Source: Candidatus Levybacteria bacterium RIFCSPHIGHO2_01_FULL_41_15 (lineage in GTDB: Bacteria; Patescibacteriota; Microgenomatia; Levybacterales; UBA12049). From it: a stretch of DNA of 54,400 bases. Under the pieces are notes generated by a model, which worked only from the letters and a program-made list of their open reading frames with translations, did not search any database and had not been told where the DNA came from. The stretch covers positions 1 to 54,400 of the forward strand of contig MFNV01000008.1 in NCBI GenBank assembly GCA_001782165.1. The letters run 5' to 3'. This document shows, in pieces, positions 1 to 54,400 of this stretch (position 1 is the stretch's first letter; each line of letters begins with the position of its first letter). A program made the position numbers and the translations under genes.

Positions 1-35
<35 letters not shown>

Positions 36-94
36 CCCTTAAGTGGGGAAACGAGCGCAACCCCCGCCCAATGTTAAATATTCATTGGGGACGG

Positions 95-193
95 TCCCCT
101 CTTTTTGTCGATAATCGTAAGTTAAACAAATTAGTTTAAGCTTTCAGGCGGAAAAGAAATACCATTGAAAGTATTGTCGCTAAAAAGAGGGGA
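95..193 (+). other. Structured non-coding intervening sequence in the 16S hairpin at about E. coli 1160-1175
   Basis: About 75 extra nt (107-181) between TCCCCTCTTTTT (95-106) and AAAAAGAGGGGA (182-193), where a short loop is normal. Internal hairpins TTAAAC/GTTTAA and CTTTCA/TGAAAG. Confidence 0.85.
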
Positions 194-453
194 AGGAAGG
201 AGGGGAAGACGTCAAGTCAGCACGGCCCTTATGCCCTGGGCTACACACACACTACAATGGCGAAAAACAACGGGTTGCAAGCCGGCAACGGCAAGCTAAT
301 CCCTAAAATTTCGTCTCAGTTCAGATTGGGGGCTGAAACCCGCCCCCATGAAGTTGGAATTGGTAGTAATCGCGGATCAGCAAGCCGCGGTGAATACGTT
401 CTCGGGTCTTGTACACACCGCCCGTCAAGGCAGCAAAGTCGGTGGTAGACGAA

Positions 454-765
454 TCCCCTCTTTTTGGGCTTTATGATAAGCTAATAAGAGATGTACTACT
501 TTTACGTTTTAAAAAGTTTGAAAACCAACAAACTTTATTTTGGTTCTACTCAAGATTTAAAAAATAGAGCATCAGAACACAATAAAGGCAGTGAGTTTTC
601 AACTAAACATGGAATTCCATGGAAGCTTGTTTATTATGAAGCTTTTTCAGTAAAATCTGATGCTCTCAGAAGAGAAAAACAAATCAAAAGATTTAAGAGC
701 GCATATGGATTTTTAAAGAAACGTATTAAAGATAGTTTGAAGGCATAGAACCTAAAAAGAGGGGA
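454..765 (+). mobile_element. Protein-coding intervening sequence at the tip of 16S helix 44
   Basis: Sits between GGTAGACGAA and GAGTCTAAAATCGGC. Closed by TCCCCTCTTTTT (454-465) / AAAAAGAGGGGA (754-765). Carries a GIY-YIG ORF. Confidence 0.85.
491..748 (+). CDS. Stand-alone GIY-YIG nuclease (85 aa) inside the 16S rRNA insertion
   Basis: YFYVL...LYFGSTQDLKNR...H...T...PWKLVYYE...ALRREKQIK matches the GIY-YIG/UPF0213 pattern. Confidence 0.92.
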   Translation: MYYFYVLKSLKTNKLYFGSTQDLKNRASEHNKGSEFSTKHGIPWKLVYYEAFSVKSDALRREKQIKRFKSAYGFLKKRIKDSLKA

Positions 766-888
766 GAGTCTAAAATCGGCGATGAGGCTTAAGTCGTAAC
801 AAGGTATCCCTAGCCGAAGCTGGGGATGGATCACCTCCTTTCTAATCCTTCGATTTTACTCAGGATTAGATTGGGGAAGACACCTAAA

Positions 889-916
889 CCCCCCTCCTTT
901 TTTAAAAAGAAGGGGG
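889..916. repeat. Near-perfect palindrome resembling an empty copy of the insertion-closing stem
   Basis: CCCCCCTCCTTTTTT-AAAAAGAAGGGGG, about 50 nt after the 16S 3' end. Confidence 0.7.
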
Positions 917-1087
917 AATTTTCAATTTCAAATTTTCAATTTCCAATTTGGAAAGCGATTGAGAGCGAAAATTTTGTGAGAAAGTGTATAAACGGCAACA
1001 AGTGGAATAGCACTTGGTTTTGTCCGCTATACTGAGGACAAACAAAAATCTATTCAGGTTTTCCTACCACTTCTTGGCTGACAAGCT

Positions 1088-1125
1088 AAAAACCACCCAT
1101 TCGGTATTACTCAGGGTGGTTTTTT
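1088..1125 (+). terminator. Intrinsic terminator downstream of 16S
   Basis: AAAAACCACCC / GGGTGGTTTTTT stem ending in a T-run. Confidence 0.65.
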
Positions 1126-1169
1126 GGTGAACAAATCTGATATACTTGAAGCTGGTAAAATAACTTAAA

Positions 1170-1242
1170 GGCGCGGTGGTGAAGTAGCTAACACAGCTGT
1201 CTGCAGAACAGCCATTCAGGGGTGCAAGTCCCCTTCGCGCCT
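1170..1242 (+). tRNA. tRNA-Cys(GCA)
   Basis: GGCGCGG/TCGCGCC acceptor stem, GCTGT-ctGCAga-ACAGC anticodon arm, AGGGG/CCCCT T arm, U discriminator, CCA not encoded. Confidence 0.93.
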
Positions 1243-1250
1243 CACATTTT

Positions 1251-1451
1251 ATGGGAAATAATGTAGAGAATTCAGGAGCTCAAGGACGAGAAAATATGGG
1301 AAACTGGATAAGAGTAGCCGGTGGAGCAGCAACTTTGGGATCAGCTATATCGGGTAACATTAATATTGCATTTGATGTTGTCGTTTTATCTACCCTTGTA
1401 TATAGTGGTTTTGAATTCTACAGGCTTAAGAGAGATACGGAAAAAAAATGA
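1251..1451 (+). CDS. Small hydrophobic hypothetical protein (66 aa)
   Basis: ATG start, Gly-rich hydrophobic core, ATGA overlap with the next ORF. Confidence 0.6.
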   Translation: MGNNVENSGAQGRENMGNWIRVAGGAATLGSAISGNINIAFDVVVLSTLVYSGFEFYRLKRDTEKK

Positions 1452-1618
1452 AAGAAAGACAACAGAGTTTTCTAGAAAAAACAGGAGTATGGGTTAGAAA
1501 CGGCGGAATTATAGCCGGGCTGTTGGGTTTGATCGCAGTTGAAGGCCTATTGGTTCCTGGAATTCTGGTCGGAACAGGCGGAGAGGTTTTAAGAAGAGTA
1601 GGCAAGAGAAGACAATAG
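1448..1618 (+). CDS. Small membrane peptide, 56 aa (MKERQQSFLEKTGVWVRNGGIIAGLLGLIAVEGLLVPGILVGTGGEVLRRVGKRRQ), not in the ORF track
   Basis: Translated by hand: ATG 1448 overlaps the upstream TGA; TAG 1616-1618 lies 1 nt before the next ATG. This packing indicates translational coupling. Confidence 0.7.
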   Translation: MKERQQSFLEKTGVWVRNGGIIAGLLGLIAVEGLLVPGILVGTGGEVLRRVGKRRQ

Positions 1619-1619
1619 G

Positions 1620-1985
1620 ATGGAAAGAGATAAAGAGAGTACTGAGGAAAAGGGTGAGGGCGGGTTTTCGGAAAAAGAACTGGATTTGGATATAGAAATA
1701 AGAGCAGGGGAATGGCAGAACCTTAAAAAGTTTAACACTTATAAAAAACGCTCAAGACAGGGCAAGATAATTGCGACTCATCAAGCTCTTTCTAACAGAC
1801 TGGCCCAGTTAGAAAAACTATTCTATCAGCTTGCATCAAACCATCCTCAAAAAGCAGTGAAGCTCTTAAAAGAAATAAAACGACTAAGATTTCTAAAAGA
1901 ATACTTACTCCAAGCACTTATTTGGGAAGAGAAAAAAGAACTGGAGGAGCACGATATACCAGCTGAACTTAAAAGTCTTCTGTAG
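1620..1985 (+). CDS. Hypothetical protein (121 aa, helical, charged)
   Basis: ATG start, coupled to the upstream peptide, protein-like composition. Confidence 0.7.
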   Translation: MERDKESTEEKGEGGFSEKELDLDIEIRAGEWQNLKKFNTYKKRSRQGKIIATHQALSNRLAQLEKLFYQLASNHPQKAVKLLKEIKRLRFLKEYLLQALIWEEKKELEEHDIPAELKSLL

Positions 1986-2057
1986 TGGGTGACGATGGAG
2001 TCGAACCATCCACCTCTTCTTTATCAGAGAAGCGTTCTACCGCTGAACTAGCCACCC
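1986..2057 (-). tRNA. tRNA-Ile(GAT)
   Basis: Reverse complement gives GGGTGGC...CTTCT-ctGATaa-AGAAG...GATGG-TTCGACT-CCATC-GTCACCC-A, a complete cloverleaf. Confidence 0.95.
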
Positions 2058-2084
2058 GTATCTTTGGCACCGGCGACGCGCAGG

Positions 2085-2119
2085 TCAGAGAAGCGTTCTA
2101 ACCGGTGAACTACCGACCC
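2085..2119 (-). pseudogene. 5' half-copy of a tRNA-Ile-like gene
   Basis: Reverse complement GGGTCGGTAGTTCACCGGTTAGAACGCTTCTCTGA. 2085-2100 is identical to 2024-2039; no 3' half follows. Confidence 0.7.
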
Positions 2120-2194
2120 TGTTTAGCTTTAGCTATTATAACAAATTGAACCTTGTGTTGCTTTTTTGTAAAGTTTGTGCTAGATTGTGCGTCA

Positions 2195-2737
2195 ATGAAT
2201 GCTCAAGAAGCTAAACCTGCTATATCCTTGCAAGAAAGAGTCACTCATGAGGTTCCCGAACCAGAAGTAAATGTTGCTCAAGGGCCCCAGTTTAGCAATC
2301 TGGAAACTGTTTTTTTGCAGGGAACAATTGAAGGCCTGACTGGAGTTGATATTTCCAGAGGGGTAGGATGGAAGCATGGAAGTCAAGTTGTTGATATCAG
2401 GCGGACGCTTGCCCTAAGATTCAGAGTCAATCCGCAAGACAACCGCCTCACAAAAGCTGTAACTACGGCCTATCTTTGCAGGGCGATCATGGCAGCAGTC
2501 GATGCGAAAGTGCTTAATACGAGCCACCTACCAGAAAAGGCAAAGGAGCCACTTGATCAGGTTGAAACTGAAGTTCTGGAAGGAATAACAGATGGTGAGA
2601 ATATCTTTGATTTAAGCAAAAGGCTCGGGGTTGATATGGATCGTGGTACAGAACACTTAAATAAAATTTGCGAAAAATTCGGCGTTAAAAACATTTTTAT
2701 GGCAGCAGCTTGTTGGGCAAATGGCATAAGAAACTAA
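2195..2737 (+). CDS. Protein with two LuxR/NarL-like HTH modules
   Basis: FSNLETVFLQGTIEGLT..DIS..VG and VETEVLEGITDGENIFDLSKRLGV....EHLNKICEKFGV resemble LuxR C-terminal HTHs. Likely start is ATG 2195, after TTGCTT-17-TAGATT. Confidence 0.6.
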   Translation: MNAQEAKPAISLQERVTHEVPEPEVNVAQGPQFSNLETVFLQGTIEGLTGVDISRGVGWKHGSQVVDIRRTLALRFRVNPQDNRLTKAVTTAYLCRAIMAAVDAKVLNTSHLPEKAKEPLDQVETEVLEGITDGENIFDLSKRLGVDMDRGTEHLNKICEKFGVKNIFMAAACWANGIRN

Positions 2738-2788
2738 TAAGATTTCTTAGAATTGCATTCTTTTTTCTTTTGTTATAGCATCACTTTT

Positions 2789-3211
2789 ATGTCATCGAAG
2801 TCAGGACACCCGCCAGTCGGCGGGCAGGCATTTTTTACAAGCGTTGGGTGCATGGATGGAAGGGTTCAGAAACCGGTTGCAGAGTTTGGAAGAAGTAAAT
2901 TTGGAGCGGAATATCCTGATACCATTACAGAGGCAGGTTTAGTAGGTTTATTGGCTTTAAGAAATCCAGAACAAAGCTTGCTTTCTTCTCTTGAGAAAAA
3001 AATAAATATCTCAATTCAAAGACACAACTCAAGAGGAATTGTAGTCCACGGGCATGAGGACTGCGCCGCGTCAGACGCGGTTTCGGAAAAGCAACATGAG
3101 AGGGATATATTAAAATCCGCAGAGCTTATAAAATTGATGTTTCCCGGAATTTCCGTTGTCCCTGTTTTTGTAAAAAGAAAGGGTGAGGCTTGGACAGTTG
3201 AGGAGTTGTAA
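2789..3211 (+). CDS. Beta-class carbonic anhydrase-like protein
   Basis: C-x-D-x-R (CMDGR) and H-x-x-C (HEDC) zinc ligands. Likely start ATG 2789. Confidence 0.8.
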   Translation: MSSKSGHPPVGGQAFFTSVGCMDGRVQKPVAEFGRSKFGAEYPDTITEAGLVGLLALRNPEQSLLSSLEKKINISIQRHNSRGIVVHGHEDCAASDAVSEKQHERDILKSAELIKLMFPGISVVPVFVKRKGEAWTVEEL

Positions 3212-3250
3212 TTAAAAGTAAATATTGTTTAATATTGTTTTTTTTCAAAT

Positions 3251-4012
3251 ATGAAAGTGACAGGGATTAAGACTCACAAGATTACCCCAAAGGATAAAGA
3301 TATCCGCAGGATTTTAGATAAGTACCTGCCTGCCGGCAGGCAAGGTGTTAAAAATCTCAAAGAAAAATCTGTTGTTGCAGTTGCCTCAAAAATAGTTGCG
3401 ATAACTGAGGGGCGGGTAGTTAAAATTGGCACAATTCATAAGGACGAACTAATAAAAAGAGAATCGGACTATTATCTTCCAAGATCTGAAAACCCGTACA
3501 ATGTAAGCCTGACAATTACCCGCGGGACGTTAGTGGCAACGGCTGGAATTGATGAATCGAATTCTGGAGGTTATTATGTTTTGTGGCCCAAAGATCCCCA
3601 GAAGTCGGCAAATAAAATCCGGGAATTTTTGCGCAAAAAGTTTAAAATTAAAAATTTAGGAGTAATTATTACTGACTCAAGAACTACACCCTTAAGGTGG
3701 GGAGTAACCGGAATTGCGATTGCCTACAGCGGGTTTACCCCTCTTAGAAATTACATCGACAAAAAAGACATTTTTGGAAAAAAACTTGAATTTACCAAAT
3801 TAAGTTTGATAGATAATCTGGCAAGCGCGGTGTTGGTTGTAACGGGAGAGGGAAATGAACAGACACCGATTGCAATAATTGAAGATGCGCCGGGAATAGT
3901 TTTTAAAGACAAAAACCCCTCAGAGGAAGAACTTTCTGAAATAAAAATTACTATGGATGAGGATTTGTACGGACCCTTTTTGAAAAGTGTCAGGTGGAAG
4001 AAGGGGGTTTGA
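3251..4012 (+). CDS. CofE-family gamma-glutamyl ligase
   Basis: VASKIVAITEGR, AGIDESN, LWPKDPQKSA, IITDSRTTPLRWG, GEGNEQTP motifs. Confidence 0.88.
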   Translation: MKVTGIKTHKITPKDKDIRRILDKYLPAGRQGVKNLKEKSVVAVASKIVAITEGRVVKIGTIHKDELIKRESDYYLPRSENPYNVSLTITRGTLVATAGIDESNSGGYYVLWPKDPQKSANKIREFLRKKFKIKNLGVIITDSRTTPLRWGVTGIAIAYSGFTPLRNYIDKKDIFGKKLEFTKLSLIDNLASAVLVVTGEGNEQTPIAIIEDAPGIVFKDKNPSEEELSEIKITMDEDLYGPFLKSVRWKKGV

Positions 4013-4013
4013 G

Positions 4014-4628
4014 TTATTGGGCCGAAGGGGTACCTGTATTTATAGGAGGTGGAGAGGCACCTTCTATCATAAATGTTGTGCCGATTGCGGTTTTGAGTAC
4101 TGACTTATCTGTGGTTTCTGAGGCGACTTGGGTTTTGGGCAAAAAGTTTATTTTCGCAAATTCCCCCGGCGTGCCTATCTGCCGAAAAGATATGACCGCA
4201 ACTGTTCCTCCCCCTGTGACTCCGCCTTCTGATAGGGGAACTGTTATTGCATAAGATACTGTCCCTTTTTGAGGATCAATTTTTTTGATGAGCTCGCCTG
4301 CATTTTTAAAGAAAGGCCCCGGTTCTATATCAAAATTGGCTATGTACGCTATATCATATGAAAGCTCAAGCTGGACTCCTGTAACTTTATTCCCTCCTGT
4401 CTGAATTGTAACTTCAGAAGAGTAGAGAGGAGAAGCGGAAACAGTAGAAGTTTGAATTGCTGAAACCGGAGGGCTTATTCGAAGAATGGTTTGGGCCAAG
4501 GAAAGGTTTTGTTCGGAAGGTTTTTGGGGAGGCGTAACAGGATTTTGCTTAGGAGTTAGCGCAATTGCCAAAAGAACAGCTGTAATACCGATTAATACAA
4601 GTATGAGAATTAATGTCCTTTTATGCAT
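4014..4628 (-). CDS. Membrane-anchored cohesin-domain protein
   Basis: N-terminal TM helix, then TGGNKVTGVQLELSYD...GTVSYA...GTVAVISF, a cohesin-like beta-sandwich pattern. Confidence 0.7.
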   Translation of the reverse strand: MHKRTLILILVLIGITAVLLAIALTPKQNPVTPPQKPSEQNLSLAQTILRISPPVSAIQTSTVSASPLYSSEVTIQTGGNKVTGVQLELSYDIAYIANFDIEPGPFFKNAGELIKKIDPQKGTVSYAITVPLSEGGVTGGGTVAVISFRQIGTPGEFAKINFLPKTQVASETTDKSVLKTAIGTTFMIEGASPPPINTGTPSAQ

Positions 4629-4736
4629 GATAATTAACAGTTAACAATTAACACTTAACAGTTATTTTCTTATTTTATGATTACTGAATCTCTCGTCTTT
4701 GTCAATTGTCATTAGTAAATAGTCAATAGTAAATTT

Positions 4737-6656
4737 CTAGTCTCCAGCTTGTACCGAAAGCTCTCTTAGGAAGAGACTTATATCTTGAGTATTTATGTTC
4801 CCGTCATCATTTAAATCAGAGAGGGTTTTGTAGGCAGTCGTACAAACAGAGGTATTATTGAAACAGGCTTTTAGAATATTGTAATCCAGGATGCTAAGAG
4901 CATTATCTCCATTTATATCTCCTACAGTCAGATTAATCTGGGGAATCTCAATTGTGCCTGTTTGTCCTGCCGTTACAGTAATACTTGACGGAAGTCTTTT
5001 TACAAGATACCCGTCTATTTTTACTTTTACAGAGTAAGTTCCCGAAGAAAGAGAGCCCAGACTGACATTTCCCGTAAAGACACCGGATGAGGAATTATAA
5101 GTCACACTTCCATTTCGAGTACCTGCCTGATTCCCCGAACTATTGAAAATAAGAACTGTAGCAGATCTTGTTGGTCTTCTTGGATTCTGGTTTGAACCGC
5201 CTGTTAAGGTCGGGGCGGCATTGTCTCCCACGCTTCCTATTGAGTGAAGACCTATCCGAAGTGACAGTTGAGGACCTCCGCCTTGCGTTGGAGTAGGAGT
5301 TGGGGTAGAAGTACGTGTTGGAGTAGGAGTTGAAGTTGGACCTGAAGTCGTAAAGTTTCCTGTTGATGTGCCTGTTGGGGTACACGATGTTGTTCCCACT
5401 TTTACAACCAGAGTGTGGGAACCGGCAGAGTCAGAATTAACACTGGCAGTGCAAGACATTGCTCCAGTTACACTATTGGGCGTACAAGATAAACCGCTTA
5501 CGGCAGAACCATCTAAGAACATACCTACATTACTCCAACCAATAGTCGAACTTACCTCTCTAAAAGTAGCTGGATAGCTTTTGTTTGGCGTTACAGGTCC
5601 GGAAAATAGGCCTCCGCTAAAACGCCACTCCACTGTGCAGCTTCCCGCAGGAGTTGGGGTTATGGTCGCCCCTTTAACAGTGTAGTCAAAGGAAAATGTG
5701 TTATTGCTTATGTTGGTTTCAGAAATTGCATTATCTGAATTTAAAAGCAGCCAAGCTTTATAATTTCCTGGTGTTGTAGGTGCTGGGAAGAAGAATATAC
5801 TATTATATCCATTCCCTGTTGCCCACACATCCACTGTTCTATCAGCAGTAGAAGCTTCGTTAGTGGTTGGTGCAATTCCTCTGTTTTTCCATATTCCAAG
5901 TTTAATTTTCACTCCTTCTGCCGTCCCATTATCTTCTGCTGTTATCTCCCCTCCCACTCGTGCGCCTGGATCAAAATCGGTTGTTGGCTTTGGATATGGC
6001 CCCTCTTGTTGAACATAAACGTTGCTTATTGATAGATCAACACCAGAAGCAGGAGTGGGGGTGGGAGTGGAGGCGGAAGCGGAAGGACCCCCGATTGTAT
6101 AGGATAAAGTTGGTTTCTCAACCGATAGAATGCCCGTAGCGCTTGTTATAGAATTGATGGTTGCGTCAGAGATGCTTATGTTTCCGCTACCAGAACTGCC
6201 TGCGTTCAATGTTATTTTCGCAAGAAAAAGAGTACCTGAGATAATAGATCCGCTTGGATCTACTTTTGCAAGTTGCGCTTTACCGTTTGTTATAGATTTG
6301 AATACTAAAGTATTGAACTTATTAGATGCGTCAGCTCCTTCATCTATTGCGGTAAAAGTAACTCCGTTTCCCGGGGACACGGTAATATCAAAAGCGTTTA
6401 CTGTATTGGAGTTTGTATTAAGACAGAGAGAAATTATATTTTGTCCTGCGGCAAAGGACGTACTGGTAATCGGCGATGAGCATCCATCTCCTGAAGAAAA
6501 AAATAAAGAAGTTTGCTCACCGGCTGCTCTTTGTCTTATTTCCTGCTGTTTTTGGGTAACTAAGACGGTTAGGGGAATCGCCGCAATTATTATTAGGAGA
6601 ACTGCTATTCCCAAATTTTTTCTTGAACTTAAAATCGATTTTATAAAATTTATCAT
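4737..6656 (-). CDS. Modular surface protein: TM anchor, cohesin-like domain, CARDB-like domain, P/T linkers, C-terminal dockerin type I
   Basis: TM helix then QQEIRQRAA; VNAFDITV...LFLAKITL; NSDNAISETNISNN; TPTP runs; GDINGDNALSILDY and DLNDDGNINTQDIS EF-hand-like repeats. Confidence 0.75.
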   Translation of the reverse strand: MINFIKSILSSRKNLGIAVLLIIIAAIPLTVLVTQKQQEIRQRAAGEQTSLFFSSGDGCSSPITSTSFAAGQNIISLCLNTNSNTVNAFDITVSPGNGVTFTAIDEGADASNKFNTLVFKSITNGKAQLAKVDPSGSIISGTLFLAKITLNAGSSGSGNISISDATINSITSATGILSVEKPTLSYTIGGPSASASTPTPTPASGVDLSISNVYVQQEGPYPKPTTDFDPGARVGGEITAEDNGTAEGVKIKLGIWKNRGIAPTTNEASTADRTVDVWATGNGYNSIFFFPAPTTPGNYKAWLLLNSDNAISETNISNNTFSFDYTVKGATITPTPAGSCTVEWRFSGGLFSGPVTPNKSYPATFREVSSTIGWSNVGMFLDGSAVSGLSCTPNSVTGAMSCTASVNSDSAGSHTLVVKVGTTSCTPTGTSTGNFTTSGPTSTPTPTRTSTPTPTPTQGGGPQLSLRIGLHSIGSVGDNAAPTLTGGSNQNPRRPTRSATVLIFNSSGNQAGTRNGSVTYNSSSGVFTGNVSLGSLSSGTYSVKVKIDGYLVKRLPSSITVTAGQTGTIEIPQINLTVGDINGDNALSILDYNILKACFNNTSVCTTAYKTLSDLNDDGNINTQDISLFLRELSVQAGD

Positions 6657-6677
6657 TCTATTTTAGGATACCATATG

Positions 6678-8303
6678 CTACGGATTCTTAACAGCTTTAA
6701 GCCATAGAGTGAAATCAGTAGTATCTATCTTCCCATTTCCATTTATATCAGGCCAATACTGTGCTCCATCTGGAGCTTTATATGTATTATCCGGTTGTTT
6801 ATCTAATCCCTTAACAGCCCTAAGCCATAGAGTGAAATCAGTAGTATCTATCTTCCCATTTCTGTTTACATCAGCGGGCGGGGGTTTTATTGCAAACCAG
6901 GGATCTTGATGGCCTCCGGGTGCCAAATCAACGGATACATTATTTGCACCGGTAACAGTCCAGCCGGCAGGCGGATTTACCGAAACCGTATATTTTCCGG
7001 GAGGAATCAACCCACTTGAGTAGTAAGGCTCGGTGTTACAACCTACAGCCTTTAATGATCCAATGTTTTGGGGCCCGGTAATACTGATACTAACCCCGTC
7101 TTGATTGGTATAGTTAGTACAGCCAGTTGCAGTTGAGCTTGGATCCCGGATAAAAGATTCATTTGTGCAATTTAGATTACCATCGCCGTTGTCATCTTTA
7201 CAAATGCGCCCTTGGATAAATCCGTACGGCGTATAATGCCACCAGAGATCGGCATATCCGCCTGCAGGGACATTTACAATAACTCCGCCTTCGGGTGTTG
7301 GAGTAGCCGAGTGGCAATTCGTAGCATTGTAACAAAGAGTATAGCCAATACTATAGCCTGATGGAGCAGAAACGGAGACATAGTGACCAGTGGCAGACAC
7401 ATTGGTAAAAGAGTAAGGATTAGCAGTGGTAGTTTTTGTTGCAGGATTATCTAGGGAAACTGTTTCACTGGCTGGAGGGACTGCAGTACCATCATTACCC
7501 GGCATCAATACTTTATATCCCTGAATCGTACCGGTCTGCACAGCCGGAGACGAATTTGGTGGAGGACCTCCTATTGCCGGCGTCGAGGTTGGAGGGCCTC
7601 CTCCCGGATTCGGGGTTGGAGTTGGAGTTGGGGATGCAGGATTTGGCGGGGGTGGTGAGGTTGGGAGATTTCCTCCACAACTTGGAGTTGTGAAATAAAA
7701 TGTATTAGAGTGATAGGTATCTTTATCCGGACTATATGTATTGTCGCTATAGACGCTTTCAACCCACGCATTATAATTCGTATTGGTAGACAGTGTTACG
7801 GGAGGAGTAAAATTACTAGTATACTTGGTTGGTAGTTTCTGATCATATATCTCTTTCCAGTCCCAGTAGTTGCCATAAGATTTCCATTGAAATACATGAA
7901 ACCACTGTTCAATATATGTATACGTATAATTAGAACCCGTTCCGCCCATATAAGATAGCTGACTAGCCGGTGTCCATGTAAATGCTACCTGATTACATGT
8001 AAGATTGCTTTTGTTTAAATTAGTCGGATATTTTGATATACCGCCGGGGGCAGGAGGGACTGTTGATGCGCGTTGACGGTATTCGGTGGAACGCTGAACT
8101 GCAATTATCGTTGCGCCGACACCTATAACGAGAACAAGTACAAAAAGACCGATTAGGGTTCTTTTGGAGAAAAAAGAGACGAGTCTTAGAAACGGAGCGG
8201 GGAGAGGATTATCGTTTCTTTTGAAAGAAACCGGATCTTGGGCTGGCCCGCCTTGACCCGGCGAGGCAGGCGGGGAAGAAGTCTTTTCGGTATTCTCGTC
8301 CAT
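6678..8303 (-). CDS. Modular surface protein: TM anchor, Fn3-like and SdrD-B-like domains, Pro-rich linker, C-terminal dockerin-like duplicate
   Basis: TM helix then QRSTEYRQRAS; Pro-rich linker; DVNRNGKIDTTDF and DINGNGKIDTTDF repeats. Confidence 0.75.
   Translation of the reverse strand: MDENTEKTSSPPASPGQGGPAQDPVSFKRNDNPLPAPFLRLVSFFSKRTLIGLFVLVLVIGVGATIIAVQRSTEYRQRASTVPPAPGGISKYPTNLNKSNLTCNQVAFTWTPASQLSYMGGTGSNYTYTYIEQWFHVFQWKSYGNYWDWKEIYDQKLPTKYTSNFTPPVTLSTNTNYNAWVESVYSDNTYSPDKDTYHSNTFYFTTPSCGGNLPTSPPPPNPASPTPTPTPNPGGGPPTSTPAIGGPPPNSSPAVQTGTIQGYKVLMPGNDGTAVPPASETVSLDNPATKTTTANPYSFTNVSATGHYVSVSAPSGYSIGYTLCYNATNCHSATPTPEGGVIVNVPAGGYADLWWHYTPYGFIQGRICKDDNGDGNLNCTNESFIRDPSSTATGCTNYTNQDGVSISITGPQNIGSLKAVGCNTEPYYSSGLIPPGKYTVSVNPPAGWTVTGANNVSVDLAPGGHQDPWFAIKPPPADVNRNGKIDTTDFTLWLRAVKGLDKQPDNTYKAPDGAQYWPDINGNGKIDTTDFTLWLKAVKNP
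6698..6862. repeat. Perfect 42-bp direct repeat (6698-6739 and 6821-6862) encoding the two dockerin halves
   Basis: TAAGCCATAGAGTGAAATCAGTAGTATCTATCTTCCCATTTC occurs twice. Confidence 0.95.
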
Positions 8304-8445
8304 AAAAATCCCTATATTCTAAAGGTAGGGGAAACCGCTCTCTTTGTCAATACTTGGTGGATAACAATTAATATTTAACAATTAACAAATTAATTATTTT
8401 TGTTTACTACTTTTCAAACATGTTCTTTGGTGATAGACTTTGTCT

Positions 8446-9015
8446 ATGGTTTTGTCGGACAAAGACCTCAAAAAAGCTCTTAAGACCAAAAAAATCGTGA
8501 TAAAGCCGGCCCCCGATCTTAAAACACAACTTGGGTCTTGTTCTATCGATCTTAGGCTTGGTGATGTATTCAGGATTTTTGACTACAGCCGTTATCCATA
8601 TATTGATCCTTCAAAAAAAGATTACAGCAACGAGATAACTAAAGTCATTAAATTAAAAGACGGCGAAAAATTCATAATGCAGCCGGGAGATTTTGTTTTG
8701 GCGGTAACTCTTGAAACTGTTAAGATAGCACCGAATCTGATGGGTAGACTTGAAGGGCGATCTTCTCTTGGACGGCTGGGTTTGGTAGTTCACTCAACGG
8801 CGAGTATTTTTGACCCCGGTTGGGACGGCAAACCTGTTTTAGAACTCGGAAACCTTGGGAGAATGGCGATTAGCTTGACATGCGGCATGAGAATTTGTGC
8901 TATGACATTTGAGCAATTATCAAGTAATGCACAAAATCCTTATACAAAGAAAAAACAGGCAAAATACGCATTTCAGAAGGGTCCGGATGAAAGCAAAATC
9001 CATGAAGAAAGATAA
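8446..9015 (+). CDS. dcd: dCTP deaminase
   Basis: VLSDKDL, SIDLRLG, GRLEGRSSLGRLG, STASIFDPGW, LELGN, RICAMTF. Likely start ATG 8446. Confidence 0.92.
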   Translation: MVLSDKDLKKALKTKKIVIKPAPDLKTQLGSCSIDLRLGDVFRIFDYSRYPYIDPSKKDYSNEITKVIKLKDGEKFIMQPGDFVLAVTLETVKIAPNLMGRLEGRSSLGRLGLVVHSTASIFDPGWDGKPVLELGNLGRMAISLTCGMRICAMTFEQLSSNAQNPYTKKKQAKYAFQKGPDESKIHEER

Positions 9016-9020
9016 CTTTG

Positions 9021-9199
9021 CTAAAATTCTAAATCCAAAATTACAAATTCTAAATGGTTCGACAAGCTCACCATCCTGAGCAGCGTCGAAGGATAAATCA
9101 CAAATACGAAATTCTAATATCCGAAATAGTTTTTGAATTTTGAATATTTAAAATTTGATATTATTTGGAATTTGGTGCTTTGAGTTTGGAATTTAAATT
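9021..9199. repeat. Composite intergenic element: heptamer left arm, 49-bp palindromic core, inverted heptamer right arm
   Basis: Core 9050-9098 is identical to 48089-48137 and has 2 mismatches to 21528-21573. Arms are AAATCCA/AAATTCT-type and GGAATTT-type. Confidence 0.9.
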
Positions 9200-9889
9200 A
9201 TGAAATATCATATTTCATTTGATATTGAATTTAGAGAAAACCCGTATAAGGGTAAATATATTGCATTTGAGGGGATTGACGGAGTTGGTAAAACTACCCA
9301 AGCGGCAATCTTAAAAAAATATCTTCAGAAAAAAGGAAGAGAAGTAATTTTTACCAAAGAACCTACGCAAAATCCGCCAATCGGCACATTGATTCACGAT
9401 TTTATAAAAGGCAAAATAAAATTTCCTTCTGTTTCTATCCAATATTTATTTGCGGCAGACCGGGAGATTCATTTAAAAGACACAGTTGAACCGGCTCTTA
9501 AAAATGGAAAAATTGTAATCTCGGACCGCTGTTTTTGGTCTTCGGTTGCCTATGGGATTTTAGACAAAAAAGAAGATTTTTATAAATTAAACAATAGAGA
9601 GATACTTTTGGTTTCGGAAAGTATTTTGTCGATGTACCACCAATTTATAGTACCCGACATAACTTTTTATATTGATGCTTCATCGGATATTGCAATCTCA
9701 AGAATTTCTAAAATGAAGAAAAAGCATGAGTATTATGAAACTCGGGAGAAGTTAAAAAATATTAAGGCAGGATATGACTGGCTCGCTGAAAAATTCCCCA
9801 AGGAGATAGTTGCAATTGATGGGGAGAAACCGGTTGAAGAAGTTACTGCCCAAATTCTAAAGAATTTAGAATTACGATTTAAGATTTAA
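9200..9889 (+). CDS. tmk: Thymidylate kinase
   Basis: FEGIDGVGKTTQ P-loop, KEP, ISDRCFWSSVAY, PDITFYID. Confidence 0.95.
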   Translation: MKYHISFDIEFRENPYKGKYIAFEGIDGVGKTTQAAILKKYLQKKGREVIFTKEPTQNPPIGTLIHDFIKGKIKFPSVSIQYLFAADREIHLKDTVEPALKNGKIVISDRCFWSSVAYGILDKKEDFYKLNNREILLVSESILSMYHQFIVPDITFYIDASSDIAISRISKMKKKHEYYETREKLKNIKAGYDWLAEKFPKEIVAIDGEKPVEEVTAQILKNLELRFKI

Positions 9890-9964
9890 GAATTATGATT
9901 TTGGGACCAAACCCTCCTTCGCATAAAGCTTCGGAAGGGCAAGGAAATTATTTAAAATAAATGT

Positions 9965-10504
9965 ATGATATTAGGGCCGAGGAAGTTATTGGAGTTAGTT
10001 AAAACTAAAAAGCTTGTAGAGGGATTGTCTAAAAGGGAATTGGAAAATCCCGAAGGTGCGGGATTTGATCTAAGACTTGGTGAGGTATATAAAATCAAAG
10101 GCAAAGCATTTTTGGGAGAAAATTCACGCTCAACCCCAGGGGTTGAACTTGTAAAAAAATACGAAAAGGGAAAGAAGACTAAAATAATCATAAAGCCGGG
10201 GGATTTTTATTTGGTTAAGACAATTGAAAAGATAAATCTCCCTTTGGATCTATCTGCAGTCATAATCCCGCGAACCACAACATTTCGCTCGGGAATTTTT
10301 ATCCGCACCGGCCCTGTTCAGCCGGGCTATCAGGGTGAATTGACCTTTGGTCTTAAAAATGAAGGACCGGTGACGGTTGAAATTGAAATGGGAGCGCGGT
10401 TTGTCCATGTAATTTTTCATGAAGTTAAAGGCGGAGGGAGCAAGTATCGCGGGCAATGGCAAGGAGGACGAGTAACCACACGGCGCAAAGAGCGCCAAGT
10501 GTAA
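9965..10504 (+). CDS. Trimeric dUTPase / dCTP-deaminase-like protein
   Basis: GFDLRLGE, PRTTTFRSG, VQPGYQGEL, YRGQWQGG. Same fold as dcd but divergent. Confidence 0.8.
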   Translation: MILGPRKLLELVKTKKLVEGLSKRELENPEGAGFDLRLGEVYKIKGKAFLGENSRSTPGVELVKKYEKGKKTKIIIKPGDFYLVKTIEKINLPLDLSAVIIPRTTTFRSGIFIRTGPVQPGYQGELTFGLKNEGPVTVEIEMGARFVHVIFHEVKGGGSKYRGQWQGGRVTTRRKERQV

Positions 10505-10655
10505 ATCCTAAATCCAAAATTCTAAATCCTAAATAATATCAAAATTACAATGATCAAAATTCAAAAGAATAACATAGAAAACCAAAATAGTTTTGTTATT
10601 TGAAATTTAGAGTTTATAATTTGTTTAGAATTTAGAAATTAGACATTAGAAATTT
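10502..10655. repeat. Composite heptamer inverted-arm intergenic element without the long core
   Basis: TAAATCC/AAAATTC left arm, TTAGAAA/TTAGAGT right arm abutting the thyA ATG. Confidence 0.8.
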
Positions 10656-11615
10656 ATGAAACATCAGGAGTATCAATATTTAAATCTTTTAAAAGATGTA
10701 ATGGAGAATGGTTTTGAAAAGCATGAGTTTAATTCGGGAATTATGTTTAAAAGCGTATTTGGACGGCAAATCCGGTTTGATTTATCAGCTGGTTTTCCTC
10801 TTCTAACAACAAAAAAAGTATTCCTTAGGGGAATTTTACATGAGCTGATCTGGTTTTTAAGAGGCGATTCGAATATAAAATATTTAGTCGATAATGATGT
10901 TCACATTTGGGATGAATGGGGATACAAGCGCTTCAAGGAAGCGCAAAAGAATTCAGAGTTCAGAGTTCAGAATTCAGAATTGACGATGGCAGAATATGTT
11001 GCAAAGATTAAAAGTTTGCCGGCTGATCACAAGTTTGTAAAAAAGTTTGGAGAACTTGGGCCGGTCTACGGGGTTCAGTGGAGGAGATGGCCGGCCTCTG
11101 ACGGACGCAAGATCGATCAGGTGAAGTGGGCGATTGAAAAAATTAAAAAAACGCCGGAGAGGCGGCACATTGTAATTTCTGCTTGGAATCCTGAGTTTGT
11201 TTATGAAATGGCAAAGCCCGGACAATCCGTTGCGCTTCCCCCATGCCATACGCTTTTTCAGTTCAACGTAATAAACGGGAAACTTTCGTGCCAGCTTTAT
11301 CAAAGAAGTGCTGATTTATTTTTGGGAGTTCCTTTCAACATAGCAAGTTATGCTCTTTTTACTATGATTTTTGCCCACCTAACAGGTTATAAACCGGGAG
11401 AATTCGTTCATACTTTTGGTGATGCGCACATTTACTCAAATCACTTTGATCAAGTCAATAAACAGCTAAAAAGAAAACCGCGGCCATTCCCAAAGATGAA
11501 AATAAATCCAGAATTGAAAGATATCGATAAAATAAAATTTGAGGATTTTACTTTGGAAGGCTATGACCCTTACCCTCCGATTAAAGGCGAAGTTACGGTA
11601 GTTGGGGGCTTTTAG
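10656..11615 (+). CDS. thyA: Thymidylate synthase
   Basis: [49 protein letters not shown]. Confidence 0.98.
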
Positions 11616-12157
11616 TCAGCATTTCCATTTCTTGCTAAATATCCGAGTCCTAATTCCCTGAGTCTATCTGGGTTTGATAGCGCTAGATTTCCTCGAATTG
11701 GCCTTTTCACCCAAGCAATTTTTGTGTGCTGGGGGTGCTTCATTGCGTCCTCGAGTGTCTGCGATTGTACTCTTCCTGTGTGTCTTGCATTATGAACTAT
11801 GTGTATTTTTTTGCCCTCGTCAATCCATATCATTGCAATGTGAATTCCCCTAAAATCGTTTTTATTTGTTGGGCAGAGACCTACTATGTCTCCAGTTTGA
11901 GCCTGTGATATGTCTTCAACGAGACTAGTATAATTAGTATCTTCGTATAGATCAGAAGATCTAAGTCGGGGAAGTTCGAAGCCCCTTGCAGAAACGATTG
12001 CATGAACTAAAAGTTCGCAATTTGTGCCTGCCTCTGGATTTGTGAAAACCTCCTCAACGTCAGTCGTATCGGGGTTTCGATCTGGTCTATATGGAATGGA
12101 AATTTCTGTTTTGTTTATGAATGCTTTCCACCTCGCAATTGGTATAATATACTTGTT
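11612..12157 (-). CDS. NlpC/P60-like cysteine peptidase reading frame; start codon non-canonical or frameshifted
   Basis: Hand translation shows the frame is stop-free from 12157 to 11612, but its first ATG/GTG/TTG is at 11833. It contains [41 protein letters not shown] and IVHNA. Confidence 0.6.
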
Positions 12158-12176
12158 TTAAGAAAAAAATGCAATA

Positions 12177-12683
12177 ATGAAACCTAGAATTAGTTTGATA
12201 GTTGCTGTTGATAGTATAAACGGAATCGGAAAAAAGGGTAAAATTCCATGGCATATAAAAGAAGACTTGGTTAGATTAAAGAACTTGACAAAGGGCAGAA
12301 TTGTTATTTTGGGACGCAAGACCTATGAATCAATGGTTTGGTATTACGATCGAAGTGGTCGTCCGATGCCCGCTAAGTTATATATAGTAATTACTCATGA
12401 CGAGGAACATAAGACTGCTCGAGAGAATGTTAAGACGGCTCATTCTCTTGACGAAGCATTAGAAAATGGTCAAGACGAGGAAGTATTCATTCTCGGAGGA
12501 GCGCAGATTTTTCAACAGGCAATTGATATGGGAATTGTTGATAGACTATACTTAACTCAAGTCGAAGGCGACTTTAATTGTGATACGTTCTTTCCTGATT
12601 ATTCAGAGTTTAAGAAAGTTTTAAGCGAGAAAAACGGCGAAGAAAACGTAATTAAATATAAATTCTTAGTTTTGGAAAAATGA
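12177..12683 (+). CDS. folA: Dihydrofolate reductase
   Basis: IVAVD..NGIGKKGKIPW, VILGRKTYES, ILGGAQIF, CDTFFP. Confidence 0.97.
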   Translation: MKPRISLIVAVDSINGIGKKGKIPWHIKEDLVRLKNLTKGRIVILGRKTYESMVWYYDRSGRPMPAKLYIVITHDEEHKTARENVKTAHSLDEALENGQDEEVFILGGAQIFQQAIDMGIVDRLYLTQVEGDFNCDTFFPDYSEFKKVLSEKNGEENVIKYKFLVLEK

Positions 12684-14002
12684 AAAATTTAAAAGCGGTT
12701 GATCCGCAAGTTTACGAACTCATAAAAAAAGAGGAAGAAAGACAAAAGGAGGTTTTGGAAATGATTCCCTCAGAAAACTATGCTTCAAGGGGAGTTCTCG
12801 AGGCTTTGGGAAGTGTTTTTAATAATAAATATTCAGAGGGTTACCCGCTTAAAAGGTATTATCAGGGAAATAAAATAGTAGATAATTTAGAACTTCTTGC
12901 ACAGGATCGAGCAAAAAAATTATTCGGCGTCCCTCATGTAAATGTCCAACCATATTCAGGTTCTCCGGCAAATACAGCAGTCTATTTTGCGCTTTTGGAA
13001 CCTTTAAAAGATAAGATTCTCGGATTATCTTTGGCCTTCGGGGGCCATCTGACTCATGGAGCACCTGTTTCGATTTCGGGAAAATACTTTAAAGTTATAC
13101 CTTATCATTTAAGTGATAAGGGACTGATTGACCATGATGAAGTTGAGAGACTCGCGGTTGAGGAACAACCCAAAATTATAGTCTGCGGCGCAACAGCTTA
13201 TCCAAGAATTATAGATTTTAAAAGATTCGGCGAAATTGCAGAAAAAGTTGAGGCATATCTTTTGGCTGATATTTCCCATATTGCGGGGCTGGTTGTCGGC
13301 GGAGTTCACCCCTCACCTGTTCCCTATGCTCATATAATAATGACGACAACGCATAAGACATTAAGGGGTCCAAGAGGCGCTATGATAATGGTTACAGACA
13401 AAGGTCTTGAGAAGGATCCGGAACTTCCCGATAAGATTGATAAGGCAGTATTTCCAGGTTTGCAAGGGGGACCGCATGATAATCAAACTGCGGCAATTGC
13501 TGTGGCCCTTGAAGAGGCAGGAAAGCCGGAATTTAAAAGATATTCAGAACAAGTTGTAAAAAACGCAAAAACTTTAGCGGACGAACTTTTAAAATTTAAA
13601 TTTGATCTTGTTTCAGGAGGGACCGACAATCACCTCTTGCTTATAGATTTAACTACAAAAAAAGCAAACGGTGCTCTTGCCGCATATGCTTTGGAGGTGG
13701 CAGGAATTGTTGTAAATAAAAACGCAGTGCCAAATGATCCTCTGCCTCCATTTTATCCTTCGGGAATCCGGCTTGGAACCCCTGCAATCACAACGCGCGG
13801 GATGAAGGAAAAAGAAATGATAAAGATTGCGTCTTGGATTAATCTAGTTATTGAAGAAATCAAGGGCGAAGAACTGCCGAAAGAAAAAGAGAGTAGAAGT
13901 TATTTCTGGAAAGAATTCAGAAGAAGAGTTAAAGAAAATGAGAGACTTCTGGAGATAAAAGAAGAGGTAAGAGCATCTTGCTCAAAGTTTCCAGCCCCCT
14001 AA
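12680..14002 (+). CDS. glyA: Serine hydroxymethyltransferase
   Basis: IPSENY, KYSEGYP, GGHLTHG, THKTLRGPRG (PLP lysine), SGIRLGTPA. Confidence 0.98.
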   Translation: MKNLKAVDPQVYELIKKEEERQKEVLEMIPSENYASRGVLEALGSVFNNKYSEGYPLKRYYQGNKIVDNLELLAQDRAKKLFGVPHVNVQPYSGSPANTAVYFALLEPLKDKILGLSLAFGGHLTHGAPVSISGKYFKVIPYHLSDKGLIDHDEVERLAVEEQPKIIVCGATAYPRIIDFKRFGEIAEKVEAYLLADISHIAGLVVGGVHPSPVPYAHIIMTTTHKTLRGPRGAMIMVTDKGLEKDPELPDKIDKAVFPGLQGGPHDNQTAAIAVALEEAGKPEFKRYSEQVVKNAKTLADELLKFKFDLVSGGTDNHLLLIDLTTKKANGALAAYALEVAGIVVNKNAVPNDPLPPFYPSGIRLGTPAITTRGMKEKEMIKIASWINLVIEEIKGEELPKEKESRSYFWKEFRRRVKENERLLEIKEEVRASCSKFPAP

Positions 14003-14226
14003 AAAGTTATTTTAATTTCGAACCCAAAAAGTTCTCCCACTCCGCCAAGACTTCGAGGGACAAGTCCTTTGACCCTGAGCTCAGGACTGAAGGGCTCACC
14101 ATAAGAGAAAAAAGAAGCGAGTTTTGGAAGGAGTTTAAAAGAAAGACCGAGAAAAACAAAAAACTTTTAAAGATTAAGGAAGAAGTAAAAGCATTTTGCC
14201 TAAAATTCCCGTGCCGTAAATTTTAA
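14003..14226 (+). pseudogene. Diverged duplicate of the GlyA C-terminal ~40 codons, interrupted by palindromic repeats
   Basis: REKRSEFWKEFKRKTEKNKKLLKIKEEVKAFCLKFP aligns with GlyA KESRSYFWKEFRRRVKENERLLEIKEEVRASCSKFP. Confidence 0.8.
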
Positions 14227-15065
14227 GTGGCTTTGGGAAGTTTTCTTGCTTTAAAAATCGTCCATCCCCGGGGAATCGTGTCGGATTTTCTTCGCTCAAG
14301 CATCGGTTCAACAGCCCCAACTAATAAATCTTTTGCAAGATCAAGTTCAACATCGGGAAGAGCAATTCTTGCGAACTCGTCATAACGACAGATTGCTTTT
14401 ACATCTTCTTTGTCCATTTGTGCTGTATGAAAGTAAACTTCAATATCTGATAAGCCGGCTGAGACGAGCATATTTACATAATCATCCACGCTGTATTGTC
14501 GTAAGGGGACAGGATTTGGTATATCATTTAGTCCGTGATTTTCTCGCGCAGCTTTTCTTGCGAGTGCCGTTAAAATCCCCCATGAATGCGCTGATTTTTC
14601 CGGATATGCATGAGTTGTTTCGTAGGCCGTATTTATAAGAAGAGTCGCACCGTAATCCATGATTCGAGCAGATTCTCTAGTGGCTGCCGGTGCATCTGTA
14701 AGATGGATAGCGTTTGCGAAGGTTACCAATTGTGCCCATCCGTTTTTTAAAGGAATATTTTCTGCAGGGGCATTTATAAAAAGCATCTGACCGTCGAAAT
14801 TCCTGAATGCTGATTTTGCGGCCTTGAGCGCACTTTCGTCTATATCATACCCTCTTACTTGAAAATCTCGAATTAACAATCCTTGCTCAAGCATTTGGGT
14901 GATCATTGCTCCAGTACCTGTCGCTATGTCGACAGCATATTTAACTGGTTTTTTAACAAGTCGAATGGTTTCTCTGTTTATCCCTATATAAAATGGGCGT
15001 CTAGTAAATTCTTCGTAGGAATGCGGTTGTTTTGCTCCTTGTCCCTGCTCGGCTCTTGTTGTCAT
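14223..15065 (-). CDS. Class I SAM-dependent methyltransferase
   Basis: AVDIATGTGA motif I, GYDID, AENIPL, FANAIHL. Likely start ATG 15065. Confidence 0.82.
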   Translation of the reverse strand: MTTRAEQGQGAKQPHSYEEFTRRPFYIGINRETIRLVKKPVKYAVDIATGTGAMITQMLEQGLLIRDFQVRGYDIDESALKAAKSAFRNFDGQMLFINAPAENIPLKNGWAQLVTFANAIHLTDAPAATRESARIMDYGATLLINTAYETTHAYPEKSAHSWGILTALARKAARENHGLNDIPNPVPLRQYSVDDYVNMLVSAGLSDIEVYFHTAQMDKEDVKAICRYDEFARIALPDVELDLAKDLLVGAVEPMLERRKSDTIPRGWTIFKARKLPKAT

Positions 15066-15074
15066 AATGCGGGC

Positions 15075-15125
15075 AGTATAGCAGAGGATTTGTTGTTTGA
15101 CAACAGGAAAATTCTTTGTTAGGAT
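15075..15125. promoter_or_regulatory. Overlapping divergent sigma70 promoters sharing one -35 region
   Basis: Plus strand TTGACA(15097-15102)-17-TAGGAT(15120-15125). Minus strand TTGTCA(15103-15098)-17-TATACT(15080-15075). Both have an extended -10 TG. Confidence 0.7.
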
Positions 15126-15134
15126 TTTAAAATT

Positions 15135-16439
15135 ATGGGAAGAGGTCCAGAGTATTTGGCAGAAAGAGATCAAGAGCTAGAAGAAAGACAAGCAAGAAGA
15201 GTAGTTGTTACTGGAATGGGAACGGTTAACCCACTCGGTTTAAGTGTTCCGGATTTTTGGAAAAATTTAATTGCTGGAAGATCAGGTCTATCAAACATAG
15301 AGCTCCCCTTTACAAACGTGAAAGTTGCAGGAATTGTGCGTGATTTTAAGCCGGAGGTAGTGCTTTCCGGCCTTGTTCCTCTTAAACATTTAAAGAGACT
15401 TTCGCGCCCAGTACAATTTGCAGTCGCCGCAGTCAAAGAGGCTCTCTTACAAGCAGGACTTTTGGATGAATTCCGAAAAATATCAGAAAAGATAGATCTT
15501 ACTCGGTTTGGAACAATCATAGGAACAGGAATTGGAGGAGCTGTCGATATTATAGACGCTAAAGATAAACTTGATAGGGGAGAAGAAGATGTTAAGCCTT
15601 CAGATCTTTTCCGTTCTGAACCCGAAAGAGTAGCAACTGCTGTAAGTATGATCTTTGGTCTTAAAGGGCCGGTACAAGCACCAGCTGCTGCATGTGCTTC
15701 CGGAAATGTGGCCGCAACAAACGGATTTAATGAAATTTATCTTGGAAATGCAGATATAATGGTTGTTGGAGGAAGCGAATCTTGCATACATGGTGTTACT
15801 CTTGCGTTATTTGAGTCGGCAACCGCGCTATCGCTTCAGACCGATCCTAGAAAAGCAAGCAGGCCATTTGATAATGCACGCAGTGGATTTGTGATGAGCC
15901 AGGGGGCAGGGGTATATGTTCTTGAATCTCTTGAGCATGCTAAGAGACGTGGCGCAAGAATATATGCCGAATTTGTAGGTTATGGAAATACTGGCGATGC
16001 TCACCATGATACCGTACCAAGCGAAGAGGGACAAAGAAGGGCATTAAGACTTGCAATGAAAAAAGTAAAAATTCCCAATCATCAAAGAATCTATGTAAAT
16101 GCCCACGGTACTGGTACTAGATCTGGTGATCCAGTAGAAATCTCTGCGATAAGAAGGGAACTGCCCGATAAAGAAATTGATGTTAGTTCTTCAAAAAGCG
16201 AAATAGGGCATACTATGGGAGCAGCCGGAGCGATTGAGTCAATTGTCTGTATACAAGCACTTAATGAAGAGATTCTTCCGCCGACTATTAATCTTAGTGA
16301 TCCAATCTCAGAGGCAGAAGGAGTAAATCTCATTCCTCATGAAGCTCAGCTTGCAAACGGAGTTGAGGTTGCCGTAAATGATTCTTTTGGTTTTGGTGGA
16401 ATAAATAGTGTTTTAGTATTCAAGAGGTTTGAAGAATAA
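15135..16439 (+). CDS. fabF: Beta-ketoacyl-ACP synthase II family (KAS II)
   Basis: VVVTGMG, AACASG (catalytic Cys), SRPFD..R.GFV, DAHH, NAHGTGT, KSEIGH, NDSFGFGG. Confidence 0.93.
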   Translation: MGRGPEYLAERDQELEERQARRVVVTGMGTVNPLGLSVPDFWKNLIAGRSGLSNIELPFTNVKVAGIVRDFKPEVVLSGLVPLKHLKRLSRPVQFAVAAVKEALLQAGLLDEFRKISEKIDLTRFGTIIGTGIGGAVDIIDAKDKLDRGEEDVKPSDLFRSEPERVATAVSMIFGLKGPVQAPAAACASGNVAATNGFNEIYLGNADIMVVGGSESCIHGVTLALFESATALSLQTDPRKASRPFDNARSGFVMSQGAGVYVLESLEHAKRRGARIYAEFVGYGNTGDAHHDTVPSEEGQRRALRLAMKKVKIPNHQRIYVNAHGTGTRSGDPVEISAIRRELPDKEIDVSSSKSEIGHTMGAAGAIESIVCIQALNEEILPPTINLSDPISEAEGVNLIPHEAQLANGVEVAVNDSFGFGGINSVLVFKRFEE

Positions 16440-16649
16440 TTTGACTTTTTGATAAATTCTTCCTACATTAAAATTAGTAGATAAGCTTCTTGAATCTTTC
16501 CAGGAGAAAAGTACCTCGCCAAGTAATAAAGCGAATCAAAAATCCACTCAAAACAACTCGTTCTCTCAAAATTTATCGACCAGATCTTCGACATCACCAA
16601 TCCGAACTATTCTGGGTCCGCAACAAAATACAACTTGGAGAATCTAGGG

Positions 16650-17480
16650 CTAATTTGTTTGTTCGCAGATCTTTGTTAAAATAGCCTCTAATAATTTTGT
16701 TGCTTGGTCTCCTGTTTGCGCTTCATAATAATTTTCAGGTCTTGAAGCAATGCTTTTTAGGAGTTCTGCTAATTTTGGTTCGCTTGCTTCTCCTGAGGTA
16801 AATATCCCAAGAGTATAAACATTTACTCTTAAATTTTTAATTTCATCCGCCGGATTTGGATTGAAAAGTCTTGGGTCTTGAGAGGGCGGCACAGGTTGTC
16901 CATCTGAAATAAGAATAAAATTAAATTGTCTTCCTGGGAATTTAGGAATTGCTTCCTTAAGCCTGTCCAGAGAAAATGCAAGGGCATCGTGTGTTGGAGT
17001 TTGCCCACCAGCGTTTAATGCGTTTACTTTTGAAGAAATAATTCCCTTAACATCTTTATAATAAGAAATTGGGACATCATCAGTTATGCTTTCGCTGCTA
17101 AATGACTGAATACCAACGACCGACTGATCGCTTAATTGTCCGGTTAAAACAAGGACTGCTTCTTTAAGCCTTGCTATTTTTGTTTGACCAGTTGGAGTGC
17201 GTTCTCCCATGGATCCGGTTCTATCAAGAAGAAGGTCTACGTTTGTTTGTCCCAGGCATTTTTTAAATTTTATAGTTTTAAGCTGAAGAGAGTTGTGACT
17301 GTCAAGCGGTATCCCCGTTATGGCAGTGAATTTTTCTGCATTTGGATCTGTCTTGGAAAGTTTTGGGAATATCCCGCCGACTATAAAAATACTGGCAACA
17401 AATATGATTAAAAGAATTATTATTTCAATTCCGCCCCTTGAATCTTTGAATAAATTAAGCTTTCTCTTTTGCTTTTGCAT
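16650..17480 (-). CDS. vWA-domain protein with N-terminal TM / pilin-like leader
   Basis: KDSRGGIEIIILLIIF leader; MIDAS DRTGSM; GGQTPT..AL; ILISDG; VYTLG. Confidence 0.8.
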   Translation of the reverse strand: MQKQKRKLNLFKDSRGGIEIIILLIIFVASIFIVGGIFPKLSKTDPNAEKFTAITGIPLDSHNSLQLKTIKFKKCLGQTNVDLLLDRTGSMGERTPTGQTKIARLKEAVLVLTGQLSDQSVVGIQSFSSESITDDVPISYYKDVKGIISSKVNALNAGGQTPTHDALAFSLDRLKEAIPKFPGRQFNFILISDGQPVPPSQDPRLFNPNPADEIKNLRVNVYTLGIFTSGEASEPKLAELLKSIASRPENYYEAQTGDQATKLLEAILTKICEQTN

Positions 17481-17571
17481 CGCTACATACTAATTCTAGG
17501 GGTAGCTTACAGAATAAGTCAAGAAATTTGATTGTTGTTTTTTTGCCTAAATTTTGCTATTCTTAAAAATA

Positions 17572-17648
17572 TCACGCACACTCTATTTTATTAATCCTGA
17601 TTTTACCTGATTTTAAAAGTATAGGGTGGAGGCTAGAAGGATTAAATT
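17572..17648 (+). promoter_or_regulatory. rpsB (S2) leader RNA, t44-like
   Basis: CACGCACAC...GGGTGGAGGC with pairings CACTCTAT/ATAGGGTG and TAATCCT/AGGATTA directly upstream of rpsB. Confidence 0.5.
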
Positions 17649-18524
17649 ATGCAGGAAATTACACTTGAAGAGCTTCTTGAGGCCGGATGCCACTTCGGCC
17701 ATCAAGTAACACGCGGAAACCCCAAGGCAAGAGATTACATCTTCGAAGCTAGGGATAATATCCATATAATTGATTTGGAGAAAACCAAGAAAGGCCTTGA
17801 GGAGGCAGGAAGATTAATTTATGAACTTTCGAAACGGAATGGATCCTTACTTGTTTTGGGCACCAAAAGACAAGCGCAAGGAATAGTTGAAGAAGAAATA
17901 AAAAGAGCAAAACAACAGGTCTCAAGCAAAATTACAAACAGGATTTTCTATGTGACGAATAGATGGATTGGAGGGACTTTTACAAATTTTTCAGAAGTTG
18001 CAAAAAACTTCAAGAAGCTTAAAGATTTAACTCAAAAACTTTCAGATGAGGAGGAAAAAGCAAAATATACAAAAAAAGAGGTCGGGCTTTGGCAAAAAGA
18101 AAGGCAAAAACTTGAGCTGCTTTATGGAGGAATAGCCGATCTTGATAAAATTCCGGATGCAATTTATATAATAGATTCACATTTGGAGAATCTGGCTGTT
18201 TTGGAAGCAAGGAAAATGGGGGTTACGACTCTTGGGATTACCGATACAAATGCGGATCCTGAAATAATCGATTATCCGATTCCTGCCAACGATGATGCAA
18301 CAGGATCGATAAAAATAATTACAAAATATATAATAGATGCATGGATTGAGGGAAGACAAGACTCAGTTAAAAGTGAAAAAATAAAAGTTAAAAATGGTAA
18401 AGGAGGGTCAGAGAGTCAAAGTTCAAAAGATTCAAAGATAAACCCCACTTCGCGTAAAGCTTCGCGGGGCAAGGGAAAGGAGGCAAGTGGTAAAGGCAAG
18501 ACTCGAACTTCTAAAAAAACTTAG
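17649..18524 (+). CDS. rpsB: 30S ribosomal protein S2, with repeat-derived C-terminal tail
   Basis: LLEAGCHFGH, VGTK-like LGTKRQ, RWIGGTFTNF, DTNADP, PANDD. Confidence 0.97.
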   Translation: MQEITLEELLEAGCHFGHQVTRGNPKARDYIFEARDNIHIIDLEKTKKGLEEAGRLIYELSKRNGSLLVLGTKRQAQGIVEEEIKRAKQQVSSKITNRIFYVTNRWIGGTFTNFSEVAKNFKKLKDLTQKLSDEEEKAKYTKKEVGLWQKERQKLELLYGGIADLDKIPDAIYIIDSHLENLAVLEARKMGVTTLGITDTNADPEIIDYPIPANDDATGSIKIITKYIIDAWIEGRQDSVKSEKIKVKNGKGGSESQSSKDSKINPTSRKASRGKGKEASGKGKTRTSKKT

Positions 18525-18954
18525 AAGGCAAACTCATGCATCAGTCTCTGATATAAGAAAGGCTTTGGAGGAGTCAGACAATGACTCCAGCAAGGCTCTT
18601 ACGTGGCTTAAAAAACACGGTCGTAAAAAAGCTTTAAGAAAGGAAGGACGGGAAACTTCACAGGGGCTTATTAATGCTTATATTCATCAAAACGGAAAAG
18701 TTGGTGCAATGGTGGAGCTTTTGTGCGAGACGGATTTTGTTGCCAGAACAAGTGAATTTAAAAATCTTGCACACGAACTTGCCATGCAGGTTGCCGCGAT
18801 GTCGCCAAAAGATGTAGATTCACTTTTAAAACAAGAATATATTCGCGATCCTTCAATGAAAGTTTCGGAGTTAATAAAACAGGCCATATCAAAATTAGGA
18901 GAAAATATAGTGGTGAAAAGATTCACAAGGTACAATTTAGATTCGAACAGGTAA
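18487..18954 (+). CDS. tsf: Elongation factor Ts, short form
   Basis: KKLR..T..S..D..KAL, ELLCETDFVA, LGENIVVKRF. Confidence 0.93.
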   Translation: MVKARLELLKKLRRQTHASVSDIRKALEESDNDSSKALTWLKKHGRKKALRKEGRETSQGLINAYIHQNGKVGAMVELLCETDFVARTSEFKNLAHELAMQVAAMSPKDVDSLLKQEYIRDPSMKVSELIKQAISKLGENIVVKRFTRYNLDSNR

Positions 18955-18962
18955 ATACTCGT

Positions 18963-19517
18963 ATGGATTTGGATATAGTTAAGCAGAGAATGCAAAAGAT
19001 TCTTGAAATGCTGCGATCCGATTTGGCCACTGTGAGAACCGGTCGCGCCGCTCCATCACTTATTGAAGGTATTGTAATTAATGCTTATGGCGGTACACAG
19101 AAATTAAGACTCATGGAGCTTGCCACTATCGCAGCTTCGGATCCTCAGACGCTTGTCATAACCCCGTTTGATCAGTCGATCATAGGAGAGATACAAAAGG
19201 GTATACAGGAGGCAAATGTGGGTCTTAGTCCTGTAATAGATGGGGAACTAGTAAGGATTACAATTCCCCATCTTTCAGAAGAAAGACGGCAGGAACTTAT
19301 TCATTTGATGCGGCAAAAACTTGAGAATGGAAAAATAATGGTGCGACAAGTAAGGCACGAGGCAATGGCAGAGATAAAAAAACAAAAGGCACAAAAAATA
19401 ATTTCAGAGGATGAGGTGTCCCGTCTTGAGAAGGAAGTCCAAAAAGTAACGGACGAGATGATTACGGATATCGATTTGGTAGGAGAGAAAAAGGAAGAGG
19501 AACTCCTTTCAATTTAG
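18963..19517 (+). CDS. frr: Ribosome recycling factor
   Basis: VRTGRAAP, AYG, LSEERRQEL, VRQVR. Confidence 0.97.
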   Translation: MDLDIVKQRMQKILEMLRSDLATVRTGRAAPSLIEGIVINAYGGTQKLRLMELATIAASDPQTLVITPFDQSIIGEIQKGIQEANVGLSPVIDGELVRITIPHLSEERRQELIHLMRQKLENGKIMVRQVRHEAMAEIKKQKAQKIISEDEVSRLEKEVQKVTDEMITDIDLVGEKKEEELLSI

Positions 19518-19608
19518 AATTCAGAATCTAGAATTCAGAATTTTAATATTAAATTTTAACTCACTTTTTAATTAATTCTGAACTCTGAATTATAAACTCT
19601 AAATTCTT
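19518..19608. repeat. Inverted heptamer array (GAATTCA left arm, TGAACTC right arm)
   Basis: AGAATTCAGAATCTAGAATTCAGAATT...AATTCTGAACTCTGAATT, ending at the rseP ATG. Confidence 0.75.
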
Positions 19609-20721
19609 ATGGTTTTAACTATTTTAGTTTTTTTACTAATTCTAACAGTTCTCGTTCTAATCCATGAGGCGGGACATTTTTTTGTTGCAAAAAAGCTGGG
19701 AATAAAAGTTGAAGAATTTGGCTTTGGTCTTCCACCGAGAGTTTTTGGGATCAAAAAAGGGGAAACCATTTATTCCATAAACTGGCTTCCGATCGGAGGA
19801 TTTGTAAAGCTATATGGGGAAGATTCCGCAGGAAGCGGAAAAATCACAAATTCAAAATTACAAATTCCAAAAAAAGATGAAAGTCGGGCGTTTTTTGCGC
19901 GGCCTGTTTGGCAAAGAGGACTTGTTGTAATAGCAGGAGTTGTAATGAACTTCTTGCTTGCTGTTCTGATAATCACTTACTTTTTTGGAGTTTCGGGAGT
20001 ACAAGTTCCGGGAGATAGGGTTCTTGTAACGGATGTTGTTAAAGATTCGCCCGCACACGTGGGAGGACTTAAAAAGGCAGATCAAATAGTTTCTGTCAAT
20101 GATATTAAAATAAAAAATTCTACCCAGCTTGTTACGATAACCAAACAACATTTGGGAGAAAAAGTAAAGCTTAAGATTATAAGAGAGAAAGAACAAAAGA
20201 GCATAGAGATTATTCCGAGGAAAACTTATCCTTCAAATGAGGGGCCAATGGGTGTTTCAATATCATCAAATGTGATTACTCAAAAATATCCGTTATGGGA
20301 GGCGCCTTTTGTAGGTCTTTGGGAGGCTCTTAAATTTTCATGGCTGATTGTTGCGGGTCTTGCCGGAGTTTTCTATCAAATTTTAACCTCAGCACAAGTT
20401 CCCAAAGGAGTTGCAGGGCCGGTCGGTATAGCACAACTTACAGGGCAGTTTGTAGCCATCGGACCCTTGGCGGTTCTGTCTTTTGTCTCTCTTCTCTCCT
20501 TAAATCTTGCAATTTTAAATATTCTGCCAATTCCTGCTCTTGATGGAGGAAGGCTCTTTTTTATACTTATAGAGGCCATAACGGGGAAAAAAGTTTCATC
20601 AAAATTTGAAAGTATGGCTCATGCAATAGGAATGGCCATACTTCTTGCGCTTATTGCTTTTATAACCTTAAGTGATATTATTCGATTAATATCCGGTCAA
20701 CCAATTCTCCCAAAACCATAA
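19609..20721 (+). CDS. rseP: Site-2 membrane zinc metalloprotease with PDZ domain
   Basis: HEAGH, PIGGFV, AGVVMN, NILPIPALDGG. Confidence 0.95.
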   Translation: MVLTILVFLLILTVLVLIHEAGHFFVAKKLGIKVEEFGFGLPPRVFGIKKGETIYSINWLPIGGFVKLYGEDSAGSGKITNSKLQIPKKDESRAFFARPVWQRGLVVIAGVVMNFLLAVLIITYFFGVSGVQVPGDRVLVTDVVKDSPAHVGGLKKADQIVSVNDIKIKNSTQLVTITKQHLGEKVKLKIIREKEQKSIEIIPRKTYPSNEGPMGVSISSNVITQKYPLWEAPFVGLWEALKFSWLIVAGLAGVFYQILTSAQVPKGVAGPVGIAQLTGQFVAIGPLAVLSFVSLLSLNLAILNILPIPALDGGRLFFILIEAITGKKVSSKFESMAHAIGMAILLALIAFITLSDIIRLISGQPILPKP

Positions 20722-20748
20722 AATAAATTTAAAATTCAAAATTGCAAA

Positions 20749-21498
20749 ATGCAAAATTATCTTTCGACCCTGAGCTCAAGACCGAAGGGCAGCTCAAACG
20801 TAAAAAATAAAGATGGGATTTCAGTACTTAAAGTTTACAGCTCAACCTCAGGGGTTGAGCTTGCAAAAAGGGAGATATATAAAATTGTTGATGAAAGAAC
20901 GGCTCTTTTTTTATCCGGCGGATCCACCCCAAAACCTCTTTATCAAATTTTAGCAAAAGAAGGGAAACTCAAAGTCGGGGCAGTTGCAATGGTGGATGAA
21001 AGGTTTGGCCCGTCGTTTCATCAAAACAGTAATGAAAAAATGATTAAGGATACCGGACTTTTGTCATACCTTGAATCGAGAGATATTCCCCTTTACGGAA
21101 TTCTTAAAAATAAGTCGTTGGGAAAGACAGCGAGAGATTATGACAGTAAAGTTCGAAAGCTTTTAAATCAATTCCCCAAAAGCATTGCGATTTTAGGAAT
21201 AGGGGAGGATGGACACACCGCCAGCCTTCGGGCTGGAATTCAAAACTCAAAAGTTAAAAGTCAAAAGCTTGCAATAAGCATTAAGGATTTTCCGGGGGAG
21301 TTTAGGGAAAGAATAACATTAACCTTCCACGCGCTTTCTCAAATGGATTTATTAATAGTCTTGGTTTTTGGGAAAGAGAAGAGAAAAGCATTAAATCTTA
21401 TGTTTTCAGGAGGTCCGATTGGGGAAATTCCGGCAAGATTTCTGAATACCCCCAAAGTTTTAAAAAAGACTATTTTAATAACAGACCAAAGGGTATAA
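20749..21498 (+). CDS. pgl: 6-phosphogluconolactonase
   Basis: LSGGSTP, MVDER, SN..MI, LGIGEDGHTAS, RITLT, K; adjacent to zwf. Confidence 0.85.
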   Translation: MQNYLSTLSSRPKGSSNVKNKDGISVLKVYSSTSGVELAKREIYKIVDERTALFLSGGSTPKPLYQILAKEGKLKVGAVAMVDERFGPSFHQNSNEKMIKDTGLLSYLESRDIPLYGILKNKSLGKTARDYDSKVRKLLNQFPKSIAILGIGEDGHTASLRAGIQNSKVKSQKLAISIKDFPGEFRERITLTFHALSQMDLLIVLVFGKEKRKALNLMFSGGPIGEIPARFLNTPKVLKKTILITDQRV

Positions 21499-21675
21499 AA
21501 TAAATTACAAGCACAAAATTGCAAATCCTAAATGGTTCGACAAGCTCACTATCCTGAGTAGCGTCGAAGGATACATTCAAAATTTTAAATTCTAATATCA
21601 AAACAATTTTGAATTTTGAGCATTTGAAATTAAATATTACTTAGGATTTGGTGCTTCGAATTTAGAAATTTAATT
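21499..21675. repeat. Composite intergenic element with palindromic core
   Basis: Core 21528-21573; right arm ATTTGGTGCTTCGAATTTAG abutting the zwf ATG. Confidence 0.9.
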
Positions 21676-23106
21676 ATGAATTCTCCTTTTGTAATGATTA
21701 TTTTCGGTGGGACAGGAGATCTTGCCCAGAATAAACTGATTCCTGCCCTTTTTTCACTTTTCAACCAAAATTTTCTGCCAAAAGATTTTTTTATAATAGG
21801 TTTTTCAAGAAGAGATTATAACGACGATGAATTCAGAGATTTCTTCAAAGAACTTTCGGAAAAACCCAACTGGAGAGAATTCTCCAATCATTTATATTAT
21901 CAAAAGGGAGATTTTACAAAAGAAGAAGGATATAAAGAGCTTATTGAGAAACTCAACGCTTTTGATAAAAAAATGGGTGCTTGCATTACCCGATTTTTTT
22001 ACTTGGCTACTCCTCCTGAAAACTATGAAGCAATTCTAGATTATCTTCAGTCAACAGAGCTTGCCGAGGGCTGCGGTCAAGGCTCAAACAAATGGACACG
22101 GTTAATAATCGAGAAACCTTTTGGCAAGGATTTGGAAACGGCAATTTCCCTTGATAAAAAACTTTCCAAAATATTTGAAGAAAAACAGATTTTCCGTGTC
22201 GATCACTATTTAGGCAAAGAGACTGTCCAAAATATGCTTGCCTTCCGCTTTGCAAATGGAATTTTTGAGCCTGTTTGGAATAAGAATTTTATAGACCATG
22301 TGCAGATTACATTTTCGGAGAAAAAGGGGATCGAAGAAAGAGGGCAGTTTTTTGACGGAGTTGGGATTTTGCGTGATGTAGGACAAAACCATCTCATGCA
22401 ACTAATAGCAGGTGTCGGAATGGAGATGCCACGAAGTTTTACAAAGGAAGATCTTCGGGATGCAAGAGCAAATGTCATAAAGGCGATAAGATGCATAGAA
22501 CCTGATGAAGTTTCAGGACTTGTTGTCCGCGGCCAATACGAAGATTATAAAGATGAAAAAAATGTTTCCTCAGACTCTCAAACAGAAACATTTGCGGCTT
22601 TTAAATTTTTTATAGAAACACCCAGATTTGAAGGCGTACCCTTTTATGTAAGAGCGGGGAAGAAAATGCCCAAGGATGAGGTGACGATTTCAATAGTCTT
22701 CCTTCAGACCTGCCATATCTTATTTAAAGAATACGGATGTCCTGAGATTGGTAATGTTTTGACAATAAGAATTCAGCCTGATGAAGGAATATATCTGCGG
22801 GTCATTGCAAAAAAACCGGGCTCAAAGCTTGCTTTAGAAACTGTAAATATGCTTTTTACATATGAGGAGTCTTTTAAAACCAAAGGGCTTGAGGCATATG
22901 AAAAAATTTTGATTGATATTTTCAATGGAGATCAGATGCTTTTTAACAGAAGTGATGAGTTGGCAAACTCTTGGGATTTCATAACTAAAATTTTAAAAGG
23001 TTGGGAAAAAGAAGGAGAGAAGGGTTTAAAAACGTATAAACCTGAAACATGGGGTCCAAAAGAAGCGCAGGAGCTTATTGAAAGAGATGGGAGGAAATGG
23101 TTATAA
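21676..23106 (+). CDS. zwf: Glucose-6-phosphate 1-dehydrogenase
   Basis: IFGGTGDLA, EKPFG, RVDHYLGKE, GVPFYVRAGK. Confidence 0.97.
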   Translation: MNSPFVMIIFGGTGDLAQNKLIPALFSLFNQNFLPKDFFIIGFSRRDYNDDEFRDFFKELSEKPNWREFSNHLYYQKGDFTKEEGYKELIEKLNAFDKKMGACITRFFYLATPPENYEAILDYLQSTELAEGCGQGSNKWTRLIIEKPFGKDLETAISLDKKLSKIFEEKQIFRVDHYLGKETVQNMLAFRFANGIFEPVWNKNFIDHVQITFSEKKGIEERGQFFDGVGILRDVGQNHLMQLIAGVGMEMPRSFTKEDLRDARANVIKAIRCIEPDEVSGLVVRGQYEDYKDEKNVSSDSQTETFAAFKFFIETPRFEGVPFYVRAGKKMPKDEVTISIVFLQTCHILFKEYGCPEIGNVLTIRIQPDEGIYLRVIAKKPGSKLALETVNMLFTYEESFKTKGLEAYEKILIDIFNGDQMLFNRSDELANSWDFITKILKGWEKEGEKGLKTYKPETWGPKEAQELIERDGRKWL

Positions 23107-23243
23107 AAAAGATTTAAGACTTAAGATTTAAGAGTTATGACTAACTTTAAAAATTGTTCCATTGTTAAATTGCTGAATTGTTTATGGTAACCTTTGAGGA
23201 ATTTAATCCAGCCTTCGCTTAGAGCTACGGCGGATTTCATGCT

Positions 23244-23567
23244 ATGAATATAACGCTTGAGGAATTTAAAAGATTGGATATTAGGATAGGGGAAATTTTG
23301 AACGCTGAAAAAGTTGAGAATGCGGATAAACTTTTAAAGCTTGAAGTTGATTTTGGTGAGTTTAAAAGACAGATAGTTGCTGGTATTGCGAAGTGGCACG
23401 AACCAAAAGATTTGGTAGGAAAAAGATTGCCATTCATTATAAATCTTGAACCGCGGAATTTTAAAGGAGTCGAAAGTCAGGGAATGCTAATGGCAGTTGA
23501 TGGAGAAGAAAAACCGGTTTTGCTAGAGCCGCAAGGAGATGTAAAAGCAGGAGATAAAATAGTATGA
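23244..23567 (+). CDS. Stand-alone tRNA-binding OB-fold protein (Trbp111/CsaA/MetRS C-terminal type)
   Basis: LDIRIGEI, ADKLLKLEVDFG, RQIVAGI, NLEPR..KGVESQGM. Confidence 0.92.
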   Translation: MNITLEEFKRLDIRIGEILNAEKVENADKLLKLEVDFGEFKRQIVAGIAKWHEPKDLVGKRLPFIINLEPRNFKGVESQGMLMAVDGEEKPVLLEPQGDVKAGDKIV

Positions 23568-24574
23568 GATTGGGTTTAATTGGTTTGGGGAAAATGGGCT
23601 CGCGTATTGCTATTAAACTTCTTAAAGAGGGGTATGAGGTGGTGGTTTGGAATAGGTCAAAAGCCGTAGCAGAAAAATTCAAAATTCATTCTTCATTACA
23701 AGGTTCGACCTTGCAGAGATTAAAAGTTGCAAAAACAATAAAAGAACTAATAACGAAACTGCGAAAACCAAGAATTGTTTGGCTTATGCTTCCGGCTGGA
23801 CCCCCAACAGAAGAAATTCTTAAACAAGTATCAAAGTTTGTTGAAAAGGGGGACATTATTATTGACGGAGGAAACTCTTATTACAAGGAAACGCAAAGAA
23901 GATATAAAAGTTTCAAAAAAAAAGGTATCAAATTCTTGGGGATTGGAGTTTCTGGGGGAATTATTGCAGAAAAAACTGGTTATCCCTTGATGGTTGGCGG
24001 AGACAAATCAGCATACGATTACATTAAGCCAATTCTTAATTCACTTTCTAAACCAAAAGGAGGACATGAATATTTTGGAGAAGGTGGGGCAGGGCATTTT
24101 GTAAAGATGATCCACAACGGGATAGAGTACGGAATAATGCAAAGTTTAGGTGAAGGGTTTGAAGTTTTGGAAAAAGCTCCGTATAAACTAGATTTGTTAA
24201 AAGTTGCAAAACTTTATCAAAGAGGAACGCTTGTATCGGGTTTTATGTTGGACCGGGCAACAGAAGTTCTCTCGAAAGACTCAACACTATCTAGTATTGA
24301 GGGTTACATTGAGGAATCGGGTGAGGCAAGATGGACTATTGATCAGGCAAAAGAAGAGGGAGTTCCTGTTGAAATTATTGAAAAGTCTTTGGAATTTAGG
24401 AAAAGGTCACAAAAAGACGAAAAGATTCAAGAATCTTTTACTGCCAGAATGATCGCAGCTCTTCGAAACGCCTTCGGCGGCCACCCCGTTCGACATCCTT
24501 CGGCTCCGCTCAGGATAAAAGCTCAGGGTGAACCCGTTCGGCTGGCTCCCTCCAGAGGCGGGCAGGCAAGGTAA
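23564..24574 (+). CDS. gnd: 6-phosphogluconate dehydrogenase, decarboxylating, short-chain type; C-terminus extended by repeats
   Basis: GLIGLGKMG, IDGGNS, GVSGG, HFVKMIHNGIEYG, ALRNAFGGH. Confidence 0.96.
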   Translation: MRLGLIGLGKMGSRIAIKLLKEGYEVVVWNRSKAVAEKFKIHSSLQGSTLQRLKVAKTIKELITKLRKPRIVWLMLPAGPPTEEILKQVSKFVEKGDIIIDGGNSYYKETQRRYKSFKKKGIKFLGIGVSGGIIAEKTGYPLMVGGDKSAYDYIKPILNSLSKPKGGHEYFGEGGAGHFVKMIHNGIEYGIMQSLGEGFEVLEKAPYKLDLLKVAKLYQRGTLVSGFMLDRATEVLSKDSTLSSIEGYIEESGEARWTIDQAKEEGVPVEIIEKSLEFRKRSQKDEKIQESFTARMIAALRNAFGGHPVRHPSAPLRIKAQGEPVRLAPSRGGQAR

Positions 24575-24595
24575 GGAGCTCAAGAAAAAAAATAC

Positions 24596-25207
24596 CTAAG
24601 ACTCTCTTGTTACAAATCTTGGAATCTGTAGGATAACGTTATCAAATTTCAACATTTGATCAGCCACAGAGTCAAGAAATCTGCTTCTTGATCGTCCCTT
24701 TAATAGTCTTGCTTCGGTAAGTTCTTGATGTGTAATGTGATCTTTGACATGTTGATAATTTATAAATAATATTTCTCGGGGTTCCTCCGAAAAAATTAGA
24801 TATCTTGTGATCTCTCTTCGAGCAGCTCTAGAAAGGCAATCGGGATTGAAAAAGACTCTCCATGTATTCCCCTTTAGGTTGGTCTCTAGCCTTAAATTTA
24901 CTTCTCTTTCTTTAGATTTGTTATGAGGCTCTTGTTTTTTTGAAGAACTATCATGAATGATAACTATATCTACTGTATTTGTTTCCGGAGCAAGTGCGTC
25001 TAACTGCGCAAGAAGTCCATTTATCCGTTCGGGATCCTGAAAATCTAATGTTTCATGAAGAACTTTTCTCCTGGGGTCCTCATAGACACAGGTCACTGAT
25101 CTGTTGCTTTGTTCTCTTTGAGCTTGAATTATTCTCAATAAATCAAGTGCAGAAGGGTTAAGCACTCTGATTTGCGAAATTTTATCTGCCTCAGGACCTC
25201 TTCCCAT
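24596..25207 (-). CDS. Hypothetical protein (203 aa)
   Basis: ATG start with TATAAT 11 nt upstream; no recognised motif. Confidence 0.7.
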   Translation of the reverse strand: MGRGPEADKISQIRVLNPSALDLLRIIQAQREQSNRSVTCVYEDPRRKVLHETLDFQDPERINGLLAQLDALAPETNTVDIVIIHDSSSKKQEPHNKSKEREVNLRLETNLKGNTWRVFFNPDCLSRAARREITRYLIFSEEPREILFINYQHVKDHITHQELTEARLLKGRSRSRFLDSVADQMLKFDNVILQIPRFVTRES

Positions 25208-25283
25208 AATAAATTGAAATTATATTACAAAGAAAACAAATATGCTATACTCGAATTACCCTTCGACAAGCTCAGGACAGGTT

Positions 25284-26555
25284 ATGAAATATTCGAAATT
25301 ATTCGGAAAAACAGTCAGAGAAGCCCCAAAAGATGAGACTTCGGTAAATGCCCGATTATTAATTCAAGCCGGATTTATCCGAAAAGAAGTCGCAGGAGTC
25401 TATAATTTTTTACCTTTGGGACTTAGGGTTCTTACTAAAATCGCAAATATTGTCAGGGAAGAAATGAATAACGTCCAAGCTCAAGAGCTTTACCTCTCGG
25501 CTCTTCAGAAGAAAGAAAGCTGGGAAAGAACAGGACGCTGGGGAAACTTTGATGCTCTGTTTAAACTTACAAGCAATTTTGAAAAGGAATATGCATTGGG
25601 ACCGACTCATGAAGAGGTTCTTGTTCCGATCGTTTCAGAATTTGTTTCCTCTTATAAAGATTTGCCGCTTTATCTTTATCAAATCCAGACTAAATTTAGA
25701 GACGAAAAAAGGGCAAAAGCAGGGCTTTTAAGAGGCAGGGAATTTTTAATGAAAGATCTTTACTCGTTTCACGAGAGCGAAAAAGATTTAGTGGCCTATT
25801 ATGAACTGATGAAAAAAGTCTATAAGAAGACTTTTTCAAGATTGGGACTTGACGCTATAGAAACACTCGCCTCAGGCGGAACATTTTCCAAATTTTCTCA
25901 CGAGTTTCAAATAGTTTGCGAGTCAGGTGAGGATGAGATTATTTACTGCCCCGGCGGTGATTTCTCGCAGAATTCCGAAATTGCAAAAGTTGCGGAGGGT
26001 AAACAGTGTGACTTAGGTCACGGGCCACTTAAAAGAGCAAAAACCATAGAAGTCGGGAACATTTTTCTCTTAAAAGATAAATTCTCTAAAGCTTTCAATC
26101 TTAGATTTAAGGATAAGAAAGGTGCCCAGAAGTACGTTGTTATGGGTTGTTATGGAATTGGGATTTCAAGAGTAATGGGAGCAATTGTTGAGGTTCACAA
26201 TGATGAGCGAGGAATTGTGTGGCCTTTATCTGTCTCTCCGTTTGACGCGTATTTAATAGTTTTGGGAGATGCAAAAGAACACGCAGAGAAAACTTATTCC
26301 GAATTAAAAAAAGCCGGAATTGATGTTCTTTACGATGATAGAGACATATCGGCCGGGGAAAAGTTTGCAGATGCTGATCTAATAGGGATCCCCATTCGAT
26401 TGGTAGTTTCGGAGAGGTCCCTTCGACAGGCTTCCTCCAGAGGTGGACAAGCAGGGCAAGCAGGCGGTAAAATTGAATTTAAAAAAAGAACCGAAGAAAA
26501 AATAGAACTTTTAGGCTTTAAGGATGTAATTAAAAATCTAAGGCAGGAAGGGTAG
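25284..26555 (+). CDS. proS: Prolyl-tRNA synthetase, compact form lacking the editing insertion
   Basis: LLIQAGFI, LGPTHEE, RDEKR...LLRGREFLMKD, EVGNIF, GCYGIGISR. Likely start ATG 25284. Confidence 0.96.
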   Translation: MKYSKLFGKTVREAPKDETSVNARLLIQAGFIRKEVAGVYNFLPLGLRVLTKIANIVREEMNNVQAQELYLSALQKKESWERTGRWGNFDALFKLTSNFEKEYALGPTHEEVLVPIVSEFVSSYKDLPLYLYQIQTKFRDEKRAKAGLLRGREFLMKDLYSFHESEKDLVAYYELMKKVYKKTFSRLGLDAIETLASGGTFSKFSHEFQIVCESGEDEIIYCPGGDFSQNSEIAKVAEGKQCDLGHGPLKRAKTIEVGNIFLLKDKFSKAFNLRFKDKKGAQKYVVMGCYGIGISRVMGAIVEVHNDERGIVWPLSVSPFDAYLIVLGDAKEHAEKTYSELKKAGIDVLYDDRDISAGEKFADADLIGIPIRLVVSERSLRQASSRGGQAGQAGGKIEFKKRTEEKIELLGFKDVIKNLRQEG

Positions 26556-26789
26556 TTTTAGTCCAAATAGTATTATCCAAACGAGAGCGTAGACCAAGAG
26601 AAAAAGAACAGCCGATACTGCGATCAAAACAGGAGATGCCCCGATTTTCTTAACTGCTACTATCTTTTGAGAGGCCTGAGAAGAAGTCTCTAGGGGTGAG
26701 GATTGAAGAGGCGAGACTGTTGTCCCCATCACTTTTTCATAAGTTTCTTTAAGCCGGGGGTCAAGGTTTTGGGCGGTTTTAGGATTCAT
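26538..26789 (-). CDS. Small membrane protein with a C-terminal TM helix
   Basis: ATG start, hydrophobic C-terminus, upstream TTGACA. Confidence 0.65.
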   Translation of the reverse strand: MNPKTAQNLDPRLKETYEKVMGTTVSPLQSSPLETSSQASQKIVAVKKIGASPVLIAVSAVLFLLVYALVWIILFGLKLPFLP

Positions 26790-27041
26790 AGTCTATAAAT
26801 ATAATGGTTTATTCTTCTCTTTTTGTCAACCCCGCAGCTTCTTCAAGGAATCGCCTCGAACCTTTTCGTCAAATACTAATATATCAGTATAATAGTAATG
26901 GTTTGTTGTTGTCCTTTGTCTAAGTAAACTCCTATTTTAAAAATATAAAGGTTAACATATCATATCTTATGTCTTTTTTTCTTCTTTTAAAAAATGTATA
27001 CTAGTCGAAAGTCAAAAGGCAAAACCTAAGAACTCAAAAGT

Positions 27042-28034
27042 ATGAAATATATTGTAACTCATTCATCGCCGGATTTGGATGCAATAACTTCCGTGTGGCT
27101 TATAAAAAGATTTTTACAAGGCTGGGAAGATGCGGTTTGCCAATTCGTTCCTGCCGGAGAACGAAGCGGCAATGGCAAATGGCAAATGGCAAATGGCAAA
27201 TCTCCAATAGAGAAGATTGGGGATGATGAGATTATTCATGTTGATACGGGACTTGGGCCATTGGATCATCATCAAACAGCTGATACTAATGTTTGTGCGG
27301 CAAGCCTCACGCTTGATTTCATCAAGCGAACAATCAACAATCAACAATCAACAATCAACAAGGAAAAACTCGAGGCACTCAAAAGAATGGTTAAAGTGGT
27401 TGTGGATATAGACCATTTTAAAGAGGTTTTTTGGAAAGATCCGACGGCGGATTATCATGAGTTTTCTTTGGTCGGAATATTGGACGGACTTAAAGTGATG
27501 AAGCCTGATCAGGATGATTATTATCTTAAGTTTGTTATGCAGTGTCTTGATGCCATCCTTCATCAATTTGAAAATAGGATTTGGGCAGAACAGGAAATTA
27601 AAGATAACGGGAAAGTTTTTAATACGAGATTCGGTAAAGGAATCGGTTTTGAAACAATAAATGATACGGTAATTAAGCTTTCCCAGAAGATGGGGTATGT
27701 GATTGCCGTAAGAAAAGATCCGAGAAAAGGGTACGTGCGCGTGAAGGCGATGCCTTCACAAGCTCAAAACTCAAAACTCGTGCCGCCGGCAAAGCCTTCT
27801 CGCCGTCGCGAAGCCTCGCTATGGCGGAGCGCGGTGGCGACGCTCGGCAAAACTCAAGACTCGGATATAGATCTAACTTTAGCTTATGAAAAACTTAAGA
27901 AGATGGACCCTGAGGCTACATGGTTTTTACATGTGGGGAGAAAAATGCTTCTGAACGGTTCTGTAAAAAATCCCAAAATGAGACCAACCAAGCTGTCTTT
28001 AAGTGATATAATAAAAGTTCTAGAAAAGATTTAA
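27042..28034 (+). CDS. DHH/MYG1-like metal-dependent hydrolase with three repeat-derived insertions
   Basis: VTHSSPDLDA, HVDTG, LDHHQ. Confidence 0.72.
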   Translation: MKYIVTHSSPDLDAITSVWLIKRFLQGWEDAVCQFVPAGERSGNGKWQMANGKSPIEKIGDDEIIHVDTGLGPLDHHQTADTNVCAASLTLDFIKRTINNQQSTINKEKLEALKRMVKVVVDIDHFKEVFWKDPTADYHEFSLVGILDGLKVMKPDQDDYYLKFVMQCLDAILHQFENRIWAEQEIKDNGKVFNTRFGKGIGFETINDTVIKLSQKMGYVIAVRKDPRKGYVRVKAMPSQAQNSKLVPPAKPSRRREASLWRSAVATLGKTQDSDIDLTLAYEKLKKMDPEATWFLHVGRKMLLNGSVKNPKMRPTKLSLSDIIKVLEKI

Positions 28035-28194
28035 GATTACAAATTATGAATTATGAATAAAATCATAAATCCAAAATTTCAAATCACAAATAAATCCAAA
28101 ATCTAAAATTCAAATATCAAAACTGTTTTGAATTTTTATAATTTGAAATTGGATATTATTTAGAATTTGGTGCTTTGGATTTGAGATTTAGCGT
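28035..28194. repeat. Composite heptamer inverted-arm intergenic element
   Basis: AAATCCAAAATTTCAAATCACAAAT ... ATTTAGAATTTGGTGCTTTGGATTT. Confidence 0.85.
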
Positions 28195-28524
28195 ATGAAA
28201 GGTTGTATTTTTTGTAAAATAGCCGTTCGGAAGACACCCAAAAAGTTCATATATGAAGATGATGAAATTATGGCCTTTCCCGACATAAATCCCATAGCTC
28301 CTGTCCATATTTTAATTGTTCCCAAGAAACATGTACCAGATTTTATGGATCTTGAAGAAGATAAAATATTCAGTAAATTAAGGAAGGTTGCCCAGAAAAT
28401 TGTTAAAAAACATGGACTTGAGGGTAAAGGTTTTAGAATTACAATAAATGCGGGGGGAGCCCAAATTGTAGATCATCTCCATCTTCATCTAATAGGGCCT
28501 CTGGGAAAAGCCGCGAAAATGTAG
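28195..28524 (+). CDS. HIT-family (HINT) nucleotide hydrolase
   Basis: CIFCKI, AFPDINP.AP.HILIVPK, HLHLH. Confidence 0.95.
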   Translation: MKGCIFCKIAVRKTPKKFIYEDDEIMAFPDINPIAPVHILIVPKKHVPDFMDLEEDKIFSKLRKVAQKIVKKHGLEGKGFRITINAGGAQIVDHLHLHLIGPLGKAAKM

Positions 28525-28720
28525 TAAAATACAGTAAGCATTGGAATTAAATCGCTCGGAACTAAATTTTTTCTTGGACCCGCAGTTCGCTTGTCGTCCT
28601 TCGAAAAAATTTGTTCCTCACTTTGATTAAGAAATTTTTTTCAATTTATTTCATTCTTTGGAATTTGAAATTATTTAGAATTTAGGATTTCGAATTTAGA
28701 ATTTTTTAAAGGAGGTGTTT

Positions 28721-28903
28721 ATGGTAATTGTTAAAAAAATGCCGGGAGAAAGCGATGAATCGCTTATCCGTAAATTTTCAAGAAAAGTTATAGCCGGAGG
28801 AATAATTCAGGAGGCAAAAAGACGAGAATTTTATCTTAAGCCCTCACTTGCACGAAAACATAAGCAGGAAGAGGCAAGACGGATGAAGAAAACATGGAGT
28901 TGA
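28721..28903 (+). CDS. rpsU: 30S ribosomal protein S21
   Basis: GES.ESLIRKF.RK, KRREFY.KPS. SD GGAGGTG precedes ATG 28721. Confidence 0.92.
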   Translation: MVIVKKMPGESDESLIRKFSRKVIAGGIIQEAKRREFYLKPSLARKHKQEEARRMKKTWS

Positions 28904-28904
28904 T

Positions 28905-29291
28905 ATGGCAGAAATTCAAGTCCCCATTTTTGTCGAAAGCAGATACAAAATAAGCCGAAAAAAAATAAGATCTTTGGTAGAGAATCTTCTGAACATGCAT
29001 GGCGTTGCGGGGAAAGTCGAAGTGTCCGTTGCAATCGTCGGGGACCGAAAGATGAGAGAACTTTCCCGCAAATACAAAGGAGAGGATAAAACCCGAAATG
29101 TACTTTCTTTCTCCCAAACCGAAGGTGGGCCGAATTATTCTCCTTCGGAAGCTCTTTTCTTAGGTGACGTTGTTATTTCATATCCTGAAGTTATAAAAGA
29201 GGCAACCAAAGAAGAGGTTTTGGTAGACGATAAGATAAATGAACTTGTAGAGCATGGAATAATGCATTTGCTTGGGATTAACCATGAATAA
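28905..29291 (+). CDS. ybeY: rRNA maturation endoribonuclease
   Basis: YKGEDKTRNVLSF, LGDVVIS, HGIMHLLGINH. Confidence 0.93.
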   Translation: MAEIQVPIFVESRYKISRKKIRSLVENLLNMHGVAGKVEVSVAIVGDRKMRELSRKYKGEDKTRNVLSFSQTEGGPNYSPSEALFLGDVVISYPEVIKEATKEEVLVDDKINELVEHGIMHLLGINHE

Positions 29292-29390
29292 TAAATCCAA
29301 AATTACAAATCCCAAATCACAAATAAATTCAAATATATAAATAACTAAATTCAAAATTTTTAGGATTTGGATATTGGAATTTAGGATTTG
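29292..29390. repeat. Composite heptamer inverted-arm intergenic element
   Basis: AAATCCAAAATTACAAATCCCAAAT ... TTAGGATTTGGATATTGGAATTTAGGATTT. Confidence 0.8.
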
Positions 29391-29404
29391 AAGCGGAGCG
29401 ACAT

Positions 29405-30931
29405 ATGGTTTTTTACCGCAAATACAGGCCAAGGAATTTGGAAGAGCTGGATAGCCTTGATGTCCGGGGAAAACTTAGGACTATCTTATCAAGGCCTTCT
29501 GTGCATGCACTTTTGCTCACGGGGCCAAAAGGACTTGGTAAAACTTCAGCGGCAAGGATCGTTGCTAAAGTCTTAAACTGCGAAAAATTAAACCTAAGTC
29601 CGAAGTCCAAAGTCCGAAATCTGGAAATTGAGCCTTGCAACAAATGTCCCCAGTGCATATCTATTACAAACGGCAATAATATTGACGTTTTAGAAATAGA
29701 CGGAGCATCAAACAGAGGGATAGATGAGATAAGAGATCTTAGGGAAAAAGTAAGACTTTCTCCGGCTTACGCCAGAAAAAAAGTATACATAATCGATGAG
29801 GTCCACATGCTAACAACCGAGGCTTTTAACGCTCTTCTTAAGATTTTGGAAGAACCTCCTTCGCACGTGGTTTTTATACTCTGTACGACAGAGCCATACA
29901 AAGTCCCTCCAACAATAGCCTCGCGCTGTTTTCATGTAGCTCTTAAAAGAGCAAAGCTTGATGAGCTTGTAAGATCTTTAGAAAGAATTGTCAAGAATGA
30001 AAAGATAATAGCGGATAAGGATTCTTTGCTTGAAATCGCAGGACTCTCGGACGGAAGCTTTAGAGACGCTGCAAAGATTCTTGAAGAGGTTTTTGCAAAC
30101 GCGGGAAGAAAGAAAATCACCAAAGATCTTGTCTCCTCGATTTATCAAACTACAAATATTGTAAGCGTTGTTGATGAGTTTCTTAAATTTACAATTTTAA
30201 AAGATGTCAAAGGGGCTATCGGTTTTTTGGGAAAACTTTCTTCCTCGGGAATGGACATGAAGTATTTATCAGAACAAATCATTTCAAGAATTCATGAATT
30301 TCTCCTTGAGAAGGTGGGAGTTTCAAAGGAAAAGTCCGACCTTTCGGAAAGTCTTGAGATTACTAAGATAAAAGAGCTTGCCGAAATATTTACTTTAGCA
30401 AATTCCAAAATAAAATATGCGGTTTTGCCGCAGTTGCCTTTGGAACTTGCAATCATTGAGTGGGTTGACTTAGGAGACGTTCGTAGTGAGGGCGCTGAGG
30501 TCGTTCGGGTTTCATTAAAGACTCGGCAAACACATGTTGAGAATGATGCTCATTTGGGTTTGTCAAAAAAACAAAGTTTACCCCACTCGCTAAATGAAAG
30601 CCTTTCTAAAAGTTTAAATAAGAAAAGCAAGAAGGATCCGACGGCTTTCAGTTCATTCTCAAATGGTTTGCCTTCGTCTTCTGTAAGGCCAACAAATCGG
30701 GATATCCTTTCGGAGTTGATTAATAGAGTCAAAACCAAAAACCATTCGCTGGCGGGAATTTTGAGGGGCTGTATTTTGGAAAGTTATAACGGTAAGAGAT
30801 TTGTTATAGGAACCAAATTCAAATTTCATAAAGAAAAACTCCAAGACCGTAAGGTCAGAGGAATTCTGGAAAATGCACTTAGGGAAACTTTGGGAAAGAG
30901 AATTCCTATCTCAATTGTACAAAAATCTTAG
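29405..30931 (+). CDS. dnaX: DNA polymerase III subunit gamma/tau
   Basis: YRKYRP, GPKGLGKT, EIDGASNRGIDEIR, IIDEVHML..EAFNALLK, SRC, GSFRDA. Confidence 0.97.
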   Translation: MVFYRKYRPRNLEELDSLDVRGKLRTILSRPSVHALLLTGPKGLGKTSAARIVAKVLNCEKLNLSPKSKVRNLEIEPCNKCPQCISITNGNNIDVLEIDGASNRGIDEIRDLREKVRLSPAYARKKVYIIDEVHMLTTEAFNALLKILEEPPSHVVFILCTTEPYKVPPTIASRCFHVALKRAKLDELVRSLERIVKNEKIIADKDSLLEIAGLSDGSFRDAAKILEEVFANAGRKKITKDLVSSIYQTTNIVSVVDEFLKFTILKDVKGAIGFLGKLSSSGMDMKYLSEQIISRIHEFLLEKVGVSKEKSDLSESLEITKIKELAEIFTLANSKIKYAVLPQLPLELAIIEWVDLGDVRSEGAEVVRVSLKTRQTHVENDAHLGLSKKQSLPHSLNESLSKSLNKKSKKDPTAFSSFSNGLPSSSVRPTNRDILSELINRVKTKNHSLAGILRGCILESYNGKRFVIGTKFKFHKEKLQDRKVRGILENALRETLGKRIPISIVQKS

Positions 30932-31022
30932 CCCGCCTTATCTTGCTTTGCGGCTTTTCATCCGCCAGCTGGCGGAACGCCGCAAAGAGCGATTGTTCGG
31001 CGGGCAAGGGGGGTGATTTTTT

Positions 31023-31298
31023 ATGAACATGTTTCAAAAGTTTGCGGATCTTAAGAAAATGAGAGATCAGGCAATGCAGATTCAGCGCGAGCTTCAAGCT
31101 GAGGAGGTAAGTGTTTCAAAGCATGGAGTCGATATAGTCATTACCGGCGATCAAAACATAAAATCGCTTAATACCAACGGTAAGGGAGACGATGATATTA
31201 AAGATGCAATAAATGAAGCTATTAAAGAATCTCAAAAGGTCGCCGCCAAAAAACTTCAGCAAATGGGAGGAGGACTCCAAGGTCTCCTCGGCGGGTGA
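31023..31298 (+). CDS. ybaB: YbaB/EbfC nucleoid-associated protein
   Basis: QAMQIQREL..EEV, ITGDQ.I, AINEA; position after dnaX. Confidence 0.88.
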   Translation: MNMFQKFADLKKMRDQAMQIQRELQAEEVSVSKHGVDIVITGDQNIKSLNTNGKGDDDIKDAINEAIKESQKVAAKKLQQMGGGLQGLLGG

Positions 31299-31363
31299 AA
31301 AGGTCTAATAACTCCGTAAGTTTGACTTCCGAACTGGTCTTGTCTATACTATAAGTCATTCTT

Positions 31364-32494
31364 ATGGGAAGAAACGAAAGATTGCCGGTGGGAAATCCGG
31401 AAGAACTTAAAATTATAAAAGTACAGGAGAGCAATTCTGCGGTAGACCTTATTGACAATCAGACCGGTGTTATTTTTGGTGCCTCGAATTTTAACGCAGA
31501 TTCATCTTTTTCCAATCAAAGAGGACTAGAAAACGAATTGGTCTTATACACTACCGTGGGAGAACAAGTAAGAAACCCTTATCTAACAAGCGATGCTCCG
31601 TTTGAAAAGACACGACTTATGAAAAGGATAGAGAAGATGCGTAAATTTCAAGGAAGAGGAATTCAGGAAATTCTACTTGATTTATACTGGGGGGAGGAGA
31701 AGAAAAGGACTTTGGCTGAAGTTGGTGGACAGATTAGAATAAAAAGTAAAGCTGCTGTTTCTAGGCTTTTGAAAGCGTGCCATATCCGCGTTAGGACACA
31801 TTCTGAAGCGACTATTTTGGCTTTGCAGAATCCCGCAAGGAGAACAAATCATCGGAATTCATTTGTGGAGACTTGGGAGGGAAAAGTGGAGAGATGGAAA
31901 AAACAGGCATTGGGAGATACAGAAAAAGAGCAGAGACGAAACTTAAGACGATTGTACAGAAAAGAAGGAAATATCCAGGGGGTGGTAAAAAGACTTAGGG
32001 AAAGTGGGATAGAGGCAGGAAGAGCACTTGTGACAAGATGGATAGATGAGTTAGGGGTTAATGTTTTTAATAAAATTACTGCCGGAATGCTCGTGAGAGA
32101 AGCAGAGAGAAAAGGTTGGATAAATGAATTGACTCCAAGAGAAAGAGAGGTTTTGGTAGAACTATACCCTAAAGGAGGATTTAGAAAGGGCAAAGCTAAA
32201 CTCTTGAGGGAAGTTGCTGAGAAAATAGGGGTCGGAACAAGAGAAAGGGTAAGGAAATTAGAAGAAAATGCTCTTGCCAAGCTTAAAAGATTAAAGAAAG
32301 GCGAAGATATTAAGAAAAGGAGAGGAAAAAGAATTAAAATTAGCCAAGCTTTGCTTAGAAAGCTTCATCAAAAGATGTCTGGACCAAAGATAGCAGAATT
32401 ATTAGGCGTCTCTCAAGGCATTATTTACAGTAGGCTAAGGAAGGATGAGGAGGTTTCAATAAGACCACCAGGAGGAAGGAGAAAGGCGTCGTAA
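31364..32494 (+). CDS. Basic protein with about four tandem HTH modules, one resembling sigma70 region 4
   Basis: LTPREREVLVELY...LREVAEKIGVGTRERVRKLEENALAKLK, plus RTLAEVG...VSRLL and SGPKIAELLGVSQGIIYSRL. Confidence 0.7.
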   Translation: MGRNERLPVGNPEELKIIKVQESNSAVDLIDNQTGVIFGASNFNADSSFSNQRGLENELVLYTTVGEQVRNPYLTSDAPFEKTRLMKRIEKMRKFQGRGIQEILLDLYWGEEKKRTLAEVGGQIRIKSKAAVSRLLKACHIRVRTHSEATILALQNPARRTNHRNSFVETWEGKVERWKKQALGDTEKEQRRNLRRLYRKEGNIQGVVKRLRESGIEAGRALVTRWIDELGVNVFNKITAGMLVREAERKGWINELTPREREVLVELYPKGGFRKGKAKLLREVAEKIGVGTRERVRKLEENALAKLKRLKKGEDIKKRRGKRIKISQALLRKLHQKMSGPKIAELLGVSQGIIYSRLRKDEEVSIRPPGGRRKAS

Positions 32495-32540
32495 TCTTTT
32501 TGTTGATTCTCTCCTTGTCTAAATAGTACAATTGAAGTTG

Positions 32541-33554
32541 ATGAAGATTTTTTCCGGCTCTTCCAATAAACCCTTAACTGCTAAAATCGCAAAAGAGTTA
32601 GATCTGAAATTATCCGATACTGAGATTTTCATTTTCCCCGACGGAGAGAGAAGGGTAAGAATTTTAGAAAATGTTGTTGATGAGGATGTTGTAGTTATCC
32701 AGACAACATCTCCCAATCCCGACACTTATTATATAGAGTTGTTTTTTCTCGTTGATGCGGCTAAAAGATCAGGAGCAAAATCAATTACCGCAATAGTTCC
32801 ATATCTTGGCTACCAAAGACAGGATCATGTCTTCAGAGAAGGTGAGGCTGTGTCTTTGGAGGTTATTATCGAAACTTTGGAGGCAGTCGGTATGGACCGG
32901 CTTATAACTTTGGATCTTCACTCGATAAAGATTCCCGAACTTTTTAAAATTTCTATTGTTCATCTTTCCGCCCTTCCTATTTTTGCAGAAAAGATTAGGC
33001 AGTTATCGGTTCTCGGTAATCAGTTGTCAGAAACGGGTCGGTCGGTTATCGGTTCATCAGTTCAGACAAACAGAAGACAGATAAACCAGAATCCGAAAAC
33101 AGAAAACAGAAAACCGACAACAGATTGTCTTTTGGTTTCTCCGGACATGGGAGGAATTAGAAGAATTAAGATTTTATCAGAGCTTCTTTTTGATGCTCCT
33201 TTTGTTTCTGTGGTAAAAGACCGGGATCTTAAGACGGGAGAAGTAAAATCCAGTCGGTTTGATAGAGATTTGGGGTTTAAAAAAGATAAAAAAAGGGCTA
33301 TCATAGTGGATGATATGATTTCAACCGGAAGGACAATAAAGGCAGCCTGTGATCTTGTTTGGTCAGCCGGAATAGAGGAAATCTATGTTTTCGCAACCCA
33401 CCCTGTTTTCTCAAACGATTACAAAAATATCTTACAAAACTCAAAAGCCGGGAAAATTTTTGTAACAGATACAATTGATGTCCCGGAAGAGAAGCGTTTT
33501 GGTAAACTTGAAATTCTCTCGGTTTCTAAAATGATTGCCGAAGAACTAAAATAG
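32541..33554 (+). CDS. prs: Ribose-phosphate pyrophosphokinase with a ~41-aa repeat-derived insertion
   Basis: FPDGE, PYLGYQRQD, LDLHS, VSPDMGG, VDDMISTG.T, ATHPVF. Confidence 0.96.
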   Translation: MKIFSGSSNKPLTAKIAKELDLKLSDTEIFIFPDGERRVRILENVVDEDVVVIQTTSPNPDTYYIELFFLVDAAKRSGAKSITAIVPYLGYQRQDHVFREGEAVSLEVIIETLEAVGMDRLITLDLHSIKIPELFKISIVHLSALPIFAEKIRQLSVLGNQLSETGRSVIGSSVQTNRRQINQNPKTENRKPTTDCLLVSPDMGGIRRIKILSELLFDAPFVSVVKDRDLKTGEVKSSRFDRDLGFKKDKKRAIIVDDMISTGRTIKAACDLVWSAGIEEIYVFATHPVFSNDYKNILQNSKAGKIFVTDTIDVPEEKRFGKLEILSVSKMIAEELK

Positions 33555-33624
33555 AATTGTTAAATTGTTCCATTGCTAAATTGCTGTTACAATTAAACAA
33601 TAGAGCAATCGAGCAATAGTTTTT

Positions 33625-34290
33625 ATGAGGATTCCAAAAGCAATACTAAATTTAATTGAATCTTTTGAGAAATTGCCGGGGATTGGTCCCAAGACTGCCC
33701 AAAGACTAACATTTTATCTCTTGCATGTCCCTCAGGGTGAATTGGATAAGTTCTCAGAATCAATACAAAATCTAAAAAAAGGAACAGTTTTATGTTCTGT
33801 GTGTTTTGCAGTGGGGGAAAAAGACCCCTGTCATATTTGCGCTGATGAGAAAAGAGATAAATCAATAATTTGTGTTGTTGAAGAGGCTCTTGATGTTTTC
33901 TCAATTGAAAGAAGCGGAAAATTTGGAGGTGTTTATCATGTTCTTCATGGAAGAATAGATCCTCTTAACAGTATAGGCCCTGATGAAATTTATATCAGCC
34001 AGCTTCTTCAAAGAGTCAAAGAGACATCAAACGGAGTCAAAAGAGTCAAAGAAATAATTTTGGCGACTAATCCTACTATGGAAGGGGAAGCAACTGCAAT
34101 GTATATCGCGAAGAAACTTCGTGAACAATCAACAATTAATAGGCAATCACCGCAAATGCGGGATCCCGCTGCGGCGGGACAATCAACAATTACACGTATT
34201 GGGCGGGGATTGCCGATGGGAGCAGATATTGAATATGCAGACGAAATAACTTTACAAAGAGCGCTTGAGGGGAGACAGGTTTATGAGTAA
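33625..34290 (+). CDS. recR: Recombination mediator RecR, with repeat insertions
   Basis: LPGIGPKTAQRL, C4 zinc finger, YHVLHG, ILATNPTMEGEATA, GADIEYAD. Confidence 0.97.
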   Translation: MRIPKAILNLIESFEKLPGIGPKTAQRLTFYLLHVPQGELDKFSESIQNLKKGTVLCSVCFAVGEKDPCHICADEKRDKSIICVVEEALDVFSIERSGKFGGVYHVLHGRIDPLNSIGPDEIYISQLLQRVKETSNGVKRVKEIILATNPTMEGEATAMYIAKKLREQSTINRQSPQMRDPAAAGQSTITRIGRGLPMGADIEYADEITLQRALEGRQVYE

Positions 34291-34774
34291 AAAAGGCGGA
34301 GTCTTAAGCTTAGAAGAGGCACTAGAAACCGGAGTTTCCATGGCAAAAAAATCTGCAAAAGCCGTTGTGGGAGCTGCGTCAGACGCGGGAAAAGCAGCCG
34401 GTTCTCAAATAACAGGAGTACAGGATAAAGATACGCAGGATATTGTAAATTCATTATACGCAGAAAGCGAGAAAGAGAAAGATAAGAGTCAAAGAGTCGA
34501 AGTTCAGGGCTCGAATGATCAGCCCGATAATACTCCCGAAGGCTTAGAAAAGAAGAAGAAACTTGCGCAGTTACGGCAACAACTTCATAATGAAGTTTAT
34601 TACGATCCTTTAGTAAATCCGTCTAAGCCTAAACAAGAAGAAAGGCCGGCGGAAAAAGTCGAAAAAGAAAAGCAGGAAGAAATGATTGGGCTTCAGGAAA
34701 AAAAGAAGAAGGAACCGCCGCCGCTTATCCAAAGACAGAAGACAAGGATTGAGAGACTACCCGGAGCAGGATAA
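34283..34774 (+). CDS. Hypothetical charged protein
   Basis: ATG 34283 overlaps the recR stop; low-complexity K/E/Q composition. Confidence 0.65.
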   Translation: MSKKGGVLSLEEALETGVSMAKKSAKAVVGAASDAGKAAGSQITGVQDKDTQDIVNSLYAESEKEKDKSQRVEVQGSNDQPDNTPEGLEKKKKLAQLRQQLHNEVYYDPLVNPSKPKQEERPAEKVEKEKQEEMIGLQEKKKKEPPPLIQRQKTRIERLPGAG

Positions 34775-34865
34775 AGTTCAATTTTCAATTTTTAATCAAA
34801 TCCAAATTTTTTAAATTTAAAACATTAAAAATTCAATAAAAATTTAAAATTTCAAATTTAAAATT

Positions 34866-36278
34866 ATGTTTAGATTATATAACACTCTGACCCGCAAAAC
34901 AGAGGAGTTTAAGCCCATAAACCCCGATCATGTCGGTATTTACACCTGCGGTCCTACGGTTTACAGGGAAGTTCATATTGGAAATTTCCGAACATATATT
35001 GGAGCCGATATTTTAAGACGGGTTTTAATGTATAACGATTATAGAGTTATTCACATCAAAAACATTACGGATGTCGGGCACATGCGAAGGATAGAGGAGA
35101 CAGATGTGCAGATTGACCCTGTTATCGAAGAGGCTTTAAGAGAGGGTAAGACCCCCAGTCAAATAGCTGAACGCTTTACCAAACTATTCCTTGAAGATGA
35201 GAAAAAGCTGAATATTCTTCCTGCAACCGTCTATCCTAAGGCAACCGACCATATAAAAGAAATGATAGAAATAATCAAGATTTTACTTAAGAAAGGCTAT
35301 GCTTACGATGTTGACGGAACAGTATATTTTGATGTGAAAAAGTTCAAGAATTACGGAAAGCTGTCGGGGAATACTTTAGGTAAAATGGATAATCTTCTCA
35401 AGGCCGTTCGGATTTCTTTGGAAACTGACAAGAAGGATAGTGCGGATTTTGCCCTCTGGAAAAAAGCTGAAAACGACAGGTTTATGAAATGGGATAGTCC
35501 CTTCGGAGAAGGTTTCCCCGGCTGGCATATAGAATGCAGTGCTATGAGTATAAAATACTTGGGTGATACTTTTGATATTCATACAGGAGGAGAAGATCTT
35601 ATTTTTCCTCACAATGAGGATGAAATTGCACAGAGTGAAGGTGCGACCGGCAGGAAATTTGCAAAATATTGGGTGCATGGCGGATATCTTCTGGTAGATA
35701 ATGAAAAAATGTCCCGTTCTAAGGGAAATGTTTATACAATTTCCGATTTTGAAAAAAAGGGCCTTGATCCTTTATCTTTCAGATACCTGACTTTTACTGT
35801 TCATTACAGAGCCCGGATGAATTTTACTTTCAAAGCTTTGGAGGGCGCGCAGACTGCCTTAAATCATCTTCGGGAAATCGCATTGGGTTTTGATAATCCC
35901 AAGATAGGATGCGCAGAATATGAAGAAAGATTTCTTAAGGCTATAAACGATGATCTTGATATGCCAAAAGCTTTGAGTATTGTTTGGGAGCTTGTCAAAT
36001 CAGATTATCCTGATAGTGCAAAGGCCCAAAGTCTTTTTAAATTTGATAAAGTCTTAGGTCTTGAGCTTGAAAGATCAAAAGAACTTTTAAAGAAAAAAGA
36101 AGATCCAATTCCTGATGAAATATTAAAGCTTGTTAAGGAGAGGGAAGAGCTTCGAAGAAAAAAAAGATATCATTTGGCAGACCAGATAAGACACAGAATT
36201 AAAAAACTGGGATATGAAATAGGGGACAAAAAAGACGGAATAACAGAAATTAAGTCAGTGAAATCTCAAAAATCATAA
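34866..36278 (+). CDS. cysS: Cysteinyl-tRNA synthetase
   Basis: CGPTVY..HIGN, DFALWK, PGWHIECS, DIHTGG.DL.FPH, KMSRS. Confidence 0.98.
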   Translation: MFRLYNTLTRKTEEFKPINPDHVGIYTCGPTVYREVHIGNFRTYIGADILRRVLMYNDYRVIHIKNITDVGHMRRIEETDVQIDPVIEEALREGKTPSQIAERFTKLFLEDEKKLNILPATVYPKATDHIKEMIEIIKILLKKGYAYDVDGTVYFDVKKFKNYGKLSGNTLGKMDNLLKAVRISLETDKKDSADFALWKKAENDRFMKWDSPFGEGFPGWHIECSAMSIKYLGDTFDIHTGGEDLIFPHNEDEIAQSEGATGRKFAKYWVHGGYLLVDNEKMSRSKGNVYTISDFEKKGLDPLSFRYLTFTVHYRARMNFTFKALEGAQTALNHLREIALGFDNPKIGCAEYEERFLKAINDDLDMPKALSIVWELVKSDYPDSAKAQSLFKFDKVLGLELERSKELLKKKEDPIPDEILKLVKEREELRRKKRYHLADQIRHRIKKLGYEIGDKKDGITEIKSVKSQKS

Positions 36279-36346
36279 CTTAAGCCAAGCAATAATTCAA
36301 ATCTTTACTTTTCTTCAGCGAAACAAAATTATATAATTATCTTTCT

Positions 36347-37429
36347 ATGATTAAAAATAAACTGTTGTTAATTTTTATTTTAATTGTTGCTTTAGGGGTA
36401 ATTGCTTTTTTTGTAAGGCCCGATAAAACCCAAAAAGATGTGGCGGAAAAAATTACAGATCAGGCAGGAAATCAGATAGAGGGAGGAGGAATTCTTGATA
36501 GCCTTAATCCTCTTTCTATTGAAGAACTGAAAAAAGGAAACTACCCCGGAAGTGAATTTGTGATTGAACAAACTCTTGAACCGGGTTCAAATTACAGTCG
36601 CTACACTGCTTCCTACAAATCAGAAGGGCTTAAAATTTATGGTTTGTTAACAATTCCAAATGGGGAAAAACCTGAAGGTGGGTGGCCTGCTATTGTTTTC
36701 AATCATGGATATATTCCGCCTTCAGAATATAAAACGACAGAAAGGTATGTAGCTTATCTTGACGGTTTTGCAAGAAACGGTTATGTAGTTTTTAAACCCG
36801 ACTACAGAGGTCATGGGGAATCGGAAGGAAGCGCATCGGGTGCTTACGGATCAAATGACTACACGATAGATGTTTTAAACGCAGTCTCATCAGTTAAAAG
36901 ATTAAAAGTTAATAGTCAGCTTGCCCTGAGCGAAGTCGAAGGGTCAATCGTCAATCCTGATACTATCGGCATGTGGGGACATTCACTGGGAGGATTTATA
37001 ACTTTGAGAAGCATGGTTGCCAGTAAAGATATAAAAGCAGGGGTAATTTGGGCAGGAGTAGTCGCATCTTATCCTGATCTTCTATCAAGGTGGAGAAGAA
37101 ATCCGGCCTTTACGCCCCCTGCCGGAGCAAGAAGGTGGAGGGATGTTTTAATAGAAAAATTCGGCGATCCGGTTACCAATCCAACTTTTTGGAATTCAAT
37201 TTCTGCAAACTCATATTTGAAGGATATTTCAGGCCCACTACAGCTTCATCATGGGACAGCTGATTCTTCGGTCCCGATCGAATTTTCAGAGAAACTTGCT
37301 GGGCAAATGAGGCAGGCAGGGAAAGAGGTAGAATTTTATTCTTATCCGGGCGATAACCATAATCTTTCCCAAAACTTTAATACGGCAATGCAAAGATCAA
37401 TAGATTTTTTCAACCGCTATTTGAAATAA
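36347..37429 (+). CDS. Exported alpha/beta-hydrolase (S9 peptidase-like)
   Basis: N-terminal TM helix, NHGYIPP, DYRGHG, GHSLGG nucleophile elbow, HHGTAD..V, DNH. Confidence 0.88.
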   Translation: MIKNKLLLIFILIVALGVIAFFVRPDKTQKDVAEKITDQAGNQIEGGGILDSLNPLSIEELKKGNYPGSEFVIEQTLEPGSNYSRYTASYKSEGLKIYGLLTIPNGEKPEGGWPAIVFNHGYIPPSEYKTTERYVAYLDGFARNGYVVFKPDYRGHGESEGSASGAYGSNDYTIDVLNAVSSVKRLKVNSQLALSEVEGSIVNPDTIGMWGHSLGGFITLRSMVASKDIKAGVIWAGVVASYPDLLSRWRRNPAFTPPAGARRWRDVLIEKFGDPVTNPTFWNSISANSYLKDISGPLQLHHGTADSSVPIEFSEKLAGQMRQAGKEVEFYSYPGDNHNLSQNFNTAMQRSIDFFNRYLK

Positions 37430-37431
37430 AT

Positions 37432-38949
37432 TTAGTAACCCGGAAAATAGTCAGTTAAGATTTGCTTTGCGGGCAAACCCATGTTCAGTAAGAGTTTTCT
37501 ATAGGAATCCACCATTGCAACCGGTCCTGAAAGATAGAATAAACGCTTTTTATAATCGGGTAATTCTTCGGCAATCATCCCTTCGTTTATGTATCCAATT
37601 TTTCCCTCCCAGTTTTCGGGAATGTTTTCTTTATTTGTAAGAACATAAATTACTTTTATTCCAAGAATTTTCTTCCCTTTTTCAAAAACCTCCCGAAAGG
37701 CTATATCCTCTGTATTTCTATTTACATAAAAAAGGGTAATATCTCGTTTTTCTCTTTTGTCCTGAAGATATTTAATTATACTTCGGAAAGGTGTTATGCC
37801 TATTCCTCCTGCAATAAATGAAAGTTTAATATTCGGATTCTGGGGAAGTACAAAATCTCCCGAAAGATTTCCTGCGGTTATATATTCTCCCCTTTCCATT
37901 GAAATTAATCTTTTTTTGAAACTGCTGGATGGGTCACTGAATTTTATGCCTAGACGAATTTCTTTTTCCGTGGGTGAAGAGGTAATGGTGAAAAACCTCC
38001 TGTTTCCTCTTAAATCCGCATTTTTATGAGGTAGCGTCCATTCCATATATTGTCCAGGTTTAAATTGTCTGGGTCTTTGGGAATTTAAAACAAACTCGAA
38101 AGTTTCCTTGGCGATTTTATTTTTTTCCTTAAGTTTTAGAATTAGCTTGTATTTCGGACTTACTATAAAAGAAAATATATTTCCTATAAGAAGTGCATAT
38201 TCGGGGACAGAATAAATCGGGCCAATCTGAAACGGCCATCCGGAGAATAATCCAATAATTGCAGCATAAGCTAGTCTCAATAGCTTGGTAGGTGGAGTTG
38301 TAAGGGGCTCTGTAAGCATTACGGTTGCGAAAAACGCAATATAAAAAGATGCGGATATGCTGGATAGAGCAGAGGATATGCTTGAACCGTTTAATAGACC
38401 GAAAAATAATATGCTCGCAAAATTTGTAATGACAAATGAGAAAAACAAATCATATCTCTTTATTTTCTGAAGTATCAAGAATCCTACGAGTACAACTGCG
38501 GGAAACAAATGGATATCTCCAATCCACCAAATAGCACCCCCAATGCCCAGAAGTAAAACTGATGCCGCGCCGAATGCCGCAGGGTTGAAGATATGTTTTT
38601 TTCGAAAAGCTAACACATATTTAGATGCCATAGCAAATATTCCGGCAAGGGCAAGGATTAAGGTTTGAGATGAAAAAACAGGAGAGGGAGACATTATTAA
38701 GAATAAAATTAGGGCTGTTATTGCCCACGATTCAATATTCGTTGAGGCCTTGAATATTTTTGCAAAAAGGATGTTTGATGAAAGACAAATTAAAAAAAGC
38801 AAGATAAGACTGTAGGATAGATCCAAAGCGGAAAATGGCAAAATTCCTAAAAATCCAAATATGATGGCAAGACCGCTTATGGCAGTAAGCCCGAATAAAA
38901 CGAGCTTATACATTGTTATTTTATTCAGAAAAGAATCTATAAAATTCAT
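37432..38949 (-). CDS. Fusion of an RnfD/NqrB-like membrane domain with a C-terminal FNR-type FAD/NAD(P)H-binding domain
   Basis: Multi-TM with KHIFNPAA and MLTEPLT.P; then RFFTITSS, AGGIGITPF, YLSGP, DYFPGY. Confidence 0.8.
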   Translation of the reverse strand: MNFIDSFLNKITMYKLVLFGLTAISGLAIIFGFLGILPFSALDLSYSLILLFLICLSSNILFAKIFKASTNIESWAITALILFLIMSPSPVFSSQTLILALAGIFAMASKYVLAFRKKHIFNPAAFGAASVLLLGIGGAIWWIGDIHLFPAVVLVGFLILQKIKRYDLFFSFVITNFASILFFGLLNGSSISSALSSISASFYIAFFATVMLTEPLTTPPTKLLRLAYAAIIGLFSGWPFQIGPIYSVPEYALLIGNIFSFIVSPKYKLILKLKEKNKIAKETFEFVLNSQRPRQFKPGQYMEWTLPHKNADLRGNRRFFTITSSPTEKEIRLGIKFSDPSSSFKKRLISMERGEYITAGNLSGDFVLPQNPNIKLSFIAGGIGITPFRSIIKYLQDKREKRDITLFYVNRNTEDIAFREVFEKGKKILGIKVIYVLTNKENIPENWEGKIGYINEGMIAEELPDYKKRLFYLSGPVAMVDSYRKLLLNMGLPAKQILTDYFPGY

Positions 38950-39285
38950 ATCTTTATGATATATAATTTTAATGAAAATGGGAAATCTGATCCATTACGA
39001 AAAATTCTCCCTTCCTTGCCAAAGAAAAAAGCCCTAGGATCTAATAGATCAACAAATATGCACGGATGCGCTAAGATGACGCGTGTCATCGTATTTGTCA
39101 AATCGTTTGATCGGTCGGGCTCTCTTATAGGATTTTCTATCTTGGACAAACTACCTTATATAAAGGACTTAACTACCATACACTGTAGCGTGGTAGTTGT
39201 TTCCCTAATGTTTCCATCGCATAAAAAAGAAGGACAGTTCAGTAACAATTTAATAATTTAACAATGAAACAATGAACAATTCTTC

Positions 39286-39332
39286 TTGACAAAGAGAGCG
39301 GCATGATGTTATCCTATCCCCATGGGGAGGAT
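39286..39332 (+). promoter_or_regulatory. sigma70 promoter overlapped by a CsoR-type operator
   Basis: TTGACA 39286-39291; TG-n-TATCCT 39310-39315; perfect palindrome TCCCCATGGGGA 39317-39328 with C/G tracts typical of CsoR operators. Confidence 0.72.
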
Positions 39333-39336
39333 TAGG

Positions 39337-39615
39337 ATGAAATCAAAGAAATCCGCTAGAACTTCGGAAAAAAGAGTTCTTCACAGAATAAAAATTGCAA
39401 GAGGACATCTTAATACAGTTCTTAAGATGGCAGAAGAGGGAAGATATTGCATAGATGTTATTAATCAATCCCGGGCTGTACAGAATGCGCTTAAAGAGGC
39501 AGACTATCTTATCTTAAAGAATCATCTTGAGACCTGCGTTGTAGATTTTATCAAGCAGGGAAAAACCAAAACATCAGTTGAAGAGGTAATGAAGGTTTTT
39601 AAGAACAATAGATAA
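39337..39615 (+). CDS. csoR: CsoR/RcnR-family metal-sensing repressor
   Basis: RIKIARGHL, YCIDVINQ..AV, NHLETCV (Cys-His-Cys). SD GGAGG precedes ATG 39337. Confidence 0.88.
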   Translation: MKSKKSARTSEKRVLHRIKIARGHLNTVLKMAEEGRYCIDVINQSRAVQNALKEADYLILKNHLETCVVDFIKQGKTKTSVEEVMKVFKNNR

Positions 39616-40109
39616 TGGGCGATAAAAAGATAGTTGTATTTATTATTTTTCTTACGGCAGTGATCTTGTTCGGAGGGGTATTTGTCCTCTCAGATTCTAC
39701 CAATACTTCTCAGGTTACATCTTCGACGAATGCCAAAGCGCAAATTCCGCAGAAAGAACATAACTTTGGAAATATTCCGTACTCGGGCGGAAATGTTGAA
39801 AAAGCATTTATTATCAAAAATGTCGGCTCAGATACTTTAAAACTTTCAAATGTCAGAACATCCTGCCATTGCACCAAAGCAAGAATATCTGTTGACGGGG
39901 AAGAAAGTCCGAGCTTCGGCATGGACGGAATTTCCTCATGGGTGGGCGAGGTTGGCAAAAGCAGGCAAGCAAAACTTATAGTTACTTTTGATCCTGCCTT
40001 TCATGGTCCGCAAGGTATCGGTCCTGTTAACAGATTTGTTTCGGTTGATACCAATGATAAGAATAATTCCCAATTAACCTTCACAGTCCTAGGTACCATA
40101 GTTAAGTAG
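39615..40109 (+). CDS. Membrane-anchored Ig-like DUF1573-type protein
   Basis: HNFGNI, FIIKNVG...L.LSNVRTSCHCT, VTFDP. Confidence 0.75.
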   Translation: MGDKKIVVFIIFLTAVILFGGVFVLSDSTNTSQVTSSTNAKAQIPQKEHNFGNIPYSGGNVEKAFIIKNVGSDTLKLSNVRTSCHCTKARISVDGEESPSFGMDGISSWVGEVGKSRQAKLIVTFDPAFHGPQGIGPVNRFVSVDTNDKNNSQLTFTVLGTIVK

Positions 40110-41063
40110 ATGACGCAAAAAATTTTTGTCAGGAATTTAAAAAGAATATTAAATAAGACTGTTCCCCTCTGGGTCATTCTCGTTCTTATTTTTTATTCTT
40201 CAGCGGGAGTCGGGCTGATCGAGTACTACATTATGAAAAGAAATATAAATACCCTTTCGCTTGAACTTGCGAAGAGAACAAGAAGTCCTGAAGAACTTGT
40301 CCAGATTCTCAAACAGGAAGTCCTTCCGCAAAAAGGGTATATGCTCGGAGCCGTTTGGGGAGACGTCGGAAAAAAACTTATTGAATCCGGAGCAATCGAT
40401 AAAAAAAAGTATGAAGATTTATTTTCCTCCGAACCCCAAACCAAGGACTATATGAAATATCTGAAAAACTCCTCCAAGGATCACATGGTTATAAATGAGA
40501 AGAATTCTCATTTCATGGTCAATACCCTTTGGGCGCTTGGACTTGTTAACAAAAGCAAAATACTTGATGAAGGATCTATGAAAAAATACGCAAATGGAAA
40601 TGTCATGAATTTTGCTTCAACCGGAGGATGGAGCTTAGGTTCAAAACCAACAGATAAGCTTTACTCATCGAGTAAGCTTATTAAACTAACGCCCGAACAG
40701 GAAGAAATTGTGAAAAAGATAGCCTCAAATATTTATCGTCCGTGCTGTAACAATAATACAGAATTTCCTGACTGCAACCACGGCATGGCAGCCCTAGGAT
40801 ATATCCAGCTTGCGGTAAGCCAGGGACTCTCGGAGAGGAAGATTTATAAAGATATTTTATCTCTTAATTCGTTCTGGTTCCCTCAAAATTATGTTGATAT
40901 TGCGGCTTTTTTTGACAAAAAGGGGACTTCGTTGGGAAGTGTTGATCCGAAGACAATATTGTCTTTTGAGTACTCATCAGCCCAAGGCGCTCAGAAAATT
41001 AAGCAATCTATTCAAAGCATGCCGGGATTTTCCACTCAAGGGGCAGGAGGATGCGGAACATAA
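40110..41063 (+). CDS. Exported Cys/His-motif protein of unknown family
   Basis: N-terminal TM helix; YRPCCN.....PDCNHG and C-terminal GGCG. Confidence 0.75.
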   Translation: MTQKIFVRNLKRILNKTVPLWVILVLIFYSSAGVGLIEYYIMKRNINTLSLELAKRTRSPEELVQILKQEVLPQKGYMLGAVWGDVGKKLIESGAIDKKKYEDLFSSEPQTKDYMKYLKNSSKDHMVINEKNSHFMVNTLWALGLVNKSKILDEGSMKKYANGNVMNFASTGGWSLGSKPTDKLYSSSKLIKLTPEQEEIVKKIASNIYRPCCNNNTEFPDCNHGMAALGYIQLAVSQGLSERKIYKDILSLNSFWFPQNYVDIAAFFDKKGTSLGSVDPKTILSFEYSSAQGAQKIKQSIQSMPGFSTQGAGGCGT

Positions 41064-41076
41064 AGAAAGATACTAA

Positions 41077-41910
41077 ATGGACCAACTTTTATTTCAGACA
41101 TCACTTATAGCCGCCTTTGCCGGAGGTGTGGTTGCACTTTTTGCTCCATGCTGTATCTCATTTCTTCTCCCAGCTTATCTTGGGAATGTATTTAAAGAAA
41201 AAGAGAAAGTGGTTCTTATGACTTTGGTCTTCGGCCTTGGTATTTTTGCGGTAATGATGCCTGCTGTTCTTGGTGTTGCAGCACTCTCAAAGCTTTTATT
41301 TGTTTACCATGACAGCATTTACTATCTGGGGGGAGTTGTCATGCTTTTGATGGGGGTTATAACATTTTTGGGGCTGAAGCTTCCAATGCCAAATCTCACC
41401 GGAAGAGAAACAGGTAAGACAGATGTGGCTTCGATATTTATTCTTGGAATATTCTCAGGAATTACAAGCGCCTGCTGTGCGCCTGTTCTCATCGGAATAT
41501 TGACGCTTACCTTTCTTTCGCCAAACTTTTTCGGAGGGCTTCTAATCGGCGCAATGTATGTCTTGGGAATGGTAATACCTCTTCTTTTTATTTCAGTGTT
41601 TCTATCGGGGAAAATGACAAAACTTATGATCTTAAGGAAACCTGTAACTCGATTTAGCCTTTTGGGTAAGGAAAAAACTATAATTTTGAGTAATTTACTT
41701 GCCGGCATTATATTTTTCCTGACAGGAATTATGATTCTTTATCTTAATTCAACGGGAAGGCTTGGGATGGAAGAGACAAGAGGTTTTACAAAAATAATCA
41801 CTGACGCAAGTGGGTATGTAAACCAATTTGTCGGAGGAAATGTTCTTCTAAATATTCTTTTTTTCGCTGTTATCATTTTCCTAATCTACAAAATTACCAA
41901 GAAAATGTAG
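41077..41910 (+). CDS. CcdA/DsbD-type transmembrane thiol-disulfide protein
   Basis: ALFAPCCISFLLP and GITSACCAPVL membrane Cys motifs. Confidence 0.88.
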   Translation: MDQLLFQTSLIAAFAGGVVALFAPCCISFLLPAYLGNVFKEKEKVVLMTLVFGLGIFAVMMPAVLGVAALSKLLFVYHDSIYYLGGVVMLLMGVITFLGLKLPMPNLTGRETGKTDVASIFILGIFSGITSACCAPVLIGILTLTFLSPNFFGGLLIGAMYVLGMVIPLLFISVFLSGKMTKLMILRKPVTRFSLLGKEKTIILSNLLAGIIFFLTGIMILYLNSTGRLGMEETRGFTKIITDASGYVNQFVGGNVLLNILFFAVIIFLIYKITKKM

Positions 41911-41948
41911 TGGTAGAGTTTAAGAAGATATAAGGGAGGTGAAAAAAT

Positions 41949-42221
41949 ATGTTAAAACCCGTAGCCTTTGCCCACGCCGTAACAATAGTTACAGCAGTAT
42001 TTTATCTACTCTGCGCACTGTTAGTTTATTCTGCCCCTGATTTAATTTTTGGTATCACCCAGTCGTGGTTTCACGGCCTTAATATTGAGGCGGCAAGAAC
42101 AGCATTTCCTCTTTCGATAGAAAGAATCTTATGGGGACTTATAACAATCTCTGTGGTAACATGGGTAACTACCTATGCGACTATTGTTTTGTATAATCGA
42201 TTAGCAAAACAGAAGGGATAA
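41949..42221 (+). CDS. Small two-TM membrane protein (DUF5676-like)
   Basis: SD GGGAGGTG; CALLV...P......SWFHG pattern; two hydrophobic helices. Confidence 0.65.
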   Translation: MLKPVAFAHAVTIVTAVFYLLCALLVYSAPDLIFGITQSWFHGLNIEAARTAFPLSIERILWGLITISVVTWVTTYATIVLYNRLAKQKG

Positions 42222-42231
42222 ATTTGAGAAA

Positions 42232-42858
42232 GTGAACAGGGAATACACGCATGCGCTTACTCTTTACTTCTTAACGCCCCTTTATGACTGCGTCCTTAAA
42301 ATACTAGGACTAGGAGACGCTTTTTATGAACAAATAATAAGCCACATAGAACCTAAAGATGGCGATAAAATTCTTGATGTCGGTACCGGGACAGGGAATC
42401 TGGCAATAGCAATTAAGAGAAAATATCCCAAGACAGAAGTTACTGGCGTAGATCCGGATCCTAAGATCTTAAAAATAGCAAGAAAAAAGATTAAGAAAAG
42501 TAAAATCGGCATTAAAATTTTTAAAGCGGCCGCCCAGAGTCTTTCGTTTGAAGATGAAAGTTTTGATTTTGTAGTCTCAAGTCTTGTAGTGCACCATATT
42601 CCGAGACAAGTTAAGAAAAAAGCATTTTTAAAGATGAGAAGAGTTCTTAAAGAAAATGGTACAATTCTTATTGTTGACTTCGGAATTCCCAAAAACATTT
42701 TCCTGTATATTTTAGTCTTTATCCTTTCGCTTTTTGAAGACGTAAGGCCGAACATGAGAGGATTTATTCCCCACATTCTAAAAGAAACCGGGTTTAGAAA
42801 TATTAAAGAGGTAGAAAACAAGTTCGGTATAATTTCTTTTTATAAAGGAAAAAAATAA
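42232..42858 (+). CDS. Class I SAM-dependent methyltransferase (UbiE-like)
   Basis: ILDVGTGTG, GVDPD, LSFEDESFDFVVSS..VHH, RVLKENG. Confidence 0.9.
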   Translation: MNREYTHALTLYFLTPLYDCVLKILGLGDAFYEQIISHIEPKDGDKILDVGTGTGNLAIAIKRKYPKTEVTGVDPDPKILKIARKKIKKSKIGIKIFKAAAQSLSFEDESFDFVVSSLVVHHIPRQVKKKAFLKMRRVLKENGTILIVDFGIPKNIFLYILVFILSLFEDVRPNMRGFIPHILKETGFRNIKEVENKFGIISFYKGKK

Positions 42859-42918
42859 AAGCGCTTAAATTCGTCCACCCCGCCTACCTTAGGGGTGGGA
42901 TCTGCTATAATTTCTTCT

Positions 42919-43812
42919 ATGAGTTTGTCCATCGGGATTGTGGGGCTTCCAAATTCCGGGAAATCGACATTATTTAATGCGCTTCTTAAAAGGCAGATCG
43001 CCCAAGTGGGGGAGTATCCATATACCACGATTGAGCCGAATGTGGGAGTGGTCGAGGTGCCGGATGAAAGACTTGACAAGATTTCGGAAATTTCAGGAAT
43101 CACAAAAAAAGTTCCGGCAGGAATTAAATTTATTGATATTGCTGGTCTTATTAAAAACGCTCACAAAGGAGAGGGGCTTGGAAATAAGTTTCTGGGGCAC
43201 ATTCGGGAAGTTGACGCGATTGTTCATATTGTACGCGCTTTTGATTCTTCGGCTAGCTCAGGACAAGCAATCCCACATGTAATGAGTAATATTGATCCGG
43301 TCCGTGATATCGAAGTTGTCAATCTTGAATTAGAGCTTGCTGGAATTAAGAAACCGGCAATCTATGTTTTAAATGTCTCTGAAAGTGATTTGAAAAGAGA
43401 TTTTAATCTCCCCTTTGAGTATATTAAGATCAGTGCAAAACTTGAGGCGGAATTATCAGATCTTTCGGAAAAAGAGCAAAAGGAATATCTAAAAGAACTT
43501 GGTGTTAGCGAGTCAGCCCTTGATCAAATCATTCTTGTATCCTACAAACTTTTAGATCTTATTACTTTATTTACAATCGCTGGTGGTCGGCAGATCCAAG
43601 CCTGGCCTATTAAAAAAGGAACAAAGGCAACTGGGGCGGCAGAAATGGTTCATACCGATTTTGAAAAAAAATTTATAAAAGCAGAAGTCGTCTCTTTTGA
43701 AGATTTTGTTTCGAATAATGGTTGGAAGGGGAGCAGGGAAAAAGGAAAAACGCGAATCGAAGGCCGAGAATACATCGTAAAAGACGGGGATATTATGGAG
43801 TTTAAAATTTAA
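42919..43812 (+). CDS. ychF: YchF/Obg-family ATPase, shortened
   Basis: GIVGLPNSGKST, YPYTTIEPN, DIAGL, G.GLGNKFL.HIRE, TGS tail GREYIVKDGD. Likely start ATG 42919. Confidence 0.93.
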   Translation: MSLSIGIVGLPNSGKSTLFNALLKRQIAQVGEYPYTTIEPNVGVVEVPDERLDKISEISGITKKVPAGIKFIDIAGLIKNAHKGEGLGNKFLGHIREVDAIVHIVRAFDSSASSGQAIPHVMSNIDPVRDIEVVNLELELAGIKKPAIYVLNVSESDLKRDFNLPFEYIKISAKLEAELSDLSEKEQKEYLKELGVSESALDQIILVSYKLLDLITLFTIAGGRQIQAWPIKKGTKATGAAEMVHTDFEKKFIKAEVVSFEDFVSNNGWKGSREKGKTRIEGREYIVKDGDIMEFKI

Positions 43813-44357
43813 GGGGATATGAGGGTATAGTCGGAAACGAGGATGATTCTTTCGATCTCATTCTGCGAGTTTAGTTTAAAACCTGTGACATATTTATCAG
43901 AGGAAATTCCGACAATCATGTCCTGCGAAAAATTCTGTGGGTTGTTTTGAATAAGTTTTGCACGGACAGAACTGCCTTCCGAAAAATCCCAGGATCCTTT
44001 GCTTCCCTCAAGATATGACATTTGTGCCGTTGCTTTTGTTTTGGTGACAGTTCCGCAGCATTCAGTTGCGTACAAGATTAAGACAACGTCATCTGTCATA
44101 TAACCTTCCAAAGCTTGATAGTTTTTGCTATTTATAGAGGCTTTTATATTTTCCGAAACCCTGTCCTTGCTATTTCTGGGAGTTGGAATTGGGGAAGTTT
44201 TTTCCTGGGAGGCTGTGGGCGCTTGGTTTTGATACTCCGCAGGCGCGGGCGTCGGCTCGATAGATGCTTTATTCTGGTTTTTTCCAAAATAATAAGCTCC
44301 TGTTAAAAGCCCGATCAAAAAGATAGCAACGCCCAGACCCAAGATGAAGTTTTTCAC
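43809..44357 (-). CDS. Exported hypothetical protein with P/T linker
   Basis: N-terminal TM helix, PTP linker, CC motif. Confidence 0.7.
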   Translation of the reverse strand: MKNFILGLGVAIFLIGLLTGAYYFGKNQNKASIEPTPAPAEYQNQAPTASQEKTSPIPTPRNSKDRVSENIKASINSKNYQALEGYMTDDVVLILYATECCGTVTKTKATAQMSYLEGSKGSWDFSEGSSVRAKLIQNNPQNFSQDMIVGISSDKYVTGFKLNSQNEIERIILVSDYTLISP

Positions 44358-44521
44358 AGCTTACTTATACCATAAATTAAGATGAAAAACAAAACCACCG
44401 AGGTGGCAAAGCTGTTTCACCACATCAAACGTGGTTTCACCTGGAAGGTGCACGACTTGCCCTACTTAGATTTTTGCTCTACCCCTTGCTTTTTGATTTT
44501 TTAATATGGTAGGATTGGGAA

Positions 44522-44935
44522 ATGCGAGCGTACGAATTAATATTAGTCTTAAGATCGTCTTTAAAAGATGATGAAAGGAAAAAACTTCTTGGGACGGTTA
44601 AGGATCTTTTGGGGAAACCTGAAATAACCCGTGAGGATGAGTGGGGACAAAAGCCTCTATCTTACCCTATTAAAAGACAGATCGCAGGTTTTTATGTTGA
44701 CATAGATTTTGAAACAGAAACAGAAATCCCAAATGATTTTGAAAAAAAACTTCTGGCAAATGATAATGTCTTAAGACACCTGCTACTACGAAATAAAAAA
44801 TTAAAAATAAAAAATAAAAAAGAGGGCACAAAACAGAGTTTAAAAGTTAAAGAGAAAGAAGAAAAAGAGTTTGCCAAACCCAAAAGATCTATAAAAAAGG
44901 CAAAGAAAGCTACAAAAAAGACTAGAAAGAAATAG
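44522..44935 (+). CDS. rpsF: 30S ribosomal protein S6
   Basis: YELILVL, WGQKPLSYPIK, VLRHLL. Confidence 0.95.
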   Translation: MRAYELILVLRSSLKDDERKKLLGTVKDLLGKPEITREDEWGQKPLSYPIKRQIAGFYVDIDFETETEIPNDFEKKLLANDNVLRHLLLRNKKLKIKNKKEGTKQSLKVKEKEEKEFAKPKRSIKKAKKATKKTRKK

Positions 44936-45012
44936 TTTACAAATTGTTAAAATTGTTATATTGTTGAATTGTTAAACTAGCTACTAGCAATTAGTAACTA
45001 GCCACTAGTTTT

Positions 45013-45561
45013 ATGGCAAGAAGTCTTAACAGAGTTCAATTAATCGGAAACCTCACGAGAGATCCTGAGCTTCGGTATACACCCAACGGAACTGCAGTTT
45101 GTTCTTTTGGTGTTGCTACAAACAGAAGTTGGACAACCGAATCTGGAGAAAAAAGAGAGGAAGCAGAATTTCATAGAATTGTGGCATGGAACAAACTTGC
45201 CGAAATCTGCTCTCAATTTTTAGTAAAGGGAAGGAAAGTTTATCTTGAGGGAAGGCTTTCGACAAGAACATGGAACGCTCAAGACGGGACACAGAAAAGC
45301 ACAACAGAAATAATAGTTTCTGACATGATCCTTTTGGATTCAAGAAGAACCGAGGAGGAAAAAATTGATGAAGAACCCGAGAGTCAGAGCTTAGAAAAGC
45401 CGGACAAGACTGCTAGCCTTGATGTGAAGCGGGCCGGGCAGGCAGGGAGTCAAAGTTTAAAAACAGAAAAAAATTTAAAGAAAAAGAAAACGAAGGAAGA
45501 CTCAAAGGAAGAGGATGAAGGCAAAGATGAGGACGTAGCCCCCGAAGATATCCCCTTTTAA
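45013..45561 (+). CDS. ssb: Single-stranded DNA-binding protein
   Basis: LNRVQLIGNLTRDPELRYT, EGRL.TR.W, C-terminal DIPF. Confidence 0.98.
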   Translation: MARSLNRVQLIGNLTRDPELRYTPNGTAVCSFGVATNRSWTTESGEKREEAEFHRIVAWNKLAEICSQFLVKGRKVYLEGRLSTRTWNAQDGTQKSTTEIIVSDMILLDSRRTEEEKIDEEPESQSLEKPDKTASLDVKRAGQAGSQSLKTEKNLKKKKTKEDSKEEDEGKDEDVAPEDIPF

Positions 45562-45732
45562 CTAGTAACTAGAAACTAGCCACTAGTAACTAGTTTTAAT
45601 ACTTAATGCCCAACACTGATTTAGGTTGTTGTCAAACCTGAAATAAATTGCTAAAATTATATACTCGCTTACTATCTACCGTCTACGGTATACAGCTGTA
45701 GTCAGTAGTTTGAAAGCTGAAAGCTTTTTATT

Positions 45733-45975
45733 ATGGTAAAGAAAAGAAGACAGATAAGGAAAATAAGAGTGAAGGAATCCTGCTATTTTTGTAAGGAAGG
45801 TAAAGAACCAACCGTTCGTGACGTATCGGTCTTACGAAGATATCTGACAGAAAGAAATAAAATAATATCACGTGCCCGAACAGGAATTTGCGCCAAACAT
45901 CAGAGGAATCTTACAAAAAGCATAAAACATGCAAGGCATTTAGCTCTCTTACCCTTTATTGCAAAAGAAATCTAA
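45733..45975 (+). CDS. rpsR: 30S ribosomal protein S18 (Cys-containing form)
   Basis: CYFC, RYLTER.KI..R..TG.CAKHQR, ARHLALLPF. Confidence 0.95.
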   Translation: MVKKRRQIRKIRVKESCYFCKEGKEPTVRDVSVLRRYLTERNKIISRARTGICAKHQRNLTKSIKHARHLALLPFIAKEI

Positions 45976-46010
45976 AATTTACCAATAACTAATAACTAAT
46001 AATTATATAA

Positions 46011-46769
46011 ATGGCTTCTCTGTCTATACCGCTATCAAATGGTTTTAGCCCAAAAGTAAAAAAAGATGATAAAGTAGTTGTCGGCCAAGTCATAGCCTCA
46101 AGAATCTTAAAGGGAAAAGATCAGGAAGTAAATGTTTCAAGAATCTTGGGTTTACCTGCCTCCCAAATTTCAAAAGTAATTACCAAAAGACCGGGAGACA
46201 GGATTGAGGAGGGAGAGGTTATTGCTCTTAAAAAAGGAGCCTTAGGAGTTGGGGGAAAAAAAGTTGTAAGCCCGGTTGGAGGGACTCTTTTTGGAATTGA
46301 CGAGGAGAAAGGCGCAATTTTCATAAGATCAAATCTTGAGGAAGAAACGCAAGACTTATCTTCTCCTGTTGATGGAAAAATTTTGCTGTGCGATAATGAA
46401 AAAATTACCATTGAGAGCGATAAAGATATTGTTCTTGCAAAAGAGGCAGCAGGGGAAGCAGAAGTTCAGGGAGAAGTCCATCAAATAAAAGGGGAGGATG
46501 TTGATCCTAAGACCCTGGATCTTAAAATAAAAGGGAAAATTGTTTTGGGCAGATTTTTCTCAAGAGAGGCTCTGTCAAAATCGATAGGTCTTGGGGCTTT
46601 GGGAATAATTTCAGAAAATATAAAAGAGGAGGATCTTGAAGAGTATATAAAAAGAATCGTAAAGACACCAGTATTTTTGATAGATGAAAAGGCTTTTGAA
46701 GAAGTTTCAAGACATAGCGGGAAAAAAGTCTATCTTTCTCCTTTAAAAAAATTAATTATGTTTTTATAA
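46011..46769 (+). CDS. Hypothetical protein with barrel-sandwich-hybrid-like repeats
   Basis: VKKDDKVVVGQVIA, PGDRIEEGEVIA, SPVGG, SPVDG. Confidence 0.65.
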   Translation: MASLSIPLSNGFSPKVKKDDKVVVGQVIASRILKGKDQEVNVSRILGLPASQISKVITKRPGDRIEEGEVIALKKGALGVGGKKVVSPVGGTLFGIDEEKGAIFIRSNLEEETQDLSSPVDGKILLCDNEKITIESDKDIVLAKEAAGEAEVQGEVHQIKGEDVDPKTLDLKIKGKIVLGRFFSREALSKSIGLGALGIISENIKEEDLEEYIKRIVKTPVFLIDEKAFEEVSRHSGKKVYLSPLKKLIMFL

Positions 46770-46771
46770 AT

Positions 46772-48064
46772 ATGGAAAGAACCAGAAAAATTCAGATTAT
46801 TGTTTTGATACTCGTCGCATTCTTCATAGGTTACTGGGCAGGTACAGTAAAAATCTCCTTTGACTGGAAAAATTATAAACCCGTTTTATCGATTTCAGGC
46901 AAACAACCGCCGCCATCCCTGTCGAATCTTGATTTTTCAAACTTCTGGGCGGTGTGGGAAAATGTTGAGAGCAAATACTATGATAAATCAAAAATTGATC
47001 CCTCTAAAATGCTAAACGGAGCAATAAACGGCATGCTTGCGACACTTTCCGATCCGTATACAGTATATTTGCCTCCTGTCTCAAATACGGATTTCAAGCA
47101 GGGGCTTGCGGGACAATTTGAAGGAATTGGTGCCGAGCTTGGCTTGAAAGATAAAAAAATCACAGTAATTTCTCCTTTGGATGACAGCCCGGCCCAGAAA
47201 GCTGGTATAAAACCTGAAGATATAATTCTTAAAGTAGACGGTGAGTCAACCGAGGGATGGAGCATATCACAGGCAGTTTCAAAAATCAGGGGGAAAAGGG
47301 GAACACCCGTTGTCCTGACTGCTCTTCATAAAAACACAAAAAATCCAACCGATATAAAAATAATAAGAGATACCATAACTGTCAAGAGCGTTGACGGATA
47401 CGTCAAAAAGATAAGCGAGATTAAAGGAATTAAGAAAACTTCTGTTCTATCTTCTCATCAAAACGATGAAATAATGTACATTAAGCTTGCGCAATTTGGG
47501 GATCAGACCAATAAAGATTGGCTTGCGCTTGTAAACAGCCTGAATTTAAAAGCTCAAGACCCTTCGGCAAGCTCAGGGCAAGATAAAAATTTTAGGGGAA
47601 TAATTTTGGATCTTCGCAACAATCCGGGAGGTTATCTTACAGACGCATCCTTTATTGCAGGCGAATTTTTAAGAGAAGGCCTTCCGGTTGTTATACAGGA
47701 GCAAGGAACAGGGGATAGGACAACCATATCGGTTTTGCGAAGAGGTCTTTTTCTAAGCTTTCCTCTTGTTGTTCTTATCAATAAAGGAAGCGCTTCGGCA
47801 AGTGAAATAGTATCAGGAGCGCTTAGGGATTATGAGAGGGCAAAGCTTGTAGGAGAGACGACATTCGGAAAGGGAACAATACAACAGGCAGATGATCTTG
47901 GCAACGGAGCAGGTATTCATATAACAATTGCCAAATGGCTCACACCCAAAGGCAATTGGGTAAACGGGAAAGGTTTGGAACCTGACATTTCTGTTAGTCT
48001 TGATAATAAAGACCAAAGTCACGACAGCCAGCTTGAAAGGGCAATAGAAGAGCTGGTAAAATAA
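46772..48064 (+). CDS. ctpA: C-terminal processing peptidase S41 with PDZ domain
   Basis: DPYT, GIGAEL, LDLRNNPGG, SASASEI, TFGKG. Confidence 0.93.
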   Translation: MERTRKIQIIVLILVAFFIGYWAGTVKISFDWKNYKPVLSISGKQPPPSLSNLDFSNFWAVWENVESKYYDKSKIDPSKMLNGAINGMLATLSDPYTVYLPPVSNTDFKQGLAGQFEGIGAELGLKDKKITVISPLDDSPAQKAGIKPEDIILKVDGESTEGWSISQAVSKIRGKRGTPVVLTALHKNTKNPTDIKIIRDTITVKSVDGYVKKISEIKGIKKTSVLSSHQNDEIMYIKLAQFGDQTNKDWLALVNSLNLKAQDPSASSGQDKNFRGIILDLRNNPGGYLTDASFIAGEFLREGLPVVIQEQGTGDRTTISVLRRGLFLSFPLVVLINKGSASASEIVSGALRDYERAKLVGETTFGKGTIQQADDLGNGAGIHITIAKWLTPKGNWVNGKGLEPDISVSLDNKDQSHDSQLERAIEELVK

Positions 48065-48240
48065 ACTCTAAATCCAAAATCACAAATCCTAAATGGTTCG
48101 ACAAGCTCACCATCCTGAGCAGCGTCGAAGGATAAATTCAAATGTTCAAAATAATAAATTCAAAACGTTTTGTATTTTGGTTATTTGATTTTTAATATTA
48201 ATTGGAATTTGGTGCTTTGAATTTGGGATTTAAATTGATT
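48065..48240. repeat. Composite intergenic element with palindromic core
   Basis: Core 48089-48137 is identical to 9050-9098. Confidence 0.9.
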
Positions 48241-49341
48241 ATGAGACGTTTAATTATTTCAGTATTGATACTCGTAGTAATTTTATTTGGTTTGAGTGCT
48301 TTAGTAAATAAATTCTCCGACATTAATCTGCCCAAAAGTGAAGTACAGCCTGAAAAAGTAAAAATTGTAAAGGAAGAGTCGGTTGCTGTCGATGTCGTTA
48401 AGAGGGTCGGACCCTCTGTTGTTACCGTTGTTGAAAGTTCTCAAAGAAGTTTTGGATTCGGTTCATTTGATGTTCCTGATACAGAAGAAAGAAATATCGG
48501 TTCAGGTTTCATTATCTCCGAAAACGGCTTAATAGTTACAAACAAACATGTTGTATCAGATAAAGAAGCAACTTACCAAATAGTAACAAGCGACGACAAA
48601 AAATACTCGGTTCAAAGAATTTTTAGAGACCCCTTAAATGATATTGCAATTCTTAAGGTAAATTTTTCCGATAATCCGGGGACTCGACTTAAGTCTGTCG
48701 AGCTGGGGGATTCATCAAAACTTGAAGTAGGACAATTCGTTATTGCCATCGGAACTGCACTTGGGAAATTCAGAAATACTGTAACGACAGGGGTCGTCTC
48801 GGGTTTGGGCCGGGGAATTACCGCAGGATCGGAGTTTGAGGGATTTGTTGAAAGGCTTGATAATGTTATCCAGATATCAGCGGCTGTTAATCCGGGCAAC
48901 TCAGGGGGTCCTTTGGTAAACTCCGCAGGACAGGTAATAGGGGTGAATACTGCAATTGCAAGGGGAGGTCAAAACATCGGATTCGCGCTTCCTATAAATA
49001 CAGTAAAAGAGGCGGTTTCAAATTTCAACGAACATGGAGAAATAGTAAGGCCCTATTTGGGAGTAGTTTACAGGATAGTAACAAGAGATGTTGCGCTTCT
49101 TAATGAAGTTCCGCAGGGAGCACTCGTTCAAGAGGTAATTGAAGGGTCGGGAGCAGACAAAGTGGGAGTAAGACAAGGGGATATAATAACGACGGTTGAG
49201 GGAAAAAAAATCGAGGAGATAAATGATTTGGCAGACACAATAAAAGATAAAAAGGTGGGAGATCGTCTGACTCTTGTCATTTGGAGGGATGGAAAAACTC
49301 AGGAAGTTAGAGCAACTTTGTCATCCGCCCCGAACAACTAG
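48241..49341 (+). CDS. htrA: HtrA/DegP-family serine protease, one PDZ domain
   Basis: GSGFII, TNKHVV, DIAILK, AVNPGNSGGPL. Likely start ATG 48241. Confidence 0.93.
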   Translation: MRRLIISVLILVVILFGLSALVNKFSDINLPKSEVQPEKVKIVKEESVAVDVVKRVGPSVVTVVESSQRSFGFGSFDVPDTEERNIGSGFIISENGLIVTNKHVVSDKEATYQIVTSDDKKYSVQRIFRDPLNDIAILKVNFSDNPGTRLKSVELGDSSKLEVGQFVIAIGTALGKFRNTVTTGVVSGLGRGITAGSEFEGFVERLDNVIQISAAVNPGNSGGPLVNSAGQVIGVNTAIARGGQNIGFALPINTVKEAVSNFNEHGEIVRPYLGVVYRIVTRDVALLNEVPQGALVQEVIEGSGADKVGVRQGDIITTVEGKKIEEINDLADTIKDKKVGDRLTLVIWRDGKTQEVRATLSSAPNN

Positions 49342-49374
49342 TAACTAGTATCTAGTAACTAGTATAATAGTGGA

Positions 49375-50454
49375 ATGGTTAGAATCCAGAAAAACATTTC
49401 ACTTAAAAATCTCAGCAATTACAGAATCGGAGGTCCTGCCTCTTTCTTTGCAGAAGTTAAGAATCCCGAAGAACTTTCGCAAGTTTTAAAAGACCGAAAG
49501 AAACTTGAAAACCCAAAAATTTTTGTTCTTGGAGAGGGAACAAATGTTCTGTTCAAAGACAGTGGATTTGACGGATTGGTAATTAAGAATAAAATTAACG
49601 GAATTAAGATATTAGACGACAGAGAGTCAAAGAGTTCCTCCTTCGCTAAAGCTTCGAAGGACAAGCAGAGAGTCAAAGGATCAGAGAGTCAGAGAGTCAA
49701 AGTTGGGGCAGGAGTTCTGTTGGAGGATTTGCTTGCCTTCTGCATTGAAAATTCTTTGTCTGGTTTTCAGTGGGCAGGAGGACTTCCGGGGACATTAGGC
49801 GGAGCAGTCCGGGGGAATGCCGGCGCATTTGGAGGAGAAATAAAAGACAACATAATAGAGGTAGAAAGTTTGGATAGCAGTACCTTAGAAATTAAGAAAA
49901 GAAGCGTGAATCAGTGCAAATTTGGATACAGGACAAGTGTTTTTAAGAGTCAAAAAGAGTCAGAGTTTAAGAGAGTCAGAGAGTCAAAGAGTCAGAGTGA
50001 GAAAGAGTCAGAGTCTAAAAGAGCTGCGGGACAGGAGATTATCATTTCCGCAACTTTAAGTTTAACAAAGCGTAATAGAGATGATATCGCTTCGAAAATT
50101 CAGGAGAAAATAGATTACAGGAACTTAAAACATCCTCTTGAATATCCGAATATAGGAAGTATTTTCAAAAATATTCCCGTAGAGAAAGTTCCTCAAAAAA
50201 TATTAAAACAATTAAGAGACTCGATAAAAAATGATCCTTTTCCGATTCTACCAACAGCAAAGCTTCTGGCTGTCGCGAGTCTAAAAGGGAAAAGACAGGG
50301 AGGTGCAATGGTTTCCAAGAAGCATCCTAATTTTATTATAAATTTTAACAATGCCACATCAGAGGATGTAAAGACTCTAATCCACAAATTAAAAGAGATT
50401 ATAAAATCAAAATACGGGATAGAACTGGAAGAAGAAATCTCAAACCTCGGGTGA
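49375..50454 (+). CDS. murB: UDP-N-acetylenolpyruvoylglucosamine reductase, with two repeat insertions
   Basis: IGGPA, LGEGTNVL, PGTLGGAV.GNAGAFG, FGYRTS.F, GSIFKN, HPNFIIN. Confidence 0.95.
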   Translation: MVRIQKNISLKNLSNYRIGGPASFFAEVKNPEELSQVLKDRKKLENPKIFVLGEGTNVLFKDSGFDGLVIKNKINGIKILDDRESKSSSFAKASKDKQRVKGSESQRVKVGAGVLLEDLLAFCIENSLSGFQWAGGLPGTLGGAVRGNAGAFGGEIKDNIIEVESLDSSTLEIKKRSVNQCKFGYRTSVFKSQKESEFKRVRESKSQSEKESESKRAAGQEIIISATLSLTKRNRDDIASKIQEKIDYRNLKHPLEYPNIGSIFKNIPVEKVPQKILKQLRDSIKNDPFPILPTAKLLAVASLKGKRQGGAMVSKKHPNFIINFNNATSEDVKTLIHKLKEIIKSKYGIELEEEISNLG

Positions 50455-50640
50455 AATCCTAAATCCAAAATTACAAATAACAAATAATATCTAAATTCAA
50501 ATAATCAAAATCCTAAACTTTTAAAATTTTTAAAATTGGAATTTTGAATTTGTCCCGATGGTAGTTTCCAGTCGGGATCCCGCATTTGCGGTGATAATTT
50601 ATTTAGAATTTAGTATTTTGAACTTAGTATTTGCCTAGCC
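50455..50640. repeat. Composite intergenic element carrying a second core type
   Basis: Heptamer arms plus CGGGATCCCGCATTTGCGG (50573-50591), the reverse complement of 34150-34168 inside recR. Confidence 0.85.
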
Positions 50641-50647
50641 CTTCGTG

Positions 50648-53600
50648 CTAGGGTGCCACTTCCTGATATACGGTTTTTTGCGTTTGGATTTCAGAGGGTG
50701 CATTAATAATAAAGTCAGCTCTTGACTGTACCGAAAATACAGGGCAAAGACTATTACTATCGCATAGACTTCTGTTATTTACAAAAGACCCGCCCCCTCT
50801 TGCCGCATTGACTATGACAGCGCCTCCAACATTTAATCTTTTGTCAGAAGTTGCGGGACAATTATTAAGGCCTTCCAGGATAAAACTTTTGTCTGTGCTA
50901 TAAAATCCCTGTAGGTGTTTTTCGGTTGAGTTAATTATGTCAGACGTACCTACATTTTTATCTACCGTTATATTTCCTGAGACCACAAATACGGCAGTGG
51001 TTCCAGTCTGAACCTCTATACTGTTTTTGATCGTCATATTTCCGTTTACCAAAATTATATAATCTCCATTGTTTTGAAAAAGAGGCGAAGTATTAATTGT
51101 CAGATTGAGGTTGCCGTCTGCCTTATATATGCCTAAAGTTCCTGAGGTAAGAGGAAGAGAAGATGAAATTTGGCAGTTTCCCAGGCCTCCTCCCCCGCAT
51201 CTTCCCGAAATATCAGAGGAGGTTAAGCCCTTGCGTTTAAGAAGCGATAATACGAAAGAGTAAGAAGTGGGCAGCACTCCTTTTGAAGGATTATACACTT
51301 CAGGATTGCTTGTCCCCCCGGCAACCCAACCGTTATGCCTTCCCGCCGTCCCTGATCCAAAATCAGAGGGGGAGTCGCCTGTAAAGCTAATTCCTTCGTC
51401 GTATTCACCAGAAGAAGGATTTATTTTTTCATAACCTTCGTAGGAAGCTGCGCTGCTATATGAACCACATGTCGGTGGGTCAGAAACAAAGGGAGGCATA
51501 CGATTTATAAAACCATCATCAAATCTTACATCAGTACCGTAAGACTGTATCCATGGAGAATAGCTAAGAATTCCGAAATTTAGACTGGTTATGTTGCCGG
51601 AGGAGCAGGTGGCACTGTTTGCTCCGCCGGTTGAACAACTTGGCCCGACAGTGACGGTAAAACTAGCAGGAGGACCATTGGTAGGGTAGGTCCTGGTATA
51701 GCCGGATGGGAGGTCGTGCGAAATAGTATAGGAGCCGGCAACAAGATTTGCCACAGAAAATGTTCCGCCTCCCGGATAGGTCACGGTACCGCCTGTTGAT
51801 GATATGGTTATACTGCCTGAGTAGTTTGTCTCTGTCCCATTCTTAACACCATCGTCATTTGAATCCTCAAACACATTCCCCGAGATTGTATAAGTTGGCT
51901 CAGGTTTTATCCCAAAATTAACTACGCCATCGGGAGGAAGCGAAGCTGATCCGGGGTTTGCAGTTGTTGCAATATAACCAGAGGGTACAGTAAGACTTAT
52001 TATATACGTTGCAGGACCTAGTCCCGAAAAGGAATAAAACCCGGAAATATCTGTAGTTGTAGAGGCAGGGCCTGTTACAGTTGTCCCCCCCGAATAATTA
52101 CTTTCTCCTACGTCCTTTGCTCCATTTTCATTTGTATCCATATAGACAGTACCGGAGATGATATATGTTGTCTGGTAGTCGACTATGACTGTGGCATCAC
52201 TTCCAACTGCTACACTCTTTCGACAAGAATATGTGCTTGGTCTTGAATTACAACTTAGCCAACCCTTAAACGGTACTCCGTTGTAGCTGGAAGGTGCTGT
52301 CAAGGTGGTGTTGATGTTAGTTTCCAGCCCGATCTGATAGGTAGTAGTTCCGCTGGTTCCCCCTTGGGTGCCGGTAATTGGCACGCCACTGAAGAAGCGC
52401 CCTGTGTCCCAATTCCAACTAAAGACTGTAAGCGTGGTTGAGGAGTCAGGAGTTGGAGTAGGTGGGGAAGTAGGAGTTGGGGTTGGACAAGTCACATTAA
52501 TATTCGTATCGGTTGCTGCAGCAGACTGACATATGCGTCCATCAGACAAATCCGCAGTCCCCCATACTGCTGTTGCGCCACATGCTTGAGCCATGACTTG
52601 CGTGGAATAAGGCGAGCTTAAATCAGTAGTGGGATTAACAGTTGCTAAAGAAGTATTATATGAACCAAAACGCATTCGATTTATTGTTGCCGATCCCAGT
52701 CCCGAAGTCACCGAAGCCGTAACTGTCCCAGTAGCTCCTCCTACAGTTAGGTTAAGTACACTAGGCGAAGTCGTAACCTGGCATGGTGTTGGAGTAGGGG
52801 TTGGGGGAGCAGTTGGACTGACAGTAGGGCACACAGCAAAGTCAGAAGCAGCTACAGAAGCTATATTTGACCAGACACCTGCGCTATTAGCATAGACTTG
52901 ATAATTATATGAATTTCCTCTTGAAACACTACTGTCGGTATAGGAAGTTGGTGCAATTCCTCCAAACGGTGTAAGCCTCGTCCATGTTCCGCCTGGTGGC
53001 TGTCTCCAGACATCATAGGAAGTTGCGCCTGTTACCGAATTCCAAGAAAGAGAAATATAAGTACCCTGCGCACAAGTAGCCGGCGTTGCGGAAACAGTTA
53101 AAGTCGGCGCAGGTGTGGGGGTTGGGGTAGGGGCTGCCGGCGGTTTTATTGCAAACCAAACATCTGCCCATTGGCTAGGGGTTAAGTTCACTGACACATT
53201 GTTTGCGCTGGTAACGGTCCAGCCAGAAGACACATTTGCCGTGACTGTATATGACCCGGCGGGAATAAGTCCACTTGAGTAATAAGGTTCGGTATTGCAG
53301 CTTGAAGCATAAAGTGGCCCAAAGTTTTGGTTGCCTGTGATGCTGACGCTGAAACCCACACCGGATGGCTGGACATAGTTGGTACAGCCACTTGAACTTG
53401 CGCTTGGATCCAGAATAAAAGGTTCGTTAGCATCGCAGTCTCCCTGACCATCGTCGTCCCGGCACAAACGCCCCTGGATAAAGACTTTGGCTTCGCAAGC
53501 TCCGGTTGAAGTGTTGCATGTTTGACCCCCCGGATCCGGACAGCCGCAAGTACCGCAGGCATTTATAAGAGTTCCATTGCTGCAATACTGAGGTTTGTTC

Positions 53601-54304
53601 GTCGAACACGCGCCATACAGCGTCCCATCCTGGCAAGTGGATGGGGGAGGGGGGGAAATCGCTTGACACGCCGACGTGCCACAAGGCTGATTCGTGCAGT
53701 ACGAGTTTGGCTGACCAGTTGAACCTCCGTCACTAAAGCCATAGTCACTACAAGTTACGCCTAGCCCGCCTAGACACATGACAGTTGTATTAGATCCGCA
53801 GCCAGCTTCACTGGGAGGAATCCCGTTATCACTATCCAAAATGTTTGCGTTTACAGGTGTAGATCCGCTGCAACAAGTTTTGTATATACTTCCTTGTTGA
53901 CACTCGCATAACCCCTGCTTCATGGTAGGCGGATAACTCGCATTATACTTATCCGCAGTAGAACAAAAATTTGTAGCTTTTACGTACCAGACCCCGCAAG
54001 TTAATCCATCCTGTGATACGCATTCCGTCGAGGTATATTTCCCCCAAGGGTTACCTATGGTGCATGCTGTACCACAATTTTCAGATAATCCAACAGACGC
54101 AGCATTCCAGCAAGGCGTAGGCTCGCTACATCCGGGGTCAACGGGATTTGGGCATGCAGGTAAACCCGACCCGCTAAAATCGCTCCATCCTATGATTTTT
54201 GCAGAAACTGGAGAGGCATGGGAGAAAACAAGAATGCCCAGAATACTAACAATTGTCAGTATTGTCAGTATTCTTAATAAATTTAAAATGTTAACTGGTT
54301 TCAT
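50648..54304 (-). CDS. Large exported surface protein (1218 aa): Cys-rich N-terminus, Fn3/Ig-like and SdrD-B-like domains, P/T linkers, beta-rich C-terminal domain
   Basis: Signal peptide (VSA-K), many Cys pairs, ISGTVYMDTNENG and ISGNVFEDSNDDG, TPTP linkers, ends YQEVAP. Confidence 0.85.
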   Translation of the reverse strand: MKPVNILNLLRILTILTIVSILGILVFSHASPVSAKIIGWSDFSGSGLPACPNPVDPGCSEPTPCWNAASVGLSENCGTACTIGNPWGKYTSTECVSQDGLTCGVWYVKATNFCSTADKYNASYPPTMKQGLCECQQGSIYKTCCSGSTPVNANILDSDNGIPPSEAGCGSNTTVMCLGGLGVTCSDYGFSDGGSTGQPNSYCTNQPCGTSACQAISPPPPSTCQDGTLYGACSTNKPQYCSNGTLINACGTCGCPDPGGQTCNTSTGACEAKVFIQGRLCRDDDGQGDCDANEPFILDPSASSSGCTNYVQPSGVGFSVSITGNQNFGPLYASSCNTEPYYSSGLIPAGSYTVTANVSSGWTVTSANNVSVNLTPSQWADVWFAIKPPAAPTPTPTPAPTLTVSATPATCAQGTYISLSWNSVTGATSYDVWRQPPGGTWTRLTPFGGIAPTSYTDSSVSRGNSYNYQVYANSAGVWSNIASVAASDFAVCPTVSPTAPPTPTPTPCQVTTSPSVLNLTVGGATGTVTASVTSGLGSATINRMRFGSYNTSLATVNPTTDLSSPYSTQVMAQACGATAVWGTADLSDGRICQSAAATDTNINVTCPTPTPTSPPTPTPDSSTTLTVFSWNWDTGRFFSGVPITGTQGGTSGTTTYQIGLETNINTTLTAPSSYNGVPFKGWLSCNSRPSTYSCRKSVAVGSDATVIVDYQTTYIISGTVYMDTNENGAKDVGESNYSGGTTVTGPASTTTDISGFYSFSGLGPATYIISLTVPSGYIATTANPGSASLPPDGVVNFGIKPEPTYTISGNVFEDSNDDGVKNGTETNYSGSITISSTGGTVTYPGGGTFSVANLVAGSYTISHDLPSGYTRTYPTNGPPASFTVTVGPSCSTGGANSATCSSGNITSLNFGILSYSPWIQSYGTDVRFDDGFINRMPPFVSDPPTCGSYSSAASYEGYEKINPSSGEYDEGISFTGDSPSDFGSGTAGRHNGWVAGGTSNPEVYNPSKGVLPTSYSFVLSLLKRKGLTSSDISGRCGGGGLGNCQISSSLPLTSGTLGIYKADGNLNLTINTSPLFQNNGDYIILVNGNMTIKNSIEVQTGTTAVFVVSGNITVDKNVGTSDIINSTEKHLQGFYSTDKSFILEGLNNCPATSDKRLNVGGAVIVNAARGGGSFVNNRSLCDSNSLCPVFSVQSRADFIINAPSEIQTQKTVYQEVAP

Positions 54305-54400
54305 TTACTGGAACAGGTTAGGAAAAAGTTGTTTTAGAATTGCCTCGTCTGTACCCAATGTACCCTTGTTCGGATCCTTTATAGAAAAAGTAATTACAAC
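54305..54400 (-). CDS. 3' end of an upstream gene running off the window
   Basis: Frame VVITFSIKDPNKGTLGTDEAILKQLFPNLFQ* ends in TAA immediately before ATG 54304. Confidence 0.55.
   Translation of the reverse strand, partial: VVITFSIKDPNKGTLGTDEAILKQLFPNLFQ

What the first reader, a model, noticed from the sequence alone, without database searches (positions are those of the whole stretch)
95..916. Two different 16S rRNA insertions share an identical terminal stem, and an empty copy follows the gene
Seen: the ~75-nt non-coding insertion (95-193) and the ~290-nt GIY-YIG-coding insertion (454-765) occupy different helices. Both begin TCCCCTCTTTTTG and end CTAAAAAGAGGGGA, giving an identical 12-bp stem. 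A near-identical palindrome with no cargo lies at 889-916. Known: CPR 16S genes often carry insertions, some encoding nucleases; IVS in other bacteria are excised by RNase III from long stems. Inference: this is one element family defined by its ends. It would have an autonomous nuclease-carrying member and a non-autonomous short member, or a shared excision signal. Neither insertion shows a group I or group II core that I can recognise.
Basis: partly seen in the sequence, partly recalled or inferred. Interest (0 to 1): 0.82.

Follow-up and report, generated by a model that had tools for sequence, protein, structure and literature searches.

The report
Hairpin-ended nuclease cassettes in 16S rRNA
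Two extra pieces in this uncultured bacterium's 16S ribosomal RNA gene, one carrying a tiny nuclease gene and one carrying no gene, belong to one family of hairpin-shaped inserts that replace helix tips and share the same 11 base pairs at their ends; such inserts are catalogued, but I found no description of the shared ends or their strain-to-strain variation.

Summary
The window starts inside a Levybacteria-type (CPR) 16S rRNA gene. A 99-nt non-coding insert (95-193) replaces the tip of helix 40. A 312-nt insert (454-765) replaces the tip of helix 44 and carries an intact 85-aa GIY-YIG nuclease gene. Both start TCCCCTCTTTTTG and end CTAAAAAGAGGGGA, and both stems run on to about 21-22 bp.

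A related Levybacterium carries the same ends at three helices (h26, h40, h44). Across seven elements, 11 stem pairs never vary, a G.U follows, and the inner pairs covary. Cargo interiors are unrelated.

Public DNA runs hold the cassette without the h40 insert, plus empty alleles of both sites. The 889-916 palindrome is a related variant with one extra C.A pair, not an identical empty copy, and it also looks like a terminator.

Best reading (0.55): one family of hairpin-swapping, IVS-like elements, with a shared core recognised by an Ssn/Slx1-like nuclease. Excision from the RNA could not be tested. This is a new variant of a known kind.

The parts
1..843 (+). 3' part of a 16S rRNA gene (Rfam model position 1042 to the end); the mature 3' end GGATCACCTCCTTTC lies at 829-843
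   Evidence: Rfam RF00177, 307.5 bits; the sequence itself
95..193 (+). Non-coding hairpin element that replaces the native ~17-nt tip of helix 40. The stem arms are 95-115 and 173-193. The interior forms two small hairpins.
   Evidence: Native tips in relatives. Empty allele TCCC-GATTTTATC-GGGA in DNA runs.
95..107 (+). 5' terminus TCCCCTCTTTTTG, identical to 454-466
180..193 (+). 3' terminus CTAAAAAGAGGGGA, identical to 752-765
454..765 (+). 312-nt hairpin-closed GIY-YIG cassette. It replaces the native ~17-nt tip of helix 44, exactly between the conserved GAA and GAG of the h44 arms. The stem arms are 454-475 and 744-765.
   Evidence: Insertion-free relatives. Empty allele TCCC-GATTCAATC-GGGA.
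491..748 (+). 85-aa single-domain GIY-YIG nuclease ORF, co-oriented with the rRNA. The stop codon lies inside the 3' stem arm.
   Evidence: Pfam PF01541, E 3.8e-16. Invariant Y5 Y16 G18 R26 H30 Y48 Y49 E50 R61 E62 K66. AF2 model pLDDT 90, with Slx1 as the best fold match.
889..916 (+). Solo hairpin CCCCCCTCCTTTTTT/AAAAAGAAGGGGG in the 16S 3' trailer. It is a variant of the family stem with one extra C.A pair, and it is also terminator-like.
   Evidence: The same TCC/GAA variant occurs in L008/L009 and in an RNase P RNA gene, L247.
1061..1076 (+). Conserved trailer strand TTCCTACCACTTCTTG. In L001 it is complementary to the 16S leader (L001 1288-1303 CAAGAAGTGGTAGGAA). This is a leader-trailer processing stem and marks the end of the pre-16S region that holds the solo hairpin.
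   Evidence: Invariant block in the trailer alignment; L001 leader sequence. The pairing is my own reading of the sequences.

Best explanation
**What it is.** The two inserts, and more loosely the solo hairpin, are members of one family of hairpin-ended elements. The family colonises the tips of helices in structured-RNA genes of Levybacteria-type CPR bacteria.

**Anatomy of an element.** Each element is a closed stem-loop.
- An invariant 11-bp core, CCCCTCTTTTT/AAAAAGAGGGG.
- A closing pair that is either U-A or C-G.
- A G.U pair at position 13.
- About 8 more pairs of free sequence, giving roughly 21-22 bp in all.
- Any cargo in the loop.

**DNA level (inferred).** The element does not insert into a helix tip. 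It replaces the native terminal hairpin. In the closest empty alleles that hairpin is TCCC-GATTyaATC-GGGA at both h40 and h44.
- The 312-nt member is the autonomous one. Its only gene is an 85-aa Ssn/Slx1-like single-domain GIY-YIG nuclease.
- I propose that this nuclease recognises the conserved core when it is extruded as a hairpin in single-stranded or cruciform DNA.
- Its cut would start copying or exchange into other hairpin-forming sites, helped by the TCCC/GGGA microhomology.
- The non-coding h40 member shares only the ends. It would be moved in trans, or built by the same end-directed exchange.

**RNA level (inferred).** The ~21-22-bp stem stacks on the host helix, so 16S folding is preserved. 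The insert is most likely cut out of the precursor in mid-stem by RNase III, as classical rRNA intervening sequences are. That would leave a fragmented but working 16S rRNA.

**Shown:**
- the anatomy;
- replacement of native tips;
- sharing of the ends across three helices;
- the pattern of core invariance with covariation on both sides of it;
- variation in presence between samples;
- an intact nuclease active site.

**Inferred:**
- which enzyme acts on the ends;
- DNA-level mobility as the cause of the spread;
- excision from the RNA.
For: **1. Identical 13/14-nt termini at two helices.** There is no other copy in 54 kb. Both stems are 21-22 bp.

**2. Insertion-free relatives lack the stem.** Their native tips at both sites are short and variable. 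The distance from CCGCCCGTCA to AAGTCGTA is 77-79 nt in them. In the window, 363 nt lie between CCCGTCA and AAGTCGTAACAAGG.

**3. The same ends recur in relatives.**
- L001 carries them at h26, h40 and h44.
- L007 has a solo hairpin nested inside its cassette. L008 and L009 have two solo hairpins.

**4. The stem evolves like a recognised structure.** Seven elements from four organisms were compared.
- Pairs 2-12 are invariant. Pair 1 is U-A in four and C-G in three. Pair 13 is G.U in six of seven.
- Ten pairs show changes on both sides. 92.2% of cells pair, against 79.6% in shuffles (0 of 500 shuffles reach it) and at most 66% when the partner is slid.
- Over the same comparisons the ORFs are only 62-80% identical in DNA.

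**5. Only the ends are shared.** Cargo interiors are unrelated.

**6. Presence varies between samples.**
- Runs X1-X5 hold the cassette unitig 428-791 with 0 differences at 5-19x. They have zero depth over the h40 insert, and X1, X2 and X4 still have none at 85% likeness.
- Only X9 holds the h40 insert (69-219, 0 differences), and it has no cassette contig.
- Empty alleles of both sites occur with matching flanks.
- A second h40 insert with the same ends but other cargo is present in X2 and X4.

**7. The nuclease looks functional.** Its catalytic residues are invariant in 22 homologues. The fold is closest to Slx1 (TM 0.67, rmsd 1.9 A) and UPF0213, ahead of I-TevI.

**8. More distant cassettes have their own stems and other sites.** These include 16S h6, an intergenic site and a site beside a tRNA gene. 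Ends travel with the protein, as in Ssn nucleases and their hairpin repeats (PMC11893778).

**9. The same hairpin core occurs in another structured-RNA gene.** It forms three helix tips of an RNase P RNA gene on an unrelated contig (L247). It also forms P3 in L194.
Against: - **No cleavage or movement was observed.**
- **No target-site duplication.** There are also no copies outside the rRNA gene in this 54-kb window.
- **The motif alone is not diagnostic.** A metagenome-wide scan for the short hairpin returned at least 120 hits. Most were generic terminator-like palindromes. Only one lay in rRNA by BLAST and one in an Rfam-called RNase P RNA. None had a GIY-YIG gene on the same locus.
- **The cross-run polymorphism rests on Logan unitigs.** These show presence better than absence. 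No served run holds both inserts together. Linkage of the two rests on three short-read assemblies (the window, L010, L011).
- **Other cassette lineages do not share ends across sites.** No such sharing was seen in the flanks I could read.
- **RNase III excision is untested.** No RNA run holds the cassette.
- **An RNA-level factor could explain the same conservation.** Exact core conservation could equally reflect such a factor.
Confidence: 0.55

Rival explanations
1. **Shared RNA processing signal.** On this reading the two inserts have separate origins. Their stems are identical because the same host RNA-processing activity must recognise and remove both from pre-16S rRNA. That activity could be RNase III or a sequence-specific factor. 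Short-tract gene conversion within the gene keeps the stems alike. The GIY-YIG gene is a passenger or an ordinary homing nuclease, and it has no role at the stems.
For: - Stems of 21-22 bp match the length of RNase III substrates and of classical IVS stems (PMC4990558).
- The inner stem covaries while unrelated cargo still pairs, which is selection for structure.
- The G.U at pair 13 is kept on the transcribed-sense strand in 6 of 7 elements.
- The lineage uses a long leader-trailer stem around 16S.
- The closing pair is the same at both sites within the window, and at h40 and h44 of L001.
- CPR rRNA inserts are reported to be removed from transcripts (PMC11270868, citing Brown et al. 2015).
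Against: - To my knowledge RNase III has little sequence specificity. Eleven invariant pairs across elements whose ORFs are only 62-80% identical are therefore more than it would require.
- The presence/absence pattern among samples with identical cassette and trailer sequence points to DNA-level gain and loss. So does the hairpin nested inside the L007 cassette.
- More distant cassettes carry other stems that go with their own proteins, including in non-rRNA sites.
Confidence: 0.25
2. **Retained expansion segments.** The stems and their cargo stay in the mature ribosome as lineage-specific extensions of h26, h40 and h44. The conserved core would be a binding site for a ribosomal or assembly protein.
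For: - All sites are tips of peripheral helices of variable length.
- The stems stack coaxially on the host helix in the predicted folds.
- No RNA data exclude retention.
Against: - A 312-nt insert with a translated-looking ORF at the tip of h44 would be an unusual ribosome component.
- Close relatives, and strains from the same aquifer samples, do without the inserts.
- Similar solo hairpins lie in the trailer and in a separate 16S 3' insertion, both outside mature rRNA.
- Published work reports that CPR rRNA inserts are absent from transcripts (PMC11270868).
Confidence: 0.07
3. **Assembly artefact.** On this reading the co-occurrence of the two inserts in one gene comes from joining two 16S alleles of co-existing strains across the conserved 260-nt spacer. 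The 'sharing within one gene' would then be sharing within a population.
For: - No served sequencing run holds both inserts. X1-X5 have the cassette only, and X9 has the h40 insert only.
- Inverted repeats do confuse assemblers. L263 is a fold-back chimera at its cassette stem.
Against: - Two contigs from two further ENA assemblies link both inserts exactly as the window does. L010 spans both whole inserts. L011 spans from inside the h40 insert through the cassette.
- L001 and L004 come from different sources, and each carries all three elements on one contig.
- Even if the artefact were real, the family-by-ends conclusion would stand.
Confidence: 0.05

Closest known systems
Non-intron insertion sequences encoding GIY-YIG proteins in CPR 16S/23S rRNA genes (Brown et al. 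2015, as cited in Tsurumaki et al. 2024, J Bacteriol, PMC11270868)
   Same: - A CPR rRNA gene with a GIY-YIG ORF.
- No group I or II intron core.
- Located in poorly conserved helix regions.
- Sporadic distribution.

This is the catalogue class the h44 insert belongs to.
   Different: - That paper treats the GIY-YIG inserts as sparse, and as probably outside homing.
- A term search of the paper (stem, inverted repeat, palindrome) found no description of terminal stems.
- It therefore reports no shared ends between coding and non-coding inserts, no hairpin replacement and no strain-level variation.
- It assigns short non-intron inserts to RNase III-type IVS by position only.
Classical bacterial rRNA intervening sequences (IVS): Salmonella, Leptospira and Coxiella 23S h25/h45 IVS, some with an ORF (S23p/IVP) (PMC4990558)
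   Same: - A selfish insert at a helix tip, bounded by terminal inverted repeats that form a long stem (28 bp in Coxiella).
- Sporadic among relatives.
- May carry a small ORF.
- Tolerated because RNase III cuts it out in mid-stem without religation.
   Different: - Here the host gene is 16S.
- The ORF is a nuclease rather than an S23p/IVP four-helix protein.
- The same invariant stem core is reused at up to three helices of one gene and by ORF-less members. To my knowledge that is not reported for classical IVS.
- Excision is untested here.
Ssn site-specific ssDNA nucleases with their NTS/SRM hairpin repeats (Chenal et al. 2025, Nat Commun, PMC11893778)
   Same: - A single-domain GIY-YIG protein of ~85-95 aa with no DNA-binding domain.
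- The gene is physically tied to 20-50-nt hairpin-forming inverted repeats that recur elsewhere and co-vary with the protein.
- Those authors note that the repeat-gene-repeat layout is IS-like.
   Different: - In Ssn loci, complete hairpins flank the gene. Here the gene sits inside one hairpin, whose two arms are the repeat.
- The copies lie at helix tips of structured-RNA genes rather than being dispersed intergenically.
- Membership in the Ssn sequence family (cd10448) could not be tested.
- The known Ssn role is restriction of transforming ssDNA, not mobility.
Slx1 structure-specific endonuclease and bacterial UPF0213 (YhbQ-type) GIY-YIG proteins
   Same: - Best fold matches: Slx1 7cq3_A (TM 0.67, rmsd 1.9 A, 30% identity) and BH0048 1zg2.
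- Best sequence matches in the PDB: 1zg2 and 1ywl.
- Slx1 cuts branched and stem-loop DNA, which suggests a structure-reading nuclease.
   Different: - Slx1 has a RING domain and needs Slx4.
- UPF0213 proteins have no known link to inverted repeats or to rRNA genes.
Palindromic mini-elements and MITEs that live inside genes (Rickettsia palindromic elements, Neisseria Correia elements; own knowledge)
   Same: - Short hairpin-forming repeats.
- Non-autonomous copies that share only their ends.
- Inserted where the product tolerates an extra hairpin.
   Different: - No target-site duplication here.
- The native hairpin is replaced rather than split.
- An autonomous partner of only ~310 bp with a GIY-YIG nuclease, not a DDE transposase.

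Membership tests
Non-intron GIY-YIG insertion sequences of CPR rRNA genes | Insert within a CPR 16S/23S rRNA gene, relative to insertion-free homologues | tested here: met
   Rfam alignment. Insertion-free Levybacteria 16S genes. The closest named homologue is from Ca. Levybacteria.
Non-intron GIY-YIG insertion sequences of CPR rRNA genes | Encodes a GIY-YIG domain protein | tested here: met
   PF01541, E 3.8e-16, 59.6 bits against a cutoff of 22.6
Non-intron GIY-YIG insertion sequences of CPR rRNA genes | No group I or group II intron core | tested here: met
   No intron family at the gathering score or at E<=1
Classical rRNA intervening sequence (RNase III type) | Sits at the tip of a variable rRNA helix and is sporadic among relatives | tested here: met
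   h40 and h44 in the window; h26, h40 and h44 in L001. Absent at one or both sites in L007, L008, L026, L036, L039, L046, L059 and L090.
Classical rRNA intervening sequence (RNase III type) | Complementary termini form a long stem (about 20 bp or more) | tested here: met
   21- and 22-nt arms at 86% complementarity. Folds. 92% of cells pair over 22 pairs in 7 elements.
Classical rRNA intervening sequence (RNase III type) | Excised from the precursor by RNase III without religation, giving fragmented rRNA | not testable with these tools
   No RNA run holds the cassette. The metatranscriptome contigs that match come from relatives with native tips. The own genome could not be searched for rnc.
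Ssn nuclease / SRM hairpin-repeat system | Single-domain GIY-YIG protein of roughly 80-150 aa with intact catalytic residues | tested here: met
   85 aa. Invariant Y5, Y16, R26, H30, E50. Confident GIY-YIG fold, pLDDT 90.
Ssn nuclease / SRM hairpin-repeat system | Gene flanked by hairpin-forming inverted repeats that recur elsewhere in the genome | tested here: inconclusive
   The gene is enclosed by one hairpin. The arms of that hairpin recur at h40, and at h26 and h40 in L001. Complete flanking hairpins are seen only in L007, where one is nested. Genome-wide recurrence could not be tested.
Ssn nuclease / SRM hairpin-repeat system | Sequence membership in CDD family cd10448 | not testable with these tools
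   No CDD search and no Ssn reference sequence were available. The nearest solved relatives are UPF0213 proteins and Slx1.
Ssn nuclease / SRM hairpin-repeat system | Site-specific cleavage of single-stranded DNA next to the hairpin | not testable with these tools
   Needs biochemistry
Intron-encoded GIY-YIG homing endonuclease (I-TevI type) | Lies within a self-splicing intron | tested here: not met
   No intron model matches. Only about 25 nt of non-coding interior lie upstream of the ORF and about 4 nt downstream.
Intron-encoded GIY-YIG homing endonuclease (I-TevI type) | Catalytic domain joined to a separate DNA-binding domain | tested here: not met
   85 aa, catalytic domain only. NCBIfam TIGR01453 scores 23.8 bits against a cutoff of 56. 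I-TevI ranks below Slx1 and UPF0213.
MITE-like non-autonomous element | Shares terminal inverted repeats with an autonomous element but lacks its gene | tested here: met
   Identical 13/14-nt ends. The interior is unrelated.
MITE-like non-autonomous element | Target-site duplication and many dispersed copies | tested here: not met
   No direct repeat flanks either insert; the native hairpin is replaced. No further copies in the 54-kb window.

The most novel reading that the evidence does not exclude
**A previously unrecognised class of autonomous mobile element, only ~310 bp long.**
- Its only protein would be an 85-aa GIY-YIG nuclease that reads the element's own 11-bp hairpin core in extruded or single-stranded DNA.
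- It would move by swapping whole terminal hairpins of structured-RNA genes (16S, 23S, RNase P), not by cut-and-paste insertion.
- It would mobilise gene-less hairpins that carry the same core.

**A bolder sub-variant.** The same protein would also cleave the stems in the pre-rRNA. The element would then encode its own excision enzyme.
Probability: 0.3. Interest if true: 0.85.

Novelty: new variant of a known kind. Interest (0 to 1): 0.6.

Why it matters
- **It turns a catalogue entry into a mechanism that can be tested.** GIY-YIG inserts in CPR rRNA genes have been listed, and judged to be probably outside homing, without a way of spreading. This locus gives a defined 11-bp core, a G.U pair, a required stem length, defined empty target hairpins, and natural coding, non-coding and solo members.
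- **It would extend the Ssn family.** If the nuclease reads its own hairpin, the newly characterised Ssn nucleases would gain a link to mobile DNA. It would also define one of the smallest self-contained mobile units known.
- **It would explain a feature of reduced genomes.** It would account for how extra hairpins spread through essential RNA genes there.
- **It has practical consequences.**
  - Such inserts break 16S assemblies; a fold-back chimera was seen here.
  - They distort 16S-based surveys of CPR bacteria.
  - Sequence-specific hairpin nucleases are of interest as ssDNA tools.

Tried and rejected
- **Own genome.** I could not look for 23S, RNase P or other copies, or for rnc.
- **Genome-contig scan.** A 24-nt 16S signature proved too general. 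Most of the 120 hits were Chloroflexi and Bacteroidetes. Only eight CPR loci were usable, but seven of them had the h44 landmarks and supplied the insertion-free tips.
- **Metagenome-contig scan.** I scanned for the short hairpin CCCCTCYTTTT-N(0-30)-AAAARRAGGGG.
  - It returned at least 120 hits. Most were generic terminator-like palindromes from many habitats.
  - Only one had rRNA flanks and one lay in an Rfam-called RNase P RNA.
  - No locus held a GIY-YIG ORF.
  - The motif alone is therefore not diagnostic. The scan did turn up the RNase P case L247.
- **Non-coding inserts as internally deleted cassettes.** Rejected. Their interiors show no similarity beyond shuffles.
- **Intron reading.** Rejected.
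- **RNA evidence.**
  - Four groundwater metatranscriptomes give zero depth over both insert interiors, but their contigs come from relatives with native tips.
  - No RNA run holds the cassette.
  - The SOLiD runs of the source study are too small.
- **Viral contigs.** No relative of the nuclease was found.
- **L263.** It is the closest cassette (80% aa), but it had to be dropped from the covariation count. The contig folds back on itself at the cassette stem, so its outer pairs are not independent.
- **End-sharing in more distant cassette lineages.** Not seen in L012, L262, L260 or L258 within the flanks held.
Full report
**1. What is in the window**

The window begins inside a bacterial 16S rRNA gene. 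Rfam aligns 1-843 to the SSU model from position 1042 to the 3' end.

- *First insert.* The alignment shows an 88-nt surplus in the hairpin at model ~1150-1170, which is helix 40. Its flanks are GACGG and AGGAAGG.
- *Second insert.* It lies between CCCGTCA and AAGTCGTAACAAGG, at the tip of helix 44.
- *Shared ends.* TCCCCTCTTTTTG occurs exactly at 95-107 and 454-466. Its complement occurs with one mismatch at 181-193 and 753-765. No other site in the 54.4 kb has fewer than 2 mismatches.
- *Folding.* Both inserts fold as closed hairpins stacked on the host helix, far better than shuffled sequence.
- *The ORF.* The h44 insert holds an 85-aa ORF (491-748) that matches Pfam GIY-YIG at E 3.8e-16.
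- *No intron.* No intron family matches, even at E<=1.

**2. The inserts replace native hairpins**

Six insertion-free relatives were recovered: L026, L039, L059, L090, L046 and L036.

- They have a 17-21-nt h40 tip and a 16-18-nt h44 tip, both of variable sequence.
- The h44 tip always lies between a conserved GAA and GAG.
- The distance from CCGCCCGTCA to AAGTCGTA is 77-79 nt.
- L007 and L008 carry the h44 cassette but have a native h40, GGTCCCGATTTTATCGGGGA or close to it.

In the window, the whole native tip is exchanged for the element at both sites: GACGG|TCCCC...GGGGA|AGGAAGG and GACGAA|TCCCC...GGGGA|GAGTC. There is no target duplication.

DNA contigs from the source-type groundwater runs show the matching empty alleles.

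- h40: TCCC-GATTTTATC-GGGA, with 62 nt of flank and no difference.
- h44: TCCC-GATTCAATC-GGGA, with 30-nt flanks.

The two empty tips are thus almost the same 17-nt hairpin. That could be what makes both sites targets.

**3. The family in relatives**

The nuclease has 86 homologues in the word-indexed search. Many sit on 0.5-2-kb contigs, as rRNA fragments do. The closest named one is from Ca. Levybacteria.

- *L001.* This Levybacteria genome contig carries the same ends at three helices: h26 (placed by Rfam), h40 and h44. The h44 copy holds the nuclease. L004, from another source, repeats this.
- *L007.* Its cassette holds a nested solo hairpin, TCCCCTCTTTTTTGAAAAAGGAGGGGA.
- *L008 and L009.* Each has two solo hairpins, TCCCCTCCTTTT...AAAAGAAGGGGA. 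One lies in a separate 16S 3' insertion that carries a 23S_rRNA_IVP ORF. The other lies in the trailer.

*Conservation of the stem.* Seven elements from four organisms were compared.

- Pairs 2-12 of the stem never vary.
- Pair 1 is U-A in four and C-G in three.
- Pair 13 is G.U in six.
- Pairs 14-21 covary freely.
- 92.2% of cells pair, against 79.6% in shuffles (0 of 500 reach it) and at most 66% with slid partners.

Over the same comparisons the ORFs are only 62-80% identical in DNA. The non-coding interiors have no similarity to the cassette interior.

The family is therefore defined by its ends. It has a sequence-specific core plus a requirement for stem length.

**4. Variation between samples**

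- Runs X1-X5 hold the cassette unitig (428-791, no difference) at 5-19x, and X1-X4 also hold the trailer. They have zero depth across the h40 insert interior. For X1, X2 and X4 this holds even at 85% likeness.
- Only X9 holds the h40 insert (69-219, no difference, 3.1x). It has no cassette contig.
- X2 and X4 also hold an h40 insert with the same ends and other cargo, seen as a joint from 104 to 184.
- Both inserts are linked on contigs from two further ENA assemblies, L010 and L011.

This looks like recent gain or loss. Unitigs show presence better than absence, so I treat it as suggestive.

**5. The nuclease**

- Y5, Y16, G18, R26, H30, Y48, Y49, E50, R61, E62 and K66 are invariant in 22 homologues.
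- The AlphaFold model is confident (pLDDT 90).
- Its best solved neighbours are Slx1 (TM 0.67, rmsd 1.9 A) and the UPF0213 protein BH0048. I-TevI ranks lower.
- NCBIfam's group I intron endonuclease model is far below its cutoff.
- The wider family is large: 6,807 cluster representatives at E<=1e-3, mostly 80-130 aa.

More distant cassettes (50-60% identity) have their own tight stems and other homes.

- L012: 16S h6, stem CCCCACTCTTTTTGG.
- L262: 16S h6, stem CCGCCCCACATTC.
- L260: an intergenic site.
- L258 and L015: beside tRNA genes.
- L014 and L261: no obvious repeat.

Ends thus travel with the protein. Chenal et al. describe the same relation for Ssn nucleases. These are single-domain GIY-YIG enzymes that cut ssDNA next to cognate hairpin repeats, in a layout the authors call IS-like (PMC11893778).

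**6. The 'empty copy'**

The 889-916 palindrome is a variant with one extra C.A pair. It lies in the pre-16S trailer, between the mature 3' end and the conserved strand TTCCTACCACTTCTTG. In L001 that strand pairs with the 16S leader.

- *Position.* L008 has its trailer hairpin at a different position, and L001 and L007 have none.
- *Elsewhere.* The same TCC/GAA variant forms two helix tips of an RNase P RNA gene on an unrelated contig, L247. A third tip there has the TCT/GAG form. L194 has the motif as P3.
- *Rival reading.* The terminator scan flags the window hairpin. Hairpins of this general form are common in metagenomes.

It is related, but it is not proof of an empty site.

**7. How it most likely works**

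*Shown:* the anatomy, the replacement of tips, the shared invariant core, the covarying extension, the between-sample variation and the intact active site.

*Inferred:*

- The core is the recognition site of the encoded Ssn/Slx1-like nuclease, acting on an extruded DNA hairpin.
- Exchange into other hairpin-forming tips spreads both coding and gene-less members.
- In the RNA, the ~21-22-bp stem preserves 16S folding and is probably cut by RNase III, as in classical IVS such as the 28-bp stem of Coxiella (PMC4990558).

The main rival is a purely RNA-level signal kept alike by gene conversion. It explains the stem length, the covariation and the G.U pair. It does not explain 11 invariant pairs or the gain-and-loss pattern.

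**8. Novelty and limits**

GIY-YIG, non-intron inserts in CPR rRNA genes are published (PMC11270868). Ssn-hairpin pairs are published for other bacteria. In the searchable literature I found no description of the following:

- shared ends across helices and across coding and non-coding members;
- replacement of the native hairpin;
- the core-plus-length rule.

Earlier notes of this scan report the same kind of cassette in other CPR genomes. I used them only as leads.

Limits:

- No RNA data for this organism.
- The polymorphism rests on unitigs.
- No biochemistry was possible.

Noticed in passing
L008 661-1430 (also L009; short form in L263): A second, unrelated insertion splits the 16S 3' end at AAGTCGTA^ACAAGG. 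In L008 it is ~770 nt and carries a 121-aa 23S_rRNA_IVP ORF. In L263 it is ~270 nt and has no ORF. Both hold a solo CCCCTCC...GAAGGGG-type hairpin at the same internal position. Rfam calls no intron there.
   Followed up: partly
L247 560-1010 (minus strand); L194 132-469: L247 holds an RNase P RNA gene, collinear with the Rfam-called L194 gene. Three of its helix tips are hairpins of the same core: twice CCCCCTCCTTTTGCGCAAGCGCGAAAAGAAGGGGG and once CCCCCTCTTTTTGATCAAAAAGAGGGGG. One of them replaces a short GGCCGTGAGGCT hairpin of L194. No GIY-YIG gene lies on the 6.8-kb contig.
   Followed up: partly
L244 96-239 and 1243-1386; L237 ~970-1130; L225 ~314-474: A ~130-144-nt conserved unit on low-GC metagenome contigs. 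It reads AACAAAACCTTTAC, then the CCCCTCC...GAAGGGG hairpin, then GTGCTCAATGTTG...CAACATTGAG, and ends at an ATG. It is repeated upstream of different ORFs. This may be a mobile or regulatory 5' leader module. Its function is unknown.
   Followed up: partly
L263 1-1031: The contig is a fold-back chimera. The sequence to the left of the cassette's 5' arm is the reverse complement of the sequence to the right of the 3' arm. The cassette's inverted repeat can mislead short-read assemblers, which is a caution for CPR 16S sequences in databases.
   Followed up: yes
window 844-1243: The 16S gene is not followed by a 23S gene. After a trailer comes a classical terminator-like hairpin, ACCACCC...GGGTGGTTTTTT (about 1092-1126). 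Then come tRNA-Cys (1170-1243) and protein genes. The trailer also holds an AT-rich run of AATTTTCAATTTC-like repeats (917-950).
   Followed up: no
window 454-466 versus 829-843: The 5' arm UCCCCUCUUUUU resembles the anti-Shine-Dalgarno tail of 16S, so closely that Rfam first aligned 451-464 to the 16S 3' end. The 3' arm AAAAAGAGGGGA is Shine-Dalgarno-like. Whether this purine/pyrimidine asymmetry has a function is unknown.
   Followed up: no
L001 1510-1680: A fourth insertion in the L001 16S gene, in the 5' domain. It has different, AT-rich ends built from GAAATCCGAAA / TTTCGAATTTCGAA repeats, so not all inserts in that gene belong to the CCCCTCTTTTT family.
   Followed up: no
L014 1057-3474: A 23S_rRNA_IVP/bAvd-like gene lies between two BPD_transp_2 permease ORFs. 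A GIY-YIG homologue (52% identity) directly follows the second one, with no detectable inverted repeat. This is a non-rRNA context for both small 'IVS-type' genes.
   Followed up: no
window 95-193, runs X2 and X4: These runs contain contigs that match the window through position 104 and again from 184, with other sequence between (depth 56-75). This is an h40 insert with the same termini but different cargo in a more abundant organism, possibly the L001 type.
   Followed up: partly

What the first reader, a model, noticed from the sequence alone, without database searches (positions are those of the whole stretch)
2809..50021. Palindromic elements inserted in frame into many housekeeping proteins, resembling Rickettsia palindromic elements
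Seen: short GC-rich palindromes from a few families lie inside ORFs without breaking frame. Examples: carbonic anhydrase 2809-2824 (PPVGG), cofE-like 3325-3345 (PAGRQG), surface protein ~8244-8278, rpsB 18443-18470, pgl 20761-20790 (STLSSRPKG), gnd tail ~24488-24572, proS 26419-26464, hydrolase 27780-27848, recR 34150-34180, S9 hydrolase ~36919-36944 (LALSEVEGS), ychF ~43245-43263 (SSASSGQ), ssb ~45413-45447, ctpA ~47559-47580 (PSASSGQ), murB 49637-49666. The same families occur between genes: TTCGACAAGCTCA/TGAGC..GTCGAA at 9050, 21528, 25259 and 48089; CCTTCGC.AAAGCTTCG at 9912 and 23211; CCGCAAATGCGGGATCCCG at 34150 and, inverted, 50573. Known: Rickettsia RPEs and REP/RAYT systems spread similarly. 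Inference: an active or recent selfish-repeat system that is adding peptide to essential enzymes. No RAYT transposase is in the window; small GIY-YIG nucleases like the one at 491 are a candidate mobiliser.
Basis: partly seen in the sequence, partly recalled or inferred. Interest (0 to 1): 0.82.

Follow-up and report, generated by a model that had tools for sequence, protein, structure and literature searches.

The report
Tiny GC-rich repeats inserted inside genes
A Levybacteria (candidate-phyla-radiation) genome carries several families of 15-40-base GC-rich repeats that have landed, in frame, in loops and tails of housekeeping proteins. One 24-base family is almost letter-identical in metagenome contigs of 31-73% G+C and on viral contigs, and I found no paper that describes it.

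Summary
For example, TTCGRC-N1-5-GCTCA occurs 11 times against about 0.2 expected.

Alignments show window-specific in-frame extra segments in ychF, ctpA, murB, recR, the S9 hydrolase, cofE, proS, the DHH protein and gnd.
- Eight were compared with orthologs.
- gnd (a C-terminal tail) was compared only with a solved structure.

Close relatives carry the same families at other sites of the same genes, including one unit nested inside another. Insertion is therefore recurrent.

- Only about half of the elements fold better than shuffled sequence. The commonest family is a 24-nt unit, Y-CCTTCGRCAAGCTCAGGRCAAG-C, with a 3-bp covarying stem, not a palindrome.
- Several sites are at gene ends, not inside domains.
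- The GIY-YIG gene sits in an intervening sequence of the 16S rRNA gene, and its homologs are not flanked by the repeats.

The 24-nt unit occurs in at least 120 metagenome contigs and 23 viral contigs. In low-GC contigs its coding copies all lie in sense orientation. It tends to lie in 7-nt tandem arrays.

Best reading: non-autonomous mini mobile repeats, closest to cyanobacterial small dispersed repeats, Rickettsia RPEs and yeast mitochondrial GC clusters. The mobilising enzyme is unknown.

The parts
842..869 (+). Family A-like stem-loop (CTAATCC-TTCGATTTTACTCA-GGATTAG) directly after the 16S rRNA 3' end
   Evidence: Sequence. DNA fold z = -2.5.
1093..1125 (+). Terminator-like hairpin CCACCC/GGGTGG followed by a T run; its loop is a family A-like 15-mer (ATTCGGTATTACTCA)
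   Evidence: Sequence.
2809..2830 (+). Family C hairpin CCCGCC-AGTC-GGCGGG with a CAGGCA tail, in the N-terminal stretch (aa 19-24, HPPVGG) of the beta-carbonic-anhydrase-like ORF 2753-3211. It lies before the Pfam domain; the start codon is uncertain.
   Evidence: Fold z = -3.5. Not compared with orthologs.
3326..3346 (+). Family C 21-nt insert holding the perfect 16-nt palindrome TGCCTGCCGGCAGGCA, in the cofE-like gene (LPAGRQG)
   Evidence: 7-aa gap in ortholog L016. The same palindrome is inserted in ychF of L001. Fold z = -2.1.
8247..8275 (-). GC-rich element in the N-terminal region (aa 9-20) of the dockerin-type surface protein 6678-8303
   Evidence: The fold is not better than shuffles (z = -0.9). 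Not compared with orthologs.
9016..9199 (+). Copy 1 of a foldback (MITE-like) intergenic repeat of about 175 bp. The family A double stem-loop at 9054-9094 is enclosed by AT-rich imperfect inverted arms of about 30 nt.
   Evidence: Three-copy alignment at 80% mean identity, core nearly identical. Fold z = -2.5.
9912..9944 (+). Family B unit, intergenic (CCCTCCTTCGCATAAAGCTTCGGAAGGGCAAGG)
18443..18474 (+). Family B unit in the C-terminal extension of ribosomal protein S2 (aa 265-274; the Pfam S2 domain ends at aa 235)
20761..20790 (+). Family A-type unit in inverted register (TGAGC...CGAA closed by CCC/GGG), at codons 5-14 of the pgl ORF and upstream of the conserved domain
   Evidence: The fold is not significant. 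Translation is unproven.
21499..21675 (+). Copy 2 of the ~175-bp intergenic foldback repeat (core 21532-21572)
23210..23234 (+). Degenerate family B-like unit, intergenic
24488..24572 (+). Composite of family A (24495-24516), an A-like piece and family E (24545-24571). Together they form a 28-aa C-terminal tail of 6-phosphogluconate dehydrogenase.
   Evidence: The PDB homolog 6vpb ends 4 residues after window aa 308. Family E has two copies.
25258..25281 (+). Family A 24-nt unit just upstream of the probable proS start codon (ATG at 25284). Its tail supplies an AGGA.
   Evidence: Ortholog L191 starts at the position of window Met15.
26430..26465 (+). Family E 36-nt insert (ASSRGGQAGQAG) in the anticodon-binding domain of ProS
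   Evidence: 12-aa gap in ortholog L191.
27780..27848 (+). GC-rich insert of about 63-69 nt (VPPAKPSRRREASLWRSAVAT) in the DHH-family protein, set inside an (AAAACTC)n heptamer array
   Evidence: Unique among 118 orthologs. It lies at a hot spot (two adjacent alignment blocks) where 29 other orthologs carry other inserts. Array.
30961..31013 (+). Intergenic GC-rich hairpin cluster (perfect 16-nt palindrome TCCGCCAGCTGGCGGA, plus a ...CGGCGGGCAAGGGG tail) between dnaX and ybaB
   Evidence: Fold z = -2.7.
34150..34182 (+). Family F double mini-hairpin (PQMRDPAAAGQ) in the linker between the Toprim and C-terminal domains of RecR, flanked by CAATCA direct repeats
   Evidence: Gaps in 4 orthologs and in PDB 3vdp. 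Fold z = -3.3.
36919..36944 (-). Family A unit in antisense orientation (LALSEVEG) in the S9 / alpha-beta hydrolase
   Evidence: 13-aa gap in 3 orthologs. Motif.
43245..43268 (+). Family A unit (SSASSGQ) in YchF, directly after beta-strand 108-114
   Evidence: 5-aa gap in the 14 best-matching orthologs shown; the only rare insert at that column among 80 aligned ychF sequences. pLDDT below 50 at residues 121-123 of the AlphaFold model.
45429..45447 (+). Family C/E-like tail motif (GCGGGCCGGGCAGGCAGGG; RAGQAG) in the disordered C-terminal tail of SSB
   Evidence: This region is hypervariable in all orthologs, so insertion cannot be shown.
47559..47582 (+). Family A 24-nt unit (DPSASSGQ) in the S41 protease CtpA
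   Evidence: The only rare insert among 43 orthologs. Gap against CtpB 4c2c.
48065..48201 (+). Copy 3 of the intergenic foldback repeat (core 48093-48133)
   Evidence: Summed contig depth rises to about 40-200 here in four metagenome runs.
49636..49665 (+). Family B 30-nt insert (SSFAKASKDK) in the FAD-binding domain of MurB, next to (CAGAGAGT)n repeats
   Evidence: Codon alignment with L002 gives exact 30-nt boundaries. Gap against PDB 3tx1.
50573..50591 (-). Family F, intergenic: an exact inverted copy of the 19-mer found in recR

Best explanation
The window holds at least two dozen copies of several families of very small GC-rich repeat units. They are 15-40 nt long and sit in a genome of 39% G+C. 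I read them as non-autonomous mobile DNA that is copied into new sites again and again.

**Shown**
- The units are extra relative to orthologs.
- The same families sit at different sites of the same gene in related genomes.
- One unit is nested in the loop of another.
- Units also lie between genes, inside a ~175-bp foldback element, in the loop of a terminator-like hairpin, and in 7-nt tandem arrays.
- The commonest family (A) has fixed ends, Y-CCTTCGRCAAGCTCAGGRCAAG-C (24 nt), a 3-bp closing stem that covaries, and a conserved 13-nt loop. It is found almost unchanged in contigs of 31-73% G+C and on viral contigs.

**Inferred: what survives in genes**
- Inside genes, only copies that add whole codons without a stop, in tolerant loops, linkers or tails, are kept.
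- Selection favours the sense orientation and the frame that reads Pro-Ser-Ala/Thr-Ser-Ser-Gly-Gln, a small and flexible peptide. This inference rests on the orientation and frame counts in coding copies.

**Inferred: how the units move**
- A trans-acting enzyme specific for sequence and structure probably moves the units as single-stranded DNA. This would resemble the way HUH/Y1 transposases handle REP and IS200/IS605 ends.
- Targets would be exposed single-stranded DNA: hairpin loops, slipped tandem repeats and the lagging-strand template.
- The enzyme was not identified.

**My odds**
- Recurrent insertion of mobile mini-repeats: about 0.8.
- A single-strand, hairpin-recognising enzyme as the motor: about 0.35.
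For: **Enrichment over shuffles:**

**Lineage-specific in-frame inserts:**

**Independent insertions in relatives**
- In ychF, at least 14 of 80 CPR genomes carry GC-rich rare inserts at about 9 sites. Insert G+C is 0.50-0.76 against gene G+C of 0.38-0.51.
- In the DHH protein, 66 insert instances among 118 orthologs cluster at two hot spots.

**Defined unit**
- Position -1 is a pyrimidine in 133 of 135 copies, and position +1 is C in 99 of 135.
- The closing pair covaries: C-G 81, T-A 25, C-A 22, T-G 5; Fisher p = 1e-9.
- 24-nt inserts are seen in L001, L002, and L029/L046/L058.
- A 24-nt unit is nested between TTCGG and CAAGCTCA of an older unit in L001.

**Spread**
- Near-matches, mostly on multi-copy plasmid records, in Sphingobium, Moraxella, Comamonas, Gloeothece and Nostoc.

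**Orientation and frame**
- 60 sense against 15 antisense in spanning ORFs of 150 aa or more. The frame PS[AT]SSGQ is used in 36 of the 60 sense copies. All 18 such copies in contigs of 43% G+C or less are sense.

**Single-strand targets**
- 13% of copies sit between inverted repeats of 7 bp or more, against 3% at control positions.
- 7-nt arrays: 7 of 24 window elements abut an array, against 2.15 expected. 4 of 135 metagenome copies do so against 0.4 expected, and only at period 7. A copy lies inside (GGGAACA)n in Gloeothece.

**Loop location:** the YchF model has pLDDT below 50 at the insert.

**No shared neighbour gene** among 143 element-bearing loci, which fits action in trans.
Against: - No transposition event, empty-site polymorphism or enzyme was observed. 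In four metagenome runs the contigs of this organism all carry the inserts.
- No target-site duplication or common target motif could be fixed. Boundaries are ambiguous by 1-5 nt at the divergence available.
- Family A single units are thermodynamically weak hairpins, about -1.7 kcal/mol and no better than shuffles. Structure-dependent recognition therefore rests on covariation of one base pair.
- No Y1/HUH or other transposase was found among the 57 ORFs of the window that were scanned against Pfam.
- The sense bias could be produced by selection on the peptide alone.
- Near-identity of a 24-mer across phyla is hard to reconcile with any known transposase family, whose end sequences diverge quickly.
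Confidence: 0.7

Rival explanations
1. There is no dedicated enzyme. The units spread by copy-choice: replication or repair template switching, or microhomology-mediated capture of a short single-stranded fragment from one copy into another site. Stalling at hairpins and slipped 7-nt repeats would favour this. These genomes may also lack full mismatch repair (not checked here).
For: - Junctions show 2-5 nt of microhomology: CAAGA on both sides in ctpA, GC in the nested L001 copy, CAATCA in recR, AAAACTC in DHH.
- No target-site duplication of constant length was seen.
- The units are associated with tandem arrays.
- Some inserts are partial units, such as the net 15 nt in ychF.
- No linked gene was found.
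Against: - The ends of family A are sharply defined in 135 copies from very different genomes.
- Full 24-nt units recur.
- Template switching should copy variable lengths and any sequence, not the same 24-mer across phyla.
Confidence: 0.17
2. Small stand-alone GIY-YIG nucleases, such as the one at 491-748, are the autonomous partners that nick at, or home with, these hairpins.
For: - In L128 a GIY-YIG gene is bracketed by a 27-bp direct repeat and carries two A-like stem-loops at its 3' end, TTCGAGTGCCTCA and its inverse, closed by 6-bp stems.
- An earlier unchecked note of this scan (e1-2760878) reports a GIY-YIG ORF flanked by exact inverted CTGAGCTTGTCGAAG.
- In the window, a family A-like hairpin lies about 95 nt downstream of the GIY-YIG ORF.
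Against: - The window's GIY-YIG ORF lies inside an intervening sequence of the 16S rRNA gene that has its own terminal repeat, CCCCTCTTTTTG / AAAAAGAGGGG. An ORF-less second copy of that sequence lies at 96-192.
- Its homologs sit in the same 16S site, or another 16S site, or next to a tRNA gene, with no family A motif within 300 nt in six distinct loci.
- Only 2 of 143 element-selected loci hold such a gene, against 1 of 80 control loci.
Confidence: 0.08
3. The motifs are functional signals kept by selection rather than selfish DNA. Possible roles include DNA-uptake sequences, binding sites of a conserved factor, terminators, or selected flexible linkers. On this reading they arise in place.
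For: - The loop sequence is strongly conserved across taxa.
- There is orientation bias.
- Some intergenic copies look like terminators or supply a ribosome-binding site (1093-1125 and 25258-25281).
Against: - They are insertions, not substitutions, relative to orthologs.
- Positions differ between close relatives.
- Copies nest inside one another.
- They fall in unrelated genes, in low-confidence loops.
- No Rfam family matches.
Confidence: 0.04
4. Chance resemblance, or an assembly or adapter artefact.
For: Single 20-nt matches in some databases are individually marginal, for example the Pseudomonas phage tail-fibre hits with E = 0.05.
Against: - Enrichment is 20-100-fold over shuffles.
- Independent assemblies of several runs give identical contigs across the inserts.
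- The copies are in frame and carry the gene on both sides.
- They are present in finished plasmids of cultured strains.
Confidence: 0.01

Closest known systems
Small dispersed repeats (SDR1-8) of heterocyst-forming cyanobacteria (Elhai et al. 2008, Genome Res 18:1484; PMC2527708). The paper is not held, so its features are recalled from memory. It is cited as reference 43 in PMC3116915.
   Same: - Units of 21-27 nt (here 24 nt).
- Dispersed in many copies.
- Found inside other repeats, in hairpins and in heptamer tandem arrays.
- Occasionally inside genes.
- No constant target duplication; mobilising enzyme unknown.
- A family A copy lies inside (GGGAACA)n on a Gloeothece PCC 7822 plasmid, and a weaker match lies on Nostoc PCC 7120 pCC7120alpha.
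   Different: - Found here in CPR bacteria and, for family A, in contigs of 31-73% G+C and on viral contigs.
- Many copies are translated within housekeeping proteins.
- I could not compare the sequences with the published SDR consensus, so identity with one of the SDR families is neither shown nor excluded.
Rickettsia palindromic elements (RPE), as summarised in PMC10969869
   Same: - Repeat families inserted in frame into unrelated metabolic and housekeeping genes.
- They add a peptide without destroying the gene.
- They occur in small, AT-rich genomes.
- No transposase is known.
   Different: - RPEs are about 150 bp and encode a conserved peptide of tens of residues. These units are 15-40 nt (5-13 residues).
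- About half of these units are not palindromic.
- Family A is not restricted to one genus or phylum.
GC clusters of yeast mitochondrial DNA and the related translational-bypass elements (review PMC8811140)
   Same: - Short GC-rich, often palindromic, mobile clusters in an AT-rich genome.
- Mostly intergenic, but also in-frame insertions in a protein gene (var1).
- Units are reshuffled into composites.
- The mechanism is unresolved.
   Different: - GC clusters are organellar.
- They have terminal AG/TAG repeats taken as target duplications.
- In Magnusiomyces the inserts are bypassed by the ribosome, whereas here all in-gene copies keep the frame.
REP / REPIN elements with RAYT transposases (PMC3116915)
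   Same: - Short GC-rich stem-loops in high copy number.
- A conserved tetranucleotide next to the stem (here 3' CAAG).
- Inverted doublets (the three long intergenic copies).
- Presumed single-strand mobilisation in trans.
   Different: - REPs are extragenic and have a GTAG or CGTC head and a conserved stem.
- Here the loop is conserved and the stem is only 3 bp.
- Many copies here are intragenic.
- No RAYT was found in the window.

Membership tests
Rickettsia palindromic elements (RPE) | Length about 100-150 bp, encoding a conserved peptide module | tested here: not met
   Inserts are 15-39 nt (63-69 nt in the DHH protein). The largest composite is 85 nt. RPE size is from PMC10969869.
Rickettsia palindromic elements (RPE) | In-frame insertion into unrelated protein-coding genes | tested here: met
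   Nine host genes carry extra in-frame segments: eight against orthologs, gnd against a solved homolog only.
Rickettsia palindromic elements (RPE) | Palindromic sequence forming a stable hairpin | tested here: inconclusive
   6 of 20 folded elements have z below -2. The family A, B and E units do not.
Rickettsia palindromic elements (RPE) | Sequence homology to RPE-1 to RPE-10 | not tested
   No RPE sequences were at hand.
REP / REPIN-RAYT | Extragenic location | tested here: not met
   At least nine copies are inside coding sequence.
REP / REPIN-RAYT | Conserved GTAG (or CGTC) head next to an imperfect palindrome | tested here: not met
   The family A consensus from 135 copies is Y-CCTTCGRCAAGCTCAGGRCAAG-C, with no GTAG or CGTC and a 3-bp stem.
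REP / REPIN-RAYT | Inverted doublets (REPIN/BIME) | tested here: met
   Three intergenic copies hold two inverted units that pair.
REP / REPIN-RAYT | A RAYT (Y1 transposase) gene in the genome, flanked by the repeats | tested here: inconclusive
   None among the 57 ORFs of the window scanned against Pfam.
Small dispersed repeats (SDR) of cyanobacteria | Unit of 21-27 nt with fixed ends, in many dispersed copies | tested here: met
   24-nt unit: positions -1 and +1 are conserved and the flanks beyond them are not. At least 120 metagenome hits.
Small dispersed repeats (SDR) of cyanobacteria | Nested in other repeats or hairpins and in heptamer tandem arrays | tested here: met
   Nested copy in L001. 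Inside the ~175-bp foldback element. Heptamer arrays.
Small dispersed repeats (SDR) of cyanobacteria | Sequence identity to a published SDR family | not testable with these tools
   The paper (PMC2527708) is not held.
MITE | 50-500 bp, terminal inverted repeats, target-site duplication | tested here: inconclusive
   Applies only to the ~175-bp intergenic repeat. Its imperfect AT-rich arms pair (z = -2.5), but no target duplication was identified. The 15-40-nt units have neither terminal inverted repeats nor a constant duplication.

The most novel reading that the evidence does not exclude
The 24-nt family A unit, Y-CCTTCGRCAAGCTCAGGRCAAG-C, may be a single pan-bacterial and phage-borne mobile element, and the smallest known. 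On this reading it is propagated by a still unrecognised, widely shared mechanism that inserts it into exposed single-stranded DNA: hairpin loops, slipped heptamer arrays and the lagging-strand template. The abundant locus-specific 7-nt tandem arrays of these genomes would be either its preferred landing pads or its footprints.
Probability: 0.2. Interest if true: 0.9.

Novelty: new variant of a known kind. Interest (0 to 1): 0.72.

Why it matters
If these units are mobile, they push the lower size limit of mobile DNA to about two dozen bases. They would also show a route by which essential proteins of minimal-genome bacteria keep gaining surface loops and tails.

The near-identity of one unit across contigs of very different base composition and on viral contigs asks for a conserved recognition machinery that nobody has named.

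There is a practical side as well:
- The inserts inflate and diversify CPR protein sequences.
- They create spurious 'hypothetical proteins' with peptides such as PFDKLRA, LRQAQGK and LSLSKG.
- They break alignments and may confuse gene callers and binning.

The link to 7-nt tandem arrays gives a concrete handle for experiments.

Tried and rejected
- **Whole-genome census and relatives search.** No genome-wide count, no strand-versus-replication analysis and no search for RAYT/HUH genes in the window's own genome could be made.
- **Rfam.** No family matched at gathering thresholds or at E up to 10 on the long intergenic element.
- **Literature.** A full-text search for the motif and its peptides (PFDKLR, SLSNHE, RQAHHE, PELVEG, LRQAQG, TTCGACAAGCTCA) gave only two irrelevant hits. 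Searches combining CPR or Patescibacteria with palindromic, hairpin or in-frame gave nothing relevant. The Elhai 2008 paper is not held.
- **GIY-YIG association.** A profile search of all loci found 3 homologs. A viral-contig scan found 1. Loci of four homologs from the large protein database showed rRNA or tRNA contexts and no adjacent family A motif.
- **Guilt by association.** Clustering ORFs within 2 kb of 147 family A copies gave no recurrent neighbour, apart from one group of related viral contigs.
- **Population polymorphism.** Contigs of four metagenome runs laid on 42.8-50.5 kb showed no variant lacking an insert. Only assembled contigs at about 4x depth were available.
- **Universal-RNA origin.** The idea that family A derives from a universal RNA (tRNA T-loop or D-arm, tmRNA ends, RNase P) was considered from memory. 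The resemblances are limited to 5-8 nt, so I dropped it untested.
- **7-bp target duplication.** A constant 7-bp duplication as the origin of the heptamer arrays fits DHH, recR and the Gloeothece copy. It does not fit the cleanest 24-nt events in L001 and L002, so I do not adopt it.
- **Fuzzy matching.** A fuzzy-regex census with indels timed out and was replaced by Hamming scans.

Full report
**Setting.** The window begins with the 3' part of a 16S rRNA gene. It continues with tRNA-Cys, tRNA-Ile and about 55 mostly co-oriented housekeeping genes at 36-49% G+C, with positive GC skew throughout. The best ortholog matches are Candidatus Levybacteria, at 68% identity for YchF, so this is a Microgenomates (CPR) genome. 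Genome-wide statements are therefore not made.

The motifs are strongly over-represented:
- TTCGACAAGCTCAGG with up to 2 mismatches: 6 hits against 0.15 in shuffles.
- TTCGRC-N1-5-GCTCA: 11 against about 0.2, compared with 19 hits in 1.2 Mb of related CPR loci.
- Family B (CCTTCGC-N-TAAAGCTTCG-NN-GGGCAAGG): 3 against 0.03.
- Family E (GCTCCCTCCAGAGGCGGGCAGGCAAGG): 2 against 0.
- The 19-mer of recR occurs a second time, exactly and inverted, at 50573.
- Perfect GC-rich hairpins with stems of 7 bp or more: 11 against 2.5 expected.

**Are they insertions?** A scan for YchF relatives returned 80 named CPR loci with 10-kb flanks. These also hold orthologs of ssb, ctpA, murB, recR, the S9 hydrolase and cofE.
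- Alignments show that the window alone has the extra residues in ychF (5 aa), ctpA (7), murB (10), recR (about 11), S9 (13) and cofE (7).
- Codon alignment gives exact DNA inserts, for example 30 nt (TCCTCCTTCGCTAAAGCTTCGAAGGACAAG) in murB.
- ProS has a 12-aa insert relative to a 55%-identical ortholog. The same alignment places the true start at Met15, so the unit at 25258 lies just upstream of the gene.
- The DHH-family protein has a 21-aa insert unique among 118 orthologs of 54-91% identity. It sits at one of two hot spots where dozens of lineages carry different inserts.
- Gnd runs 28 residues past the end of its closest solved homolog.
- RecR, MurB and CtpA show gaps at the same places against solved structures.
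- An AlphaFold model of YchF (mean pLDDT 83.7) has its lowest internal confidence at the insert, directly after strand 108-114.
- Not verified as insertions: the sites in the carbonic-anhydrase-like ORF, pgl and the surface protein (N-terminal stretches before the conserved domain), rpsB (C-terminal extension) and ssb (hypervariable tail).

**Are they palindromes?** Only in part. Folding as single-stranded DNA beats dinucleotide shuffles for the elements in CA, cofE and recR, the long intergenic copies, 842-869 and 30961-31013. It does not for the family A single units, or for the rpsB, gnd, proS and ssb elements. Family A is better described as a conserved 13-nt loop closed by 3 base pairs and followed by CAAG.

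**Recurrent, independent insertion.**
- In ychF, L001 carries AMPAGRQ, made by the same 16-nt palindrome TGCCTGCCGGCAGGCA that sits in the window's cofE.
- L002 carries a 24-nt family A unit at another site.
- L001, L002 and L003 share an older unit at a third site. In L001 a second 24-nt unit is nested exactly in the loop of that older unit.
- L004 has an 87-nt composite of several units.
- Across 80 CPR genomes, at least 14 carry rare GC-rich inserts in ychF at about 9 sites.

**Family A outside this genome.**
Contig G+C ranges from 31 to 73%.
- In 135 distinct copies the base before the 22-mer is a pyrimidine in 133 and the base after is C in 99, while flanks further out are not conserved. 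The unit is therefore 24 nt.
- The pyrimidine covaries with the R of GGR: C-G 81, T-A 25, C-A 22, T-G 5; p = 1e-9.
- 75 copies lie in ORFs of 150 aa or more: 60 in sense and 15 in antisense. Among the sense copies, the frame PS[AT]SSGQ is used 36 times, LRQAQGK 16 times and PFDKLRA 8 times. In contigs of 43% G+C or less, all 18 are sense.
- 13% of copies are flanked by inverted repeats of 7 bp or more, against 3% at control positions.
- Near-matches, several per record in most, occur on plasmids of cultured Sphingobium, Moraxella, Comamonas, Gloeothece and Nostoc.
- The Pseudomonas phage matches are single and marginal.

**Link to heptamer arrays.**
- Thirty-six of the window's 69 tandem arrays have period 7, and several lie in frame inside genes.
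- Seven of 24 GC-rich elements abut an array, against 2.15 expected (P = 0.005).
- In the metagenome set, 4 of 135 copies adjoin an array of 3 or more copies at period 7, against 0.4 expected. No other period is enriched.
- On the Gloeothece plasmid the unit sits between two GGGAACA repeats.
- This matches what I recall of the cyanobacterial small dispersed repeats.

**The three long intergenic copies.** They are whole-spacer copies of a ~175-bp foldback element with AT-rich imperfect inverted arms. The family A double stem-loop sits inside.

**Candidate mobiliser.**
- The GIY-YIG ORF lies in an intervening sequence at the tip of 16S helix 44. The 16S sequence resumes after the intervening sequence and ends at about 840.
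- The intervening sequence has its own terminal repeat, which recurs around an ORF-less insert at 96-192.
- Homologs lie in the same or another 16S site, or beside a tRNA gene, without family A motifs nearby.
- One distant homolog (L128) does carry A-like hairpins.
- No transposase domain was found in the ORFs of the window that were scanned. No gene family recurs next to the 147 metagenome and viral copies.
- No insert-free variant was seen in four metagenome runs, but only low-depth contigs were available.

**Interpretation.**
- The data support recurrent insertion of very small, non-autonomous repeat units. Selection then leaves, inside genes, only whole-codon, stop-free, mostly sense-oriented copies in loops, linkers and tails.
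- Several features point to recognition of a defined single-stranded structure by a trans-acting enzyme: the fixed ends, the covarying closing pair, nesting in a loop, and a preference for hairpin loops and slipped repeats. This would resemble REP or IS200/IS605 ends. It is an inference, and the enzyme is unknown.
- Enzyme-free copy-choice is the main rival.

**Comparison with known systems.** The closest described systems are:
- the 21-27-nt small dispersed repeats of cyanobacteria (recalled from memory; the paper is not held);
- Rickettsia RPEs (PMC10969869), which are about 150 bp;
- yeast mitochondrial GC clusters (PMC8811140).

I found no paper describing these elements in CPR bacteria or the family A sequence.

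**Earlier notes of this scan.** They report the same phenomenon in this and other CPR genomes. I used them as leads only and re-derived the points cited here.

Noticed in passing
window 1-840: The 16S rRNA gene carries two intervening sequences with the same terminal inverted repeat (CCCCTCTTTTTG / AAAAAGAGGGG). One at 96-192 has no ORF. One at 455-764, at the tip of helix 44, holds the GIY-YIG ORF 491-748. The Rfam hit stops at 464, but the 16S 3' end (GGATCACCTCCTT) is at 828-840. Homologous GIY-YIG inserts sit at the same 16S site in other Levybacteria, and near the 16S 5' end in a Beckwithbacteria genome (L234).
   Followed up: partly
window, 36 arrays, e.g. 10948-10981, 27171-27201, 27329-27361, 33063-33124, 29596-29618, 21240-21267: Tandem repeats of period 7 dominate (36 of 69 arrays), each with its own unit sequence. 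Several lie in frame inside housekeeping genes (thyA, the DHH protein, prsA, dnaX, pgl) and so also add peptide. Heptamer repeats are known from cyanobacteria and Beggiatoaceae (PMC4679880 and PMC4692102; titles and abstracts only).
   Followed up: partly
window 9016-9199, 21499-21675, 48065-48201: Three whole intergenic spacers are copies of one ~175-bp foldback (MITE-like) element with AT-rich imperfect inverted arms. The right half contains promoter-like TTGAAT...TATTT sequences ahead of the downstream gene.
   Followed up: partly
window 49942-50023 (murB): A second and larger in-frame insertion in murB (about 19-23 aa, KESE-rich) is made of 8/16/24-nt tandem repeats (AGAGTCAG). It is absent from L001 and L002.
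   Followed up: partly
L018:1-700: A small GIY-YIG gene follows a complete tRNA-Lys gene directly. It is surrounded by partial copies of that tRNA gene that carry a GC-rich hairpin insert in the D-loop region.
   Followed up: no
L128:40-1110: A GIY-YIG gene is bracketed by a 27-bp direct repeat upstream of a gene resembling hsdS (type I restriction specificity subunit; named from its sequence, not scanned). It has two family A-like stem-loops in its 3' end. The hsdS-like ORF itself has an in-frame family A unit (PSTSSGQA).
   Followed up: no
window 44599-44855: Summed contig depth of about 2100 in metagenome runs X4 and X5, against 4-40 elsewhere. The region holds an (AAATAAA)n array inside ORF 44522-44935. 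The cause was not examined.
   Followed up: no
window 42895-43812: YchF here and in L001-L003 is a short form (about 305 aa). It lacks about 40-60 residues, including part of the helical insertion domain, that are present in most other CPR orthologs (340-380 aa).
   Followed up: no

Follow-up and report, generated by a model that had tools for sequence, protein, structure and literature searches.

Intergenic heptamer-armed hairpin repeats of a Levybacteria genome look like gene-less miniature members of a cross-phylum PF05635 cassette family

Results

Scaffold copies in the spacers of the window

The window analysed here comprises 54,400 nt of contig MFNV01000008.1 from Candidatus Levybacteria bacterium RIFCSPHIGHO2_01_FULL_41_15. 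The host belongs to the candidate phyla radiation and is an ultra-small bacterium from groundwater. Spacers in the window hold hairpin-forming repeat copies of 100-190 bases with 7-base units in their arms (all features are given on the + strand). Seven copies align as a single modular scaffold in the order A/C-rich heptamer arm, optional 39-nt GC-rich core, inner palindrome, and G/T-rich arm with the word ATTTGGTGCTT. A full composite copy (9016..9199; fold z-score −4.0; profile E 1.5e-8, both measures being defined below) lies between dcd1 (stop codon 9013-9015) and tmk (ATG at 9200). It is composed of a left heptamer arm (about 9024-9055), the core unit (9056-9094), an inner palindrome (about 9095-9160) and a right arm (9161-9194) with ATTTGGTGCTT at 9170. 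Two further full composite copies separate pgl and zwf (21496..21675; z −3.9; E 6e-4), unchanged in four further assemblies of the same population, and ctpA and htrA (48058..48240; core unit 48095-48133; z −2.2; E 2.8e-5). Core-less copies were found between dcd2 and thyA (10499..10655; by alignment; E 0.013; z −2.0), where the first TAAATCC unit supplies the stop codon TAA, and between a DHH and a HIT gene (28056..28194; z −3.2 for 28035-28194), the latter being the strongest match to the profile from other organisms (E 2.2e-9). Alignment also identified a short copy without inner palindrome between ybeY and dnaX (29286..29397; E 2e-3; z −2.7 for 29286-29404) and a copy in the convergent spacer of murB and an SdrD-like gene (50452..50640; E 9e-3; z −3.8 for 50455-50647), which has a distinct 42-nt GC-rich insert in its right half (50552-50593).

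According to the alignment, the seven copies share homology and a modular build. The core, CAATGACC and GGTGCTT are non-repetitive modules common to copies, and GGTGCTT is conserved better than its pairing partner. An initial annotation of this DNA had pointed out the recurrent word ATTTGGTGCTT, of which four exact occurrences exist (9170, 21646, 28165, 48207), and a 49-nt identity over a distance of 39 kb (9050-9098 and 48089-48137), which is exact.

The GC-rich core is a nested, optional module of this scaffold. Its sequence at 9056..9094, GGTTCGACAAGCTCACCATCCTGAGCAGCGTCGAAGGAT, forms the stems TTCGAC/GTCGAA and GCTCA/TGAGC, and the loop CCATCC is complementary to each flank. It recurs at 48095-48133 with no differences; the unit at 21534-21572 departs from it by two C-to-T changes, of which one affects the loop and the other converts an inner stem pair to G-U. 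The absence of the core from copy 28056-28194 appears as an exact gap of 39 alignment columns. Besides a lone half-core immediately 5′ of the ATG of a proS-like gene (ACCC TTCGACAAGCTCA GGACAGG, 25258..25282), a half-core was detected in frame within ctpA (CCC TTCGGCAAGCTCA GGGCAAG, 47558..47582), where it reads DPSASSGQD. The core motif is present in at least 119 genome loci of many phyla.

Period-7 signal and folding

Lag-7 identity of at least 80% was reached in 51 segments of 28 nt, compared with 0-1 at the other lags between 4 and 12. At a threshold of 75%, period 7 yielded 22 arrays and periods 5, 6, 8, 9 and 10 yielded 0-3; according to the tandem-array listing, arrays hold four or five units. 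Folding was assessed by z-scores of RNAfold energies against dinucleotide shuffles. Eleven spacers had initially been assigned a common inverted-arm architecture, and nine of them fold below the shuffles (z −2 to −4), whereas 12 element-free control spacers range from −1.1 to +1.6. By this measure, the arms are more complementary than the shuffles, and the folds together with the seven aligned copies support the proposal of long imperfect hairpins belonging to an amplified, dispersed family. The common architecture does not extend to 34776-34865 (as sense RNA) and 44936-45012. The sense strand folds no better than the antisense strand, which is more stable by >5 kcal/mol in 6 of 12 elements, the reverse being true for 2 of 12.

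Other spacers contain different unit types. A hairpin of the type AGAATTC/GAATTCT separates frr and rseP (19511..19608; z −2.7), its arm beginning within the final frr codons, and a hairpin with 8-nt units, AATTGTTA/CAATAGAG, lies between prs and recR (33555..33624; z −3.8; period 8 in Tandem Repeats Finder). A short arm-type array of ATTTAGA units (28630..28710; families D2 and D13) is located 5′ of the rpsU Shine-Dalgarno motif; an unrelated repeat, palindromic in form, lies in the same spacer (28525-28720; z −2.0) at 28555-28620. The weak member at 34776..34865 is a palindrome made up solely of A and T that contains period-7 arrays (inverted repeat I6; complementarity 80%), for which no stable sense-strand RNA fold was found (z −0.3) and the antisense fold has −15.7 kcal/mol. 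Spacer 45562-45732 (z −2.3) has a TAACTAG array at its left end only, and inverted arms were not shown for it. The rpsF/ssb spacer (44936..45012; z +0.3) was rejected as a hairpin, since it consists of two unrelated direct arrays instead of inverted arms, namely the 8-mer AAATTGTT (4.4 units) followed by the 7-mer AACTAGC (4.9 units; Tandem Repeats Finder).

A 4-mer Shine-Dalgarno motif was located ahead of just 12 among the 54 genes, even though CCUCC is present at the 3′ end of the 16S rRNA. The right arm was said usually to run into the next start codon without such a motif; this is correct for most genes following arms, but rpsU and dnaX do have a Shine-Dalgarno motif after the arm.

Orthologous junctions in relatives

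Junctions filled in the window are empty, short or otherwise occupied in relatives. In five relatives, dcd1 and tmk overlap by ATGA (...GAAAAATGAAACAT...), whereas the window has TAA, 184 nt and ATG; the dcd1 stop falls at an equal codon position. At the DHH/HIT junction, L008 has 25 nt and L005 has 51 nt, and further window-filled junctions are short in L008 and L009. In L005, L006 and L134, the same junctions are occupied by other elements (CCTAATT heptamers, GC hairpins), and relatives fill the frr/rseP junction with a hairpin of CCTAATT type or a GC-rich palindrome, or have 12 nt there. Both empty and filled sites exist. Taken with the folding results, both observations that would speak against the initial annotation, i.e., arms no more complementary than shuffles and a lack of empty orthologous junctions, are contradicted. 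However, target-site duplications were not clearly evident; the dcd1/tmk site offers ATAA...ATGA at most. No copy was seen to vary among near-identical populations (L001-L004 are identical) and, consequently, movement is inferred rather than observed.

Homologous copies in other phyla

A profile of the part following the core was built from 19 copies outside the window, six of them from named MAGs (mostly Desulfobacterota) and 13 from metagenome contigs. It matches the window copies at E-values of 2e-9 to 1e-2, and a block-shuffled control gave 0 matches. Further, 19 of 119 named genome loci match; these belong to Desulfobacterota MAGs, one Gammaproteobacteria MAG and two unclassified bacterial MAGs, and some taxa could be misassigned by MAG binning. 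No match at E ≤ 0.1 was obtained in about 150 kb from relatives of 79-84% identity. The right arms of the window and of L087, L040 and L236 are approximately 85% identical, as estimated from an alignment by eye, and compensatory changes occur in 5 of 22 stem pairs. Judged from these sequence comparisons, the window copies are homologous to those of unrelated organisms, yet absent from syntenic DNA of the 79-84% relatives. In other phyla, five elements are oriented sense to the genes, five antisense, and three lie between convergent genes, which argues against a function as initiation signal. A sense-specific role as the purpose of the family is less likely, given this mixed orientation and the sense fold not being better in the window.

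Gene-bearing forms and their deletion derivatives

Rare full-length versions (L217, L072) have a gene of family PF05635 (‘23S rRNA intervening-sequence protein’, an Avd-like four-helix bundle) between the heptamer arms. The gene of L217 (6943-7311) was assigned with an E-value of 9.8e-15; that of L072 (4350-4712), which shares 64% identity with it (tblastn E 4e-43), is flanked by co-oriented genes. L217, the sole gene-bearing copy with a core, has a nested structure that is difficult to dissect. In L134, a Levybacteria relative, a PF05635 gene (55-426; E 5e-17) with ACAGNNN arms is located within the 16S rRNA. Gene-less copies contain a conserved module, CAATGACCRAAATTCAAAAT..CAAACC, that coincides with the first codons of the PF05635 gene (MT[EK]IQN..KP). 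L236 is an internally deleted version, in which 19 codons are kept and then joined to the 3′ flank. Among 40 start modules, two continue into a full gene, 37 break off after 6-58 codons, and one leads into an unrelated gene. These comparisons show a series that runs from copies with the gene through a deletion intermediate to copies without it. The window copies do not have the ATG of the gene remnant, and their link to the gene therefore rests on scaffold homology; a PF05635 gene is absent from the 54-kb window.

Discussion

We consider it likely that the spacers of the window contain gene-less miniature members of a cross-phylum foldback family, whose full form is a PF05635 gene within inverted arrays of 7-nt units. 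The repeats give the impression of reduced forms of a widespread selfish cassette, not of ordinary regulatory DNA. The cassette has the design of ORF-bearing rRNA intervening sequences, but its sites here are the gaps that separate the stop codon of one gene from the start codon of the next. The family may have reached the Levybacteria lineage horizontally and then multiplied at the DNA level, copies presumably persisting at gene junctions only. Within a run of three TAA-bearing heptamers, translation would terminate in every reading frame, and the hairpin would hold the upstream stop near the downstream ATG. In an operon transcript, the arms would pair to a long A-U-rich stem, probably cut by RNase III as in rRNA intervening sequences; such a cut would divide the transcript and leave both genes unharmed. 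A benefit for the host, if any, would be secondary. Points against a selfish cassette include that no mobilising enzyme was identified for the elements and that the AGAATTC and AATTGTT hairpins have architecture alone in common with the scaffold family.

Host selection of RNA hairpins serving the operon would also explain why elements lie strictly between stop and start, mostly of co-oriented genes, why they fold stably compared to shuffles, and why some pairs are compensatory. Proposed roles are RNase III processing, 3′ stabilisation of the upstream cistron (cf. REP/BIME and phage T7 intergenic sites) or stop-start coupling of genes without Shine-Dalgarno motif, as most arm-following genes are despite CCUCC in the 16S rRNA. 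MacGregor 2015 (PMC4679880) likewise describes TAACTGA heptamers just 5′ of starts with few ribosome-binding sites. Nevertheless, we regard host selection as rather unlikely, as the same operons in relatives have 0-50-nt spacers or overlaps, the sense fold has no advantage over the antisense fold, either orientation to genes occurs in other phyla, and one junction carries unrelated elements in different lineages. It is improbable that the units are iterated sites for a regulator, a nucleoid protein or a PF05635 pentamer: relatives do not have the sites at the same genes, and the window contains no candidate binding protein. Such binding would agree with a 7-nt period that is kept while the repeated word varies between elements, with four or five units per array, with GGTGCTT being more conserved than its partner, and with the Geobacter ‘global regulator binding sites’, annotated as paired sets of four or five heptanucleotide repeats (PMC2700814); it is compatible with a selfish cassette, not opposed to it.

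Growth of simple sequence in situ by local replication slippage (STRR-like), with palindromes arising by chance or local inversion and no copying between loci, has very little probability. Slippage does operate, as seen from perfect arrays in the DHH gene, (AATGGCA)4.4 and (AACAATC)4.7, and many heptamer types occur side by side in the window; a variable ThyA loop has a heptamer array. However, for the AAATCC/GGTGCTT family it is contradicted by the scaffold homology and the 49 identical nt of copies 39 kb apart, homology to copies of other organisms (E down to 2e-9), shared non-repetitive modules, and the deletion series from a gene-bearing form. Hardly credible is a classical MITE, i.e., a non-autonomous DNA transposon bounded by terminal inverted repeats and dependent on a DDE or IS200/IS605-type transposase acting in trans from another locus. 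The small, AT-rich, multi-copy elements do have inverted arms, filled and empty sites and a core resembling an inverted REP doublet, but gene-bearing relatives encode PF05635 and no transposase, target duplication is not consistent, arms are arrays of variable unit number without fixed termini, and orientation has no GC-skew bias. The initial term ‘MITE-like’ is thus apt for gene-less copies as internal-deletion derivatives (L217 to L236 to short copies), not for the parent gene. Based on the gene-bearing parent, the deletion series and the scaffold homology, the elements would be miniature derivatives of an intervening-sequence-like cassette.

ORF-bearing 23S rRNA intervening sequences (S23p/PF05635) are known from Coxiella burnetii and Leptospira (PMC4990558, PMC11270868); when they contain an S23p ORF, a 28-bp stem of inverted repeats encloses them and RNase III cleaves them (PMC4990558), and rRNA insertions of CPR bacteria encode 23S_rRNA_IVP (PMC11270868). 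The full-length family likewise has a small PF05635 gene within inverted terminal repeats forming a long stem, a sporadic distribution suggesting horizontal spread and, in L134, exactly such an insert with heptamer arms in 16S rRNA. In contrast, the window copies are gene-less, lie in mRNA spacers between protein genes and not in rRNA helices, have stems of tandem 7-nt units, and are multi-copy in one genome; their excision by RNase III is putative.

Known heptamer tandem repeats comprise TAACTGA in Beggiatoaceae, Cyanobacteria and Bacteroidetes (PMC4679880), GGGNATC in Xanthomonas and Nostoc (PMC4692102), the Geobacter heptanucleotide elements (PMC2700814) and, grouped with these, cyanobacterial STRR. 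They share with the window family 7-nt units, about four or five per array, an intergenic position next to start or stop codons with a preference for co-oriented genes, scarce Shine-Dalgarno motifs downstream, and a patchy distribution across phyla without known mechanism. In these reports, the arrays are regarded as direct repeats or as sequences that form G-quadruplexes, and the MacGregor, Rehm and Geobacter texts considered mention no parent gene. In the window, by contrast, the arrays form the left and the right arm of a single foldback element, which has a gene-bearing parent and nested GC-rich modules.

REP/REPIN sequences with RAYT transposases (PMC3116915) are similarly short, palindromic, intergenic and amplified within a genome. 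Their replicating form is an inverted doublet, which the 39-nt core resembles with its half-unit of 13-nt loop, and single half-units of the core are also present. However, REP families are species- or genus-specific and tied to a RAYT gene (PMC3116915). The core 13-mer is identical over many phyla, and no RAYT gene was seen in the 54-kb window.

MITEs, the palindromic repeats Correia, ERIC and RPE, and the small dispersed repeats (SDR) of Nostoc, reportedly treated by Elhai et al. in 2008, are likewise miniature, gene-less, multi-copy and hairpin-forming. Derivation through internal deletion, GC-rich modules nested in arrays and some copies in frame within genes are further likenesses. They differ from the window family, whose parent encodes no transposase and whose termini are variable heptamer arrays without clear target duplication.

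Ssn GIY-YIG nucleases are framed by the repeats they cut (PMC11893778). These and the PF13366 GxxExxY cassettes resemble the present family in being small repeat-flanked genes at gene junctions, but belong to other protein families, and the window family has no associated nuclease. L005 and L006 carry a PF13366 gene between short inverted words at the tsf/frr junction, where the window has 8 nt.

Heptamer Arrays and Hairpins in Gene Junctions

The initial annotation had described MITE-like composite elements in at least ten spacers between co-oriented genes and in one convergent spacer, with a possible role in initiation or processing. This observation was confirmed overall, and its interpretation is partly supported. 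A lag-7 identity of at least 80% was reached by 51 segments of 28 nt, compared to 0–1 for lags 4–12. With a threshold of 75%, 22 arrays of period 7 were detected and 0–3 of periods 5, 6, 8, 9, and 10; the arrays of the window are, thus, intergenic heptamer tandem repeats in excess over other periods. Nine of the eleven spacers are more stably folded than their dinucleotide shuffles (z −2.0 to −4.0), and twelve other spacers, which served as control, ranged from z −1.1 to +1.6 against shuffles. The hairpin failed in the remaining two, i.e., 34776–34865, which is palindromic as DNA without stability as sense RNA, and 44936–45012, which contains two direct arrays unrelated to each other. The 49 nt at 9050–9098 and 48089–48137 are exactly identical as reported, the recurrent right-arm word ATTTGGTGCTT has four exact occurrences in the window, and the element sequences are identical in four other assemblies of the same population. 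A Shine-Dalgarno motif after the right arm is indeed missing for most genes following an arm, the 4-mer motif being present in only 12 of 54 genes (rpsU and dnaX have one, located 3′ of the arm). The window begins within a 16S rRNA gene, whose 3′ end has the usual anti-Shine-Dalgarno sequence CCUCC.

A single scaffold aligns seven copies, named by their start coordinates (9016, 10499, 21496, 28056, 29286, 48058, and 50452). The left arm of A/C-rich heptamers (AAATCCN, AAATTAC), which often starts in or directly after a stop codon, is followed by an optional 39-nt GC-rich core, an inner arm, the apex CAAAAC..GTTTTG, a further inner arm, and a G/T-rich right arm, which contains ATTTGGTGCTT and ends 3–12 nt upstream of ATG. 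The core is found in three of the seven copies and is absent from copy 28056 as an exact 39-column alignment gap; copy 50452 carries a GC-rich insert different from the core, and copy 29286 has no apex. Since the presence of core, insert and apex varies among copies, the element is modular, i.e., an AT-rich foldback that contains small GC-rich hairpins as nested units. The same design is built from other repeated words at 19511 (AGAATTC) and at 33555 (the 8-mer AATTGTTA). Inverted arms of 25–40 nt and a total size of 70–190 nt correspond to the terminal inverted repeats and small size of MITEs, and a long stem from inverted termini is also a feature of S23p rRNA intervening sequences.

Period-7 arrays were also observed within coding regions, namely in thyA (10948–10981), rseP (19841–19874), dnaX (29596–29618), and prs (33063–33124). 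The AGAATTC array in thyA codes for a 10-aa insert in a loop whose length varies between relatives. A DHH gene contains the perfect arrays (AATGGCA)4.4 and (AACAATC)4.7 at 27171–27201 and 27329–27361, both in variable loops. A period-7 stretch at 9860–9901 was rejected as an element, as it is conserved tmk coding sequence (LELRFKI compared to LDLRFKN in the relative L009).

The window is part of a Levybacteria genome (Microgenomates, CPR). It has a GC content of 39%, and its Zwf protein is 68–76% identical to proteins named Levybacteria. Nearly all genes are encoded on the + strand and, according to Pfam, have housekeeping functions: dcd, tmk, thyA, folA, glyA, rpsB-tsf-frr-rseP, pgl-zwf-gnd, HIT-rpsU-ybeY-dnaX, prs-recR, cysS, rpsF-ssb-rpsR, and ctpA-htrA-murB. 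The 16S rRNA at 1–916 carries insertions, and no 23S gene follows it. All assemblies break at this 16S gene; one contig (L257) begins 740 nt upstream of the window.

Junctions in Relatives

Contigs with Zwf homologs of 79–84% identity to the window were used as relatives. An empty site was found at dcd1/tmk, which is an ATGA overlap in five contigs of two lineages, whereas the window has TAA, 184 nt and ATG. The dcd1 stop occupies the same codon position in window and relatives, with GAGGAAAAATGA as the ancestral and GAAGAAAGATAA as the window sequence. At this site, the only one with a known ancestral state, the change from ATGA to ATAA...184 nt...ATGA may be a 4-nt duplication. No consistent repeat was found as a target-site duplication at other window sites, and the idea that ‘ATAA’ at stop codons generally marks an ATGA duplication was dropped, four of nine being no more than expected in AT-rich DNA. 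Further junctions are longer in the window than in the relatives: DHH/HIT measures 160 nt versus 25 or 51 nt, HIT/rpsU 196 nt versus 36 nt, and the junction of zwf with the tRNA-binding gene 137 nt versus 28 nt. Among Logan contigs aligned on 18900–26900, no clean empty-site joint was seen, only extra depth over repeat spacers.

Identical junctions draw different elements in different lineages. The frr/rseP junction contains an AGAATTC hairpin in the window, a CCTAATT hairpin in L005, a GC-rich palindrome in L009 and L129, and 12 nt in L008. Similarly, pgl/zwf is filled by a composite element in the window, a CCTAATT hairpin in L006 and a GC-rich hairpin repeat in L134; within L005/L006, two hairpins have near-identical arms over more than 30 nt. 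The window contains 4.0 period-7 arrays per 10 kb, four to eight times the density in L008, L129, L132, and L134 (relatives of 79–82% identity; 0.5–0.9), and approximately three and two times that in L009 (1.4) and L005 (2.1), respectively.

Other differences were noticed in the same contigs. L008 and L009, which have an identical Zwf, share 100% identity over 11.4 kb from zwf onward and approximately 81% upstream (tmk to thyA), where their gene content also differs; this mosaic reflects either a recombination event involving two lineages or chimerism of an assembly. In the tsf/frr junction, which is 8 nt long in the window, L005 (852–1250) and L006 (1422–1820) carry a PF13366 gene (PD-(D/E)XK, GxxExxY) bracketed by TCCGAATAT and ATATTCGGA. 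The tmk/dcd2 spacer of the window (9881–9978) holds a GC-rich hairpin insert (AAACCCTCCTTCG...CTTCGGAAGGG...), flanked by an imperfect repeat of 14 nt that duplicates the start of dcd2 (ATGATTTTGGGACC/ATGATATTAGGGCC). In relatives, this spacer is 5 nt long or is occupied by another element of 140 nt. A second palindromic family (..GGAACTAAATTTTTTCTTGGACCCGCA..CGAAAAAATTTGTTCC..), unrelated to the heptamer element, is common to Levybacteria lineages at different junctions (window 28555–28620, RRF/RseP spacer of L009, Tmk/Dcd2 spacer of L008 and L134). The DHH gene contains a 23-aa insert, VPPAKPSRRREASLWRSAVATLG (27789–27860, coordinates from the alignment), which is missing in both relatives and is probably another in-frame GC-rich repeat.

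The Scaffold Is Shared Between Phyla

A profile was built from the post-core part of 19 copies outside the window, 13 from metagenome contigs and six from named MAGs (two delta proteobacterium/Deltaproteobacteria-like, two Desulfobacterales, one Syntrophobacterales, one unclassified bacterium). It matches window copies, including core-less ones, at 28080–28193 (E 2.2e-9), 9095–9195 (E 1.5e-8), 48139–48233 (E 2.8e-5), 21602–21670 (E 6e-4), 29293–29390 (E 2e-3), 50450–50549 (E 9e-3), and 10542–10633 (E 0.013). The block-shuffled window gave no match at E ≤ 10, and approximately 150 kb from the 79–84% relatives none at E ≤ 0.1. Among the 119 named core loci listed, 19 are matched, belonging to Desulfobacterota MAGs, one Gammaproteobacteria MAG and two unclassified bacterial MAGs. 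Right arms of the window and of the contigs L087, L040, and L236 are approximately 85% identical, as estimated by eye in the alignment and not computed, and compensatory changes occur at five of the 22 pairs of the consensus stem. A neutral spacer could not stay alignable between phyla. The distribution fits a horizontal arrival followed by a burst in this lineage.

The 39-nt Core

The pattern TTCGACAAGCTCA-N6-TGAG-N4-GTCGAA was found in at least 119 stretches of named genomes. Hosts among the matches listed are NC10, Desulfobacterota, Ignavibacteria, Planctomycetota, Acidobacteriota, Nitrospirota, Omnitrophota, Elusimicrobia, Zixibacteria, Saccharibacteria, Berkelbacteria, Gammaproteobacteria, another Levybacteria genome, and one Methanosarcinales MAG. 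Requiring AAAT on both sides of the core, a second scan gave at least 119 metagenome stretches. Phages are no evident vector, since only three stretches among 2.9 million viral contigs contain the pattern. The six loop bases vary (CCACCC, CCATCC, GGATGG, CGGCCC, and others) and are complementary to the four bases on each flank, with 4/4 pairs in 55 and 66 of 123 copies; more than 90% reach at least 3/4. Tandem copies follow each other at a 39-nt period (L090, L124). Due to this complementarity and the tandem period, the core resembles two half-units in inverted arrangement, each made of the 13-mer and a short GC clamp. In the window, single half-units are found upstream of a proS-like start and in frame within ctpA. 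An inverted doublet as in REP/REPIN sequences was found for the core only, for which REPINs offer an analogy (PMC3116915), and no RAYT gene is present within the window. Approximately 15 of 123 core copies stand in a period-7 context, compared to 0–2 for periods 6 and 8. A full-text literature search for the core sequence and its pseudo-peptides gave no match.

Probable Origin From PF05635 Gene Cassettes

Gene-bearing forms were found in two contigs. The metagenome contig L217 contains an ORF of 122 aa which belongs to PF05635 (23S_rRNA_IVP; E 9.8e-15, above the curated cut-off) and lies between arms of the same heptamer type. In the Deltaproteobacteria MAG contig L072, a homolog 64% identical to the L217 protein lies between CGAAATT/ATTTCGG arms; this cassette is wedged between two co-oriented genes, and a scaffold copy is located 500 nt away. 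We know of no function for PF05635, a very large protein family. The gene start in the cassettes, ATGACC[AG]AAAT[AT]CAAAA..AAACC, equals the conserved ‘CAATGACCGAAATTCAAAAT..CAAACC’ module 3′ of the core in gene-less copies, which pairs with GGTCATTG in the opposite arm. L236 has kept 19 codons (MTKIKNSKPVYDLEERTFQ, then stops), joined to an L217-type 3′ flank (CCCAAGTTT), and is an internal-deletion intermediate. Of 40 start modules in all fetched DNA, two head full genes, 37 are truncated to 6–58 codons and one is part of an unrelated gene; in 35 of 120 metagenome copies an ATG module lies at most 50 nt from the core. Apart from the queries themselves, a tblastn search of all 1.8 Mb of fetched loci with two PF05635 proteins, which is insensitive for such a diverse family, recovered nothing but L072 and the fragment in L236. 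In the Levybacteria relative L134, the 16S rRNA is interrupted by a PF05635 gene (E 5e-17) with arms of the type ACAGNNN/NNNCTGT, near the site of a different insertion in the 16S of the window, as far as the contig shows.

The window itself contains no PF05635 or PF13366 gene and its copies no ORF, so that no PF05635 gene sits in their stems, and the copies lie between protein genes instead of within an rRNA helix. The family is homologous, modular, multi-copy and variably present, and derives from a cassette that carries a gene and resembles rRNA intervening sequences in type. Regarding the proposed MITE-like nature, inverted arms and small size hold, but the gene-bearing relatives L217 and L072 encode PF05635 and no transposase. 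The element is, thus, an intervening-sequence-like foldback element in miniature form outside rRNA.

Orientation, RNA Signals, and Possible Mechanism

An initiation role tied to orientation was also considered. Fold energies and G-U counts reveal no sense bias, the antisense strand folding as well or better, and in other phyla the element is oriented sense to genes at five loci, antisense at five and between convergent genes at three. No bias was seen relative to local GC skew (12 of 20 composite loci, 67 of 119 core loci listed). In elements within 8301–28300 and 31001–51000, no intrinsic terminator (GC-rich stem plus T run) was detected, and a sigma-70 promoter scan of these ranges gave one promoter-like match inside an element (10593–10620). 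At gathering thresholds, Rfam recognized only rRNA and tRNA in the window, and copy 9016 had no match below E 1. RNA sequencing runs gave no match to the window. The antisense folds, the mixed orientation in other phyla and arms without promoter- or terminator-like signals argue against an orientation-specific initiation role.

We infer that the family spread by copying at the DNA level and that copies persist only at gene ends. The heptamers would supply stops, TAA in one arm and TAG in the other; because these stop every frame within three units, the upstream protein would be altered by a few residues at most and the downstream ATG left untouched. The arms would pair in RNA into a long A-U-rich stem. 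RNase III probably cleaves this stem, as it does the 28-bp stem of S23p intervening sequences (PMC4990558), to which it is analogous. A wider reading, which we consider rather improbable, unites heptamer-armed PF05635 cassettes and gene-less derivatives in one pan-bacterial mobile-element class, which would spread within and between phyla by a novel mechanism. An Avd-like pentamer would then recognize the 7-nt units of its own arms and might act with a reverse transcriptase on the transcribed hairpin, the genome carrying a diversity-generating retroelement (DGR); this would account for why the elements lie strictly in gene junctions that are transcribed. The 39-nt core, a cosmopolitan doublet of TTCGACAAGCTCA, would be a second, smaller parasite nested in the cassettes.

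Relation to Known Repeats

STRR sequences have cyanobacteria as hosts, whereas the units AAATCCN, AGAATTC, and AACTAG of the window belong to a Levybacteria genome. To our knowledge, the heptamer units of the window are not among published STRR units. Earlier reports describe TAACTGA heptamer arrays by start codons, where ribosome-binding sites are scarce and whose distribution across phyla is puzzling (PMC4679880), heptamers located between ORFs of the same orientation in Xanthomonas and Nostoc (PMC4692102), and annotated paired arrays of four or five heptanucleotides in Geobacter (PMC2700814). Heptamer repeats are reported in cyanobacteria, Beggiatoaceae, Xanthomonas and Geobacter, and the reports consulted offer no origin for them. 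rRNA insertions of CPR bacteria contain 23S_rRNA_IVP ORFs (PMC11270868), and PF05635 is similar to the DGR protein Avd (PMC10053308). In the literature examined, neither the shared scaffold nor the 39-nt core was found to be described, nor were derivatives of PF05635 cassettes that lack the gene and lie in operon spacers. Provided here are a deletion series that leads from the cassette with its gene to the hairpin without it, statistical support that a non-coding scaffold of a CPR bacterium is homologous to that in MAGs of Desulfobacterota and Gammaproteobacteria, and a clean empty site where two genes overlap as ATGA. Together, they tie heptamer repeats to the PF05635 family and point to horizontal spread of a non-coding element of approximately 150 nt.

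In practice, the elements inflate spacers, break assemblies at repeats and give rise to false small ORFs (‘QMVRQAHHPE...’ and ‘PSTSSGQ’ peptides), and they may reshape operon transcripts of streamlined genomes. In approximately 970 nt around the core match of L235, a metagenome contig, window-type copies and an inverted version of the GC insert known from copy 50452 lie in frame within an open frame of 323 codons, which looks like a membrane protein (..NLSNWNLFRIWNFEFEI..); here, the hairpin elements would be translated as protein loops.

Follow-up and report, generated by a model that had tools for sequence, protein, structure and literature searches.

The stretch of DNA analyzed here, referred to as the window, is 54.4 kb of the genome of a Levybacteria (CPR), a tiny groundwater bacterium, and carries many short tandem arrays with a 7-nt unit, in the spacers between genes and within some of the genes themselves. 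Tandem Repeats Finder (TRF; minimum score 30, non-redundant arrays) called 36 period-7 arrays, as opposed to 4 arrays of period 6, 10 of period 8, 4 of period 9, 8 of period 10, and 1 of period 11. In the controls, 80 unrelated loci spanning 1.16 Mb, the period-7 density is ~2.5 arrays per 54.4 kb. The window contains 8 exact lag-7 runs with 10 or more matches versus 0.12 expected from dinucleotide shuffles, and 0–2 such runs at each of the other lags. The autocorrelation of non-coding DNA has its maxima at lags 7 (0.362), 14, and 21, over a baseline of ~0.28–0.29, and the second-highest value falls at lag 8 (0.327). The period-7 arrays are non-random, and the excess over periods 5, 8, 10, and 11 proposed in an earlier note on this DNA stands, since it is found in the TRF counts, the lag runs, and the autocorrelation.

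What is constant in these arrays is the period; what varies is the unit. Exact two-copy sites (46 in total) comprise 34 canonical units, and half of the period-7 arrays (18/36) are 31–36 nt long, i.e., 4.4–5.1 units. An AATT core, counted manually from the TRF list, is common to 17/36 period-7 units and is more telling than the ‘AA at fixed phase’ noticed earlier, which carries no weight in an A-rich strand. Period-7 arrays cover 10% of non-coding bases versus 0.8% of coding bases, a 13-fold non-coding enrichment, and reach 2.4–7.3 per 10 kb in the relatives L081–L084, compared to 0.47 in controls. Heptanucleotide repeats have been described as the commonest class of long simple-sequence repeats in most prokaryotic genomes (Mrazek 2007, as relayed in PMC4679880 and PMC4692102). 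The arrays are the Levybacteria version of this bacterial class (STRR or ‘long SSR-7’), which is known yet unexplained; heptamer over-representation is already published.

In the spacers, arrays adjoin or contain the stop and start codons of neighboring genes (forward strand unless stated otherwise). AATTTTC/AATTTCA x4.7 (917–949) is non-coding and lies between the 3′ end of 16S rRNA and tRNA-Cys. On the minus strand, an array similar to TAACTGA repeats (4634–4664; units TAACTGT, TAAGTGT, TAATTGT, and TAACTGT in that reading) is 5 nt upstream of the start of a cohesin-domain gene (4014–4628), and GTCAATA-type x4.9 (4701–4734) comes directly past the stop of the minus-strand gene 4737–6656. TAACAAT x4.4 (8362–8393) is upstream of dcd, while AAGATTT/AAGAATT x5.1 (9860–9895) encodes the last residues and stop of tmk and has matching arrays in L082 and L084. 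AAATTCA/AAAATGC x4.7 (20,725–20,758) holds the start codon of a 6-phosphogluconolactonase-like gene, and AAGATTT/AAGACTT x4.9 (23,109–23,142), directly 3′ of the zwf stop, is followed by an octamer array (23,151–23,182). ATTTAGA x4.6 (28,673–28,704) is upstream of rpsU; metagenome word depth at this array is ~1000 versus ~12 nearby. AT-rich period-7 arrays (TTCAATT and TTTAAAA x8.3) fill the spacer before cysS (34,775–34,865). The rpsF/ssb spacer (44,941–45,008) consists of AAATTGTT x4.4, of period 8, and then AACTAGC x4.9 (44,975–45,008), which ends 4 nt before the ssb ATG; TAACTAG x5.1 (45,559–45,594) begins with the ssb stop codon; and AACTAGT x4.1 (49,336–49,364) contains the stop TAG of the htrA-like gene and ends 10 nt before the murB ATG.

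Most heptamer sites pointed out previously were recovered, with four exceptions. The supposed ‘AATTGTT’ heptamer (23,151, 33,555, and 44,941) is the octamer AAATTGTT; ‘AGAGTCA’ is likewise no heptamer, as the array in murB (49,942–50,023; AGAGTCAG x7.2, in frame) has period 8/16/24 and that in recR (34,008–34,052) belongs to the same 8/16/24 or 8–9 range; TRF calls no array within ssb, which is merely flanked by arrays; and the site at ~28,029 holds AATTATG x2.4 rather than GATTTAA.

Within genes, arrays encode peptides with a 7-residue period, as the earlier note had read them. In thyA, ARTTCAG x4.9 (10,948–10,981; 92% matches) falls in frame in a hypervariable loop. Three loops of a DHH-like protein contain arrays: a perfect AATGGCA x4.4 in loop 1 (27,171–27,201; 100% matches; NGKWQMANGK), a perfect AACAATC x4.7 in loop 2 (27,329–27,361; 100% matches; TINNQQSTINK), and a CTCAAAA array in loop 3 (27,763–27,860), whose first part (27,763–27,779) is split from the rest by a 69-nt GC-rich in-frame insert (27,780–27,848). 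AAGTCCG x3.3 (29,596–29,618) is in frame in dnaX, and prs contains a roughly complementary in-frame pair (33,000–33,124), TTMTCGG-type and then CAGAAAA x8.6, with a fold z of just −1.6. The ThyA loop and the three DHH-like loops have different 7-residue periodic peptides in relatives. Similarly, arrays at matching positions in related Levybacteria keep their place, and their units diverge through substitutions shared by every copy, so the local homogenization of units noted earlier is real. No change in array length was seen among six same-strain assemblies.

A bias of the replisome toward 7-nt slips, of the kind suggested for many other bacteria, could by itself generate arrays anywhere from chance two-copy seeds and let them turn over, in which case the PF05635 cassettes described below would simply sit in, or have inserted into, array-rich spacers. 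The published survey puts such a bias on record, proposing a polymerase-footprint account of heptanucleotide abundance (Mrazek 2007, as relayed in PMC4679880 and PMC4692102), which contradicts the earlier premise that slippage favors no period. Loop 1 of the DHH-like protein is a case in point: homologs have only NGK where the window has NGKWQMANGK, and this gain of three units (21 nt) suggests that the AATGGCA array grew out of a local ‘NGK’ seed. This case fits plain local slippage without any other element. The 34 different units of the window and relatives point the same way, as does coding DNA, where period-7 arrays still exceed those of the frame-neutral periods 6 and 9. By a crude partner test, only 4/27 non-coding arrays have a clear complementary partner no more than 250 nt away; thus, many arrays are solitary, also in line with slippage. 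However, array lengths peak sharply at 31–36 nt instead of decaying with length, the same-strain assemblies show no slippage variants, and one unit, AATTCAG, recurs at unrelated sites, namely the thyA loop, the loops of DHH-like homologs, and the cassette arms described below. We regard slippage bias alone as possible, though rather unlikely.

Complementary arrays also form the arms of long hairpins in eight spacers (fold z −3.45 to −5.6). Gene-less modules of the AATTNNN/AAATYCN type constitute a related family in at least six window spacers, and a model of the module right half matched six window sites as well as L081 and L084, with no match among the 80 controls (nhmmer). The dcd/tmk module (9016–9199; fold z −4.8, nhmmer E 7e-17) has an AAATYCN x4.6 left arm (9024–9055), a 39-nt GC-rich hairpin (9056–9094) nested in the array after TAAAT, a conserved right half (9113–9197), and then a G/T-rich right arm ending at the ATG. 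AAATYCN-family modules are also found at 21,499–21,675 (GC hairpin 21,534–21,572; z −5.6, E 2e-19), 28,035–28,194 (upstream of the HIT gene; z −4.2, E 2e-18), and 48,065–48,234 (GC hairpin 48,095–48,133; z −3.65, E 2e-9), and a spacer between convergent genes (50,455–50,647; z −3.45, E 6e-5) pairs AAATYCN on the left with ATTTAGA on the right around GC-rich hairpins. In the ybeY/dnaX spacer (29,292–29,404; z −4.2), AAATCMN x4.6 pairs with GGATTT-type units, and the dcd2/thyA spacer (10,502–10,655) is a gene-less hairpin whose unit type differs from the AATTCAG of the cassette arms described below: its left array is TAAATCC x4.7, its right array is ATTTAGA-type x7.9, and the stop TAA and start ATG both fall within arrays. 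One hairpin (33,555–33,624; z −4.25) is built from octamers, AATTGTTA x3.6 with CAATAGAG x2.8. Modules from different sites and genomes have ~90 nt of non-repeat sequence in common, which further argues against slippage as the sole cause.

Hairpins that cover entire spacers and arrays that adjoin start and stop codons might instead be cis-elements of the RNA: either RNase III substrates, with stems cleaved as in rRNA intervening sequences, or unstructured stretches upstream of starts where translation factors land, a role put forward for TAACTGA repeats. Array-preceded genes have no obvious Shine-Dalgarno sequence in spacers read by eye, and TAACTAG/TAACTGT arrays lie 4–10 nt upstream of three starts, like the TAACTGA repeats of Beggiatoaceae. 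Against such a role, the same junctions in relatives have overlapping genes or unrelated filler. The dcd|tmk spacer is 184 nt in the window and 144 nt in L084, where the same module lacks the GC hairpin, and the module is absent in L081, where dcd and tmk overlap. Moreover, in 9/12 modules the antisense strand folds at least as well as the sense strand, there is no excess of promoter-like or terminator-like sites, and the genes next to the arrays are housekeeping genes unrelated to one another. An RNA cis-element function appears improbable as the explanation.

At least some arrays belong to a small cassette, seen in close relatives, that consists of two complementary heptamer arrays bracketing a gene of 128–134 residues of the PF05635 family. 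PF05635 is a four-helix-bundle family, annotated as ‘23S rRNA intervening-sequence protein’ or Avd-like, for which we know of no mobility or DNA-repeat function. At two spacers that match those of the window, the cassette arms are AATTCAG and complementary CTGAATT arrays. In L091, whose ThyA is 92% identical, the dcd2|thyA spacer contains a PF05635 gene (Pfam E 1e-24) between AATTCAG-type and xTGAATT-type arrays. L098 has a full AATTCAG-type cassette in frr|rseP, the very spacer that in the window holds a pair of arms and no ORF. In L117, both arms have switched unit together, to AATTAYG and CRTAATT. Heptamer arrays were present at 32/32 PF05635 loci read, in ~12 different genomic settings. 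Of 24 non-duplicate loci, 19 (79%) have period-7 arrays on both sides of the gene, versus 15 of 173 other ORFs (9%), and arm complementarity has z < −3 in 18/20 loci (median −5.3). This association on both flanks is not expected if slippage alone made the arrays. The 31 cassette loci were gathered by protein homology; their arms have been retained through common descent and do not count as independent events. A PF05635 gene (E 5e-32) also occurs at one gammaproteobacterial control locus, L004, with an ATCTTGA-type array downstream of it and complementary heptamers at its 5′ end. No consensus stem was found across cassettes (RNAalifold), and a published link between heptamer arrays and the PF05635 cassette was not found in the searchable literature.

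The window has no PF05635 gene and carries derivatives of the cassette: the arm pair at frr|rseP, the AATTNNN/AAATYCN-family hairpins, and a single in-frame arm in thyA. In the frr|rseP spacer (19,511–19,608), 31 nt without an ORF connect the two AATTCAG-type arms, and the frr stop TAG sits in the first unit; the arms form an inverted repeat (I2) of 32 nt, 81% complementary, with a fold z of −3.5. Models of the cassette arms match 19,510–19,542 (nhmmer E 5e-9), 19,570–19,612 (E 1e-8), and thyA 10,948–10,983 (E 7e-9), the last as a left arm; significant matches to the AATTCAG-type cassette are limited to these three arrays, at two sites. None of the AAATYCN modules, TAACTAG arrays, or octamer arrays could be assigned a full-length partner. 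By sequence comparison, at least some heptamer arrays of Levybacteria are the paired end-arms of a small PF05635 cassette. The earlier view that the arrays are not plain slippage is correct insofar as they are linked to this cassette, and does not seem to hold for the DHH-like array, which looks grown from an NGK seed.

A dedicated templated or iterative synthesis had also been suggested as the writer of the arrays; candidates would be a reverse transcriptase working with the Avd-like PF05635 protein or a repriming repair polymerase. A constant period with variable units and a set length of ~5 units would suit such a machine, and Avd, a member of the same family, is required by DGR reverse transcriptases; a synthesis-based origin may, therefore, still apply. 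Yet, Pfam scans of window ORFs of at least 90 residues, except the 90-residue ORF 41,949–42,221, revealed no reverse transcriptase, primase, or extra polymerase, which leaves the proposal unsupported, and none adjoins the 32 cassettes read. One template cannot yield 34 units, arrays at corresponding positions are retained and drift across long evolutionary distances, and same-strain assemblies show no variation. We consider this origin very improbable.

Several known systems resemble these arrays in part. The STRR or ‘long SSRs’ of Calothrix/Nostoc, as far as they are described via PMC4679880 and PMC4692102 (Mrazek et al. 2007), are likewise 7-nt tandem repeats with several units per genome, mostly intergenic, with period 7 dominant among 5–11 and function and origin unexplained. 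Unlike these, as so described, Levybacteria arrays are AT-rich, belong to a CPR host, have a set length of ~32 nt, often hold a neighboring stop or start codon, and are found as arms of a gene cassette. The GGGAATC and GGGGA(C/T)T repeats of Xanthomonas/Nostoc (Rehm et al. 2015, PMC4692102) are also intergenic, include some inverted pairs, and vary widely in length and sequence at the same spacers between close species. However, their units are G-rich and quadruplex-capable, whereas the A/T-rich Levybacteria units are not, and no cassette link is reported for them (PMC4692102). TAACTGA repeats in marine Beggiatoaceae, cyanobacteria, and Bacteroidetes (MacGregor 2015, PMC4679880) occur as 2–6 copies within a few nt upstream of starts, with no canonical ribosome-binding site and before unrelated genes. 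The TAACTAG, TAACTGT, and TAACAAT arrays are the window counterparts in that position, except that they match at only 5–6/7 positions, coexist with many other units, and belong to a set of arrays that also follow stop codons and make hairpin arms.

Rickettsia palindromic elements and MITE-like or REP-like repeats are likewise short, palindromic, and dispersed in spacers, with occasional in-frame insertion in housekeeping genes. The cassette differs from them in that its arms consist of tandem repeats whose units can change, it has no known transposase partner, and its full-length form carries a non-transposase gene. Intervening sequences in 23S rRNA with an S23p/PF05635 ORF occur in Leptospira, Coxiella, and Xanthomonas. 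They, too, place a PF05635 gene between complementary, potentially stem-forming arms; unlike them, the cassette lies between protein-coding genes rather than in rRNA, its arms are tandem heptamers, and any excision of it by RNase III would be hypothetical. The CDD/Pfam wording on this family is quoted in PMC10053308. Avd, the DGR accessory protein (PDB 4DWL), is a pentameric, positively charged, RNA-binding four-helix-bundle barrel of the same superfamily as the cassette protein, whose nearest solved relative is 2RLD (five chains in the entry). Unlike at Avd loci, no reverse transcriptase, template repeat, or variable repeat lies next to the cassettes.

Taken together, we favor as the probable explanation that the heptamer arrays are tied to the small palindromic PF05635 cassette, of which the window holds derivatives, and that period 7 requires no dedicated polymerase. 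The arrays, short blocks of ~31–36 nt (4.4–5.1 units), fill spacers from stop to start codon and sometimes lie in frame in tolerant protein loops, and most of the other arrays would have the same kind of cassette origin. Repeated contraction and re-expansion through replication slippage, with one arm templating the other, would keep each array uniform, which may be why units differ between sites yet are uniform within them; in coding DNA, only three-unit (21 nt) changes would keep the frame. The cassette evidence in itself gives no reason for the period being 7, which may reflect the element family, a general bias of slippage toward 7 nt, or a combination of the two.

Period-7 tandem arrays are a real feature of the window and are found across its lineage. 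Tandem Repeats Finder, run with a minimum score of 30, returned 84 rows for the window; with overlapping rows merged before counting, these comprise 36 arrays of period 7, versus 2.5 expected per 54.4 kb from control loci, and only 4, 10, 4, 8, and 1 arrays of periods 6, 8, 9, 10, and 11, respectively. The controls, 80 loci from unrelated bacteria of many phyla (1.16 Mb in total) retrieved by dnaX at 29–52% identity, show no favoring of period 7. The lag spectrum is concordant: lag 7 has 8 exact self-matches of ≥10 bases, versus 0.12 in dinucleotide shuffles and 0–2 at every other lag, and autocorrelation of the non-coding sequence has maxima at lags 7 (0.362), 14, and 21 above a baseline of ~0.28–0.29, with lag 8 next at 0.327. 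The earlier note had claimed one 7-nt period behind many different units, and the excess of this period over the others bears it out. Most of the sites it listed also have correct coordinates, except that ‘AGAGTCA’ in murB and recR and ‘AATTGTT’ have a period of 8, the unit near 28029 is AATTATG instead of GATTTAA, and Tandem Repeats Finder reports no array inside ssb.

The window arrays are members of the known prokaryotic class of heptanucleotide long simple sequence repeats (long SSR or STRR): their 7-nt iteration is beyond chance, 7 dominates among periods 5–11, and they are mainly intergenic, with more than one unit sequence represented. Arrays cover 10.3% of the non-coding bases versus 0.76% of the coding bases, and half of them (18/36) measure 31–36 nt, i.e., 4.4–5.1 units. 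The units themselves are diverse: the 46 exact two-copy sites counted across the window and three relatives represent 34 canonical sequences. Arrays also meet or overlap gene boundaries. The upstream stop codon usually opens the array or sits within it (e.g., at 45559 and 49336); at 10502, the first TAAATCC unit begins with the stop TAA, and at 19511, the stop TAG is contained in AATTTAG. At 10604–10656 and 20725–20758, the next start codon ends the array or lies inside it. Logan contigs break at the arrays. Word depth at these points is 10- to 80-fold higher, indicating that identical array words recur at many sites elsewhere in these communities.

Bacterial heptamer repeats have been on record since 1990; to our knowledge, there is no explanation of where they come from or what they do. 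As relayed in two later papers (PMC4679880, PMC4692102), the survey of Mrazek (2007) found heptamers to be more common than any other long simple repeat and raised the idea of a polymerase footprint. The G-rich heptamers of Xanthomonas and Nostoc differ between close species (PMC4692102), and TAACTGA repeats are placed just upstream of start codons (MacGregor 2015, PMC4679880). Three window arrays resemble the latter in position, with two to six copies lying within a few nucleotides of the following start codon (44975–45008 before ssb, 49336–49364 before murB, and 4634–4664 on the minus strand). The unit differs, however: the window has TAACTAG, TAACTGT, and TAACAAT, not TAACTGA.

Syntenic contigs of relatives, reached through ThyA homologs of 81–92% identity, carry 2.4–7.3 period-7 arrays per 10 kb, compared to 0.47 in the controls, and the excess is seen in four related loci. 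Protein hits are consistent with placing the window in Candidatus Levybacteria (CPR, Microgenomates). What a given spacer contains varies strongly from one relative to another. Between dcd and tmk, the window has a 184-nt module that recurs with 144 nt in L084, a related Levybacteria locus; in a second such locus, L081, the two genes overlap and there is no array, and in a third, L082, the spacer holds unrelated GATTTAA and ATTGTTAA arrays. Similarly, the spacer between dcd2 and thyA holds a 151-nt module in the window, AATATTA arrays in L084, AATGGAA arrays in L082, and nothing in L081, where these genes again overlap. An AAGATTT array encoding the end of tmk is common to the window, L082, and L084.

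On a shorter time scale, the arrays are stable. Six same-strain contigs, recovered from different samples, share 99.96–100% identity over up to 21 kb, and no array-length change was found among them; thus, the arrays are not hypervariable on that time scale. Phase variation, in which arrays would act as contingency loci, is rejected at the consensus level by this constancy; the array hosts are thyA, dnaX, prs, tmk, a DHH-like gene, and spacers of housekeeping operons, not surface or virulence genes or their promoters. The sole length difference among the six assemblies is in ybeY, where one contig (L086) lacks 18 nt at window ~29043–29072 and encodes 122 residues versus 128. A close relative, L093, encodes a full-length MutS (2907–5408), so lost mismatch repair is not an obvious cause of the repeat load in this clade.

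Some arrays are organized into hairpins. Eight spacers, at 9016–9199, 19518–19608, 21499–21675, 28035–28194, 29292–29404, 33555–33624, 48065–48201, and 50455–50647, fold far better than shuffles (z = -3.45 to -5.6). In seven of them, an A-rich array (AAATYCN, or AATTYAG at 19518–19608) comes after the stop codon, and its pairing partner is a complementary NGRATTT or CTGAATT-type array ahead of the next start; the eighth, 33555–33624, has the same build made from octamer arrays. Several hairpin spacers also have in common ~90 nt of non-repeat sequence, and an nhmmer model of this part matched six window sites as well as L081 and L084, with no match in the 80 controls, which identifies the hairpin modules as a dispersed family. 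Two traits of MITE- or REP-like elements are therefore present, namely sequence shared beyond the repeats and inverted termini; no clear target-site duplication emerged from comparing occupied and empty sites, and no transposase was seen.

A 39-nt GC-rich hairpin (GGTTCGACAAGCTCACYATCCTGAGYAGCGTCGAAGGAT) occurs at 9056–9094, 21534–21572, and 48095–48133, each time after TAAAT within a heptamer array. The corresponding module of L084 lacks this hairpin, which marks it as a separate, later insertion, apparently of a second small mobile element with the arrays as its target.

Selection on RNA pairing in the sense strand was rejected as an explanation of the hairpins, as in 9 of 12 modules the antisense strand folds at least as well. 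Consensus scans likewise showed no surplus of promoter-like or terminator-like sites, and in view of both results, we make no claim of an RNA function. Rfam identified 16S rRNA and one tRNA in the window, and nothing else; the window opens within a 16S rRNA gene, of which it holds the 3′ 464 nt (1–464), followed by tRNA-Cys(GCA) (1170–1243), a tRNA-Ile(GAT) on the opposite strand (1985–2057), and a stretch at 2060–2152 resembling a second, partial tRNA. Nor are all arrays hairpin arms, since a crude test found a clearly complementary partner for just 4 of 27 non-coding arrays.

Comparison with relatives shows that some of these arrays are arms, or single arms, of a cassette in which two complementary heptamer arrays bracket a PF05635 gene of 128–134 residues (23S rRNA intervening-sequence protein, Avd-like). 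In L091, a relative whose ThyA is 92% identical, the spacer between dcd2 and thyA, occupied in the window by a gene-less module, contains a 128-residue PF05635 gene (Pfam E = 1e-24) named ‘23S rRNA-intervening sequence protein’, whose closest relative of solved structure is PDB 2RLD (E = 2e-17; five chains in the entry). AATTCAG/AGTTCAG units flank this gene on the left and xTGAATT/CTAAATT units on the right. Likewise, a second relative, L098, has a full cassette between frr and rseP (PF05635, E = 2e-24). The corresponding window spacer reads AATTTAG AATTCAG AATCTAG AATTCAG AATT, a stretch of 31 nt, and AATTCTGAACTCTGAATTATAAACTCTAAATT, and has no ORF; its arms, at 19511–19542 and 19574–19605, are 81% complementary. 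Profiles of cassette arms (nhmmer) match the window at 19510–19542 (E = 5e-9) and 19570–19612 (E = 1e-8), and they also match the in-frame thyA array (E = 7e-9). Matches to the other window arrays have E-values of 0.007–0.05 or worse, the AAATYCN arms being weak matches at 0.007–0.05. The window itself has no PF05635 gene by Pfam among ORFs of at least 90 residues, the 90-residue ORF at 41949–42221 excepted.

Searching metagenome contigs with the L091 PF05635 protein yielded 31 loci, and 32 were read including L091. Period 7 is the best lag in every one of the 32 downstream flanks and in 29 of the 31 upstream flanks that could be read. Both flanks have this period in 19 of 24 non-duplicate cassette loci, compared to 15 among 173 other ORFs of that contig set. 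The arms are complementary: per-locus duplex z-scores have a median of -5.3 and lie below -3 in 18 of 20 loci. In L117, both arms have switched unit together, to AATTAYG and CRTAATT. RNAalifold, applied across cassettes to look for a consensus stem and covariation, gave no structure, an outcome probably due to AU-rich arms of ambiguous register. Cassettes occupy about a dozen contexts, including dcd2–thyA, thyA–folA, tmk–dcd2, and frr–rseP, and decayed examples are found in L092 and L124. In L092, a decayed PF05635 ORF lies in the dcd2–thyA spacer (1–200), and in L093 (416–892), the same spacer has a DUF5680 gene and then a remnant of a cassette right arm. Within the window, two other pairs of arrays were considered as cassette brackets, the inverted arrays around HIT and the same-unit TAACTAG arrays around ssb; both were ruled out, as each encloses an ordinary housekeeping gene.

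Published 23S rRNA intervening sequences sit in a helix of the 23S rRNA and are removed by RNase III, whereas all copies read here lie between or within protein-coding genes. The architecture is not confined to CPR bacteria, as arm pairs also occur in unrelated control bacteria. In control locus L004, from a gammaproteobacterium, a PF05635 gene (E = 5e-32) is followed by an ATCTTGA-type array, and the 5′ end of the gene holds heptamers complementary to it. Heptamer or octamer arrays were also observed in control loci L017 (4589–4669), L044 (9272–9374 and 12199–13003), and L027, from an Anaerolineae, a Nitrospiraceae, and an uncultured low-GC bacterium, with inverted arm pairs in L017 and L044.

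Arrays also reach into coding sequence. The thyA array occupies a hypervariable loop, in which close relatives have other 7-residue periodic peptides (NSKLKTQNSK, KLKIKN, KKLNIKNKKHKKNIKNKK) or nothing; in several relatives, ThyA starts inside the cassette right arm, giving the N-terminus MNSKL. The DHH-like protein has three array-bearing loops. Loop 1 reads NGK in minimal homologs versus NGKWQMANGK in the window, a difference of exactly three AATGGCA units (+21 nt), and in other relatives it reads NSEFRIQNSE, NIKYQKLNIK, or NVKFQMSNFK, the unit being altered in all copies together. The same unit types recur in different loops, e.g., TINNQQS in loop 2 of the window protein and in loop 3 of the homolog P0136. 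In loop 3 of the window protein, a 69-nt GC-rich in-frame insert at 27780–27848 (VPPAKPSRRREASLWRSAVATLG) interrupts an AACTCAA array; other GC-rich inserts occur in loops 1 and 3 of relatives.

Further coding arrays were noted in the window. In prs (33000–33124), two roughly complementary in-frame period-7 arrays (TTMTCGG-type, then CAGAAAA x8.6) add ~40 residues before the VSPDMGG motif, with a fold z of only -1.6. Period 8 is raised overall as well (10 arrays versus ~2 expected), and in-frame arrays of this period (AGAGTCAG, CAGAGAGT, TCAAAGAG) yield 8-residue periodic peptides in murB, recR, the ORF after recR, and rpsB (49942–50023, 49666–49699, 34008–34052, 34484–34502, and 18408–18439).

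How are the arrays made and kept uniform? The earlier note proposed a dedicated templated or iterative DNA-synthesis or repair mechanism. Template-encoded repeat synthesis of the telomerase or reverse-transcriptase kind uses one unit and a reverse transcriptase, whereas here there are 34 units. The Pfam scan of window ORFs (at least 90 residues, again except 41949–42221) found no reverse transcriptase, primase, or extra polymerase, only ordinary housekeeping or surface proteins, and no reverse transcriptase lies beside the cassettes read; the number of units and the lack of such an enzyme at these sites leave a dedicated synthesis machine without support. What is observed is that arrays are homogenized within a site and stable between same-strain assemblies. 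Most of the other arrays probably descend from related cassettes, slippage together with arm-to-arm templating would hold the units uniform, and reading-frame selection would limit coding arrays to three-unit steps.

The PF05635 family forms pentamers, published examples being Avd and Xcc0516, and the match between this stoichiometry and arms of about five units is at most a lead. An ambitious and, in our judgment, rather unlikely extension is that PF05635 cassettes are a class of mobile or self-propagating elements distributed over several phyla, whose pentameric Avd-like protein would recognize, and perhaps help copy, arms of about five units, one per protomer, with decayed cassettes and stray arms being the source of the bacterial heptamer excess.

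In the literature searched, we found no report of such arrays in CPR bacteria and no paper that connects PF05635 or rRNA intervening sequences with heptamer repeats; measured against the searchable literature, the tie between the arrays and a PF05635 cassette in a CPR lineage is new. The same junctions in close relatives exhibit full, gene-less, and single-arm forms. Arrays rewrite gene ends, contributing stop and start codons as well as N-terminal extensions (e.g., MNSKL on ThyA), and surface loops of essential enzymes are likewise rewritten in these genomes, which are considered streamlined. The old heptamer question thereby becomes testable: does the protein bind five-unit arms, and do the cassettes move? 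If the extended proposal were true, it would explain the heptamer excess, including the cyanobacterial STRR, the Xanthomonas heptamers, and the TAACTGA repeats, and cassette arms would also be remodeling protein loops and termini.
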